From Prorocentrum cordatum (taxonomy: Eukaryota): a DNA stretch of 64,000 bases. A program made the position numbers and the translations under genes. The stretch spans positions 62,001 to 126,000 of the forward strand of contig CAUYUJ010000059.1 of assembly GCA_963575745.1 (NCBI GenBank), in the 5' to 3' direction. The notes below the pieces were generated by a model that searched no databases, was not told the DNA's origin, and worked only from the letters and a program-made list of their open reading frames with translations. Shown here piece by piece: positions 1-64,000 of this stretch (within the stretch, counting starts at the first letter, position 1; every line of letters starts with the position of its first letter).

Positions 1-29
1 TTCGGGGGTCGCCAAGGAGTCCGAGGATT

Positions 30-726
30 TTGCAGCAGCGTATCCATTCTACCAAAGCGCGTCTCGCCGCTGCTGATGGGCGGTTGGGCGCACATGACAA
101 TGAACTTCAAGCTCTCAAGGACGAGATGGGGCGCCTGCGCCATCTCCTCGCCGCGGCGGAGCAGCGCCCTGCGGCTCCTCCTCCCGTTCCGTCGGGCTTC
201 GACCGCGATGTGGACCCATCCATCGTGCTGGCCATCGCCCGGCGCCCCACTTCCCTCTCAGAGGTCAAGGCCTCGCTGCAGCAGTGTGTGCTCGACCCGG
301 GCTTCCAGGCGGAGGAGGTCGAGATCCAGGCGCTGGGCCCCCTCCCGTCGAGGCGGTTCGCGGTGCAAGTTCCTCGGGCTTGCTGCGCCTGCCGCGCGGC
401 GGGCTGCTGAGTTGCTCGGTTGTCTCAAGAAGCGGGGCGGCACCTGGCACGAGTTCTCGGCTTCGTGTGGCACTAACTCGCAGTGTCGCTTGCACCTGGG
501 CCCTGACAAGAGTCCGAAGCAGATCCGTCTGGAGGTCACACTGCGTCGCGTCCGCCAGGCGCTTGCTGCTGCCTACCCTCAGGACAAGATCTTCATGGAC
601 AAGGAGCGCGGCACGTTGTCGGTCGAGTGGTCCCGCATCGCCCGCATCTCTGTTTTCCCCGGCAATGAGGCGCCGCAGATACACTGGGGGCCCACCAACC
701 TGGCCAAGGTCGGCTGGAATAAGTAG
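30..726 (+). pseudogene. LINE ORF1 remnant (frameshift near 370)
   Basis: Coiled-coil-like N-terminus (ELQALKDEMGRLRHLL), continuing in the next frame with PDKSPKQIRLEVTLRRVRQAL...DKERGTLSVEW; lies directly upstream of the endonuclease domain. Confidence 0.6.
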
Positions 727-850
727 CGCTGCCTCGACGCCTGCCGCCCTCTCACGACCCCTGAAGCCGAGGAGAGTTGGTGTCTTTAGCATATGCAAGC
801 CGTTTGTCTGCACTTCGCCTAGGCGCGGGCCCCCGCGGGCCCCACCCAGG

Positions 851-3800
851 TTTGCCACGCGGAACTGTCGCGCGCTGCTTCAAGCAGCTGGGGCGAAAGC
901 TAGCTTGAAGAGGGAATACTCGGCTCGTCCCTCGCCGCGCAACACCATCATCTGTTCAATCAAGTTCATCCGAACGAACTTCAACTTCGAGCTTTTCTTC
1001 GTGCTGTGGACCCTGGCATCACTGTCTTCACCAGCTTCTGTGAGGGACTGGGTGGGCGGATTCGCGGTGGGATCGCGATTATGTTGCCTCCGTTCGCTCA
1101 GTTTGGGGGCTCTCGTGTCGAGTCGAGGAGGGCTGAGTTGGTTCCTGGCAGAGTTTTACGTGTCTCAATTTTGTGTGATGGCATCTCCTTCGTGGTCTAC
1201 AACGCACACAACCATGACCTGACCCGCGCGGAAGGTCCAGTCGGTCATGTCCGACATCTCCACCTCGCTCCGCTACGCCGCTGGGGATCCCGGGATGCGC
1301 TTCGCCCTGGTCAATGGCGACTTCAATTTCTCTGACGCCGACTCCTTGCTGCTGAATGCACCGGCGGCGGCGCTCAAGCCGTCTGGGCGGCAGCATCATG
1401 CTCGAGCTCCTCTCTGGCGCGCGGCATTGGCCCGCGTGCTAGCGCTGGAGGGGCAGGAGCCGACGTGCTACGTCCGCGGCCAGAACTCGGAGGCGATCAT
1501 CGACAGTGTAATCGTCTCCATGCCCAGCTGGCTTGCCCGTCAGCACTTCTCCCTGTCCTCGGTGCTGGGCGCCGCCGCGGACGTTGCCGACAAAAGGATG
1601 TCCGATCACACTGCCGTCGTTGTCTCTATCTCGCCCCGCTCTCCCAAGCCACCGTCGGAGCGCGCTCTCACCAGGCACTTGTGCAAGGAGCCCTTCCTTC
1701 GCAAGAATTTGCAGGAGCTCAGTGACATGACTGACTGGGCTGGGCTATCACCTCCGCTCCGCCTCGAACATTTCAAGTTTTTGATGCGCGAGGCCGGCCG
1801 TGCGACACGCGATGTTCTGTTTCGAGACCGCCCTTGTCACCTCCGCGCGTTGTTGCCGTTCGCTCGGCCGATTGCTCGCGCGATATGGAGGGGTGATCGC
1901 GCGTTGGTCGGACGTTTTCTGGCATCGCACCCGCTTGCTGCCGATCACCTTGCCCTCGCCCGCATCGGGCGTCGAGTGGTCGCCATGGGTTCAGAGGGGG
2001 GCCGCTACTCGAGCGCGAGGAGCTTGAGTCTCGCATTCGTGATGGGGGCAACGCTCGCCAGCTTCGCCTCGTTTGTCGCGCTCAAAAACGCAAAGCTCGC
2101 CTCTGGTCTCCGCTCGGGCGCCGTCTGGCTCTCTCTGGCACTGCGTGCGACGTCCAGGGCGCGGTTTCGGATCCTGAGGCTCGGTTCCAAGCTCTCGGGG
2201 GTTGCTGGAAGCCGGTGTTCTCTCGGAAGCCTTGGAACAAGCAGCTTGCTTCGGAGTATGTTCGCAAGTGGATCCCAGACGTCTCGCAGGTCTCGCCCCC
2301 TCCCCCCGCCCCTCGTTTTCTTCGGAAGGTACTTCTACGTGCCCAGGACTCCGCCACTGGTGTCGATGGGGCCCCCCATGAGGCCTGGCTTGCGGCGCCG
2401 TCGGGCATTGACATATTGTGCCCCCCCCCCCCCCCCGCCCCCCTCGAATAATTGCTGGATGGGCAGGCTCTGTTCGATGCTGCCAGTATTACTATCCAAG
2501 CGTTCTTACCGAAAGCCATCACAGAGGGGGAGCTGCGTGATGCTCAGTGCGTGCGGGCGCCTGATAAGGTGCGAGCTCTTGGTCTCAGCAACACCGACAT
2601 TAAGGTGCTGTCTGCCAGTGTCAACGCCGCCCTCCGCCCGCTTCTTCAAGCTGCTGCGCCGCGCTGTCAGCGCGGCTTTGTTCCGCGTCGGAACCCTGGC
2701 ACGAACATTCTGGAGCTCGATGTCTCGTCGCGGCAACTGTCGGTCACCCCTCGGCGCTCCCATGACTTCCCCATCCTGTTCCCCCTTGACTTCGGCCAGG
2801 CCTTCCCCTCCCTGAACCAAGACTTCCTGCTGTTCCTCCTGGGCCCCTTGGGCCCCCCGCTCCCGCGCCTGGACTTCGCTCAGTTCCTCTACGCCGCCAT
2901 CGAGGGCATCGTTCAGGCGCGGGGAGTGTTCAAGCGGATCTACTGGCTCCGTAGTGGCATCATTCAGGGTTGCGGGCTCTTTGGGACCCTCTTCGCCCTG
3001 GGCTCCTCGTTCTTCCTGGAGGACTTGCACAGGCCTCGATTGAAGGCGCTCAGCTTGGTCTCGCGTGGGCCTGTGCGGACGACATCGGGGGCGCGCTGTC
3101 TCGGGCCGCTGGCTCTGCTATCTCGGGTCCATCGCGCCATGTCCGTTGCCGCTCAGATCGCGAACCTGGTCTTGGAAACCGCCAAGTGCAAGGTGGTTCC
3201 GTTGTGCACCAAGTTCTTGGAAGCTCTAGCGGGCGACGTACCCCGCGCCATAGCTGCTTCGGTGCCTGAGTGGGCCGCGTTCGAAGTTGTCCCGCCCCTG
3301 GTGTATCTGGGCATCCACATGGGCCCTGCTGCTGGCCCCGCCGTTTACTGGACAGACCCCCCTGCCAAATGTCGGCTCAGATCTGCGGCTACTGGGCGGG
3401 GCACCACTCCTGCCAGCCTCTCCTCGATCCTGTGCAACGCCAGGGCTATGAGTGCAATATCATACGTCTGTCAGTCCACGTGGATCCCGACGGAGTTGTT
3501 GAAATTCGAACTCTCGGTCCTGGCGCAGGTCTTCCGTGTCCCGCTTGGGGTCTTCAATCACAGTGCGTGGTGCCGGCTAGTGTCCAGGGGTGGTCCTCGT
3601 GGTTCGCTGGCTTCATCTGACTGCGGCGTCCTTGGTGCGGGCTGCGTTGTGGGCCGTTCCTGAGCATGAGCGGCTTCGGGGCGACCTTGTTTCACGCGCA
3701 GCTGCTCGGCCGCTCTGGCATGCCCTCGACATGTTGCGGACGGGCGCCGCTTACCCGAGGAGTTTCTGGCAGGCCCCGCCTGCGTCGAGGTCGCGGCTGG

Positions 3801-4427
3801 CGCAGCGGCGGGCGCGGCGCCCCCCCAGGGCGCAGCGGCTCTCCTTCCTCATGCGGTCGCGGCCGCGCGCGCTGAGACTGCCGACGCTGATTTCGTCGCC
3901 CTCGGCCTCAACGCGCTGCGCATCGCGCGCTGCGTGAACTTGTTCTACGCGAGGCGCCGCTGGAACGGCCACTCGCTCTTCGGTTGGGCGCGCTTCTCGG
4001 CCAGCGGCGCTCCGCCCTCGCCGCCGTCGACTGGGCTCAGGTGCGCCCGGCCCTGGGCTGTGCTCCGAACGTGGGCGGATGGGTGGCTGATCTCGTCGCG
4101 GATCGTTCGCCCCCGCGGGCTGCGCGGCAGCGCCTGTGAGCGCGCGCGCGCCCCTGGCGCTCTTCGACACTATGCGCGTTGTCGCCCTCTGCATCGCGCG
4201 CTGCGTCAGGCGCTCGGCAGTGCCTTCCCGCTTCCGCTTCTCAAGCGCTGGGCGATCGCGCCCCCCTCTTCGGCGGCGGCGTCGTCGATGACCGCGGCGC
4301 ATGGCGCGCACCGCACTTCCAAGATTACCCCTTCCTGGCCGCTTTCCTTCGAGCAGACGTCCAGTTGCGCCCTGGCTGGCGCGCGAGCCACGCGCGTGGC
4401 GATTCCTTTGAAGCGCGCGACGATTGA
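851..4427 (+). pseudogene. LINE ORF2 remnant: APE endonuclease + reverse transcriptase
   Basis: APE motifs: FATRNCRAL, GGIAIML, VYNAHN, GDFNF (~1316), IIDSVIVS, SDH (~1601). RT motifs: SATGVDG, FLPK, RALGLSNTDIK, QRGFVPRR, LDFGQAFPS, SGIIQGC, CADD (3072-3083; degenerate YADD), YLGIHMG. C-terminal RTWADGW and LRHYARC. Confidence 0.9.
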
Positions 4428-5769
4428 GCGCCAGCCCCTCCAGCCAGCGGTCCTGGATGTGGCTGCGGCGGACGGCTCATCTGCCTCATCATCGTCCGCG
4501 TCCATGTCTACTTCTGCCTCCTCTTCGTCCTCTTGCTCTCGCTCTTCCTCGGCTTCGTCTGCGAGGGCCCGCTCGCCGCTGGCGGTCTCCTCGTCCTGTC
4601 TCTCGCCGAGGGCCCCATGGCTCCTCCTCGTCCTCTCCGTCGACTCCGAGGGCTACCCCCTCTAGTTATGCGTGTCCGTCTTCGTTGACTGCTACGTCTT
4701 CCTCAGTGGCGTGCTCCTCCCCCGCTCCGCTCCGTCGCGCCCATTGCCTCTCGCCCGACCCTCTCCCTCCTCGCGCCCCGATTATTTCGATTCCTGCTCG
4801 GAACACACCGTCTAGACGCAATTTCTCCACCCGCCCCGTTGCGGGCGTCTCCTCCCCCTCTGGCCCTTCGCTCCTGAGCGCTGCGGTTGCCGACGCTTGC
4901 TCCTCCCCTTCCCCCATCGCCCCCACGAGCCCGATGCGCGTTGCCGCGCCTTCGGCCCCCTGGCCGCGGCGCCCACTCTGGCGTTTTGCTGGAGTGCGAG
5001 GTGTTCAGGCCAAGAGCGCCTGCCGCTCCCGCCCCGCCGCCTGCTGAGGCTGGGGGGGCATGCGGAGGTGGGATGGAGCCTTTTTTGTACGCTCGTCTCC
5101 TCCTCCTCCTCTTCTTCCTCCTCCTCCTTCTCCTATTCCTCCTCCTCCTCCGCGTCCTCCTCCTCCTCCTCTTCCTCCTCTTCCCCCTTAGGCTCATCAG
5201 AAGCTGGCCACATTGGAATTTTCGCCCTGCCCTCCCACGGAGTGGGCGTCGCAGCAGAAGCTGGCAGAAAAGCCCACCTGACAGCACGACAGTCATCCAG
5301 CTGCTTGCGGCAAGTCCCGCCACCGTGCCAGCCCAGCGCCATGGGTTGCGACGAGTGTTCGGGGGGGGGGCGCACAGGAGGCCGTAATGTGCAACACCTC
5401 GTGTCCCGAGGCTTGCGAGAGCCGTATACGTGACGCAGTCTTCCACGTCGCGTCGGTGGTTTTGTTTCTTGTCTTCGTCGTCATCCCCCTGTTCTTCCGT
5501 CTTTTCTCGGGCTCCCGTAGGGCAATATTGGGGGCCCCCTGGGGCACGTTTTGGTCAGTTTCGTGGCTCTTTTGGGCCGTCCTGGGGCCTCTTGACCGTC
5601 TGGGTGTTCCCTCTAAGGGCTTCCTGTGTACAAGGCCCTCCTTTGCCACAGCGCAGCAGCCGACAGGTCAAATCCTACTACTGCCGTTTCGGGGAAAAAG
5701 ATCGTTCAGAACCCGCCAGTCGGCAAACAGAAAAGGACCCAGCGCGAGCGCGCCGAGCTTAGGAGGATG

Positions 5770-6702
5770 GATAGAGGAGGAGGAGGAGGAGGAGGAGGAG
5801 GAGGAGGAGAGGAGGGAGGAGGAGGGGAGGAGGAGGAGGAGGAGGAGGAGGAGGAGGGGGAGGAGGAGGAGGAGGAGGAGGAGGAGGAGGAGGAGGAGGA
5901 GGAGGAGGAGGAGGAGGAGGGGGAGGAGGAGGAGGCGGAGGCGGAGGCGGAGGAGGAGGAGGAGGAGGACGAGGAGGAGGAGGAGGAGGGGAGGAGGAGG
6001 AGGAGGAGGAGGGGGAGGGGGTGAGGGGGAGGGGGGGGGAGGAGGAGAAGTAGGAGGAGGAGGAGGAGGGGAGGAGGGAAAGGAGGGGGAGGAAAGGGAG
6101 GAGGAGGTGGAGGAGGAGGAGGAGGACGAGGACGAGGAGGAGGAGGAGGAGGAGGAGGAGGAGGACGAGGAGGAGGAGGAGGAGGAAAAGGACGAGAGGA
6201 GACCAGGAGGACCAAGAGGACCAGGAGGATGAGGAGGAAAACCAGGAAAAGGAGGAGGAGGGATGGGGGATGGCCCCCCCTCTTCCATCACCCCTGGCAC
6301 TCACTTGGCTGCGGGGGCGAGCAGGATCCCTGGGCCAGCGCCGCCGCTGATCCATGGGCCGCCGCGGCCGCCGACCCCTGGGCCGCCGCGGCCGCCTCCT
6401 GCACCGGCGCTGGAGCGGCGGCGCCCGCAGGTGGGTGCTCATCCGTGTCTCTCCTTCCGACCTCCTCCTCCTCCTCCTCCTTGTCCTCCTCCTCCTCCTC
6501 CGCTTCCTTGTCCTCCTCCGCCTCCTCCTCCTCATCCTCCTCCTCCTCCTCCTCCTCCTCCTCCTCCTCCTCCTCCTCCCTCCTTTCCTCCTTCCTTGTC
6601 CTCCTCCTTGTCTCCTCCTCCTCCTCCTCCTCCTCTCTCCTCCTCCTCCTCCTCCTCCCTCCTCCTCATCCTCCTCCTCCTCCTCCTCCTCCTCCTCCTC
6701 CT
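5770..6702. repeat. (GAG)n and (CTC)n microsatellite tracts around a 200-bp unique core; similar tracts recur throughout the window
   Basis: Read directly; other tracts near 5095, 12900, 17350, 17700, 19280, 22190, 37730, 48060, 49070, 55000-55520 and 58975. Confidence 0.95.
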
Positions 6703-7043
6703 AGGTGCGCAGTTCTCCTTCTTGCCCGACTGTGCATGACACGATGTTGTTTGGGGGGGAGTTCCAGATCCGCCATGGCACGCTTCTGCGGATACGGGAC
6801 AAATAGCCCAATGGGAGGGGATGGGTGGGAGGGTTAGGATGTCAGTTACGGCGCGATCGCGCCCAGCTTGTCCTTGTCTGTCCCCCCCCTTGCCTTGAGG
6901 ACATTTGTCTCAACGCGGGGATCCCCCTATGTGCATCTCTGTCCTGGTCCTTGCATGTCTGTGCGTCTGGGTACGAGTGTGTCTGAGTGCCCACGGGCCC
7001 TCCTCATCCCAGAGACAAAAACTGCAGAACCATCTGTTACGTA

Positions 7044-7198
7044 GACTCGCGGAGGTCTGTGCGGTTTTCCTGGGCCTGCGCTGGCCCCCCCCCCCCCCCC
7101 GACGGTGCATCCGGCGGCGCCCTCTGGCACGCTTCGCTCGCCAGGGGAAGGGGGGTCAGCGAAGACCTGGTACATCCGCGCCGCCCGCCGAAAGTTCC
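7044..7198. mobile_element. Diverged copy of the TA-flanked palindromic MITE at 23597
   Basis: GGAGGTCTGTGCGGTTTT...CATCCGCGCCGCCCGCCGAAAGT aligns end to end with 23597-23738. Confidence 0.55.
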
Positions 7199-8129
7199 TC
7201 GACTTGAAATGAGTTCTCGTCCCCACGAATGCGGCGCAAGCTGACGGTCTTACCTGCAGGCTCGCGTGTAGCTCATTGTGCTGGCAAGTTGCGCACACAG
7301 AGACAATCGCAATGCCGCGTCGATCCGACCCTCCTCTCCTCCCTCTCCCTTCTCCCACCTCTTTCCCACCTCCTCCCCCTGCCTTGCCCCTCCCCTCCCC
7401 TTCCCTTCCCCCCTTGCCGTGGTGCGGCGCGTGCTGAAGGGAAGGCGCCAAAGCCTCCGGGGCACGCGGGCGGAGTGCTGCCCCCCGTGCGTCTCCTGCG
7501 CCGTGGGGCGCTGACGGGGGCGTCGGCTGGCGTCACAGTTGGCAACCACACCAGTCCTCCCTCTTAGGTCTTCTTACGTGTGCCCCTAAGAAGAAACCGG
7601 ATGGGCCCGCCGAGAGTTCGCCACAGTGCCGCCCGTGGGCGCCGCGTCGGCGGCTCGTGCGCTGGATGGTGGCGGCGGCCTGCGTGGCCTGGGGCTCCGG
7701 GCGTCGGGGAGGTCCTCGGCCCCCGCAGTCTCGGAGGGAGGAGGAGCGGCACCAACACCACCAGGGGGCCCACCTCCAGCGAGGAGGACCACGGCGCCTC
7801 CCCGAGCTGGAGGCGGGGGATGCCTCGAGCGAGAGGGGGGGGGCCACGCCACCAGGGAGACCCCCCCTGTGCTCCGCGAATCTCCTCGCCCTGTTGGTGC
7901 TGGTGTCGCCTTTCCTTGTTCCTATCAGTCGTCCAGCCGCCCATGCCCCCGGCGCGGTGGGCGGGCCGCGCGCGGCTGGAGCGGAGGGGCGCGCCTTCGG
8001 TTGGAGCGCGCGGCTCGGCCTGGGCGAGGGCGGGCGGCAGCTCCTGGTCGTGCCGCCACGGCGCTGGACGAAGGGTCCGTTTGGGCTCACGAGGTGCTCC
8101 GGTTGTCGGGCCGTTCCTCGGGTCTTGTC

Positions 8130-8366
8130 TCGTGGAGGACGGTCAACGGAGAGGGAGCATGCTGCCAAATAATTCCCAGATGAATGAAACAATGTTTCAA
8201 ACATGTTTCAAATATGTAGAACATGTTTGGAACGCGTTTAGGACATGTCTTACACATCTTAAACACAGTTTAAATTCAAGGATAGGACATGTCTTACACA
8301 TCTTACAAACACAGTTTAAATTCACTGGTAGGACTGTTAGGGTGTCCACTGTCGTGGCAGCCACAG
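8130..8366. mobile_element. MITE family M1 (TTGTGGA...TCCACAA-type ends, 8-bp TSD) with an internal ~44-bp duplication
   Basis: Homologous to 23390 and 24526; flanks GTCTTGTC / GTCCTGCC (6/8). Confidence 0.75.
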
Positions 8367-8470
8367 GTCCTGCCGGTCAACCTGTCCGTAGCCCAGGCCC
8401 GCCGTGGCCAGGAGAGCCCGTTGGGTTCCTACTCTCTGTGCTCGCCAGGGCAGCACGGTGAGCTGTCTCC

Positions 8471-8765
8471 GCCTGGAAGGCCTCTCGAGTGGGCATGGCT
8501 CCTTCGGTGTGCCCGTGGAGTCGGTCCCCGCGGGCGTCGATAATAGGCCGTGGCACGGCACGACGATTTGTTTCGGCCTGGAGGGCCTCTCGAGTGGGCA
8601 TGGCTCCTTCGGTGTGCCCGTGGAGTCGGTCCCCGGGCGTCGAGCATAGGCCAGGCGACCGCGACCGCGACGAGTTGTTTTGGCCTGGAGGGCCTCTCGA
8701 GGGGGCCTGGCTCCTCCTTCAGTACGCCTGTGGAGTCGGCTCCCCGGGCTTCAAACCTAGGCCGC
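8471..8765. repeat. Three tandem ~105-107 bp units
   Basis: GCCTGGARGGCCTCTCGAG starts at 8471, 8576 and 8683. Confidence 0.85.
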
Positions 8766-9419
8766 AGCACAGCGCGGGTGTCGGCTGTGGCGGAGCCGAG
8801 CTACAGGCAACCGCGGCAGGGATGCGCGCAGAGCTGAGTCGTCGCTGTCCGTGGAGGCGCCGGCCCCGGACCTGGTGTCCGAGCCCGGGACGTCGGTGGA
8901 GTCGGACGTGGTGCCCGAGCCGACACCTTTGGCGTGGACGGGGGCGTGGGTGGTGGCAGCGGTGTTGGTCGGAAACTGGAACATATGCACTGCCAGTGGC
9001 GGGCTGTCTTTCAATCCCAGGACCTCTGGAGGGTCGAGGACGACGCTGGGATGGTGTGGTGTACACTGGTTTCCCCGACGTCCTGGGAAAACAACGAAAA
9101 ATGTATACACCAGGGTCAGGTACACACCAGGATCCGCTCTCAAGTGCAAATTCCCATGCAGGGCTGGAAGAAGCGTCGGTGCATATAGAGTTCTGCCGCC
9201 GTCTTCTGCCCGCATGCGGAGTCGCCAGGTTGTCCCACCCCTCGAGTCTTGCCCTGGTGCGACCCCGCCGGTGGAGCCCTTGTTCGATGGTCTCGCCAAG
9301 ACCGGTGCCGAGGTCCATCGTGAGGAGAGCGGCAGGGTCCCACTCCGCAGGGCGCTCAGCGAAGCACGAGGGGGGGGCGCCCGCGTGGCCGACTGGTGCA
9401 CCGCCGCGCAGATGAAGCG

Positions 9420-10165
9420 GGCACGGCCCCAAGACGGCCCCAAGAGGGCCCCAAAGGAGCGCTCGTGAAGGGCCCACGGCGACCAGGGAGGCCCCCAATA
9501 ATCCGGTCCCAGAGGCCCCCAAGACGGCCCAGGGAAGCGCCGAGACGGCCCACGACGGTCCCGCAGGCCCCCGGGAGGCCCCAAGGCGGCTCCCCAAGAG
9601 GACCCCCAGGCGGGCCCCAAGGGGCAATCATTGCCGATTTTTTGCAGGAGGCAAGCATGCACGATTTCCGGTCGGTTTCTGCGTGTTTTTAGCGTTCTCG
9701 TTTTTGTCGGTTTTCGACCGCTTGCACAGGGCGTCCCAGGTCGCCCCCAATACGACCCAGGACCTCCAAAAGGGCCCTAAGACGGCCCAACAGGGTCCCA
9801 AGACGGCAACAGCAAGATGGCCTCATATGCCCCGAAGACGGCCCAAGAGAGAAGAGAGGTCAAAGTGGGCCCCTAGAAGACGTTCCAAGAGCGCTGCGGA
9901 GGGCCGAAGATGGCATCAAGACGGCCCTTCAAGACGGCCCAAGACTGAGGCCTCCAGGGCGGCCCAAGAGAACCCCGAGAGGACCTCCAAGAGGGCCTCA
10001 AGGGGCACGCGTCATTTCTTTGTTCGTTCGGTTGTCGAGTGGTGTTGGCGTCCCCGTTTTTTTCTCGCATCCCGACCGGCCAAGGCGGCCCCATGGGCTT
10101 CCCGGGTCGGCGCAAGACCGCCGACGAGGCCCCCGACAGGGCGTCCAGACGGCCCAAGAGGAACA
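9420..10165 (+). repeat. Dispersed degenerate ~10-11 bp (CCCCAAGAGG / CCAAGACGGC) repeat family
   Basis: Also at 52700-53220 and 56740-56900 (+), and at 5520-5600, 27860-28470, 30360-30520 and 38200-38360 (-). Confidence 0.85.
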
Positions 10166-10184
10166 CACGATGGATGGGGATGGG

Positions 10185-10616
10185 GGCGACGACGACGACG
10201 ATGGCGATGATCACGACGCTGACATTGACGACTTCCGGGAGTCTCGCGAGGTCTCCAGAGGCCCTCGGAGACCTCCGCGGAGGCCTTCCGATGCCAAAAC
10301 GGGGGCAGGAACGGACAGGCGCGGATGGGAACCTCGACGCCGCAGCCGATGGACGGCGTCGCCGACGCCGCCAGACAACGCTGTCCATGCCGCCCGCGAC
10401 GCCGACGACGAAGACGACACCGCCGACGACGCCGACGACAGCGCCGAAATTGAAAACGACGATGACGACAGCGCCGACGACGGAAACGACGCAGACGACG
10501 TCGACGACAACGATTGCGAAGACCGCGACGATGAGGACGACGATGACGACGCAGACGCCGACGCCAGCGCCGACTTCGACGCCGACGCCGACGTCGACGC
10601 CGACGCCGCCGCCGCC

Positions 10617-10659
<43 letters not shown>

Positions 10660-10757
10660 CCGCCGCCGACGCCGACGCCGACTCCGACGCCGACGACGCC
10701 GACGCCGACGCCGAGGCCGACGCCGACGCCGGCGACGACGACGACGACGACGACGAA

Positions 10758-10802
<45 letters not shown>

Positions 10803-11472
10803 AGCGCTGGCGACGACGCCGACGCCTGCACCGACGCCGACGCCAGCGCTTGCGCCGACGCCGACGCTGACGACGCCGACGCCGAAGAGACGCCGACGAC
10901 GAAGACGACGACGGCCATGGCGACGACGACCACGACGCCTGCACCGACGCCAGCGCCGACGCCAACGCCGACGACGACGACGACGCCGATGACGACAACG
11001 ACGCTGACGACGACGACAACGACGACGACGCTGACCATGACGACGACGACGCCGACGACAACGCCGACGACGATGACGACGAAGACGATGCTGACGCCGA
11101 CGTCGACGCCGACACCGACGCCGATGCCGAAGCGACCGACGACGATGACGCCGACACAAATGCCGACGCCGACGTCGACTTCGAAGACGACGCCGGTGAC
11201 GATGACGCTGTCGGCGCCGCCGACGACGCTGACGACGAAGCCGACGACGACGCCGACGACAGCGCCGACGGCGAAAACGACGAAGACAGCGCCGAAAACG
11301 GAAACGATGCAGACGCCGTCGACGAAGACGGCGAAGACCGCGACGATGAAGATGAGGCAGGCGACGACGACGACGCCGACGCTGACGCCGATGCCGATAC
11401 CGACGCCGACGACCTCGATGCCGACGAAGCCGTCGACGCCGACGACGACGACGCCGACGCCGACGCCGAGGC

Positions 11473-11509
<37 letters not shown>

Positions 11510-11865
11510 TCAGCCGACGCCGACGCCGACGCCGACGCTGACGCCGACCACGACGACTCCGACGAAAACGACGCAGACGACGCCGATGCCGCCGCCGCCG
11601 ACGACGACGCCGACGCCGCCGACGACGACGACTTCGACGACGACGACGACGACGACGCCGACGCCGTTGACGACGTCGACGACGACGCTTCCGCCGCCGA
11701 CGACGACGACGCCGCCGCCGCCGACGACGACGACGACGACGCCGCCGCCGCTTCCGCCGCTGCCGCCGCCGCCCTCGACGACGACGACGACGTCGACAAC
11801 GACGAGGACGAGGACGAGGACTAGGACGACGCCGCCTCATCCGCCGCAGTCGCCGCCGCCGCCGA

Positions 11866-11898
<33 letters not shown>

Positions 11899-12650
11899 AG
11901 AGGACTACGAGATGAACGACGACGACGACGCCGCCGCCGACGCCGACGACGACGACTACGAGGTGGACGACGACGCGGCGTCGCCGACGCCGACGCCGAC
12001 GCCGACGCCAATGCTGATGCCGACGACGAAAACGACGACGACGCCGCCGACGACGCCGACGACGACGACGACGACGAATACCACAGCGATGACGACGACG
12101 ACGACGACGACGACGGAGTCGACGCAGACGACGACGACGCCGACGCCACCGACGCCGATGCCGACGCCGACGCCGACGCCGAGGCCGACGCCGATGCCGA
12201 CGCCGATGCTGATGCCGACGACGAAAACGACGACGAAAACGACGCGTCCGACGAAGCCGACGACGACGACAAAGACCACAGCGATGACGACGACGACGAC
12301 GACGACGACGACGGAGACGACGCAGACGTCGCCGTCGCGGACGCCGACGCCGACGCCGATGCTGACGCCTCCGCCGCCGACGCCGATGCCGACGCCGACG
12401 ACGACGACGCCGATACAAACGCCGACGCCGACGCCGAAGACGTTGCCGATGACAGCGACGCAGACCACGCCGCCGACGACGCTGACGATGAAGCCGACAC
12501 CGCCGAGGACGCCCACGACGAAGACGGCACAGACGACAGCGCCGCGGACGGAAATGATGCAGAGGCCGACGACGAAGACGGCGAAGACCACACGACGAAG
12601 ACGGCGGCGGCGACGGCGACGACGACGAGGACGAGGACGACGACGACTGC
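10185..12650. repeat. (GAC/GCC)n minisatellite with an internal recurring block
   Basis: Trinucleotide runs; the block GACAGCGCC...GGAAAYGAYGCAGA...GCGAAGACC recurs near 10465, 11285 and 12535. Confidence 0.9.
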
Positions 12651-13234
12651 GGCTCTACGGCGGCTTTACGGCGGCGGGCGGCGGCCGGCTCCGCGGGGCG
12701 CGCGCAGGCGGCCGCGCGGGCGGCGGGGGCCCTGGCCGCGCCGGCGGCGGCCCGCGGGCGGGCGGCGCGGAGGGCGCCGACGGAGCCGGCGCCCCCCGCG
12801 GCGCGGGCCGGCCGCCGGCGGGCGGCCGCGGCGACGACCGTGGGCCGGCGGCTCGGACCGCGCTGCCCCGCCCGGGCGTTACGTCGGGCCTGTCCTCCTT
12901 CTCGTGCCTCCTCCTCCTCTCTGCCTCCTCCTTCCTCCTCCTGCCTCCTCCTGTCCTCCTCCTCTCCTCCTCTCCTCCTCCTCCTCCTCCTCCTCCTCCT
13001 CCTCCTCCTCCTGCCTCCTCCTGTCCTCCTTCTCCTGCCTCCTCCTTCTCCTCTCCTGCCTCCTCCTCCTGCCTCCTCCTCCTCCTTTCCTGCTCCCGCT
13101 CCCAGGGCCCCGTCGTGCCGGTCCGGAGCCCCAGCGCGTGGGGGGGCGGGCTCAGGGGAAAGCAGCATCGGCACCCGATGTCGTTGATCGGGGGTGGACA
13201 GACCTCCTACCCTGACACGTCGATGAGTCTTGGC

Positions 13235-13426
13235 TTAAGTCGGGCCTGTCCCCCTACAGGGGGATTTGCGACGAAAAATAAAAAATGCTTCAAAAATAGT
13301 CCAAGCATAGTCCAAGCATAGTCTGGGGATTATTATTGGATTCTTTTTTGACCTTTTTGGCGCATTTTTGGGGTATCTTTTATTTTTCGTCGAAAATCCC
13401 CCTGTAGGGGGACACGCCCGACATAA
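13235..13426. mobile_element. MITE family M2 (TIR TTAAGTCGGGCCTGTCCCCCTACAGGGGGATTT), chimeric copy
   Basis: ~45-bp TIRs; its two flanks (GTCTTGGC, CCCTGGCG) match other M2 ends rather than each other. Confidence 0.9.
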
Positions 13427-13648
13427 CCCTGGCGCTCCGGTCGACTACACGTAAGAGTGACCCTTCGCCGGAGTGACCTTTGGTGCGGGCCCATCGGGGT
13501 TCCCCGATCGCCGGACGCGAGGCGGCAGTGGCGTCCTGCGCGTCTGTGTGTTGGCCCCCCCGGCCGCCGTGGGGCCCCGCCTTCTTTCGCCTTCTCTCTG
13601 CTAATTAAAGCTGTTTCGCTCTCGCCCCGCAGATCGAAAAAGTGTTGG

Positions 13649-13922
13649 CCCCCCCGCGGCCCCCAGGAAGCCGCGCACCAGAGGTCACACTCTCACCCAG
13701 TGCCACTCTTGCGTGCAGCCGACCCTGGCGCTCCGGAGAAGCGGGACGCAACGTAGCAGCTCCGAGGCAGGATCTCTCTGCGGCGCCCCCGCGGCCCCCA
13801 GAAAGCCGCGCACCAAAGGGCGCTCTTACCCAGGGTCGTCACTCTTGCGTGGAGCGGGCCCTGGCGCTCTGGAGAAGCGGGACGCAACGCCGCAGCTCCG
13901 GGGCAGGCTCCTTCCTGCGGCG
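13649..13922. repeat. Two tandem ~136 bp units
   Basis: CTGGCGCTCYGGAGAAGCGGGACGCAACG at 13725 and 13861. Confidence 0.85.
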
Positions 13923-13978
13923 CGCCCCGCACCGCACCCGCGGCCGAGAGGAGCCACCGCGGCAGCAGAGGGCTCGGC

Positions 13979-14284
13979 TTTGTAAGCCGGGCCTGTCCCT
14001 CTACAGGAGGGATGTCCAAAAATAGTCGAAAAATAGTCTGGGGGCGATTTTTCTACTATTTTTGACCATTTGGGGGTAGCTTTCTATTGTTTTTAATTTT
14101 TAAGTTTTATCTGTATTCGACTATCTTTACTGCACGTTGCGACTATTTTTAATTCTTCATCGACTACTTTATACTGTATTTTTATTTTCAATGTTCGATT
14201 AACTTTTATTGTTATGCTGAACTTTTCGACTTTTTTTGAATTTTTCGTCGACGCTCGGCCCGCAGAGGGACGGGCCCGACGTAA
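13979..14284. mobile_element. MITE M2 with an expanded AT-rich interior
   Basis: M2 ends; flanks GGCTCGGC / GGCTCGCC (7/8). Confidence 0.75.
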
Positions 14285-14394
14285 GGCTCGCCCCGCCCGC
14301 GCCGGCCTTGCAGGCTCCGCCGCCCCGGCGGGCACAGGCGCGCTTTGCCCTGCTCCCTCCTCCCTCCAGCCCTTGGTATTGGTATTCCTTTTGG

Positions 14395-14790
14395 AAGGGG
14401 CCCTGAGACACACAAATAGATACACACTTTTTTGGTCGGCGGGGCGAGAGCGAACCTCTTCCGCTAAAAGCTAGGCGGGCTACGCACAGCTTTGATGAGG
14501 GAGACAGGGCACAGGCGGGCGGGGCCTCAGGCGGCCGGGGTGGGCGGGGCCCGGGGTGCAGGCGGTGCCGAAAAGCTTGCACAGGAAAAGGTACGCCGCG
14601 GACAGGGGCCGGAGGCGAAGATCCGGAGGGTAAGGCAAATACATACACAAATAGCAGGAATACCTATATTTTTCTAACATGTTCAGGGTGTTTGTCTTCC
14701 CCCCCACTTCCCATATGTTCCCATACTTTCTGGGGAATCGACGGTTGATTGTGTCTGTGTGTTTGTTGTCCCCCTGACTTTTGCGTCGAC
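14395..14790 (-). repeat. Dispersed repeat family (ACACAGACAC...CGTCGAYTCCCAGGAAA...TGGGAAGTGGGG...GGGCCCCTT); inverted partner of 18610-19161
   Basis: The reverse complement aligns with 18610-18720 and 18923-19161; further copies at 44670-46765, 59140-59870, 60060-60348 and 62735-62880. Confidence 0.8.
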
Positions 14791-15862
14791 CAGGGGAGCC
14801 TGCGGCCCCCGCGAAGAGGGGGGGCGCGCCCAGCATGCCTGGGGCGCGCGCGGGACTACACACCACAGGGTTGACCCCTCGAGGCTGTTCCCGACCGGCC
14901 TCTCCTCCCTCCTTCCCAGACCAGCCACGCCTGGAGGAATTGCGATCCTCACCCCCTGGGGGACCGATCGGTTCCGACATCCCCTTCGGGAGGTCGTCGA
15001 AGCATGATTTCCCGGTGGAGCGAGGAGATTTCGGAAATTGGGGCCCGAGCCCTTTAACCCTTCAGGATCGAGGACTGAGGCTTCAAGGATTGGGCACAGG
15101 ACCTGAGGACCCCACTCCGTGCCCAGCGGTACGGTGGCGAGAGACCCTCGACGTGATGGTTTTCCCCAGCGGGGCACGGAACACAGCTTCCCTGGTCGTA
15201 CTTAGCTGGTCGGCGTCCTCCTCTCCACCACCCAGGCCCCTGGGGTTGGGGCCACCCGCGACGAGGAGCGGTCGCGGCAGGCTGGCCGCTGCCCGTCTGC
15301 TTTCTTAGATCTGCTTGCCCCCACTGAAGGGTTCGGTAATCTCTTTCTCTCTTGCCACTCTTGCCATCTTTCTCCTCTGTATCTGTCTCTTTTGCCGCCC
15401 TCGTTCTTTCTGTCCCTTGTAGGTGGTGCTTTCTACGCCACCCTGCGCCGCAGCAACCTGCGCCGCCCCAGCAATGCGAGAACGCCACCTGCCACATCCG
15501 TCGTGCGGCGACGACCTCTCTGTGAGAGAGAGGGGCACGGAGAATCCGAGAGGTTCAAGGGCGGCCCCAGGGATCCGTGGATCTCTGCGGAGTGTCCCCG
15601 AGGTTTCCGCGGAGGTTCCTTGGGCTCGGTGGGAGGCCTCGTTCGGGGGGCTCCGTCCCCGAATACTTGAGTATGTCCGAGCAGGATTTTACGTCGGTGG
15701 CGATCACGCGGAGCTCCGTGCAGCAATCACAGCTTGCGGTGCGAGCGCGCGCGCGCGTGTGCCGCTCGGAGGGGAGGGGAGCTTTCCTTGCGCGGCATCG
15801 ACCACGAACAACCTGCAAACAGTTCCAGGTGGAGACGTTCGTTTCTGACGCGCTGGCAGGAA

Positions 15863-16337
15863 CGATTTTCCCCAATTAGGCTTGCCCGAGGGGTTCTTAC
15901 TTGGTTAAAGGTTGGTGCCTCGGGAGGCTACTTTGCCTCTTCCTCGGAGGTTCCCCGGGTTCCTCAGGTTCTCCAGGTTCCTCAGGTTCCCCGGGTTCTC
16001 CGGGTTCCTCGGGTTCCCTGGGTTCCTCAGGTTCGCCGCCTCCGTTGCCCAGAGGTTCCACGGGTTCCTCAGATTCCCTGGCTTCCTCGGGTTCCTCGGG
16101 TCCCCCGGGTTCCTCGGGTTTCTTGGGTTTCTCGGGATCCCCGCCTCGGGTCCAAGCAATGCCAAACAATGCCAAACAATGCGAAGCAATGCCAATCAAT
16201 GCGAAGCAATGCCAAGCAATGCCAAGCAATTCCAGGCAATGTCAAGAAGTGCCAGGCAATGCCAAGCAATGCCAAGCTCTGCGCCCATGCAATAGGAAGC
16301 TTGCAGCTTTCCCCTCATTTGGGTCGCGCTGGGATCA
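15863..16337 (+). mobile_element. Conserved-end cassette carrying 9-bp GGTTCCTC(A/G) and 10-bp CAAGCAATGC arrays
   Basis: 5' block (TAGGCT...GGGTTCTTACT) and 3' block (GGGTCGCRCTGGGATCA) are shared with 32707-33259. Confidence 0.65.
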
Positions 16338-16772
16338 TTTCCAACGCGAAGGGGGACCTACTCACATCTTTCGGAGGGTGATGCGCAGCTTTGCTTCGGG
16401 CTCTGAGGGCGCACTCCGCATACGACAAGTGGTGGCGACCCTCGACGCAGAACACATGAGAAACAGTCGCGTCCGTGATTGGCTCGAGCCGACAGGGGGC
16501 CTAGGCAGGGAGCGAGGCGGACGAGGAGGAGGAGGAGGGCGAGGTCCCGGAGGGGCCCCGTGGAGTCCCCTGGAGGCCCGTGGGGGCTTCCCGAGCCCAA
16601 AGAGGTTACAGAGGCGCTCGCGTAACACGTGCCCTCGATCGATGAGCGAACGGCGCACGAGCTCGGAGGAGAGGGAGGATGAGGGTGAGGAGGGGGCGTG
16701 GGAGGAGGAGGAGGCCCGCCGAGCCTCGGTCGATGCGGAGGCGGAGGAGGGAGGAAGGAGGGAGAGGAGGTC

Positions 16773-16811
<39 letters not shown>

Positions 16812-17521
16812 AAAAAAAAGAAGGGGACGAGGAAACGAGCAACAAGAGAAGTCGTCGGTCGCGGGGCCGGCGGAGGAGGACAACGCAGGGAGGAGGGAGG
16901 CAGAGGAGGTCGAGGGGGTACGAGGAGAGGAGCCACCAAAAGGGCGCCCTCGATCGATGGGCCGGCGGAGGCGGGACGCGGGGAGCATCGCGGGAGGGAG
17001 GCCCCCCCGCAGGACCCGTGGGGCGGCGCGGCGGCGGCGCCGCGGAGGCGCGGCGGGTGCGGGGGCGAGAGAGAGAGGGGCACGATCTCGCTCCCTCCTC
17101 GCACAGTCAAGACCAGGGGCGCCGACAGGGGGGACCCCCTCCTCAGGGCTCATCTCGGCTCCTCCAACTTCGATCCGATGTCGATGGCTTCCGATTCCTC
17201 TTCGACCTGGTATTTCGATTAGGGTTCCAGTCTCGCACGGGACGCATACTGGCCTGCCGATTTCCGCCGATTCGACATCTCCCGACTCGGCTGCCGATTG
17301 CCCCCGATCTGATCCATCTCGATCGCCGATCCGACTTTCGATTCTGAGCTCTCCTGCCTCCTCCTCCTCCTCCTCCTCTTCCTCCTCCTCCTCCTCCTCC
17401 TCCTCCTCCTCCTCCTTTCCTGCTCCCGCTCTGCAGGGCCCCGTCGTGTCGGTCCGGAGCGCCAGCGCGTGGGGCGGGGGCCGGCCCAGGGGAAAGCGGC
17501 ATCGGCACCCGATGTCGTTGA

Positions 17522-17827
17522 TCGGGGGTGGACAGACCTCCTTACCCTGACACGTCGATGAGTGAATGGGCCGTTTTCGGTTCGCGAGAGGGCGTCACGG
17601 CCGTCATTTCTGCGGGTCCAGATCCGTCGGTTTCGGTTTTGGGCCATTTTCACTGAAGGGTGATTGACTGAAGGGAGGTTTGTCCACCGCCGAGAGGGGG
17701 GGGAGGAGGAGGAGGGGGAGGAGGAGGAGGAGGAGGAGGAGGAGGGGAAGGAGGAGGAGGAGGAGCAGGAGGAGGAGGAGGAGGAGGAGGAGGAGGAGGA
17801 GGAGGAGGGAGGTCTGTCCACCGCCGA
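17522..17827. mobile_element. MITE family M4 (TIR TCGGNGGTGGACAGACCTCC)
   Basis: Left TIR at 17522; right TIRs end at ~17693 and ~17827; homologous to 60411-60728; left-end fragment near 13188. Confidence 0.7.
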
Positions 17828-18720
17828 GTGGAGCCTTGGCCGATCGGGGCGGCCCGGGTGCCCCAGCCACCGCCCAGGAGCAGCGGCTTTCGCCATCGGG
17901 GGGGGCCTTTCTCGCGGATCCCTCGGCGACGGACCGCCAATACCAGGTCCTTGTCTGTTCCAAGGCCCCCTCGCGCTTTCCTAGGGGCTCCAACTTCTAG
18001 GTAAGGTCGCACTGGGGCAATGTTTTTCATTTTTCGTCGAGAATCCCCCTCTAGGGGGACACGCCCGACATAAGTCTTGGCCGATCGGGGCGGCCTGGGT
18101 GTCCCAACCACCGCCCAGGAGAGGCGGCTTTCGCCATCGGGGGGGGGGCCTTTCTCGTGGATCTCTCGGCGACGGACCGCCAATGGTTTCTAGGCCCCCC
18201 CCCCCAGGCGGCGGGCCAGCCACCTGGGGGTCGACCTCGCCCGCGGGAGACGCCAGGCCAGAGCCGCGCGGGCCGGCCGAGAGGCCCAGCGCCGCACCGC
18301 GCGCGGGAACATCTGCAGGCACGCATGTGTTCCTCAGAAGCATCGTTACACAGGTCGTCTGGAGAAGCAAAACGCCCGAGCTGCAGGCGCGCACGGTCAC
18401 CGAATGCACGGCACGTCCGGGGCCAAGCTGACCTTGTTTGTTCCAAGGCCCCCTCGCGCTGCGAACAGAATCACGACGGGAAGCCGTTCGCTGTGTTCGG
18501 CCTCCGGGGACCCTTGCCAGGCCTCGGGGCCGCCGAAGAGCGACTCCGGAGGAAGCACAGGGCCCGGGGAAAAGGGGCCCAGACCTCTGGGGGCCGACGC
18601 TGCTGGAACAAAAAACACACACAGACACCAGGAAGCGTCGATGCCCCAGATCTGGAAGGTGGGGAGGGGAGGAAAGTGGGGAGGGGAGACAAAGACCCGG
18701 AGAACAGGGGAAACTATGGT

Positions 18721-18871
18721 CAGGAGCGAAAGAAGGACGCACATGTACATGAATCCACGCTGGTTTCGAGAGCACGCATTGCACAAATGTTCGTATAACG
18801 CGGCCGGTCTCGCGAATCGAGGGGCCGTGTTCATGTACATAGCTGGGCGCGTACGTCCTTTGTGGGCTCCC
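18721..18871. mobile_element. ~150-bp palindromic insert
   Basis: AAGGACGCAC / GTACGTCCTT and ATGTACATGAA / TTCATGTACAT inverted pairs; interrupts a dispersed repeat. Confidence 0.5.
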
Positions 18872-19514
18872 TATATGGGTCCTCCTGTTATCTGTGTCGT
18901 TGACGGCGACACCACTTCGCTCTCCCTCCGGGACTTCGCCTCCTGCTCCTGTCCAGGGCGTACCTTTTCCTGTGCAAGCTCTTCGGCACCGCCTGCACCC
19001 CGCGCCCTCCGGCCGCCTGAGGCCCCGCCCGCCCGCGCCCCCCAATTAGTGTTTTGCGCGCCCCGCCTAGCTCTTAACCGGAAGAGGCCCGCTCTCGACC
19101 CGCAGACCAACAAAAACATGTTATCTGTGTCGATCTATGGGCGTGTCCCAGGGCCCCTTTCACAGATCACGACGGCGGGGGTCTGGGCTTCGCCCGCCCT
19201 CCCCTTCCGTCCGGTTGCAGCCCGGGCGCTGGCGTGGCGGCCACGCGTCGGGCTCGGAAAAGGGGGCCCAGGCTCCCAGGCCTCCTCCTCCTCCTCCTCC
19301 TCTTCCTCCTCCTCCTCCTCCTCCTCCTCCTCCTCGCTCATCCTACTCCTCCTCCTCATCCTCCTCCTCCTCCTCCTCCTCCTCCTTCCCTCTTCTTCCT
19401 CCTCCTCCTCCTCGCTCACTCCTCCTCCTCCTCCATTCTCCTCCTCCTCCTCCTCCTCCTCCTCCTCCCTCCTCCTTCCATAGTCCAGCAGGGCTGGGAG
19501 TTCCTCTGATCTCC

Positions 19515-20679
19515 GAGAGCGTGTTCTACCGCTGCTGGCGGAACACCGGGGGGGTCACTACCGGTTCGAGCCCATCCCCCCCCCCCCTCAGGAAAACCGG
19601 GGGGGTCACTACCGGTTCGAACCCCTTCCCCCCCCCCTCAGCTCATCATGAAAAGGGGGGGGGTCACTACCGGTTCGAACCCCCCCCCCCCCTCGAAAAC
19701 CGAGTGGGGGTGCGGACAGTGGTGGGGACGGTGTTGGTGGGGACAGTGGTGAGGGGACAGCGGGACAGTGGTGGGGACAGTGGGACAGTGGGACAGTGGT
19801 GGGGACGGTAGTGGTGGGGACAGTGGTGGGGACAATGGTGGGAACAGGGGGGACAGTGGACAGTGGTGGGGACGGTGGTGGTGGGGACAGTGGTGTGGGG
19901 ACAGTGGGAATGAGGTGGAAACAGTGGGACAGTGGAGGGTACAATGGTGGTGGGGACAGTGGTGAAGGCGGTGGCGAGGACGGCGGTGGGACAATGGGAC
20001 AGAGGTACAGTGGGGACAGTGGTGGGGACAGTGGGGACAGTGGTGGGGACAGTGGGACAGCTCAGTGGGACAGCGGAGGAGTCAGTGGGACAGTGGGGAC
20101 AGTGGGGATAGGCAGTGGTTGGGTCCGTGGAGACAGTGGGAGAGTGGAACCGTGGTGGGAACAGTTGTGGGAACAGTGGGGACAGTGCGACAGTGGTGGG
20201 GGCACTGGTGGGGACAATAGGGACGGTGGTGGAACCAGTGGGGGCAGTGGTGGTGAGGACAGTGGTGCTGGGAACAACAGTGGGGGATGTGATGCGAGCG
20301 GTGGTAGGGACCGGGAGTCGTTTGCTGGCGGTGCGTGGGGGTGGGGGGGGGGTCGAACCGGTAGTGACCCCCCTCCGGTTTTCGAGGGGGGGGTGTTTCC
20401 CACCTTAGTGACACCCCCCCGTTTTTCCGGATCCGGGGGGGGGGGGGGGGTGGGGGGGGGGGAGGGTTCGAACCGTTAGTGCACCCCACCCCGGTTTTCG
20501 AGGGGGAGGGGGTATGGAGGGGTTTAGCCTGGAGGGATGGGTGGTGGGGGTGGGGTGGGGGGGAGTGTTTCCAGAGGGGTGGGGGGGGGGGGATTTCTCG
20601 AGGGGGGGGGGAGACACCCGGGCTCCGGAGGAAAAGGTTGGCAATTTTCCACAGTAAAGCGGCGGTGGATCACGCTCTC
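19515..20679. mobile_element. Non-autonomous Mutator/foldback-like element, 1165 bp
   Basis: Perfect 10-bp TSD TCTGATCTCC (19505-19514, 20680-20689); 22-bp TIR GAGAGCGTGWTCYACCGCYGCT; inverted subterminal GTCACTACCGGTTCGA repeats; GGGGACAGTGGT core. Confidence 0.9.
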
Positions 20680-21046
20680 TCTGATCTCCCCAGAGCCCCC
20701 TCGAGCCAGGAAGAAAACTCACGGCGGGAGGTGTCTGTGTGTCCGAATGTTCGGCCTCCTGGGGCCCTCGCCGGGCCTCGGGAGCGTCAAGACGCGACTC
20801 AGGATGCAGAGCCGGTCACGGGGAAAGGGTCGGGACCTCTGGGGTTATGATGTTCCAACCTACTTGAGCCTGGATCACCAGGCAGAATGTCGAGCGCCCA
20901 AAAAAGTAACTACCGAAACTCGAGGGCTTTCACGCGTCGGGCCCTGGGAGACACTCGCCCGACACTGTTTCGACACTCTTTTGACACTTTTCCGGGTGCT
21001 CCAAATTATTTCTGGGATGCGGTCCTTCAGTGGGATGGGAACCACA

Positions 21047-21184
21047 TGAGCCGAAACGGTGTTTTGGCGTTTTCGTGGGCCGTTTTCGGTTCGACTTCGT
21101 TTTGCGGTAAAGGCGGAATGAAGACAAAACAAGGGAAAACGGAAACACAACGAGAACGAGAAACACCGTTTAGGTTCAGCCTTG
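21047..21184. mobile_element. Left-truncated copy of the hAT-like MITE at 63540
   Basis: AAACGGTGTTTTGGCG...AAACACCGTTTAGGTTCAGCC. Confidence 0.8.
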
Positions 21185-21194
21185 GTGTCCAGCG

Positions 21195-21425
21195 TCCTTT
21201 GGGAGTGATTCGAGCACTGGCGAAGCGTCCCGGCTTTTCCTGTGGGCCCACCAGAACATGTTCTGAGAACCTTCTGTGGTTTGCACGGACCTGTTCTTAG
21301 AACATGTCTGGCTGTGATTGCCTTGTTGTCGGGTCTATGTTCTAAGCGTTTCTGTTCTTAGAACTATTTCGGGAGTCGAAGAAGGTAGGCCTAACGGATT
21401 TCCGGGACGGTCGGTCCTTGCTCAG
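21195..21425 (+). mobile_element. Repeat family M3 with an internal GTTCTNAGAAC array
   Basis: GGCGAAGCGTCC start and GGTAGG...CCGGGA.GGTCG.TCC.TGCTCA end are shared with 55730-55974 and 63051-63300. Confidence 0.75.
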
Positions 21426-21990
21426 AGGATGGCAGCACGATGCTTGCGGGGCAGTTGTCTGGGCACTTCCAGCCCAGCGCCGTTGCAACCATTCTTTTGC
21501 TCTCGGGATGTCCAGGCCTTCACCGTGGGGCTCGGGCAGACGGGGTCAGAGGATCGCGAGGTACCGCCGATGCTTGCGCGGTGCATGCCAGTCTGGAGCC
21601 CGCTCGCCTCCATCCCGCCGCGTCCGATGCAGCGCCAACGCGTCTTCGATGCGGGGCGATCCGCTGACCCGAGCTGCTCTGGCCCGACCTGGGAGGCCTC
21701 CGGGGTGTGCGCCTGGCCTCTCCGTCGGACCGAAACCCTCAACAGCGAGGGCGGAATGAAGTGCTCCATCAAGGCTTATCCTGCGGTTGATTCCACATGT
21801 CGTCGCGCGGTCTGTGCCGACGCGCGGCCGTGCGTCTCGGGGAGGGCGCCTCGGCCATTTGGGCGAACTCCGCCTTGGAAGCAAGGCCAACTCGCCGTGG
21901 GCTTCGCCGCGGCGCCAACTTTCCAGCGGAACTCACCGGCGTGTACACCGTGTTCTCTTACATCTTCGTGTTCGGCAGTGCGCGAATGCA
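21426..21990 (-). pseudogene. Possible RTE-like LINE C-terminal relic
   Basis: Frameshifted RISL/MEHFIPPSLL, RRDGGERAPDWH and WLQRRWAG, in the order recalled for the post-RT region (R.L....P.LL, GE...DW, RWAGH). Confidence 0.35.
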
Positions 21991-22441
21991 AATAATTCCC
22001 TCCCCCTCCCCCCCTCCTTCCCAAATCTATCCTCCCCTTCCCCATCCTTCCTCTCCTCTCGCCATCTCCCACTCCCCCATTCCCTCTCTTCCGTTCCCCC
22101 ACCTCCATGTCCCCATCCATCGCTCCCCCACCTTCCGGGCCACCTTCCGAGCCGCTGCGGGGGGCGGCGGCGGGGGAGGGGGACAGCAGAGGAGGAGGAG
22201 GAGGAGGAGGAGGAGGAGGAGGAGGAGGAGGAGGAGGAGGGGAGGAGGAGGAGGAGGAGGAGGAGGAGGAGGAGGAGGAGGAGGAGGAGGAGGCGCGCAC
22301 GATCAACACGCTGGGCCGCCGTCGTTCCCGCCGCTCCCCTTTTCGACCCAGCTCCATGGCGCAGCGCAGCCTTCTTCTGCGCACGAGCAGTCGCTGCTTC
22401 CCTCGCAGTCGCCGCCGCGAGCGCGGGTGCGCTCGCGCGAG

Positions 22442-22480
<39 letters not shown>

Positions 22481-23389
22481 CTGCCGCCGCCGCCGCCGTT
22501 CATCGCCGCCCTCGTCGCCCCTTCCCCCATCCCGCCGCCTCATCGCGTCCCTCCCCCCCCCGCCGCTTGCACGCACGGTGCGCGCAGCCTCTCGTCCCCG
22601 GCGCGCTGGCGCCTGCGAGAGCGGTCTGTTTCACCTCGAGGCAAGCGCTCACGGAGCCCGGCCTGCGACCGAGGAGCCCCCTTTCTGTGCTCCTGCCTGC
22701 CCCTCTGCGTGGCCGCTCGCTGCCTGCGGCGGGCTCGGGCGGCGTCGCGGCGCGCCCGCGACGCCGGCACGTGGCGCCGCCTGGGGGCTCGCTGCGGGCC
22801 CCAGGGCAAAAAGAAAACTGCCCGCGGCGCGAAATCCGTGCGAGAGGTTGCGTCGACAGCCTCTGGGGCCCTTCGAGGACGGAGATCCTTCGCGACTGAA
22901 CGGTTCACGCGGCTCGAGAGGCGTACACACGGTGCGCACAGATATACAGACCACAGGTTCGCGGCGACCGGCTGCGCGACGCCAGTTGCGACCAGCTACG
23001 CGACGCCAGTTGCAGTGCTCGTAGGCAGCGGCGATGGCGCCATGGCGATCGTGCCGAGGCCAACACTGGGCGCCGTCGTCGGCACCGGCGCCAAGTCGGC
23101 CCACGACGACGGCGGCGATGGCGACGAGTCAGAGCGTGGCGGCGGCGGCGGCGTGGGGGTGGCGATGGCCGCGGTGCCGGCGCGGCCGCCGTGGAAGCGC
23201 CGGCAGCGGCGGTCGGCCCCCTCGATCGGTCAGAAGAGTGCTGGCCCCCGCCCACACCCGCGCAGCTCTGGCAGCGTGGCGCCCAGCCCCGTCGCCGACG
23301 CCAGCGGCAGCTGGACCGCGAGGGGGGGACGCAAGCGGGGTCGCGCGCGGTCGTGCGTCGGGGAAGACGCAGTGACATACGACATAGGG

Positions 23390-23581
23390 TTGTGGAGGTC
23401 GATTAATGGAGAGGAGGCATGCTGCCACATAGTTCCCAGATGTCTAAAACATGTTTCAAGCATGTTTTGAATATGTTAAAGCATGTTTTATACATTTACC
23501 GGACATGTTCCCGACATTTTAAACACATCTTTTAATTCGATGATAGGACTGTTAGGGTGTCCATTCTCGTGGCGTTCACAA
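23390..23581. mobile_element. MITE M1, 192 bp
   Basis: Flanks ACATAGGG / ACATAGGT (7/8); internal ACATGT repeats. Confidence 0.85.
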
Positions 23582-23596
23582 ACATAGGTAAACATA

Positions 23597-23738
23597 AACT
23601 TTGGGAGGTCCGCGCGGATTTTCTGACTCGCGCTGGAGCCCCTTGCCGGCGCCTCCGGCGCCGCCCCTGGCGCGCCTGGTGCGCCAGGGAGGGGGGTCCA
23701 ACGCCGATCTAAGAAATCCGCGCGGACCTCCAAAAGTG
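23597..23738. mobile_element. Tc1/mariner-type MITE, 142 bp, TA TSD
   Basis: TIR ACTTTKGGAGGTCCGCGCGGATTT; TA on both sides. Confidence 0.85.
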
Positions 23739-24237
23739 TATCGAAGACGCCTACGGCGAATCACCGCCGCCCTCTGCCTTTTAGAATCGCCCATGTAGCC
23801 GAGCGTTGTGGCGAGAGCTCGAGGTGAGTGGCGTCCACAGCAGCCAAGATAAGATTCGGGCGTTGTGCCGGGGCACAGCCATCCATTGCGCTCCGCATCC
23901 GAGTCGAGCGCAAACCCGTCACACGGGACAGACCAGGTCCCTCCCCCCCTCGACCACTCGGACACTGGCGAACATCTTCGCCGATCGCTGGGAAGAACAG
24001 CTCAGCGACCCCGAAGCGCGCCCAGGGCAGCTCGAGCAATGCGGCACGCGGCCGCGATGCTGTCGTGACCGACCCGGCCGAGATCAGGCAGCAATGGGGG
24101 GGGTCCGAGAGGCGTGCCGTGAGATGCCAAGGGCGCCTGCGGCGCCCCCACGCCGAAGTGGCTTCTGCACATGGCTTTCGGCGCCGTGGCCGCGTTCCCC
24201 CGCGCGGGTGCTTCGGAGAGCAGCTCCCGGCTTAAGA

Positions 24238-24429
24238 TCAAGTCGGGCCTGCCCCCTTGCAGGGGGATTTCGGGCGAAAAGTGAGAGATACCTCCAACAT
24301 GCCAAGAAAAGGCCAAAACATATTGGGAACATAGTCCCCAGACAATTGTTTCATTATTGTTTGAGTATTTCGGGGGTATCTTGTATTTTTCGTCGAAAAT
24401 CCCCCTGTAGGGGGACAGGCCCGACGTAA
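24238..24429. mobile_element. MITE M2, 192 bp
   Basis: Perfect 8-bp TSD GCTTAAGA (24230-24237, 24430-24437). Confidence 0.92.
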
Positions 24430-24525
24430 GCTTAAGAATGCCCAGCAGCAGCTCCATGGGAGTCACCACCTTGTAACACACAGGCTGCGTGGCGCCCTAG
24501 GCCCTCGCGAGGAGCTCCGCTGAGA

Positions 24526-24718
24526 ATGTGGAAGTCGATTAATGGGGAGAGGAAGCGTGCTGCCAAATAATTTCCAGATGTCTAGAAGGTGTGTCAACCA
24601 TGTTTCAAATATGTAGACGCGTGTTTGAAACATGTTTAGAACATGTTTTACGCATTAAAAACACATCTTTAATTCAATGGTAGGACAAGTAGAGTGTCCA
24701 TTGTCATGGCATCCACAA
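24526..24718. mobile_element. MITE M1, 193 bp
   Basis: TGTGGA...TCCACA ends; flanks CGCTGAGA / TGCTAAGA (6/8). Confidence 0.85.
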
Positions 24719-26392
24719 TGCTAAGATTCCTACTGGGCCAACTTGCTTTCAGCCGGAGATGGCCGGGGGGGCGGTGGGACGGGGCCACCTCCCACCCGCC
24801 TAAGGGTCGAGGAAGCGTGCGACTCGATGAAGCCAGAACTCGGATCTGCCGAAGTTGTTTGACGAGCGAGTCCTGGATTTTGACGGTCCCGTTTTCGTGG
24901 GATGTTTGCACTGGGAGTTCGTGTCAAATTTCAGATCGGCGTTCGTCGTTTTCATGATGGCCCCGTCAGGCCAACCCGAGTCCCCCGTACCCGAGTATGT
25001 CGTCTTCCCGATGACGGTCCCGCCGCCTCTCGTGGACGAGCCAGGTCACACCGGAGAAGGAAGGATGTGGCATCTCGAGTCCTCTCACGCCAGCGGTGGG
25101 CCGCCACTGGTGTAAAGAGCGGCCAGAGGCTTGGGGTGTCTGGGCCCCAACACCATGGCCGCTCCACGGCCGCCGATCAATGGCCGAGGCCTCGCGCGAC
25201 GCGCCCGACAGCGGCCGCGGCGTCGCGGGACTCACCTCGGATCGGACCGGGGAGCTGGCGCCGCGTCGCCGCCAGGTAGGAGGACCGGGGCTGGGAGGCG
25301 CACGTGGAGGCTTCCGGGCAGCTCGGGCGCGAAGTGTACAGCCGGACCGAGGTATAAGATCGAGGTCGGGGAGGGTACCCCGATGTTCCTCGTGCTTGTT
25401 GACTGTTCATGTGCATCCTGGGGGAGGGTACCCTCGAATGTTCTTCAGTTTGGCTGGTGGAGGGTCTCGTCTATTCTTGAGGAATATTCTTCTGTCCTAG
25501 GTCCAGCCGTAAGAACAGTGTTCCCCCCCCCCCCCCCAGGCGTAGGCCGCCCGGTGTAGGGGAGGGGGGGGGGGCGAAGGCTGCGTCCGACCATAGGCGC
25601 CGAAGCCTACAGCAGCAACGAGGGGAGCCGGAGGAACACGAAGACATTGCGAATGTCGAGGAGGAGGAGGAAGAGGAGGAGGAGGAGGCCGGTCGGTCAG
25701 TCGGTCGGTCGGTCGGTGGCGGACCACGAATGGACCTGTCGTATGGGGGTGGGAGCATTTATGTTTTCCTGCGGCCCGAATGAAAATGAGGAGGAGGAAT
25801 CGAGGAGAGGAGGATAAAACAGGGCTAGGATCGGGATAAATCGCTCCAGAGCGTTCCGGAGCGCTCTCAGAGCGTTCCGGAACGCTCTGGAGCGGCCGCG
25901 GCGCCCAATACATCCTCCAAACCCGCCGATTCTCAGAGATTTCGAGTTATCCCGATCCGATGTTGTCCCGATCCTCGCGTCGTTCTAGAGGAGGAGGGGG
26001 AGAAGAGAAGGGAGAGAGTGAGAAGAATATGGGAATCGATGAAAGGAGGAGGAGGAGGAGGAGGAGGAGGGATCAGGCTATGGAGGAGGAGGAGGAGGAG
26101 AAGGACAGTTCCACTTCCTCTTCCGCCGCGGAGGACGAGTAAGAAGACGACGAAGATGACGAAAACGCCATCATCGCCGCCGAACAGAAAAGACGGAAAC
26201 GCCCCCTCGCTGGGGCTCTGACGAACCAGCGACGCCATTACGCCAGGAAGGAGCTGGCGGCGGAGCTCGACGCCATGCCCGAGCACCAGGCGCTCCACAG
26301 GGCCGTGGCCGAGACCGTTCGCGCCCCAGACGGCGACGGCGGCGACGGCGACGGCGGCGACGACGACGGCGGATGACGACGACGACGGCGGA

Positions 26393-26470
<78 letters not shown>

Positions 26471-26658
26471 CGGCGGCGGCGGCGGCGGCGGCGAAGACGA
26501 CGACGGCGACGACGACGACGATGACGATGATCGAGGATCGAGGGTCGGCTACGCGGAAGAGTGAGCCTACGTTGGACTGACCTCGAGTGCGGGCCCATGG
26601 GTGTCCCCCCAGCGCTGGCCTGCGCGTATGGACTTGACCTGCCCGCGGCCCCCTAGGC

Positions 26659-26821
26659 TTGAGTCGGGCCTGTCCCTCTACAGGAGGAATATTCAAAAAT
26701 AATATTAAAAATCAGTCTGGGCATTACTGTTTTAGTATGTGTTGACAAGTTTGATGTAATTTTGGGACATTTTTGGAGTTTTCGCCCAAGATCCCCCTGT
26801 AGGGGGACAGGCCCGACTTAA
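26659..26821. mobile_element. MITE M2, 163 bp
   Basis: M2 TIRs; flanks CCCTAGGC / CCCGAGGC (7/8). Confidence 0.88.
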
Positions 26822-27137
26822 CCCGAGGCCCGCGCATCACAGTCATTCTTGCCTGGGGTCGCACACACGTCAAGCCGACGAGTCCAGGCCCAAGAAAGCA
26901 GAACTCTGCAGACCAGGACTTTGCCAGATCCAGCGGGAGAACGCAAATACACCCATCAAGCATCTCAAGAACAGCGCGTCAGCTTCGATGGGCTCCAGAT
27001 CTCATGCAAGAAATTCAAGAACCTGGACTGGGCCCTGGACGTATTCTTGGAGCTTTTTGGATCGTAGAGCTGTCGTGTCCCTGGGCGTGGTCTGCTGCTG
27101 TTGAGAAAACGCTTGGAGGGAAATCGCAGGCCCAGAT

Positions 27138-27318
27138 ATTGACACCAACACCAAGATCGGCGGTGTGCCTCTGCCGAGGGAAGACGATCCCGATCTCGGT
27201 GATGGTGGTAATGATTATGGCTTCCAGGGTGGCCGAATGATTGCCACCAGCACCGGAATCCAGGATCGTCTTCCCCCTGTGGAGGCACCCCCCCGTGTTG
27301 GTGTTGGTGCCTCCAATG
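27138..27318. mobile_element. 181-bp hairpin element flanked by ~50-60 bp direct repeats
   Basis: Arms 27138-27212 and 27240-27318 are inverted; GTCCCTGGGCGTGG.CTGCTGCTGTTGAGAA..CGC.TGGAGGGAAA on both sides. Confidence 0.7.
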
Positions 27319-28559
27319 TCCCTGGGCGTGGGCTGCTGCTGTTGAGAACACGCCTGGAGGGAAAGGCCACCCTCTCAGCGTCAGCGTCTCGTGCCTCTGC
27401 GCGGGGGTGCCGCGGAGACTGCCCCGGCCCGCGGCCGCGGCCCTCCCGGCAGCCGCCGGCGCCCCGGCCTCTGGCAGGGCTCCCCGTGCACGGGGCCCTG
27501 GCTGCGGGTCGAGGGCCGCAGACGCTGTCTTGGGCGCGCATCTGCAAAAAAAACTGACAAAAACAACTCCAAACTTTTGTGTTCAGTATTGTTGCTGGCA
27601 CAAAACAAAACAGTCAAAAACATGTGAAGCAGAACCCTCCACAATCTCCAGGGACCGCTCCGTGCTGCGTGTCAGCTTTCGCTTCGGCAGGGTTGAGGGC
27701 CGAGGATCAGGTTTGCTGGACGTCTGAGGGAGGAGGGTCCGAGGGGGGAGGGGAGGAGGGGTAATTGTTGACGCTTCGCGGATCCCCACTGGCCCATCCA
27801 GAAACAGATGGCCAGGCGAGTTGCTTTGATCAGGGAAGTGTAGACGCATGCAGTGTAACAACCGTTTTGGAAGTGCTTTCTCGGAGGTCTCTTGCAGCCA
27901 TCTTGGGTCTCTCGTGGGGTCCTAGCGGAGCCACTTGGGGCACTCTTGGTGCCCTCTTGGGGCATCTTGGGGTCCAGGTGCCCTGCTAAAGCCTTTCGGG
28001 AGGGTCTGGGAGGCCTCTTGGGGCCACCCTGGCTCCCAGGGCTCAAAAAGAGAGGGGTAAAGGATTCAGGCCCCCCCCTCGGAGGCTCACAAATGTCGTC
28101 TTGAGTCCCTCTGGAGCCGTTCTTGGAGCGCTCTTGAGCGCTCTTGGGGCCGTCTTGGAGCCCTCTTAAGTCCCTCTTGGGGCATCTTGCGGCCATTTTG
28201 GAGCCTCCGAGGCCCATTGGAAGCGATAAGGCGAGAAAGCAACAATCATAAACGTTCCTTTGGTTTGGGAGCCATTTTGGCCTCTTGGAGGGTCCTTGGA
28301 GGGCTCGGGGGGCACTTGAAACCATCTCGGGGCCGTCTTGAGGCCTCTTGAATGTGCGTCGGCGGCTATCTTGAGCCATCGTGGGAGCCATCTTGGAGGC
28401 CATCTTGGGGTCTCTTAGGCGCTCCTGGAGCCATCTTGTGGGCGATCTTAGGGGATATAACGCCTCGCGCCCCTCCCCTCTCCCGGGCCCACGGGAGGGG
28501 GTAGGGGGGAGGGGTCGAGCTGCCCGCCCGCCCGCAAGCCGTCTAGCTCACTCCCCCCG

Positions 28560-29714
28560 CCCTCCCAGCACATAAGTAACACCCGGGCCTGAGCATGCTC
28601 AGCGGTCGCCTTTGGATGGGCAGCTACTGGGAACCACGGCCGACCCCAGGTGCGCGACGCTTGGGCGAGGTGCGCCACGAGTGCCAGGGGCGCCACGCGC
28701 GCCAGGCACCCCTGGGGCCCGAGCGTGCCAGGCACGCCTGGTGCGCCAGATGCGCCACGAGCTCCGATTGCGCCAGGTGTGCCGCACACTGCAGCCGCGC
28801 CAGGTGCGTTTCGTTAGGGGCACGCGCAGAGTGTGTCAGGTGCGCCTGCACATGTGACAGCACACCGGGAAACATGTCGACCCCGGGCATGTTTGTCGAA
28901 AACTAATGCCCAACATTGTGTTTGGCGGGCCTGCCTGCGCACAGCAGGCCACGCGACACCACCCCCGCCGTCCCTGTTAACAACCACTTGACAGTGATCG
29001 CGAGATGGCCGCGCATGATCCAGATTTAGCCGCGAGGTGCATGCTGTATTGCTTTTCGACAGGATGGTAGCCCTGCGCGCAGCAGGCAACATGCTGATAC
29101 CCCCGCCGTCCCGGTCAAGAACAATACAGAGTGCTCGTGGGCCTCACGAACATAATTCAAGATTTTGTCCCAAAGTGTACTTTGCATTGTTTTTGACAGG
29201 GATGGTGGGGGGGGCCGCATCGGTTTGGCCGCGCATGCTCCAAATGTGGAGGCAGAGTGCGGTTTGTATTGTTTTTTGAAGGATTGTTGGGGGCGGTCCC
29301 GCATGTAGTCGGCATGGTTCCGGGTTGGCCGCCGGCCGGATGGGGGAGGGGGTGTATATTAAAGAGGAACAGTGGTCAAGACATTTTCTTAGATAGCAAA
29401 CCGTCTAGCACACTCCCACCCGCCCCAACACATATGTAACACCAGAGCCTCAGCATGTTCAGCGATCGTCGTCGGGATGGACAGCTGCTGGGAATCAAAA
29501 CCGACCCCATGTGCACGACGCTGGGGGGGCGACGTGCGCCACGAGTGCCAGATGCGCCACGTGCTCCAGGTGCGCCAGGTGTGCCGCATACTCCAGCCAC
29601 GCCAGGTGCGCCACGTTCGGGACACGTGCAAAGTGTGTTAGGCGCGCCTGCGCACGCGACAGCACACATCGGGAAACATGTCGGCCACCACCATCCTCGT
29701 CGAAAACCAATGCC

Positions 29715-29777
<63 letters not shown>

Positions 29778-30198
29778 TGTGTCTGGTGGGCCTGCGCACA
29801 GCAGGCCCCGCGACACCACCACTGCCGTGCCTGTCATAAACCACTTTGCAGTGATCGCGGGATGGCTGCGCATGATCCAGATTTAGCCGCGACGTGCATC
29901 GTGTATTGTTTTTCGACAGGATGGTGGCCCTGCGCACAGCAGGCGATATGCTGACACCCCCGCCGCCCCTATCAAAAACCATACAAACTGCTCGCCGGCC
30001 TGAGGACCATGACTCAAGACTTTGTCCCAAAGTGTATGTTGAATTGTTTTTTGAAAGGGATGGTGGGGTAGGGGGGCCGCATCGGGTTGGTTTGACAGGG
30101 ATGGTTGGGGTGTGTGATCATAGGTTCTGCAATTTTCTTGGTTGGCTGCCTGTCGCCTGAGAGAGGAGGTGTATGTTTAATTGGGAATAGTGATCAAC
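28560..30198. repeat. Diverged tandem duplication, ~860-bp offset; (CAT)n expanded only in copy 2 (29716-29777)
   Basis: TAACACC...AGCATG.TCAGCG at ~28578 and ~29437, colinear through ATGATCCAGATTTAGCCGCGA. Confidence 0.9.
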
Positions 30199-30541
30199 CC
30201 CTCCCCCGAGCAGGGGGAGTAGGGATATTGGCCGAGAGAAGACAAACTCGCTAAGGCACCTACGCCCAGACCAGAGGGATGGCGGGACTAATCCAGCTGC
30301 CGTCTGCAATTTCGCCACCTTGCCTGCACAGCATTTTGGGTGGCAGCTACTCGAGAAAGCAAGGGGGCCTGCTGGGGGCCTCTTGGGGCAGAAGTATCAA
30401 ATGCTTGGTTCGTGTTCCCACTCTTGGGCCCTTCTTGGGGCTCTCTTGTGCAGTCTTGGGCCGTCTTGGAGCCCTCTTGGCCGTCTTGCAGCTCTCTTGT
30501 GGGCCTTTTGAGGGGAGTCTGGTGGGATTCCATATCACACG

Positions 30542-30750
30542 ATACAACGAGCCCGCCGCAAGCGCCGAATTTTCCGTCAAAGTAAGTGGGTGGGTCGCGG
30601 GTGGGTCGCGGGTGGGTCGCGGGGTGGCTCGCGGGTGGGTTGCGGGTGGGTCGCGGGTTAGTCGCGGGTAATTCGCGGGCCGGGTCGCGGGAGGGACGAC
30701 AACAAACAACAACAACAACAACAATAACAACAACAACAACAACAACAACA
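30542..30750 (+). repeat. Head + (GGGTCGC/GGGT) minisatellite + (CAA)n module; inverted copy at 41610-42002
   Basis: GCCGCAAGCGCCG head, minisatellite and GGGACGACRACAAACAAC junction are all mirrored. Confidence 0.8.
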
Positions 30751-31483
30751 ATTACTAGCACGTGGGGACACACCGTTCTCACCAGTGCCAGGGTTTTCAT
30801 AGGAGGCGGGCAATACCCCCTCTTTGTGGGGGGGCCGGTTCAAGCTCTACCAAATTTCCAAACGACTCTTCGCCACCACCCACACCCAGCTTCCCGCCCT
30901 ATGACGTTCGGACACTTCACTTCGTGGCATGCGGACGACCGTGGCTACTATTCAGGGCCCCGCGGCCGACGACGACGGCGTGCGCGCGCGAAGAAAAAAC
31001 GAATGTGTCCCGCATGGTATTATTTGACAGGGATGATGGCCCTGGCAGGTGCGCAACCGTTGTTGCAGAAGTTCGAAAAAGTTGCTCGCAAAAGCCCGTT
31101 TGACAGAAATGATTAAAAAAGTGTTGGGTTTCCTACGAATCCGCAAGAGCGCGCGGGATGAAATTTTGACATTTTTTTTGAAAAACCATTGGTTTTTTGA
31201 TGTTTTTATGTTAAAATCGCTACGAAAACTAAGGTTTTGGAAGGATTTCGTCTTGCGCGCGCGAATGTCCACTTTACCTTATTTTTTGCAAGGGATTCTT
31301 GAAGTTTGGTTATGTTAGAACAAGAAATGTCCACTTTAGCTTTTTTTTTTTTTTGCAAGGGAGAACCGATCGTAACAACACAACCGGATCCGGACTCCCC
31401 CGTTTTGCCTGAGACTTCCTCACGAAAGTGATGAAAATGAGGCTGCGGCCTAGGCGCGGCGGGGGGGTCGTGCACCAGGGGTC

Positions 31484-31558
31484 CCAACAATAATTATTCT
31501 TAAGAAGAAATAATGTTCAACAACAACAACAACAACAACAACAATAGCAGCAACATCA

Positions 31559-31589
<31 letters not shown>

Positions 31590-32338
31590 CAACAACAACA
31601 ATAACAGCAACAACAACAACAATCATCATTTTAAGATTGTTCGCTCTTATTGGCACAAGTGTCTCGCACTCCGTATACCCCAACCCTCGATACCCGCCCA
31701 CTTCGATTGCACCCCCGTTCGGGTGGAATTTCTTCTTTGTCGGCCATTGACTGAAGTGCGAAGAAGTCTCGAGCGAGAGCGCCGTTCCTGAGTTCGGGGG
31801 CCTCTCTGGCCAGGGGCTCTCGGAATACCTATGGAGAAATATCGAAAAGGGAGCCCTTGTCGCCGTGTTTGGGCCTCCATCAACTTGCCTGGATTACGGG
31901 AAAGTCTCGAGCGAGAGCTCCGTTCCTGAGTTCGGGCGCCTTCTTGGCCAGGGGCTCTCGAAGTACATCGTGAGGAAGTATCGAGCAGGAGCCCTTGTCG
32001 TCGTGGCTTGGCCTCTGCCAGCTTAATTGAATTGCGAGGACGTCTCGAGCGAGAGCGCCGTTCCTGAGTTCGGGGGCCTCTCTGGCCAGCGCGTCTCGGG
32101 GTAAATTGCGAGGAAGTATCGAGCGGGAACCGTTGTTGTCGTAGCTGGGCCTCCAAGGGCCCACATTCAGGCTCAAACCAACGCTCGAGCTCGCTTTCAG
32201 AGAAAATGTAGATGGCGTCGAGGCGAGAAAGCGCGGAACCGTTTCCGGAGATCAACAATAGTCATACTTTAGAAATGAGTATTCCACAACAACAGCAACA
32301 ACAGCAGCAGCAACAACAACAACAACATCAACATCAAT

Positions 32339-32380
<42 letters not shown>

Positions 32381-35300
32381 AACAGCATCAGCACCAACAG
32401 TAACAGCAACAGCAACAACAACAATCAGTTTCATAGTGTTCGTTCTTACTTGCTCGCGTGCCATGCAGTACATATATATGTGTGTGCAGATATCAGAGTG
32501 AGGGGGCCGAGCGGTCATTCATTGTCCCTGCGTGCGTGGCTGAAGTGGGGATCCCTGGTGAGGATTATGTTCCTTGCGTTGTTGTTGCTGGTGTTGCTGT
32601 TGTTGTTGTTGAGCTCTCATGTCTGAAGAACAGTTATTGTTGATCCCCCCTCACCGGTGCATATTGCTTTTTCTCAATCAAAGTGTGCCCCTCGACGCTC
32701 GCACCCTGATGTTCCCTACCTAGGCTCTGGCTAGAAGGGTTCTTACTCTCTATCTTAAGGGGCCAGGCAGTGTAACCCGCCCCGGGCGGTTCCCCCAGGA
32801 TCCGCCCCGCGGTTCCCCCAGTTGCGCCCCCTTGGGTTCACCCAGCTGAGCTAAGCTAAGCTTAGCTTAGCTTAGCTTATCTCATCCAAGTTTAGCTTAG
32901 CTTAGCTTAGCTTTGCCTAGCCTAGCTTAGCTTAGCTTAGCTTAGCTTATCTAGTCTTACCTTAGCTTAGCTTAGCTTAGCTTGACTTGGTTTGGTTTAG
33001 CTTAGGTCAGCTTAGCCTAGCCTAGCTTAGCTTAGCTTAGCTTATTGTATCACAGCTTAGCGTACCTTAGCTTAGCGCAGCGCAGCGCAGCATAGCGCTG
33101 CGCAGCATTAGCACATCATAGCATAGCATAGCATAACATAGCATCGCCAATCATAGCATAGCATAGCATAGATCAGCATAGCATAGCATAGTTCGGTGTA
33201 GATGTAGATGTTGCGTTCCCTAAATGCTCCAACTCCTAGGTCGGGTCGCACTGGGATCATTTTAACAGGGAAAGTCTTGATGCTCAAACTGTACCCCTGG
33301 CCCCCCCGGATTACAACAACAACGACTCCCGCCTGAGACTTCCTCCACATTTACTCAGGAACCCCGTTCCTGAGACGTCCTCACAATTTACTCAGTATTG
33401 GTGCTTCCGCCTGTGACTTCCTCGCAATTTAGTCAGGACCCCCGCTCCCATTTGAGAATTCCTCACAGTACACTCAGGAACGGCGCTCCCGCTTGAGACG
33501 TCCTCGCAATTGAATCAAGACTTCCTCGCAATTGAATCAAGGCCCCCGCTCCCGCCAGAGAACCTTTCACATTTTATTGAAGAGTAGCGCTCTCGCCTGT
33601 GATTTCCATGCAATCTATTTAGAAATCGCGCTTTCGACGCTCAGGAAACACGCTGCACCAAGGACGCCCTTACAATGTACTTAGTAATCGCGCTCTCGCC
33701 GTACTCAGGCATCCCGCTTGAATGTCCCACCCGCCCGGCCCACCCGTGAGGGGATCGCCCGCCCGTCGTGGGCTCCCGCCCGAGACTTCCTTCAGGAACG
33801 GCGCTTTCGCCGAGGACTTCCTTGAACGTTCACGCTCTTACCTTCCTGCTCCTTCTCCCTCTCCCTCCTCCCTCCTCCCTCCTCTCCTCCCTGCTCTCTC
33901 CCTCCTCTCTTCCCTCACCCTTATGCCTCACTGCCCAATCCCCTCTCCCTCCTCTCCCTCCTCCCTTTTCCCTCCCCTCTCCTGCCTCCTCCCTCCCTCT
34001 TTCTTTCTCTTTCTCTCTCTCTCTCTCTCTCCCCTCTCTCTCTCTCTCTCTCTTTTTTTCTCTACCTCTCTGATCAACCGCCCCCCTCTTCGCTCCTTCT
34101 CTCCTGGCGTTTTCCCTCTTCCTTCGCCCCTCCCCCTCCCTTCCTCCCACTCTCCCTCGTTATCCCCCTCCTCTTCCGATGGCGGGCACATGTACGCCCA
34201 CACCAATTCCAATTCCAATGGCGTGCACATGTACGCCCACGAAGGATCGTCCGCCCGTTCAGGTTTGCCCGCCTGTCTAAGCCCGCCGCCCCCCGCAAAG
34301 AGAAAGAATCCCCCAAAGGGGGTATGATCGAAGACACAAAGGGCGGGTATCGAGGGTGTGGGGAACTCGTTTTGAATGACACGCGGGCAAGTAAGAGCGA
34401 ACAGTCTTAGAATGATTGTTGTTGTTGGTGGTGTTGTTGGTGTTGTTGGTGTTGTTGGATTCTCATTTCTGAAGAATAATTATTGTTGATCCCCCGCCGC
34501 TGGTGCATACTGTTTTTTCTCAATCAAAGTGTGCCCCTCGACGCTCGCACCTGTTGTTCCCTACCTAGGCTCTGCCTAGAAGGGCTCTAACTCTCTATCT
34601 TAAGGGGCCGGGCAGTGTAACCCGCCCCGGGCGGTTCCCCCAGAGAGAATTTAGTTGGCGTCGAGGCGAGAGCGCGCGGAACCGTTTCCGGATATCAACA
34701 ACAGTCATTCTTTAGAAATGCGTATTCCACAACAACAGCAGCAGCAACAACAGCAGCAGCAAGAACAACAACATCAACACCAACAACAGCAACAACAGCA
34801 GCAACACCAACAGTAACAGCAACAGCAACAACAACAATCAGTTTCACAGTGTTCGTTCTTACTTGCTCGCGTGCCATGCAGTATATATACATATATATGT
34901 ATATGTATATATATGTGCGCAGATATCAGGGTGAGGGGGCCGAGCGGTTATTCATTGTCCCTGCGTGCGTGGCTGAAGTGGGGATCCCTGGTGAGGATTA
35001 TGTTTCTTGCGTTGTTGTTGCTGCTGTTGTTGTTGTTGAGCTCTCATGTCTGAAGAATAATTATTGTTGATCCCCCACCGGTGCATACTGTTTTTTCTCA
35101 ATCAAAGTGTGCCCCTCGACGCTCGCACCCGGTTTTTTTACAGGGAAGGTTTTGGTGTTCAAACTGTGCCCCTGGCCCCCCGGATTACAACAACAACGGC
35201 TCCCGCCTGAGATTTCCTCCAAATTTATTCAGGACCCCCGCTCCTGAGACGTCCTCACAATTTACTCAGCATCGGTGCTCCCACCTGAGACGTCCTCGCA

Positions 35301-35916
35301 ATTCAGTCAAGACCCCCGGCTCCATCTGAGATTTCCTCACAATTTACTCCGGAACGGCGCTCCCGCTTGAGACTTCCTCGCAATTGAATCAAGACTTCCT
35401 CGCAATTTAATCAAGGCCCCCGCTCCCGCCAGAGAACTTTTCACATGTTATTAAGGAATTGCGTTCTCGCCTGTGACTCCCATGCAATGTATCCAAGAAT
35501 CGCGCTTTCGACGCTCAGGAAACACGCTGCGCCAAGGACGCCGTTACAAATTACTGAGTAATCGCGCTCTCGCCGTACTCAGGCATCCCGCTTGAATGTC
35601 CCACCCGCCCGGCCCGCCCGTCAGGGGATCGCCCGCCCGTCGTGGGTTCCCGCCCGAGACTTCCTTCAGGAACGGCGTTTTCGCTTAGGACTTCCTTGAA
35701 CGTTCACGCTCTTACCTTCCTGTTCCTCCTCCCTCTCCCTCCTCCCTCCTCCCTCCTCTCCTCCCTTTTTTTGTTTTCTCTCTCTCTCTCTCTCTCTCTC
35801 TTTCCTCTCTTCCCTCATCCTTGTGCCTCTCTGCCCAATCCCCTCTCCCTCCTCTCCCTCCTCCCTTCTCCCTCCCCTCTCCTGCCTCCTCCCTCCCTCT
35901 TTCTTTCTCTCTCTCC

Positions 35917-35950
<34 letters not shown>

Positions 35951-36320
35951 ACCTCTCTGATCAACCGCCCCCCTCTTCGCTCCTTCTCTCCTGGCGTTTT
36001 CCCTCTTCCTTCGCCCCTCCCCCTCCCTTCCTCTTTTTGCAGAGCCCATACCAATTCCAATGGCGGGCACATGTACGCCCACGAAGGATGGTCCGCCCGT
36101 TCAGGTTTGCCCGCCTGTCTAAGCCCGCCGCCCCCCCGTAAAGAGAAAGAATCCCCCAAAGGGGGTGTGATCGAAAACAAAAAGGGCGGGTATCGAGGGT
36201 GTGGGGAACTCGTTTTGAATATCACGCGGCCAAGTCAGAGCGAACAGTCTTAGAATTATTGTTGTTGTTGATGGTGTTGGTGTTGTTGTTGCTGGTGTTG
36301 TTGGTGTTGTTGCTGATACA
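31484..36320. repeat. Cluster of one ~1.2-1.9 kb modular repeat: inverted copy 31484-32160 (138-bp internal units) and a direct duplication 32198-34490 vs 34641-36320
   Basis: Shared CTGAAGAA.A.TTATTGTTGATCCCCC junction (near 32640, 34490, 35070), GAGACTTCCTC.CAATT subrepeats and the GGGCGGGTATCGAGGGT block. Confidence 0.9.
32707..33259 (+). mobile_element. Conserved-end cassette carrying (CTTAG)n and (GCATA)n arrays
   Basis: Absent from the paralogous site near 35130; TGAT...ATCA termini; ends shared with 15863-16337; truncated copy at 34552-34642. Confidence 0.75.
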
Positions 36321-36565
36321 GGCGGGGCAAGCCCCCCCGGGGGGGGAGGGGGGGAGGGGGGGGGGGGAACAACACAACACAACACAACGCACCCCTACAG
36401 GAGGATCCTGTGGGATCCGTACAGGGTTCCATAGGATTCCCACACGACCCTTACAGGGTTCCATAGGACGCCCATAAAACCCCTACAGAGTTCCATCGGA
36501 CTCCCATTCGACCCCCACAGGGTTCCATCGGAGTCCCATAGAACCCCTACAGGGTTCCATCGGAC

Positions 36566-37466
36566 TATTTCGGCGCACCCCTCACGCGGCTCGTGGCCCT
36601 ACAGGGGGCGCAGCCGAAGGCTTCGGGACCATTTCGGCGCACCCCTCACACGGTTCGTGGCCCTACAAGGTGCGCAGCCGAAGGCTTTCGCGGCCCCACA
36701 TGTGGCGCACCCGAAGGCTTCGGGCCCATTTCGGCGCACCCCTCACACGGTTCGTGGCCCCACAGGGGGCGCAGCCGAAGGTTTCGGGCCCATTTCGGCG
36801 CACCCCTCACACGGTTCGTGGCCCCACACGGGGCGCAGCCGAAGGCTTCGGGACCCTTTCGGCGCACCCCTCACACGGTTCGTGGCCCCACAGGGACCGC
36901 ACCCGAAGGCTTCGGGCCCATTTCGGCGCACCCCTCACACGGTTCGTGGCCCCACAGGGGGCGCAGCCGAAGGCTTTCGCGGCCCCACATCGGGCGCACC
37001 CGAAGGCTTCGGGTCCATTTCGGCGCACCCTTCACACGGTTCGTGGCCCCACATGTGGGCGCAGCCGAAGGTTCCGGGCCCATTTCGGAGCGCCCCTCAC
37101 ACGGTTCGTGGCCCCACATGGGGCGCACCCGAAGGCTTCGGGCCCATTTCGGTGCACCCCTCACACGGTGCGTGGCCCCACAGGGGGCGCAGCCGAAGGC
37201 TTCGGGACCATTTCGGCGCACCTCTCACACGGTTCGTGGCCCTACAAGGTGCGCAGCCGAAAGCTTTCGCGGCCCCACATCGGGCGCACCCGAAGGCTTC
37301 GGGCCCATTTCGGCGCACCCCTCATACGGTTCGTGGCCCCACACGGGGCGCAGCCGAAGGTTTCGGGTCCATTTCGGCGCACCCCTCACACGGTTCGTGG
37401 CCCCACATGGGGTGCACCCGAAGGCTTCGGGTCCATTTCGGCGCACCCCTCACACGGTTCGTGGCC
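36566..37466. repeat. 64-bp minisatellite, 13 units, with a ~289-bp higher-order period
   Basis: CATTTCGGCGCACCCCTCACACGGTTCGTGGCCC + CACAGGGGGCGCAGCCGAAGGCTTCGGGCC; an extra 33-bp subunit every fourth unit. Confidence 0.95.
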
Positions 37467-38829
37467 TGCAGGGGCCGCCTCCGTGGAAAAACCTATTCAG
37501 GCCGCCATGGCGCCTGAAACGGGCTTCCAGCGGGCCGCGGGCGTCGAAAAACGCATTCCCCGCCATCGTGCCTTCGCGCTCCGATCTCAATTTTTTTGTT
37601 GTTTTTTAGCTGGGTTCGGTTTCTGACCGCCCTGGGGCTCGGAACGGGCCTCCAGGGGCCGCCTGGGTGGAAAATTGCATTCCCCGCCCTCCTGCCTTTG
37701 CTGCTGCGCTCCGCTCCCCAAGCGTGGAGGAGGAGGAAGAGGAGGCGGAGGAGGAGGGCGAGGACGAGGTTGGGGGAGGAGGAGAATTATGAGGATGAGG
37801 AGGATGAGGATCAGGAGGAGGAAGAGAGGATGAGGAGGAGGATGAGGAGGAGGAGGAGGAGGAGGAGGAGGAGGAGGAGGAGGAGGAGGAGGAGGAGGAG
37901 GAGGGGGAGGGGGAGGAGGAGGAGGGGAAGAAAAGGAAGAGGGGAACGTCGTCGACGACGACGACGATGATGGTGATGATGATGATGATGAGGATGATGG
38001 TGATGCTGATGTTGATGATGATGATGATGACGACGACGATGATGATGACGGTGACGATGACGATGGCGATGGCGATGTTGATGATGATTATCATCATGTT
38101 GACAATGATGATGTTGACGGGCACGGCGATGATGAAAATGATGATGAGGATGGTGGCCGATGGGGATGAGGAAGGACGCCCTGGCGGTTTTCTGGGGCTG
38201 TTTTCGAAGGGTATCGGAGGTCATCTTGGGTCCTTCCAGAGGCCTTGTTGGACCCGTTTGGGGCTCTTTTGGGGCCGTCTTGGGCCAGGTTTGGGCTCTG
38301 TTGGGGCCGTCCTGGGCCGTCCATGGGGCCTGATGGGCCGTGCGGAGGACACCCTTGGAATCCGCTGTCCTTGTTGGGAGTTTCCGACACGTGTCGTCGA
38401 CATTCGTTTTGGTCGTCAGCAGAAGGAGGAGGAGGAGGAGGAGGAGGAGGAGGAGGAGGAGGAGGAGGAGGAGGGGGAGGAGGGAGAGGAGGGGGAGGAG
38501 GAGGATGTGCGTGGAAGAGGAGGAACGTGGGATGAGTAGGACAGACCAGGGGGGAGGGGGAGGACGAGGAATGATACCGAATGTGGAAGACTGGGGTGGA
38601 GCCGTCGATCATCGCCGCTGACGTGGTCTGTCGCGCGTGCGCCGCCCCCTGGGGCCACGGGGGGTGGGGGGCGAGGAGGAGCAGGACGAGGAAGAGGATA
38701 ACGACAACAAGGCTGATGATGACGATTATGCTGATGATGAGGAGGGTGAGGATAAGGAAGAAGAGGAGTTGCATGATTATGAGGATTTGGGCGGACGAGG
38801 AGCAGATGAGGATGATGAGGACCACGATG

Positions 38830-41390
38830 ATCCCTACAGGGATCCTGTAGGGTCCCTGTAGGGATCCATAGTGATCCTCTAGGGCCCCTGTAGGGATCTA
38901 GAGGGATCCCATCTGGCCCCTCTGTTTACAAAAAGCTATCCCATAGGGTCCCTGTAGAGGTCTAGAGGCATCCTATTGGGTCCCTGTAGAGATCCAGAGG
39001 GATCCCTATAGGGTCCTTATAGGGATCTACAGCGATCCCATAATGTCCCTGAAGGGGCCCACAGGGATCACATAGGGTCCCTGTAGGGATTTGAGGGACC
39101 CCATGGGGACCTTGTAGGGAGCCCCAGGGATCCCATAGGGTCCTTATAGGGATCTACAGCGATCACACAATATCCCTGTAGGGATCCAGAGATCCCATAG
39201 GGTCCCTGTATGGGCCCACAGGGATCCCACATGGTCCCTGTAGGGATCCACACGGATCCCATAGGGTCCCTGTAGGGGTCGACAGGGATCCTATCCGGTC
39301 CGCGTACGGACCCACAGGGATCCCATATGGTCCTTGTGGGGATCCACAGGGATCCTATCCATAGGGATGCTCTAGGATCCCTATAGGAATCCATAGGGAT
39401 CCTCTAGGCCCGTTGTAGGGACCCATAGGCATCCTATAGGGCCCCTGTAGGGATCGATGGGGATCCTCTCGTACCCCTGCAGGGATCCATGGGGATCCTC
39501 TAGGATGCAGGGATCCATAAGGATCCTCTCGTATCCCTGTAAGGATCCATAGGGATCCTCTGGGATCCCTGTAGGGGTCCACAGGGATCCTCTAGGATCC
39601 CTGTAGGGGTCCACAGGGATCCTCTAGGATGCTTGTAGGGATCCATTGGGATCCCCCGTAGGATCCCTGTAGAGGTCCACAGGGATCCTCCAGGATCCCT
39701 GTAGGGATCCACAGGGATCCTCTAGGATCCCTGTAGGGATCCATAGGGATCCCCTTGGATCCCTGTAGGGATCCATTGGGATCCTCCAGGATCCCTGTAG
39801 GGGTCCACAGGGATCCTCCAGGATCCCAATAGGGATCCATTGGGATCCTCCAGGATCCCTGTAGGGATCCATTGGGATCCTCCAGGGTTCTTGAAGGGAT
39901 CCATACACAGATCCTCTAGGATTCTTGTAGGGATACAGATCCTCTATAGGGATCCACAGGGATCCTCTAGGATGCTTGTAGGGATCCACAGGGATCCTCT
40001 AGGATGCTTGTAGGGATCCACAGGGATCCTCCTCTAGGATGCTTGTAGGGATCCACAGGGATCCTCTAGGATGCTTGTAGGGATCCACAGGGATCCTCTA
40101 GGATGCTTGTAGGGATCCACAGGGATCCTCTAGGATGCTTGTAGGGATCCACAGGGATCCTCTAGGATGCTTGTAGGGATCCACAGGGATCCTCTAGGAT
40201 GCTTGTAGGGATCCACAGGGATCCTCTAGGATGCTTGTAGGGATCCACAGGGATCCTCTAGGATGCTTGTAGGGATCCACAGGGATCCTCTAGGATGCTT
40301 GTAGGGATCCACAGGGATCCTCTAGGATGCTTGTAGGGATCCACAGGGATCCTCTAGGATGCTTGTAGGGATCCACAGGGATCCTCTAGGATGCTTGTAG
40401 GGATCCACAGCCTCTAGGATGCTTGTAGGGATCCACAGGGATCCTCTAGGATGCTTGTAGGGATCCACAGGGATCCTCTAGGATGCTTGTAGGGATCCAC
40501 AGGGATCCTCTCAGATCCCTGTAGGGTCCTTGTAGGGATCCAGAGGGATTCTATAGGGTCCCTGTAGGGATCCACAGGGATTCTAGAGGGTCCCGTAGGG
40601 GTCTAGAGGGTCCCTGTAGGGATCCACAGGTCTAGAGGAGGTCCCAGGGATTCTATAGAGTCCCTGGAGGGATCCACAGGGAGTCTATAGAGTCCCTGGA
40701 GGGATCCACAGGGAGTCTATAGAGTCCCTGGAGGGATCCACAGGGATTCTATAGAGTCCCTGGAGGGATCCACAGGGAGTCTATAGAGTCCCTGGAGGGA
40801 TCCACAGGGATCCTATAGAGTCCCTGGAGGTCCCTGGAGGGAGTCTATAGAGTCCCTGGAGGGATCCACAGGGATTCTATAGAGTCCCTGGAGGGATCCA
40901 CAGGGATTCTATAGAGTCCCTGGAGGGAGTCTATAGAGTCCCTGGAGGGATCCACAGGGATTCTATAGAGTCCCTGGAGGGATCCACAGTCTATAGAGTC
41001 CCTGGAGGGATCCACAGGGAGTCTATAGAGTCCCTGGAGGGATCCACAGGGATTCTATAGAGTCCCTGGAGGGAGGGATTCTATAGAGTCCCTGGAGGGA
41101 TCCACAGGGATTCTATAGAGTCCCTGGAGGGATCCACAGGGAGTCTATAGAGTCCCTGGAGGGATCCACAGGGATTCTATAGAGTCCCTGGAGGGATCCA
41201 CAGGGAGTCTATAGAGTCCCTGGAGGGATCCACAGGGATTCTATAGAGTCCCTGGAGGGATTCTATAGAGTCCCTGGAGGGATCCACAGGGATCTATAGA
41301 GTCCCTGGAGGGATCCACAGGGATTCTATAGAGTCCCTGGAGGGATCCACAGGGATTCTATAGAGTCCCTGGAGGGATCCAGGGAAGAGT
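38830..41390. repeat. 32-bp satellite (11+10+11 GGATCC-type subunits)
   Basis: Homogeneous blocks GGGATCCACAGGGATCCTCTAGGATGCTTGTA (~39945-40510) and GGGATCCACAGGGAKTCTATAGAGTCCCTGGA (~40650-41380). Confidence 0.97.
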
Positions 41391-42106
41391 CCTCCTAGAG
41401 GGTCCCGAACGGATTCCGATGGGAATCCGTAGGGAGCTTGTAGGATTCATACAGAATTCATACAGAATTCATACAGAATTCGTTGTGTTGTGTTGTGTTG
41501 TTCCCCCCCCCCCCCTCCGACTCACCGGGGGGGCGGGACCGGCCTCCACCACTGTGGCGGACGCGGGAAGTGAAGCCCCGGACCCCGGGGGGACCATGCC
41601 GGCCTGTACCTTGTTGCTGTTGTTGTTGCTGTTGTTTGTTGTCGTCGTCCCCCCTGCGACCCACCCGGCGACCCACCCGGCGACCCACTTTGCGACCCAC
41701 CCCGCGACCCAGCCCGCGACCCACCCCGCGACCCAGCCCGCGACCCATCCGCGACCCACCCCGTGACCCGCCCGCGACCCACCCGCGACCCACCCCGCGA
41801 CCCACCCCGCGACCCACCCCGCGACCCACCCCGCGACCCACCCGCCACCCACCCTGCGACCCACCCCGCGACCTACCCGCGACCCACCAGCGACCCACCC
41901 GCGACCCGGTTAGTGACCCACCCACGACCCACCCGCCACCCACCCCGCGATCCACCCATATTGATTTAACAAAAACCGGCGCTTGCGGCAGGTTCATTGC
42001 ATAATCTGTGGAAGTTAGGCGCTTGCGGCGGGCTTCTTCAGAGCCTCGCAGATTGACGACGTATTCGCCGCCTCCTCAGTATTGTCGGCAACTGCGGGGT
42101 GCTACG

Positions 42107-42159
<53 letters not shown>

Positions 42160-42162
<3 letters not shown>

Positions 42163-43400
42163 TGCCAAACCCTCGGTACCCGCCCTCTTCGCCTTCGATC
42201 GCCCCCCCAGGGACATATCTTCCTGACCTGCCGCGTGTAATTGGTGCAGCCCCTGAGACAAGGGAAGAAAGGACGGATGGAAGAGGGAAGGAGAAGGATG
42301 GAACACGGTATTAGCAGGAGGGGGGCGAGGAGCAGAAAGCACGTGGCAGAACCAGACGGGCCCACCGGGCGGGTAGACCGTAACGGGTGGGTCGGGAAGG
42401 CGGGCCCAAGCGGCCAGGTCGAGAAGGCGTGTTGCTGAGCGCGATTCCCAAGTAAAGCGTGGGAAAGAGCATAGCGAGAGTGTGATCCCTGAGTGTCGAG
42501 GGCGCGGCCTCTGAATAAAAGTTGCGAGGAAGTCCCACGCGAGAGCGCGACTCCTGCATAATTTGTTAGGGCGTCCCGCGCCAGGGCGCCTTTCTGCAAT
42601 ACATCGTGAGGAAGTCTGAGGCGGGAGCCGTTGTTGTTGTAACTCGGGGGCCAAGGGTCTAGTCTGGTGACCCTTCACTTCCCCTTGTAAAAAACAAGGC
42701 GCGAGCCCTGGGAAGGGCACTTCAATTGAAAAAACAATGTGCCCGGAGGAGGGACCAACAATCAGTGTTTTCAAGCAAACGAGACTGCGTCCACGACAGC
42801 AGCAGCACAACCAACAACAATACCACCAACAACAAGACGAGTACAAACAACGACAACAACACCACCAACAACACCAACAACAGCAGCAGCACAAATCATA
42901 GTATCAACAACGGCAGCAACAACACCAACAACAACAACCTCGAAATCAGCAGCAACAACAACACCAACAACGACAACACCACCAACATCAACAGCAGCAA
43001 AAACAACAACAACAACCACACTAACAGCAGTAACAACAGCACAAACAAAAATAATAGTAACAACAACAACGACGACGACAACAACATCAACGACAACCTC
43101 AAAAACAATAGCGACAACAACAACAGCAGCAACAACACCATCAACTGCACCAGCAACACGAGTACTAACAGCAGCACCCATGAACAACAGCAGCAGCAAC
43201 ACAACAACAACAACAACAACAACAACTACCACTACAACATTACTGGCAACACCAGCAACACATACAATACAAACAACAACAGCAACAACAATGTAAACAA
43301 CTACAGCGACCGGAAGAACAGCAGCAACAACACCAACAACATGAGCCACGACAACAACACCAATAACAACGGCAACAACAACAGCAGCAGCAGCACCAAT
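42160..43400 (-). repeat. Diverged inverted copy of the 35030-36200 module, with an expanded (CAA)n-like arm
   Basis: CCCTCGGTACCCGCCC and GAGGAAGTCTGAGGCGGGAGCCGTTGTTGTTGTAA are reverse complements of module motifs. Confidence 0.75.
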
Positions 43401-44786
43401 CCGCACCGCGGAATCCCACTTCAGCTACGCACCCAGTGACAGTGAATGACCTGTTGGCCCCCTTACTCTGATCTTCAGAAGATCGCAGAACCCCTAACAG
43501 ACAGCGCCTGCCCTTCTAGCACGGCTCAACGTGCCAGGAGGCAAGGTGGCGGATCAGGGAGGAGGAGGAGGAAGAAGAGGAGGACAACCAGGAGCAGCAG
43601 GAGGAGCAGGAGGATGAGGAGGATGGGAAGGAGGAGGAGGAGGAGGAGGACGAGGAGGAGGTGGAGGAAGGGTGCCTCCTCCTCTACAGCTGCACATTAC
43701 GAGTACTACTGTCATCTCTCCTCTGACCCTGACTTGAAGTTGTCCCGCACTCTCCGTGTATTGTTTTTTCCCGTAGGATTTCAAACGCTAGTCTTTCTTA
43801 GGTGTCGTTTCCCATCCGAACGTTTTTGGTTCTTCAGAGTTGTGTTCCCGCTGCAGTTCCTGCCTCATTTCCGCGCTTCTGGTCCTTTGCAGCACTGGTT
43901 GAGTTTCCGCGTTTTCAGTCCTTCCGAGTGGTGTTCCCGTTGCAGAGCAGGTCTCATGTCCGTATTTATGGTGCTTCATGGTGCTTCCGTTGCAGAGCTG
44001 ACCTCATCTCCAGAGTGTCGGTCCTCCTGAATGGTGTTCTGGTTGCACCGTTCATGCAGCCATGGTATGTGATCCAATGCGATGTCACGTGCCGCTATTA
44101 TACGATTCCACGCCTTGCTCTGCAATGCTGTGATTTGCAACGCTAGGCTACGCAGTACCATGCCATGCCAAGCCATGCCACGCAATGCTGTGCTATGTAC
44201 CGCTATGCGATGCCATGCCTTGCGCTGCAATGTTATGACATGCATTGCTTGATTGCGCAATGCTATGCCATGCCATGTTTCGAGTACCCTTTGGGGATGG
44301 CTGTCTTCTTCGACATCCGACCGTAAAAGACAAGGGGCCCTACATAATGGTAAGGGATGGGAGGGTGGGGTACGACGTCAGATGTGACCCGACCGCACCT
44401 ATCTTGTTCCCTTCCACTCTATCCTCCCTTTCCACCGCCTCACGCCTCCCCCCCCCTGCCCCGACATCCGATGTCTTGAGTTTGTTCACTGCGGGGCCCC
44501 CGGAAGGCCCGCTCCTTCTGCCAGGGCCAGCTTGCCGTCCTGAGTTTATTTTGGTGGACGGCCCCAGGAGGCCGAGAACCGCCCAAAGGGTCCGCAACGA
44601 CGGGCTAAGAACGCTGAACGTGTCCCCCCCCCCTTCCCTCGCCAAGAAGCTGGCCGTGTCTCAGGAGAGAAAGAAACACACAGACACAATGAATCGTCGA
44701 CTCCCAGGAAGATGTGGGAAAATATGGGAGGTGGGGAGGGAAGACAGGAGCCCCGAACACATTGAAAAATGTGGCGATTCCTGTTA

Positions 44787-46733
<1,947 letters not shown>

Positions 46734-46988
46734 TATTTATCTGTGTGCTTGTTGTGGGCCCCTCCTGTGCCCCATCCACCCCTCCCCCACTCGCGGCGCA
46801 CGGCGGCGACGACGCCGCCCCGTGCGCCCGCCGCGCGGTGCCGAGGCCGCGGGCGCCGACGCGCAGCGCCCGCGCAGCAAGCGGGGCAGGGGCGGCGGAG
46901 TGCCTCCCGAGGGGCCTCCGAGGCGCCGCTGCCGACGGCGACGACGGCGGCGGCGACGGCAACGGCGGCGACGACGACGACGGCAGCG

Positions 46989-47024
<36 letters not shown>

Positions 47025-47200
47025 GCGGCGGCGACGACGAAGACGACGGTTTATGCGACGGCGGCGGCGCTGACGACGACGACGACCGCTCGCGCTCTAC
47101 CTTGGCACACTGCTCGCTGCTCGCCGCTGCTCGCTGCCGGGGTTCGCGCGCGCGGCACCGCGGCCTCCGCTTGAGGCCCTGCTGCTCGACCGCCGAGAAG

Positions 47201-47473
47201 ACGGGTCCCGAAGGGACGAGCTGGAGCGGCGGCCCAGGAGAGGGGACCAGTCCCCGGGGAGCCCCCAGGGGTCCAGGACCCGCTCTCCTCGGCACCCTGC
47301 TCTCTCGGGTCGGACGGCACGGGGCGGGATTGGGAGACGGGTCCTGAAGGGACGAGCTGGAGCGGCGGCCCAGGAGGAGGGACCAGTCCCGGGGGGGCCC
47401 CCAGGGGCCCAGGGCCTGTTCTCCTCGGCACCCTTCTTCTCTCGGGTCGGACGGCACGGGGCGGGACTGGGAG
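47201..47473. repeat. Two tandem 136-bp units
   Basis: ACGGGTCCYGAAGGGACGAGCTGGAGC at 47201 and 47337. Confidence 0.9.
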
Positions 47474-47488
47474 AGGGGGGGGGGGTTC

Positions 47489-47960
47489 GAAGTCTGCGTG
47501 CAGCTGGTCTTGGCCCCGCCGCCAGGCGCTTCCTGTGAAGCATGGCGCCTCTGGCGCGGGAGGTGACGTGGCAATCCGCTACGTGAGCTGATTCGCTAAC
47601 CCGCCCTTCACTACCTAACCCCCCTTCTCGTCTGGCCCGACCTTCCATCTTGACAAGCTGCCGTCACGTTGCATGCAAGGTCTTTGGACGGGCCTCCGAG
47701 TCGCGCGGCGGGCGCGCGCGCGCGCCTGCGCGCCGGGCCCGAACGCCTTAGCATAGCGGAAAAAAATACGACCGTATTGCATGACTTGTGCCATGTTTGT
47801 TACAAGACACCAGATGTCATACCATTGTCGGTCCCCGGGACCATCCGAAAAGGACCCGCGAGGAAAATGGAGCCCTGAAGGGTGGGTTATGAGAAGCGCT
47901 AGGAAGATCAGGTACGGGCGTTCAGGACAACCCCATTTCGGGAGGGGTATTCGCGTGCTC
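47489..47960 (-). pseudogene. pogo/Tigger-like (DDE_1) transposase relic
   Basis: Ordered RPYLIF, TDNGMTS, RPCMQRDGSLSR and GQDQLHADF resemble P.IIF, NGWMT, RP.LL.LDGH.S and QPLD; frameshifted. Confidence 0.5.
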
Positions 47961-48439
47961 TTCATGTCTGGGCTTTCCGCCGCATGGTTCGGCGAGGCAT
48001 GACCCCGAGACGGGGAGATGCTGGCGTCGCGGGGAGGCGAACAGACAAAGCTCTCCCTCCCCCTCCCCCGTCCTCCTCCCCTCCTCCTCCTCCTCCTCCT
48101 CCTCCTCCTCCTCCTCCTCCTCCTCGTCCTCCTCCTCCTCCCTCCTCCTCCTCCTCCTCCTCCTCCTCCTCCTCCTCCTCCTCCTCCTCCTCCTCCTCCC
48201 CCATTCTCCTCCACCCCCCCCTACCCCATCCTCCTCCTCGTCCCCCCTCGCCACGGCGCCACCGCTCCGTTCCTACAGGGACCGCGCCCGGCCTCGGGCG
48301 TCGAGCATTTGGGGGCGAAACGACAAATGGGGGGGGGAAGGTGCACCTTTTGTGCCCTCAAGGGGCCCCCCTGAGGGGCCCTGGGACCCCAAAGAGGCAA
48401 ACGAGAGGTCCACGTTCCCCCCCCCCCCACCCCGAGTTA

Positions 48440-48617
48440 CAGTCGGGGCCCTGAAGAAGGAACCCTTTTTTTGTTGGGGAGGGGCTCGGTGTTCCTTGAT
48501 TGTTTCACAGCTTGCCTCAGGTTTTCCTTGTGTTTTCGATGGGAAATCGAAGTTTAACTTATGGAAAAAAGGGGCCTCGTTCCTTATTTTGGGTTCCTTA
48601 GGTCAAGGCCCCGACCG
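48440..48617. mobile_element. Tc1/mariner-type MITE, 178 bp, TA TSD, nested in a degenerate palindrome (~48294-48645)
   Basis: TA|CAGTCGGGGCCCTGA..AAGGAACCC ... GGGTTCCTT..TCAAGGCCCCGACCG|TA. Confidence 0.85.
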
Positions 48618-48712
48618 TATCGCCCCCCCACTCGTGAACGCCCGACGTCCGCGTCCGTCCCCGGCCTCATCCCCCCCGCCCCTCTGGCCACGCCCTCCCG
48701 TCGGGCAGCCTC

Positions 48713-48892
48713 CGGAGGAATCCTCCGTGGGAATCCTTAGGAACCCCAGCAGTGGCCGCCGCGGATTTCTTCAAGATCCTGAGAAATCCTGAGAAAGATC
48801 TCCTGAGAAGTTCTTCAAGATCCTGGGAAGCGGAATCCTGGGGAGTTCTTCAAGATCCTGAGAAATCCGTGGGGTTCCTAAGGATTCCTCCG
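48713..48892. mobile_element. 180-bp palindromic element flanked by 23-bp direct repeats
   Basis: Perfect inverted pair GGAATCCTTAGGAACCCC / GGGGTTCCTAAGGATTCC; CCCTCCCGYCGGGCAGCCTCCGG at 48693 and 48894. Confidence 0.75.
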
Positions 48893-49277
48893 CCCCTCCC
48901 GCCGGGCAGCCTCCGGCACAGGCAGCAGCAGCAGCAGCAGCGCGCGGGGGAGCCGGCAGGCGGCGCCCGCGCGGGGCGTCGCGGGAGGGGAGGGGGCGCG
49001 GAGTGCCCCAGAGCAGAGCGGCGCTGCAGAGTTTGCTCGCGCCCAGATTGAGCATGTCTTTGAGCAGGGGGAGGAGGAGGAGGAGGAGGAGGAGGAGGAG
49101 GAGGAGGAGGAGGAGGAGGAAGAGAAGAAGGGAGGAGGAGGAGGAGGAGGAGGAGGAGAAAGAAGGGAGGAGGAGGAGGAGGAGGAGGAGGAGGAGGAGG
49201 AGGAGGAGGAGGATATACAACAGTGGCGGATTGCGCAGCCTCAGGGATAGTTGGTCCGTGTGTTCGGGGTGGGTTTG

Positions 49278-49456
49278 ATTCAGCGGCGAGCGAGGGGGGG
49301 AGGTGAGCAGGAGAAGGCTTTCTCCGGCCTCCTGATAGGTTTTCTGTGTCGTGTGTTCGGGGAAGGCTTAGACAACCTCTAAGAAGGCTCGAGGACGTCC
49401 GAGCCTTCTGAGATAACCTTTTCCTTCTCACTTCCCCACCCTTGCTCGCTACCGAT
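49278..49456. mobile_element. Palindromic MITE family (GCGAGCG.GGGGGGAAGTGA-type ends, CTTCTNAGAAG interior); second copy at 56271-56473
   Basis: Inverted ends plus shared interior TTCGGGGAAGGCTT and TCCGAG.CTTCTGAGA; TSD unresolved. Confidence 0.65.
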
Positions 49457-51714
49457 TGATGATCGCACCTCCTGCATTGGTACCTGGGTGTCCTGTCTGA
49501 AGGGCGACGCCCAGAAGGCCGCTTGACTGGCGGCCACTAGTTACTTGGCTGATCTGTTCGAACAATGGTGTGAAGTTCCACAGTGAATGGATGCCTTATC
49601 GATATGATAAGCTAAAGAGGTGAAAGGGATTGTGTGTCCGTTGATGTGAAGAGCGTGAGTAAGGGTGCCCCATGGGGCAGAATTTGTCCCCCCAGGGGGT
49701 CGCGCGCGCGGTTTTGATGAGCAAGTGGAGTTACGGATGTTGTTCTGACAAGCAGGTGGAGTGAGGGGGGTTTCTCATGGTGATGCGGGTGCCGGAGGGG
49801 CAGGATTTGACCGCCCAAGTGGGGCGCAATTTTCTAGAACCAAAGCGCGCGTGCGGTTCTGAGAAGCAAGCGGAGCCACGGGGAGTTGCATTGACCGCGC
49901 TGGGGTCTCAAGTGAAGGGCGGGGGCGAGCAGAAAGACAGAACGGGAGGGCAAACGGTTAGGAGGAAGGTATACGATAAGGGCATCATGAATAGTTGCGG
50001 CACTATTTGGATGGGAGGGTGAGCCGACCAACGCGAAAAGGGGAGGAGGGCAACGAAGAGGAAGGAGGACAGTGGCACAAGAGAGTGGCACGCGGCGGGG
50101 TGACTGAATTGCGAGCCTGGGCGGAGAAAGGGGGCGAACACACTGGATGTTGGGAGAGGAATATGAAGGGCTGGTTCAGAAAAGTTTGCCAGGGTCTGAA
50201 ACAGAGGGCGGGGACGGTAAGGAGGGCAGAACGGGTGGGTAGCCGGGAAGATGAGCGACAGTGAATTGAAGTGGGGCGACTCGGAGGCAGCGGTGCGTGG
50301 GGTAGCCAGGATTCAATCAGGATGGCGCAAGGGCAGGTGGGGTGAGAAACCGTAATGGTTGTGAGAGTTGGGGCCAGGGTCGATGAGAGACTTGGCAGCA
50401 AGCAGAAGGATGGGGTATCGTGACGAGCATCTAGTAAGCGGAACTGTTCGGGGCCTCGTGCGATGGGAGAGCAAGGTGAGGTGGTGGGCCACCCGACGCG
50501 ACGCACGAGGGGAGGATCGACAGGGGGAGAGGAGGCGAGAGACGACCAAGCAGGGCAGGGAGAATCGGTTGGAAGCCGGCTGCACCATGATGGAGGCGGT
50601 CGTGCTGCGAGAGGTGGCGAAGGTAAGTTACTTGGCAGCCGCAAGATGGCAGCGTTCTGAGAGGTGCGAGCAGCAGCGATTGCGGCGAGGTGGCGCGACG
50701 CGGGGTGGCAGTTGCAAGCTTATGCACTCTTGTGCAGTGCGAGCGGCACGTGGTTCTGAAGGGTTCTGGGGAGCCGTGACGGGGGGAGGATGACGAGCAT
50801 GAGCAGCACGAGCAGGAGATCGATGAGGAGGAGCGCCAGAGAAGGTGTCAGGTATTCTGTGGTGGTATGCGGCTCGAGGGGGCTACTGATGGGTGTGCAG
50901 GGTTTCTACTAATGAGGTGGAGGCGGTGGAGGAGGACAAGGAACCCAAGCATAAGGATAGGGAGGATGCATGATGGGGATGAGGAGGGGAACGAGGAGGA
51001 TCAGGAGCGTGAAGTTTGGGAGCTTACAGTGTGTTTGGCTGCTTTTGTTCATGGGGGGGTTCGAGCGGGCAAGGAAGAGAAAGAGGGGGAGGGGGAGGAG
51101 GATTAAGAGCATGAGCATGAGCATGAATGCTATAGGAGCTCCGATCTCTGGTGAAGCCTGGCCTGCATCAAAATGCACTAAACTACTGCGCTACACTGAC
51201 CATGGACAAGAGAATTGCAATGCAAAGCTCCAGCGTGGCGTGAATGCCAGATTCGTCATGGCCAGGGACGCTGGCGGCACACTGTCCGCTCAAGGCCTGA
51301 GGAGCAAACCGTGTCGGCACGCAGCCTGAGACCGTCCCTCCTGGCACCACCAACAAATTGTTTGTGCCCTTTCCTTCCACTGCCACTGCACGCCGGTCGT
51401 TGAAAGTAGGTATTCTTGGACTTCCAGATCCCAATCTACTTCAAGCGCCTTCCTACTTCAAGAATCGACATGATTTTGCTGTGTTTTGCTGTTCTCTGGG
51501 AGGGCCTGGACCCAATCCACTTCATCCGTCTTCCTACTTCATGTTTCTACGTGCTTCTTCCGACCGACGTGTACCTTTCGTTCGAGGCATTCTGGGGATC
51601 TCAGCCAGGGGCCCACCCCACCTAGCTACAGTTCCTCTGCCTCCGCCATCCACGATTTCAGCTATACCGTCACAGTGTCGGCCAGGGCCTGGAGCCACCG
51701 TGAGTGCCGAGCGA

Positions 51715-52289
51715 TGGTGGTGATTATGATGATGTTGATGCTGATGATGGTGATGATGATGATGGTGATGATGCTGGTGATGATGATGATGCTGATGATG
51801 ATGCTGATGCTGATGATGATGATGATGATGAGGAAGCTAAGGATGGTGATGAGGATGATGACGATGATTACGATGACGAGGAGGATGATGCTGATGACGA
51901 TAGTGATGATGATGATGATGATGATGATGGTGGTACTGTTGTTGGTGGTGATGATGGCTCGATGACGACGATGATGCCGATGGTGGTTATGATGACGATT
52001 ATGATGTTGATGTTGGTTTTGATGGTGATGATAATACTGATGGCGATGATGATGTTGTTGTTGATGATGATGAGAATTGTTATTAGCATGGCGATCAGTA
52101 TGATTCGTACTACGCTGGTGATGCTGATGATTACGACGATGCTGATACTGATAATGATGAGTATGATGATGGTTATGACAATGGTGCTGCTGATGATGAT
52201 GTTGACGATGCTGATGATGATGCTGATTATGATGACGATGATGATGATAATGCTGGTGCTGCTCATGATGATGTTGCTGATGCTGATGC

Positions 52290-52333
<44 letters not shown>

Positions 52334-52660
52334 GTTATGATGTCGTCATCTTCGCCGCCACCACGGCAGCCATCGTCGTCGGCGGCGGCCTCGTCGTCGA
52401 CGACGACGTTGTCGTCTTTGCCGTCGTCGTCGTCGCCGTCGTCGTCGTCGGCGGCGGCGTCGTCGTCGTCGGCGTCGCCACAGCCGCCGCCGTCGGCGTC
52501 GCCGCCGTCGGCGTCGTCGTCTTCGCCGCCGTCGTCGTCGTCGTCGGCGTCGCTGCCGTCGTTGTCGTCGTCGTCTTCGCCGCCGTCGTCGTCGTCGTCG
52601 TCGGCGTCGCCGCCGCCGCCAACGTGACCGCTGTCGTCATCGTCGTCGGCGTCGGCGCCG
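51715..52660. repeat. (GAT)n switching to (GTC/GCC)n microsatellite
   Basis: Read directly. Confidence 0.95.
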
Positions 52661-53331
52661 CCGCGGGGCCTTACGATAGTGGGGAAGGGAATTCGAGCCC
52701 ACATCTCCAGGCCTCCGCCTCAAGAGGACCCAGAAGATCGTCATCAGGCCCCCAAGGACCTCCCCGAGAGGACCCAAGAGGGCCCCAAAACGCCCCAAGA
52801 CAACTCCAAGAGAACCCCCAAAGAGAGCCCGAAGAGAAACATCGCCGCCCCATTCCTTGAGGACAGCGCGCATTTGTAGCACACTCGCTGTTTCCGTGCG
52901 CGCAGCATCCAAGACGGCCCCAGAGGCCCCCAGCAGAACCCCCAAACAGCCCAAGAGGTCCCCACAGGGCTCCAAGACGGCCCAAGAGGACCCCAAGACG
53001 GCCCAAGAGGCACCCGGGCCAGCCCTGGACGGCCCCTAGAGGGCCTCGAGAGGGCCCCGAGAGGGGCCTTGGGGGGGAGGTCTCGAGCAGACATGTCGAG
53101 GCCTCCGCCCCAAGGGGACCCCGATGATCGCCAGCAGGCCCCCAAGGATCCCCCCAAGAGGGCGTCACTGGGCCCAGCGGCCGCACCAGCCCCGCCGGCC
53201 GACCCTGGGGGATCCTTGGCTGGCCAGAGGCGGCCCCCGGGGGGGGAGAGCGCCCCCCCCCCCCTCCCGCGCAGCAGGCGAGAGCTGGCCGACAGCGGCC
53301 CACGGAGCCCGCGCACCGATGAGCGGGGGCC

Positions 53332-53931
53332 ATGTCCTCGGCGGCGCCAGCCTCGCGGCCGGGTGGGGCCATGTGCGGGCGGCCCGCGGCGGGTCCCGAG
53401 GCGCCGGCGGTCGCGGAGGCGCGGGTGCCCGTCGTTGACGAGAGCCCCGCCGCTGGGGCGGCCGCTCGCGGCAGCCAGCCGTCCGCAGGGCCTGCGGGCG
53501 CTCAGGACTGCCCGTCGGAGGCGCCCTCGTCTCTGGCGGTCAACATCTGCGAGTCAGAGTTCGTGTCCTCTCCCGGCAGCGTCGATTCGGTTTCCACGGG
53601 CCGCAGCGTAACGAACGCGAGCAGCACATTGGCCTCGAGCGTCTCGGACGGCCGCAGGATTGGGCACGGAATAACCGACGAGCAGTTGATGGAGCTGGTT
53701 CCGAGGAGCGTTGATGGCAATGTGATGTCGTTGGGCAGCATGGGGCACGAGATCGGCAGATGCAACGCCCCTTGCGTGTACGCCCAGACTCCGAATGTTC
53801 GGTGCCCGTCGGGGCTGCGATGCAACTTCTGCCACTTCCCTCACGCGCCGGGCCGCAATCCCGCCAGATTGCCCAGGAGATTGCCCGAGAGCTCGCCGGA
53901 CGGTGCTTCCGCGGCGACACTGTCGTCCTAG
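53332..53931 (+). CDS. CCCH (C3H1-type) zinc-finger protein, 199 aa, intronless; start codon uncertain
   Basis: SLGSMGHEIGRCNAPCVYAQTPNVRCPSGLRCNFCHFPH = C-x9-C-x5-C-x3-H with an upstream SxGSxxH...C extension; GCCATG start context; non-repetitive sequence. Confidence 0.8.
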   Translation: MSSAAPASRPGGAMCGRPAAGPEAPAVAEARVPVVDESPAAGAAARGSQPSAGPAGAQDCPSEAPSSLAVNICESEFVSSPGSVDSVSTGRSVTNASSTLASSVSDGRRIGHGITDEQLMELVPRSVDGNVMSLGSMGHEIGRCNAPCVYAQTPNVRCPSGLRCNFCHFPHAPGRNPARLPRRLPESSPDGASAATLSS

Positions 53932-55038
53932 CCTCGAAGAACGGCGGAGTGATGTTCATGGGCCACGTCTCAGACAAAGCCTGGCCCAGCGTTGTTCGGC
54001 GCTACACCTGCACCCCATGGCTTGCTGGGCAGCGCTGCCCGGACCTGTTCCAGACGTGCGTGTCCATGCTGGGGGTCGGGTCGTGAGAATTGGTGAGGCG
54101 CTGGGTTGCGGCGCAAAGAGCGCGTCGGAGTAGTCCGCCGTGGTCTCAACACCCGCCTCGTCCTGCGCGGCCTCGACTTCGGTCCGTGGTGGATGAAATA
54201 CCGTTGCCTTTGTATAGACGTTTGTGACGCTGCGTTTTGGGATTTTGACCGTAGGGAGGCTAAGGGGATCAATGGGCGATTCAGGGAAATCACGGCGGGC
54301 TTGCGGCTGAAAGCGCCAGCGTGTGTGTTCTAATTGCGCGAAGTTGTTCCAGAATTGCAGTCGGTGTTCAGTATTGAACTGAACTTTGTCATGCCATGCG
54401 GAGTTTCACTAGACCGCAGACATCAGCAGCCACAGCGTGAATGTGGAGGTGACGTTAGGCGGTCGCTTGCCGCACGTCGGCGCATCGCCAATGAGAATAC
54501 TCGTTAGCCCCATCATATATAATATCAAAAGTACTTCCAAGAAACCGATAGGAGCCCTCCAAGAGACGATAAACCATATTTGTTATTGTAGTTGCTGACA
54601 AGAGTTTGTGGTTTTTGCCTGTTCTCTTTCCTGAGAGCCCCAGACGACCGAAGAAGCCATGAATGTCTTGGGGCCATAGTCTGCCCTGTGCCCTTGCGCG
54701 ACTTCAGTGCTTCACACGGCTAACGACTCGCAGCCAACAGCTTGGACCTGCCCGGTGAGATGGGTAGCCATATGTCTGGTTTTTGTCACGGTTTGGTGCA
54801 GCCACCTGGAATTACAGAAGAGTGGCATTTGGCCCTTCTACGATCGGCGCTGGAGTTCCCAGCTGGCATTGTGCGGCAATTGAGGAGGAACGGGGCCGGC
54901 CGAGACCACTGTAGAAATTCGGTATCAGGTCCACCGTCTCGCGAGGTCCCCCCTTTCCTCATCCTCACCACTTTTCCTCCCCCTTCCTCCCCCTCGTCCT
55001 CCTCCTCCTCCTCCTCCTCCTCCTCCTCCTCCTCCTCC

Positions 55039-55079
<41 letters not shown>

Positions 55080-55088
55080 GTCATCATG

Positions 55089-55119
<31 letters not shown>

Positions 55120-55590
55120 TCATCATCAGCATCAGCATCAGCATCAGCATCAGCATCAGCATCAGCATCAGCATCAGCATCATCCCCTCCCCTCCTCCTC
55201 CTCCTCCCCTCCTCCCCTCCTCCTCCTCCTCCTCCTCCTCCTCCTCCTCCTCCTCCTCCTCCTCCTCCTCCTCCTCCTCTTCCTCCTCCTCCTCCTCATC
55301 CTCCTCCTCCTCCTCCTCCTCCTCCTCCTCCTCCTCGTCCTCCCCCTGGTCCTCCTCCTCCCCTCGTCCCTCCTCCTCCTCCTCCTCCTCCTACTACTCC
55401 TCCTCCTCCTCCTCCTCCTCCTCCTCCTTCTCCTCCTCCTCCTCCTCCCCCTCCTCCCCCCCCTCCTCGTCGACCTCTTCTTTCTCCACCACCTCCTCCT
55501 CCTCCTCCTCCTTCTTCTTCCCCCTCCTCGCCGCCGTGAGGGGCCAGCGGAGAGCGGCAGCGGTGTCGGCTGCCTGCTTCTTTTTTTTTT

Positions 55591-55631
<41 letters not shown>

Positions 55632-55977
55632 GCTCTCCTCTGCGATAGGGGCCCTCCCGGCCGCGGGCGCCAGGCGCGGCGGGCGAGAGTTGGACCCCCA
55701 ACAGCGGGTCCGTGATCTTTCTTCGGTGGCGAGCGAGGGGATCAAGCAGTGGCGAAGCGTCCTGGCTCGCCGAGTGGCCTCCCAAGAGTGTTCTGAGAGC
55801 CTTTCGTGGTCTGCACGGAATGTTCTTAGAGCATTTCTGGCCGGGGTGTGTCTTGTTGTAGCACATCGGTTTAATGTTCTACGAACAGTGTCTTTGTTCT
55901 AAGAACATTTTTGAGTTCTAAGAACATGTCGTGGTAGGCCTATAGAAATGCCGGGAAGGTCGGTCCCTGCTCAAGGG

Positions 55978-56128
55978 GAGGAACTTCGAGGTTCGAACTT
56001 CAAGGTTTTTTGGTTCGAGGCCTTTGGGGGCCGTTTTCGGGCCCCAGGACCAGCGAAGCGCGATCCCCCTTCGATGGCGGGCGAGAAGGGAAATCAGAAG
56101 GAGAAGGCTCGAACTTCGAGGTTCCAAG
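55978..56128. mobile_element. ~150-bp MITE-like element abutting the M3 copy (55730-55974)
   Basis: GGAACTTCGAGGTTCGAAC vs GCTCGAACTTCGAGGTTCC, inverted. Confidence 0.55.
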
Positions 56129-57674
56129 TTTTCGGACGTTGTCGAAGTTTCTCGGCGATCTTTCGCCCTCGAGGTGCGTTCCAGCAGCTGCGCCTCGCCG
56201 AGAGCGTTCTAGGGGTGCCGGGATCGTCCCGAACGGCCGCAGGAAACCTGAGGTATGACCCAGAAACCACATTCGGCGGCGCGCCCGGGGGGAAGTGAAA
56301 AGGAGAAGGCCTTCTCAGAAGGCGGCGGGACTTATCAGAAGCCCTCGCGCCTTCTGAGAAGTGTTCCGTGTCTTCGGGGAAGGCTTCAGAACACTTTTCA
56401 GAAGGCCTGGGGATTTCCGAGTCTTCTGAGAAGGCCCACCTCTTCCAATTTCCCCCCCACGCTCGCCGCTAATCTCTGTGCACCCGTCTCCTCCCCCTTG
56501 GCACTCGCAGTCGTCGGCCGAGTTTTTGAAACGTGTGCTTCGGCAGACGCCTCTTTGGCCCGGGCCTGCTGGCAGACGATGGCCTTCGCCAGCTGCCCGT
56601 CGCGTTGCCTGACGTGCCATATCAGATAGCTCAAGTCATACTTACTTGAGTTAACACTGTGTGGCTACATTTTTTGCACCTGTCCCGCGCCGCGGTGCCC
56701 TGGTCTATCTGCGCCCGCTTCACTTCCGCTCAGAAAAAAAAGGCCCCCCAAGAGGACCCAATAGGCCCAAAAGAGGCCCGATGGAGGCCCCGAAAGGCTC
56801 CCCAAGAGGCTTCAAAACTGCCTCCACGAGGCTGCCCAGAGGCTTCCCCAGAGACCCGACCAGATAGTTCAAGAGGCCTCAGGCGACCCCCGTGGAGACT
56901 ACAAAATACATCTTGCACGCTTCAAATCGAATATACAGGTATGCACCCTCCCCTCACTACTCATCATCCTCTTTCTCCTCCTCCCCCTCCCACTCCTCGT
57001 CATCCTCCTCATCTTCTCTCATCTTAACGCCTCCGCCAAACCCCCAACCGACGGTCCGTGAGGTCGCCGCCGCCGCCGTCGTCGTCTTCGACGTCGTCGT
57101 CGTCATCGTCGTCGGCGTCGCCGCCGCGGGCGTTGCCGGCGTCGTCGTCATCGTCGTCGCCGCCGTCGGCGTCGCCGTCGTCGTCATCGTCGCCGCCGCC
57201 GTCGTCGTCATCGTCGTCGTCGCCGTCGTCGTCGTCGTTGTCGTTGTCGTTGTCGTCGTCATCGTCGTCGTCGACGTCGCCGTCATCGTCGGCTCGTCGT
57301 CGGCGGCGTCGCCCACGCAGGCGCAATTATTGGCCGCCGTCGTCGTCGTCATCGTCGGCGCCCCCGCCGCCGTCGTCGTCGTCGCCGTCGTTGTCGTCGT
57401 CGGCGGCGTGATTCTGTCCGCCCTCGTCGCTCTCGCCGCCACCGCCGTCGGCATCGGCGGCGGGCGCCGCCCCGCTCAGGCGGCGCGGCGGGCCCGAAGA
57501 AGCGGCGGAGGCCGCCGCGGCGCAGGGAGGGCGCCGCCGCCGGCGCGGGCCCCGGGGCGGGCGAGGCGGGCGCCGCGCGCCTTCCGCGGCACCATCCGCG
57601 TCGCCACTGGGGGAGCGGGTCGCCGTGAAGCAAGCGTCGGCGGCGCGCCGAGGGGGGAGGCAAGACGCCTATCG

Positions 57675-57950
57675 TCAAGTCGGGCCTGTCCCGCTGCAGG
57701 AGGAATGTGCAGAAGTAGGCAAAACATAGTCTGGGGACGATTTAACAAAAAAACAACATGTTTGACCATTTGGGGGGTATTGTTCGACAAATCCTTTTTC
57801 TCTTTCGCCCACAATCCACCCGTGGGGGGGGACACGCCCGGCTCAAGCCTTTTAAAAACTATGTTTGACCATTTGGGGGGCATTGTCTGACAATCCTGTT
57901 TCTCTTTCGCCCAAAATCCCTCCGTAGGGGGGGGGACACGCCCGACTCGA
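57675..57950. mobile_element. MITE M2 with a duplicated right half
   Basis: Flanks GCCTATCG / GCCTGTCG (7/8). Confidence 0.8.
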
Positions 57951-58204
57951 GCCTGTCGGTTGGAGGTTCGGGCTGCTTTTGGGCGTGCTCGTCGGTCCTC
58001 CGCGAGTTTCTGCCGGCCTCGGGCTGCTTCACTGGAGCCGAAGTGGAGAAAACTGCACAACCGTGAACTTTCGGAGCCCCGCGCGGATTTTCTCGGCTCG
58101 AGCCCCCGAGCAGCGCGTCCAGGAGGAGGAAGTAAGAAGTGGACGGGGGGAAGAGGCAGCAGGACAAGAGGATACACAATGTTCGGAGAAGGAGGAGGAG
58201 GAGG

Positions 58205-58790
58205 AGGTGATTTAGTAGAGAAAAGAGACAGCGAGCCCCACCCTCCCCCTCAGAAATCGTGGGGGGTAGGGGTAGGGTTCGCGTCTGGCCCCCCTAGGGA
58301 AGCAGCCCGAGGCCGGCAGAAACCGCCGAGGACCGACGAGCACGCCCAAAAGCAGCCCGAACCTCCAACCGATGGGCTCGAGTCGGGCGTGCCCCCCCCC
58401 CCCCCCCTATACGGGGGGATTGTGGTGAGGTGAATTAGTGGAGAAAAGAGAAAGCGAACCCCACCCTCCCCCTCAGAAATCGTGGCGGGTAGGGGCAGGG
58501 TTCGCATCTGGCCCCCTAGGGAAGCAGCCCGAGGCCAGCAGACACCGCCGAGGGAAGCAGCCCGAACCTCCAACCGATAGGCTCGAGTCGGGCGTGCCCC
58601 CCCCCCCCCCCCTTTATACGGGGGCATTGTGGGGAGGTGAATCAGTGGAGAAAAAAGACAGCGAGCCCCACCCTCCCCCTCAGAAATCGCGGGGGGGTCA
58701 GGGGTGGGGTTCGCATCGGGCCCCCTAGGGAACCTCCAGCCGATTGGCCCGCGTCGGGCGTGCCCCCCCCCTATACAAGAGGTTCGCGTC
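58205..58790. repeat. ~2.7 tandem 207-223 bp units containing an inverted M2 end plus its flank
   Basis: 58298-58400 is the reverse complement of 57930-58030. Confidence 0.85.
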
Positions 58791-59269
58791 TGGCCCCCCT
58801 CGTTCCCCGCGGCCCGAGGCCGGCCGGCCGCCGGGGGCGTGCGCCGCGCGGGGTGCCCCCCCGGGGAGAGAGAGCGCCTTGGCGGCCGTCGGAGGCCCGC
58901 GAGCCAGGTGGCCCGAAGAACGCCAAGGGGTCCCTCAGCGCGCCGAAGGGCCAGGAGTGGAAAACAAACACACACTCCTCCTCCTCCTCCTCCTCCTCCT
59001 CCTCCTCCTCCTCCTCCTCCTCCTCCTCCTCCTCCTCCTCCTCCTCCTCCTCCTCCTCCTCCTCCTCCTCCTCCTCCTCCTCCTCCTCCTCCTCCTCCTC
59101 CTTCCCCCTCCTCTCCTCCTCCTCCTCCTCCTCCGACACAATTGATCGTCGATCCCCAGGAAAGCATGGGAAAATAGGGGAAGACAGCCACCCAGGAAAA
59201 CATGGGAAAATGTGGAAACGATGGGAACATATGGCAGCACTGCCAGGCGCGCCGAGGGTGCGGGAGGGA

Positions 59270-59306
<37 letters not shown>

Positions 59307-60192
59307 AAGTCATCGTCGATGCCAGGACTCGTCGAGGGGAAAAAGACACACAGACACAATAATCGTCGAGGGGGGAAGAAAAACGCACACAAACACACAG
59401 ACACAAGTCATCGTCGATGCCAGGACTCGTCGAGGGGAACAAAGACACACAGGCACAGGAATCGTCGAGGGGGGGAAAAAACACAGAGACACACAAGTCA
59501 TCGTCGACACCCAGGAAAAAGCATGGGAAAATGTGGGAAGCGGGGGGAGGACAATAGCCCAGAAAATATAAGAAAAAAATATGGGGAATCTGGTTATCTG
59601 TGTCTATTTATGTGGTCGGGGGGGAAAAAGACACACAGACACAGGTCATCGTCGATGCCCAGGAAAACGCATGGGAAAAAGATGGGAAGCGGGGGGAGGA
59701 CAACAACCCAGAAAGTATGGGGAAAAATGTGGGGGGAGGACAAGAATACAGAAAGTATAGGGGAAGCATGGGAAGTGGGGGGAGGACAATGACCCAGAAC
59801 ATGTGGGAACAAATATCAGGAATCTGAGTCTCTGTGTCTATTTGTCTGTGTGTCCCAGTGCCCCCTTCAAAGGGGGGGAAGTGACAGGGGGGGCGAGGGC
59901 GCCAGCTCGGCGAACGCGCTGTGCAGAGGCTGAGCCGAGTGCGGGCCCCGGGCTTGCCCAGGAAGGCCCTCCAGGCGTGCAGCGATGGAGCTGCCCGAGT
60001 CCCTGCGCCACCGCGTCCCCTTCTCAGAAGGTGGCGGGGCTTCTCCGAGCCAGGAGGGAAAAAGAGACACAAAGAACACACAAAGAATCGTCGACTCCCA
60101 GGGCACTAGGGGAACACATGGGAAGTGGGGGGGGGCGAGACAGAAACCCAGAAGATATGGAAACATGGGGGGATCCGGGTGATTTGTGTGTA

Positions 60193-60322
60193 CAGTGCCG
60201 TTTTTTTATACATGCTCCGCGTGCGGATCATGTATTCAAAATGCAGGGATTTAGTGTTAAAAACAACGATGAGTTCATGCATAAATTTAGTCATGCATTA
60301 ACCATGTATTAAAAACTGCCTG
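60193..60322. mobile_element. AT-rich Tc1/mariner-type MITE, 130 bp, TA TSD
   Basis: TA|CAGTGCCGTTTTTTTATACATG ... CATGTATTAAAAACTGCCTG|TA. Confidence 0.8.
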
Positions 60323-60410
60323 TATTATGTATCTGTGTGTGGGCCCCTTCTGAGAGGCCCTCCGGCCTCCGGAGGCGCGCTCCCGCGCGGCTTCGGAGGA
60401 GGCCCAGAAG

Positions 60411-60728
60411 CGGAGGTTGATAGAGACCTCCTATGCCCTGACGCGTCGAGTAAGGCATTGGCCGTCTTCGGTTGGCGAGAGGGCGCCGCGGCCGTCATCT
60501 CTGCGGGTCCGGGTCCGTCTGTTTCGGCCCTGGGCCGTTTTCACCAAAGGGAGGTTTTACTAAAGGGAGGTTTTACTAAAGGGAGGTTTTACGAAAGGGA
60601 ATCGGCCGCTTTCGGTCCGCGAGAGGGCGCCGCGGCCTTCGTTTTTGCGGGTCCAGGTCCGTCTGTTTCGGTCCTGGGCCGTTTTCATCAAAGGGAGGGT
60701 CTACTAAAGGGAGGTTCGTCCACCGCCG
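60411..60728. mobile_element. MITE M4 with an internal duplication
   Basis: Homologous to 17522-17693; CAGAAG on both flanks. Confidence 0.7.
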
Positions 60729-60754
60729 ACAGAAGTCCCTTTCGCAGCAGGACG

Positions 60755-61270
60755 AGGGCGCCCCTCCGGGCCTCCTCGGAGACGCCGAGGGCCCGCCTCG
60801 AGGGCCCTGCCCTCGAGGCTCGAGGATCGCGCCTCGAGGCTCGATCCTCGAGCCTCGGAGGCAGGGACGGCTCCCGCGATCCTCGAGGGCCCCGGAGCAG
60901 GGCGAGAGAGCCCCTCCGAGCCGCCTCGGAGACGCCGAGAGGACCCGCCCCGCGAGGGCCGCAGGGACCTCGCGCCTCGGGGCCCGAGGGGCGGGCCCCG
61001 AGGGGCCCGAGGGGGCTCGCGCCTCGGGGCTCGAGGGGGTCCCAAGGGCGCCTCGAGGGCTCGAGGGCTCCGAAGGGCGCCTCGAGGGGTCCCAAGGGCG
61101 CCTCGAGGGCTCCAAGGCTCCGAAGGGCGCCTCGAGGGGTCCCAAGGGCGCCTCGAGGGGCTCGAGGGCGCCTCGAGGGGCCGAGCGGGCGCCTCGAGGG
61201 GCTCGAGAAGGTCGAGGGGTCCTCCCGAGGATCGGGCGGCCGCCTCGAGGACCTCGAGGGCCGACGGCCT
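60755..61270. repeat. CTCGAG/GGCGCC-rich minisatellite (50-bp unit at 61037-61160)
   Basis: GGGTCCCAAGGGCGCCTCGAGGG at 61037, 61087 and 61137. Confidence 0.85.
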
Positions 61271-61444
61271 CGCCCTGCCAGGGGCCGCCGGAGCGCCCCC
61301 CCCCCCGGGGGGGGCGGGCGCGGCGGGCGCCCCGCGCCGCCGCCGCCGGGGGGGGGGGGCGCCGCCCGCCGTGGGGCGCCTCGCCCTCGAGGGCTCGGAG
61401 GGCTCGGCGAGTTCCGTCGGGCCGGTCCCTCTGCATCTCGGGGG

Positions 61445-61631
61445 CGGAAAAGAGGGGGGTGATGACTCGGGGGGGATGGATATCATGGCGAGGGCCATGA
61501 TTTTTCCCCAGATCTCATGGCGCCTCTTCTTATTTCATTACGTCCCTCGTCCCTGGCCCCCCCGCTGGGCCGCGCACATGCCGCCGGTCATGATTTGCAC
61601 CCCCCCCTCTTGGACACCCCCCTCTTGGCCG
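61445..61631. mobile_element. 187-bp palindromic element (CGG...CCG)
   Basis: CGG..AAGAGGGGGGTG...ATCATG inverted at both ends; CCTCTGCATC in both flanks. Confidence 0.65.
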
Positions 61632-62350
61632 CTCCCGACCTCTGCATCGGGATCGGGAAAGCAGTCTGGTCAGCGGTGGGATCGGCCGAGTCCCTTCTCA
61701 AGTGGCTGCCCAGAGGGCCGAGCACTGGCCTGACCGATTGTGGCCCTGGAGCGTCAGGTCCACGGCCGATGGGTCGAGTCAGCGCTCGGGCGGCCCCGGT
61801 GGCACTCGATCAGTTCGCCTGCGCCCAGCGCTGATGTGGCTGATTGTCGGTTCCCTACCACAGGGGGAGTGTTCAAAAATAGTTTCAAAATATTCGGGTG
61901 ACGACTTGCTGAGCAGGTTTTGGCCATTTGGGTGCACTTTTGGGGGGTATTTTCAGTTCTTCGTCCAGGATCCGCCTGTAGGGGGACACGCCCGACTTCA
62001 GCTTGGCACCTCCCCAGAGATCCAACGTGTTGAAAGAGTCAAGGCGGAGGTTTTTCGCAATGTTCGGCCTTTGGGGGCCCTCGCCAGGCCCCGGGACCGT
62101 CAAGAAACGACTCGGGATGAAAATCGGGTCACAGGGAAGTGGGTCGAGACTTCCGGGGACCCCGCATTGAAGAAATCACGACATCGGATCTCTGGGAATC
62201 TCCGCAGAAGCGGTCGGGCGGTGCTGGGACGAGGATGAATGTCCCAGGGCGTTCCGGAACGCTCTCGGAGCGTTCCGGGGCGCTCTGAGACAAGGCCGCG
62301 GCGCCCGAGACATTCTCCAGAGCCGCTGGTCGCAGAGATTCTGCACGAAC

Positions 62351-62541
62351 GAAATTGGCACGGAAAGAATGGGTACAATGCCCAACAGCAGTCCCTGTTC
62401 ATTTTGAACAGGACTCGCTGTCGGCGCCGCCGCGGCCTGTGTCCACTTGAGACAGAAGGCCGCCTGCCCAACAGCGGCCGCTGCTGGTTTGGGACAGCAT
62501 TTGTTGTTGGGCATTGTACCCATGTTTTCCGTATCCATTTC
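62351..62541. mobile_element. 191-bp palindromic element with ~40-bp TIRs, flanked by ~35-50 bp direct repeats
   Basis: ATGGGTACAATGCCCAACA inverted; GAGACATT.TCCAGAGCCG.TGG(G)TCGCAGAGAT at 62307 and 62554. Confidence 0.75.
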
Positions 62542-63050
62542 GGGCGTCCAGACGAGACATTTTCCAGAGCCGTTGGGTCGCAGAGATGCTCGGTGCAGCC
62601 TCACCCGATCTTGGCCTCGTCCTGGTTTCTTCTTTTGCACCTCTTCCTCGCGGGCGGGAGGCCTCGGCGGCGAGCGAACCGGCGGAAGGCATCGGGGTCG
62701 AAGGGTTTCCGGAGGTGGCCAAGATCAGGGGTGGAAAAAAAGACACCAACAAAAAGAAACAAGCGTCGATCCCCAGGAAAATATGGGAAGTGGAGGGGAA
62801 GACGAGACTCCAGAAAGTATAGAAAAGGTTGGGAATCCCAGGATTTGTGTCTATCTGTTTGTGTGTCCCTGGGCCCCTTGACTCTTGGACGCCTCCCCTC
62901 TTGGGCGCCCCCGAGTCGAAGGAGTTGACATCTTCTCCTTGGCGGAGGCTGGCGGAAGCCGGCGGAAGCAAAAGATGCGCCCCCAAGGGATGGCAACATA
63001 TTTGGGCTCAGGATTTCCTGAATGAGCGAGTCTTGAGGGATCGTCTCGTC

Positions 63051-63300
63051 CTGAGGGGGACCGTCTCTCAAGCAGTGGCGAAGCGTCCTGCCTCGCCTAT
63101 AGCCCTACCAAACAAAAGTCTAATAACCGGTTGTGGTTTCCACGAAAGGTTCTTAGAACATTTCTGGCGGAGTCTGTCTTGGTTTATCACATCGGGTTTA
63201 TGTTCTGAGAACATTGTTTGTGTTCTTAGACGGTTTGTGGGTTCTGAGAACATTTCGTGGTAGGACTACAGGAATGCCGGGACGGTCGCTCCCTGCTCAA
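63051..63300 (+). mobile_element. Family M3 copy, possible 8-bp TSD
   Basis: Flanks GTCTCGTC / GTCTCGAG (6/8). Confidence 0.65.
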
Positions 63301-63539
63301 GTCTCGAGGATCGGGGGTTGTCTCGCCATGAAGCGAGCGGGCCTTGAGGGACACGGGCTCTGAGGTTTTCCACCGCGTTGGACCCCGCGGGGCTTTCCAT
63401 TGGCCCTGGGACTCACTGAAGACGACTGCGGGGGAAGGCCCCAGTGTCCCAGGACCCGCTTCTCCGGTGGCCCGCTCGCTTCATGCCAGATCGCCAGGAA
63501 AAGAAGAAGCAGCTGCGAGCATCAAGTGGCAGATGTAGG

Positions 63540-63683
63540 CAGGGCTGGACCTAAACGGTGTTTTGGCGATTTCGTGGGCCGTTTTCGTTTCGATTTCGTT
63601 TTGCGGTAAAGGCGGGTTGAAGACAAAACGAGGGAAAACGAAAACAAAACGAAAACGAAAAACACCGTTTAGGTTCAGCCCTG
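63540..63683. mobile_element. hAT-type MITE, 144 bp, at the junction of two ~108-bp tandem units (63433-63799)
   Basis: TIR CAGGGCTGRACCTAAACGGTGTTTT; perfect TSD GATGTAGG (63532-63539, 63684-63691). Confidence 0.93.
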
Positions 63684-64000
63684 GATGTAGGAGGAAGGCC
63701 CCGGGGTCCCAGGACCCGCTTCCCCCATGACCCGCTTGCTGCATGCTCGATCGTCAGAAAAAGAAGAGGCAGCCGCGTGCATCAAGCGGCACATCTAGCG
63801 CGCGCGCGCGTAGGAAAATAAAACTGCCCCTGCGGCAGTGCTCGAGAGGAGCGTCCGCTGGCCATCTCGCTGATTTCCTGGGCCCGGGCCCGTCATTGGC
63901 CCAGGATGGGTGAGATGTTCAGTTTTGACGTCCCCTGGCTGATACTGGGTCCTGAGGAGGAGGAGGAGGAGGAGGAGGAAGAAGAGAATCATATGCCGAT

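Follow-up and report, generated by a model that had tools for sequence, protein, structure and literature searches.

The sequence period of about 10.6 bp in the window, by which we mean the whole 64-kb stretch of DNA analysed here, is best explained, with a probability of roughly 0.6, by a few amplified repeat families and not by a general phasing of palindromes. A first-pass annotation had described short palindromes recurring at every helical turn across unrelated repeat families, and proposed that different sequences have come to place dyads on the same face of the helix, possibly through selection by a packaging protein or by DNA-DNA packing in a nucleosome-poor chromosome of dinoflagellate type. 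A period of about 10.5-10.8 bp in the window is real. Palindromes as a class do not recur at helical-turn intervals, and most of their apparent phasing results from tandem repetition. A minisatellite with the motif CCCAAGA(C/G)GG, hereafter family A, contributes about half of the signal; it is abundant in marine metagenome contigs, and no description of it was found in the literature searched.

Helical-turn periods in the window

Our analysis of this genome covered the 64 kb of the window, which is repeat-dense and probably of dinoflagellate origin. Fourier power was calculated for 316 segments of 400 bp and compared with the 99th percentile of shuffled sequences, a scan that involves no array-score threshold. 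Sixty segments were significant, and 38 of them peaked at 9.5-11.6 bp, a band occupying 8.5% of the frequency space scanned (segment-level p ~4e-26). After merging into loci, the band held 12 out of 26 loci (p ~4e-7). With TRF at a score of at least 40, 136 non-redundant arrays were retrieved, and their periods showed local peaks at 11 (13 arrays), 10 (6), 12 (7) and 21 bp (7), with fewer arrays at adjoining periods (7 bp, 1; 8 bp, 1; 9 bp, 2; 13 bp, 3; 14 bp, 2; 20 bp, 2; 22 bp, 1). The excess at 10-11 bp anticipated by the annotation is present within the window, but it is ambiguous at the level of families (4 out of 12, with p between 0.005 and 0.11 depending on the null).

The 10-11-bp peak could also have arisen by chance or from detection, through the TRF score threshold and an eye for palindromes. 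The TRF histogram alone is weak evidence, because a score of 40 or more is reached by two-copy arrays most easily near period 10. Exact two-copy duplications (1 at 10 bp, 2 at 11, 1 at 12 and 0 at 13-30) are too few to judge, and several of the palindromes listed by the annotation fail their tests. Such an origin is nevertheless highly improbable: the Fourier test, which needs no threshold, gives very strong results for segments and loci alike, and family A recurs in independent metagenome contigs. For the periodicity itself this explanation is largely refuted, and it holds only for the weaker of the listed examples.

When the 38 periodic segments were assigned by eye, 20 were family A-like, 16 belonged to a GGATCC satellite and its variant at 36.2 kb, one to the small element M1 and one to a GGGGACAGTGG array. 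Two families, assigned in this way, account for 36 of the 38, although two may be too few or too many, because the kinship of 10-11-bp units is unprovable; the loci at 48.2, 60.8 and 62.0 kb were also placed by eye. The GGATCC satellite, with a mean subunit of 10.67 bp and periods of 32, 64 and 96 bp, is a higher-order repeat of three diverged subunits of about 10.7 bp. In the satellite at about 36.6-37.6 kb, a 16-bp harmonic dominates, not 10.7 bp. Several small arrays of 10-11-bp units (ATTCATACAGA, ATAGTCCAAGC, CCAAGCAATG, GCGGCTCTACG and AAACATGTTTC) are unrelated and count against an explanation by a few families. Unit length is not fixed among related arrays either, being 11 bp for GGGTGGGTCGC (30588) and 12 bp for its reverse-complement relative (41652). 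No diffuse periodicity near 10.5 bp was seen in the unique DNA of the window, where the median power was 0.55 in the 10-11 bp band and 0.55 and 0.42 in control bands at 13.5-16 and 7.8-8.5 bp. The features are collected in Table 1.

Table 1. Repeat arrays and small elements, by position in the window
Feature	Positions	Strand	Basis and relatives
M1 copy 1, CATG-type sites every ~10.8 bp	8148..8350	+	Sequence; site spacing
Family A blocks, GGCCCCAAGAC / GGCCCAAGAG units, T-rich spacers between	9200..10300	+	Fourier peak 10.9-11.6; sequence; CCCAAGASGG matches
ATAGTCCAAGC x2.5, exact 11-bp tandem, no palindrome	13296..13323	+	TRF
CCAAGCAATG x12.6, 10-bp array	16152..16277	+	TRF
M1 copy 2	23420..23570	+	Site spacing
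M1 copy 3	24546..24700	+	79.7% identity to copy 1 over 143 bp
21-bp period of palindromes, CAGAGCGTTCCGGAACGCTCTG perfect over 22 bp	25842..25894	+	Relative at 62245-62290
Family A blocks, reverse orientation, TCTTGGGGCC units	27600..28450	-	Fourier peak 10.5-10.9; sequence
Family A block, reverse orientation	30350..30520	-	TRF period 10; sequence
GGGTGGGTCGC 11-bp array	30586..30695	+	TRF; reverse-complement relative with 12-bp units at 41652-41957
32-bp ACAGGGTTCC variant of GGATCC satellite	36420..36566	+	TRF; Fourier
32/64/225-bp satellite, CCCGAAGGCTTCGGG palindromes	36567..37466	+	TRF; palindrome scan; Fourier
Family A-like block, TTGGGGCC units	38200..38350	-	TRF; sequence; CCCAAGASGG matches
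32-bp GGATCC satellite, 10+11+11-bp subunits, 64-/96-bp higher orders	38836..41381	+	TRF; Fourier peak 10.3-10.8 in all segments; GGATCC spacing
ATTCATACAGA x3.4, exact 11-bp tandem, GAATTC inside	41445..41481	+	TRF
Family A blocks	52700..53200	+	Fourier peak 10.5-11.1
Family A block	56730..56880	+	Sequence; Fourier
CCTCGAGGGG / GGGTCCCAAGG arrays, periods 7, 21, 29-30 and 50	60780..61260	+	A-like by eye
M3, GTTCTNAGAAC palindromes	63068..63301	+	Other copies at 55742-55975 and about 21250-21370

Palindromes and small dispersed elements

All the sequences quoted by the annotation lie where it placed them, and part of the phasing was reproduced. ACATGT, said to recur about every 11 bp in M1, gave a best period of 10.7-10.8 bp (Rayleigh p 0.007-0.02 per copy), the CATG-type spacings in the three copies being 11/11/10/22, 11/21/11 and 44/11/9/22/44. 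The 11/10/11 arrangement of GGATCC in the 32-bp satellite agrees with its same-word pairs, which peak at spacings of 10 (45 pairs), 22 (49), 32 (91) and 42 bp (34). GAATTCATACA is an exact 11-bp tandem of 3.4 copies, and the GCGTTCCGGAACGC-type units at 25850 and 62250 form a 21-bp period built of long palindromes. Other examples were lost: CGAT at 17170-17345 has a Rayleigh p of about 0.2, TCCTNAGRA at 48770 is not significant, and sites related to CTTCTNAGAAG at 56310 are irregular (21, 18, 34, 15 and 28 bp, counted by eye). The array containing CTCGAG at 61 kb has a period of 21 bp, but its sites are 8-9 and 12-13 bp apart and so do not share a helix face (R at 10.5 = 0.27, p 0.44). Spacings of GTTCTNAGAAC in M3 (33, 61, 19, 53 and 39 bp) each differ by at most 3 bp from a multiple of 10.5, an outcome with a chance probability of 0.06. 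Longer repeat periods, also taken to lie near multiples of 10.5-10.7, do so in 7 out of 19 cases, against a chance share of 0.36.

Across the window, the peaks at 10, 22 and 32 bp in the spacing of palindrome centres come from the GGATCC satellite only and disappear once satellites are removed. Outside positions 36400-37480 and 38800-41400, pairs of perfect 6-mer palindromes at 10 and 11 bp number 26 and 28, with a baseline of about 28 and a slight rise at 21 bp (36). Dyads with arms of at least 4 show no spacing peak at 10-11 bp. Short palindromes are 1.5-2 times enriched even in non-tandem DNA, yet they are unphased there. Dyads are phased only in one satellite and a few small elements, which leaves the proposed convergence of unrelated sequences on one helix face unsupported; palindromes look phased only in repeats whose unit chances to include one (GGATCC, ACATGT, GAATTC). 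The description of the families as unrelated was right in part. Several examples are copies of one element (M1 three times, M3 three times, the 25850/62250 pair), but they do not all belong to a single ancestral family, since family A, the GGATCC satellite, M1, ATTCATACAGA and the GCGTTCCGGA palindromes share no evident sequence relation.

The small elements allow another reading, in which a dimeric protein, for example a transposase, would bind on one helix face to the CATG-type motifs of M1, GTTCTNAGAAC in M3 and GCGTTCCGGAACGC, these being its internal or subterminal sites. Cut-and-paste transposons usually carry subterminal repeat arrays, and M1 and M3 resemble them, each being dispersed in three copies with conserved ends, and M1 also with conserved site spacing. 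Long perfect palindromes, up to 22 bp in the small elements, and the eight GTTCTNAGAAC sites against 0.01 expected, at three loci that are the three copies of M3, are consistent with such sites. We consider this quite improbable, as neither a transposase nor any other Pfam domain was detected at curated cutoff in the 14 and 73 ORFs scanned, the M3 spacing is only marginally phased, and family A and the satellite would go unexplained. Under the explanation by amplified families, M1, M3 and the GCGTTCCGGAACGC element would simply pass internal short repeats from copy to copy. An approximate query for the dinoflagellate spliced-leader motif had no match in the 64-kb window.

Family A in the window and in marine metagenomes

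Family A is missing from the first-pass annotation. It is degenerate and T-free, with half-units CAAGACGGCC (10 bp) and CAAGAGGGCCC (11 bp), and CCCAAGASGG occurs 11 times in the window against 0.68 expected. The composite of family A blocks (about 150-250 bp) and T-rich spacers (about 80-120 bp, sizes by eye) is found in at least seven places, on both strands. The G-rich strand of family A does not qualify as a G-quadruplex-forming array, since canonical motifs (at least four runs of G3+, loops of 1-7 nt) number 0-2 per family A locus in the window. As a coding repeat, in which 21 bp would make seven codons, family A was rejected: its frequent 11-, 32- and 53-bp periods break the frame, the three-unit mode being 32 bp. 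ORFs over the arrays contain no Pfam family.

Marine metagenome contigs rich in family A comprised at least 121 stretches in our scan. Many contigs of metagenome runs X1 and X2 were placed on 27600..28450, and the region most matched by metagenome loci is 52700..53200, with 294 out of 662 BLAST hits starting in the 500-bp bin from 52500. Among the matches listed, 87 out of 120 metagenome loci have at least eight CCAAGA motifs on one strand (maximum 67). T-rich spacers are 76-90% identical among metagenome contigs, and contigs with spacers unlike those of the window still share the A motif with it.

In the metagenome loci listed, CAAGA spacings are 10 bp in 571 cases, 11 bp in 856, 9 bp in 25 and 12 bp in 41, and all-pair spacings peak at successive multiples of 10.58 bp, up to the 13th. 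The mean period over 49 arrays is 10.58-10.64 bp. In 81% of cases the unit after a 10-bp unit is 11 bp long (lag-1 r = -0.32). Identical units make up 0.040 of pairs at lag 1 and 0.108 at lag 2 (within-chain shuffle 0.073 +/- 0.007), and TRF periods of A-like arrays are 21 (59 arrays), 32 (32), 11 (26) and 42 bp (14). The working repeat of family A is a 21-bp dimer, with variants of 32, 42 and 53 bp. The alternation of 10- and 11-bp units, and the 10.6 bp per unit maintained over ten units, follow from this dimer, although unit order may be partly an assembly artefact, since the contigs are short-read assemblies of repeats. We infer that family A expands two units at a time, through slippage or unequal exchange, and that it has spread within a dispersed, probably mobile, composite repeat. 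Unit lengths alternate, but the unit type, set by C or G following CAAGA, hardly does, which counts against this explanation.

Possible tuning to the helical repeat and known systems

The period itself might be selected, with arrays favoured or kept when they match the helical repeat as curved or direction-biased bendable DNA; we regard this as unlikely. Several features of family A argue for it. Per-array mean unit length is under-dispersed in the 49 arrays, with an SD of 0.097 where independent draws give 0.127 (95% range 0.102-0.153). Sums over ten units have a variance of 1.0, compared with 3.1 for independent draws and about 1.6, a rough estimate, for first-order alternation, which hints at a constraint on the period. 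Pairs of units of the same type also compensate in length (C->C odds ratio 0.34, p 0.0016), and the motif persists beside unmatched spacers. Relaxed B-DNA has about 10.5 bp per turn and nucleosomal periodicities are about 10.0-10.2 bp, and the periods of family A, the GGATCC satellite and M1 are closer to the former. Against tuning, the dimer explains the alternation, unique DNA has no diffuse periodicity, related arrays have 11- or 12-bp units, the 36.6-kb satellite has a 16-bp substructure, long periods are at chance and the family-level excess is ambiguous. Equally doubtful is that tuned arrays aid nucleosome-poor packing, bind DVNP/HLP-type proteins on one face or act mechanically as do the periodic An/Tn clusters (PATCs) of C. 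elegans. Also against tuning, a recent preprint, according to its accessible text, questions the cholesteric liquid-crystal model of dinoflagellate chromosomes (10.1101/2025.01.24.634729).

PATCs offer a precedent for tuning. In the accessible part of a preprint on C. elegans (bioRxiv 10.64898/2026.08.08.743475), they consist of A/T tracts repeating every 10.0 bp, lie in a nucleosomal genome and derive from a Helitron minisatellite with a 35-bp unit that was remodelled to a 10-bp period, and their proposed role is mechanical rather than motif-binding. As there described, they share with the arrays studied here an extended non-coding organisation near the helical period, many dispersed loci and an origin, only probable for the arrays studied here, in repeat-borne minisatellites; as in PATCs, the family A period equals the helical repeat over many turns. 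Unlike them, family A is GC-rich (GGCCCC and AAGA), with 10.6-bp spacing and a 21-bp dimer, and in its position profile the units consist of CAAGA and a G/C block, with no A or T tract as the periodic element.

Peaks at 10-11 bp also occur in nucleosomal genomes, which speaks against tuning. In the part of Mayer et al. 2010 available (PMC3152781), repeat unit sizes have local maxima at 10 bp in Daphnia and Apis and at 11 bp in Drosophila, where it is the densest class, and longer repeat classes rest on very few repeat types. No comparison of such peaks with dinoflagellates was found in the literature searched. The repeats of these animals are AT-richer classical satellites.

In curved or bendable DNA, the (A/T)3NN(G/C)3NN pattern of nucleosome-positioning studies sets A-rich blocks half a turn away from GC-rich ones. 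Family A is similar in that its AAGA and GGCC(C) blocks lie about 5 bp apart within a 10.6-bp repeat, and it differs in having no true A-tracts. Judged from base order, such alternation half a turn apart should bend the DNA one preferred way or make it curved. It is conceivable, though improbable, that a nucleosome-poor dinoflagellate and related marine protists carry repeat families tuned to the relaxed 10.6 bp, the main case being a widespread, GC-rich 21-bp dimer in phase for at least ten turns. Its tracts, curved or bendable in a preferred direction, would have a mechanical or packing role in permanently condensed chromosomes, as a GC-rich PATC counterpart evolved without nucleosomes. Were such tuning under selection, the sequence itself would carry a signature of DNA packing without nucleosomes, and family A and the GGATCC satellite would be concrete arrays on which to test it; the 10.6-bp phase that family A keeps through its dimer is now open to genome-wide and laboratory tests.

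In other respects these arrays resemble ordinary satellites and minisatellites: they are head-to-tail copies of a 10-100-bp unit (TRF; CAAGA spacing of 10/11 bp), dispersed and with rapid turnover, and their diverged subunits form higher orders of 21, 32, 64 and 96 bp, as seen in the greater identity of family A units at lag 2 than at lag 1. They are unlike them in two ways: the base subunit of each major family spans one helical turn, and the A motif is common to the window and to many marine contigs with different spacers.

Periodicity near one helical turn and its carriers

The 10–11-bp periodicity in the window is real and quantifiable. TRF (score of at least 40, redundant arrays removed) returned 136 non-redundant arrays, with local maxima in the period histogram at 10–12 bp (6, 13 and 7 arrays at 10, 11 and 12 bp) and at 21 bp (7 arrays). 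As two-copy arrays near period 10 pass this score most easily, two threshold-independent tests were used besides. Self-matches of fixed length (16 positions with one mismatch or none, loci counted per lag) gave 4 loci at lag 10, 9 at lag 11, 1 at 13, 0 at 14, 1 at 16, 2 at 17, 0 at 19, 11 at 21, 4 at 22 and 15 at 32. Fourier power was computed per 400-bp segment for periods 4–40, with significance set at the 99th percentile of shuffles. It was significant in 60 out of 316 segments, and 38 of these 60 peaked at 9.5–11.6 bp, a band occupying 8.5% of frequency space (segment-level p ~4e-26); after merging, 12 out of 26 loci lay in the band (p ~4e-7). The Fourier analysis shows an excess at 10–11 bp over shuffled controls, and the self-match counts are raised at lag 11 as well, which bears out the helical-turn (~10.5–11 bp) period noted in the first-pass annotation.

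The periodic segments were sorted into families by eye, from the sequence of 12 loci, and two families accounted for 36 out of 38. Family A, a degenerate minisatellite without T and with the unit GGCCC(C)AAGA(C/G), made up 20 segments and was absent from the first-pass list; the motif CCCAAGASGG occurs 11 times in the window, against 0.68 expected. A 32-bp GGATCC satellite (38.8–41.4 kb), whose unit consists of three subunits of 10, 11 and 11 bp, together with a variant (36.2–36.6 kb), contributed 16 segments. One segment each came from the small dispersed element M1 and from a GGGGACAGTGG array.

Location of family A and its variants in the window
Feature	Position (kb)	Strand	Basis
Family A	9.2–10.3, 52.7–53.2, 56.7–56.9	+	Sequence inspection
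Family A	27.6–28.45, 30.35–30.5, 38.2–38.35	-	Sequence inspection
A-like variants	48.3, 60.8–61.3, 62.0		By eye

The proposal that unrelated families converge on 10–11 bp stands only in part. Small unrelated arrays of this period do exist (ATTCATACAGA, ATAGTCCAAGC, CCAAGCAATG and GCGGCTCTACG), but two families dominate the signal. Counted by family (period >6.5 bp), 4 out of 12 fall in the band, with p = 0.11 under a null uniform in frequency and p = 0.005 under one uniform in period, so that the cross-family excess is ambiguous. Counted by unit length, exact two-copy duplications in the window are too scarce to carry weight. There are also counter-examples: the 11-bp GGGTGGGTCGC (30588) is related to a reverse-complement array at 41652 whose units are 12 bp long, and a 32/64-bp satellite at 36.6–37.6 kb has its dominant harmonic at 16 bp. 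The stretch of satellite at 36567–37466 shows periods of 32/64/128/161/225 bp, and its unit carries 13–17-bp palindromes (CCCGAAGGCTTCGGG) and a GCCCCA..TGGGGC hairpin.

All TRF arrays and periodic loci were then masked, and the remaining 103 segments of 256 bp (26 kb) were averaged. The mean spectrum still rose at 10.7 bp, with z 5.8 when computed on the four bases and 6.2 on purine/pyrimidine; this rise was due to about 15 of the 103 segments, several of which flank known loci; dropping them left z = 1.9, a value biased downward by that selection. Median power was 0.55 in the 10–11-bp band, compared with 0.55 and 0.42 in control bands at 13.5–16 and 7.8–8.5 bp. Since the median equals that of the 13.5–16-bp control and the excess is confined to about 15 segments, ordinary sequence lacks a general 10.5-bp signal, as far as 26 kb of DNA can show.

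Palindromes and dispersed elements

Palindromes are abundant in the window. Compared with local dinucleotide shuffles, the whole window holds 425 perfect 8-mer palindromes (318 in shuffles) and 63 of the 6+N+6 type (26 in shuffles), while 40 kb of non-tandem DNA holds 284 8-mers (188 shuffled, z 6.7) and 105 10-mers (53 shuffled, z 8.0). Perfect palindromes lie at orientation flips of microsatellites at 37947–37963, 52391–52408 and 32849–32877 (CGTCGTCGACGACG; AGCTAAGCTTAGCT). As inverted microsatellite junctions, such sites contribute to the palindrome excess.

Spacing between 6-mer palindromes has maxima at 10, 22, 32 and 42 bp, due only to same-word GGATCC pairs. This bears out the phasing claimed for the GGATCC satellite and not a general phasing of palindromes: with two satellites left out, 26 pairs are spaced by 10 bp and 28 by 11 bp, against a baseline of ~28, and no peak is seen. 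Dyads with arms of at least 4 likewise show no peak at spacing 10–11. Palindromes are mostly not the phased entity, and the account of different sequences converging on phased dyads is largely explained away.

The individual examples listed in the first-pass annotation fared unevenly. CATG-type sites in M1 do recur with a period of 10.7–10.8 bp in three copies, the GAATTCATACA tandem is present (x3.4), and a 21-bp palindromic unit was found at 25850 and 62250. ATAGTCCAAGC is a repeat but not a palindrome. In M3, another small dispersed element, GTTCTNAGAAC occurs at 8 sites (0.01 expected); each of the five spacings is no more than 3 bp away from a multiple of 10.5, but the phasing is marginal (chance 0.06). 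Phasing found no support for CGAT (Rayleigh p ~0.2) or for TCCTNAGRA at 48770, nor for CTCGAG as a set of same-face sites, and a hand count on the sequence gave irregular spacings for CTTCTNAGAAG at 56310. Long periods fall near multiples of 10.5–10.7 in 7 out of 19 cases, compared with a chance share of 0.36.

Dispersed copies were traced by masked self-BLAST of the window. M1, M3 and the 25850/62250 unit each exist in multiple dispersed copies, whose internal spacing is inherited, not independently reached. A reading of the phased palindromes as binding sites fits only the small elements, that is, M1, M3 and the GCGTTCCGGAACGC unit. Several collinear matches (81–92% identity) link 20746–21370 with 62059–63633, and a third, partial copy lies at 55742–55975. 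This suggests that these regions represent one larger dispersed element of ~1.5 kb bearing the GTTCTNAGAAC palindromes.

Family A outside the window and the origin of the unit length

A two-unit pattern scan of marine metagenome contigs yielded at least 121 stretches, and 120 loci (243 kb) were analysed. Among the matches listed, at least eight CCAAGA motifs lie on one strand in 87 of the 120 loci (up to 67), a few of the loci, long and G+C-rich, seem to be bacterial sequence hit by chance, and the arrays form blocks separated by T-rich spacers, which are 76–90% identical from contig to contig and do not match the window spacers. In these listed matches, 571 and 856 CAAGA anchor spacings measure 10 and 11 bp, respectively, and 25 and 41 measure 9 and 12 bp; all-pair peaks follow n x 10.58 bp as far as n = 13. 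Unbroken chains from the matches listed comprise 995 units in 108 non-duplicate loci; there, 81% of the 10-bp units precede an 11-bp unit (lag-1 r = -0.32), and ten-unit sums have a variance of 1.0 vs 3.1 for independent draws. The mean unit per array ranges from 10.41 to 10.84 bp (SD 0.097 vs 0.127 expected, n=49 arrays among the matches listed).

Identical units recur more often at lag 2 (0.108) than at lag 1 (0.040; within-chain shuffle 0.073 +/- 0.007), and 21 bp is the most frequent TRF period in family A arrays, both among the matches listed. A 21-bp dimer, with a 10-mer half typically CAAGACGGCC and an 11-mer half typically CAAGAGGGCCC, therefore accounts for the length alternation without selection. 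The dimer leaves a residue: among the matches listed, alternation is weak for the type of unit (C or G) and strong for its length, and length compensation is kept where one C unit follows another (odds ratio 0.34, p 0.0016). The contigs are assemblies of repeats, so the order of units is possibly imperfect. Non-A arrays in these loci have scattered periods, with 10–12 and 20–22 somewhat frequent, though the filter for A is leaky.

We favour, with a probability of roughly 0.6, an origin in which slippage or unequal exchange amplified a few families with a unit of about one turn, later spread by dispersed composite elements. Either process would enlarge a few families with a base unit that is by chance, or came to be, about one helical turn long; composite elements would disperse the amplified families, and palindromes would look phased where the repeat unit includes one. 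A selected mechanical or packing role, like that of the periodic An/Tn clusters (PATCs) of C. elegans, seems unlikely. It would suit a unit of 10.6 bp that is stable from array to array, and would fit a recent account of C. elegans Helitron minisatellites being reshaped to the helical period (bioRxiv 10.64898/2026.08.08.743475). The results above count against it, as do the tandem-repeat unit sizes of nucleosomal animals, which also peak at 10–11 bp (PMC3152781). AAGA and GGCC blocks alternating half a turn apart should produce a predicted bend in one preferred direction, and the structural reading of the 10.6-bp arrays is testable.

Family A and the GGATCC satellite belong with the helical-period minisatellites and satellites, an already known kind. 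The Emiliania genome reportedly contains 10–11-nt intron repeats. No report of a 10–11-bp periodicity or of the family A minisatellite was found in the dinoflagellate literature searched, which took in main texts and few subscription journals, and four family A 11-mers matched only primers.

Three other readings of family A were rejected. G-quadruplex arrays on the G-rich strand would rest on only 0–2 canonical motifs per window locus. A coding heptad repeat (21 bp) is ruled out because periods of 11, 32 and 53 bp would not preserve the frame. As for a spliced-leader relic, GCCATTTTGG-like units occur near 28.2 kb with no full match; the spliced-leader motif used as query has no window match even with 3 mismatches allowed, and the 120 listed metagenome loci lack its 16-nt core.

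A Prim-Pol domain protein (E 9.5e-17) is encoded by one metagenome contig (L029:593-4408), one end of which carries a family A block; the next ORF matches DUF5906 weakly (24.2 bits vs a 27.6-bit cutoff). Together the two ORFs resemble those of a virus or mobile element.

Composition and other features of the window

Microsatellites, minisatellites and satellites are densely packed in the 64-kb window, which has a G+C content of ~62% and a single 100-N gap (45721–45820). This composition is compatible with the 59.7% published for P. cordatum (PMC10666404). Searches of the window found no Pfam family at the curated cutoff among 14 + 73 ORFs, no Rfam family at the gathering score and no tRNA. Long open frames without a Pfam match follow in series on the + strand at 1–4665 (372, 530, 403 and 331 aa) and may represent a dark gene or result from the high G+C content.

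A local segmental duplication of ~2 kb (32200–34410 vs 34460–36260, 90–96% identity) takes in a 41/82-bp repeat (33326 and 35199) and flanking microsatellites. An imperfect (CGACGA)n-type tract of ~2.2 kb (10397–12647) has an inverted counterpart 40 kb off (52373–52660), the arms being ~70% complementary. Many contigs of two DNA runs match most of 27000–31500, and their summed word depth is very high (tens to hundreds of thousands) at 30775–31500, which suggests a high-copy dispersed repeat. One metagenome locus (L050) matches this non-A segment of the window at 94% over 224 bp; such similarity points to the presence of the window's organism, or of a close relative, in samples of that type.
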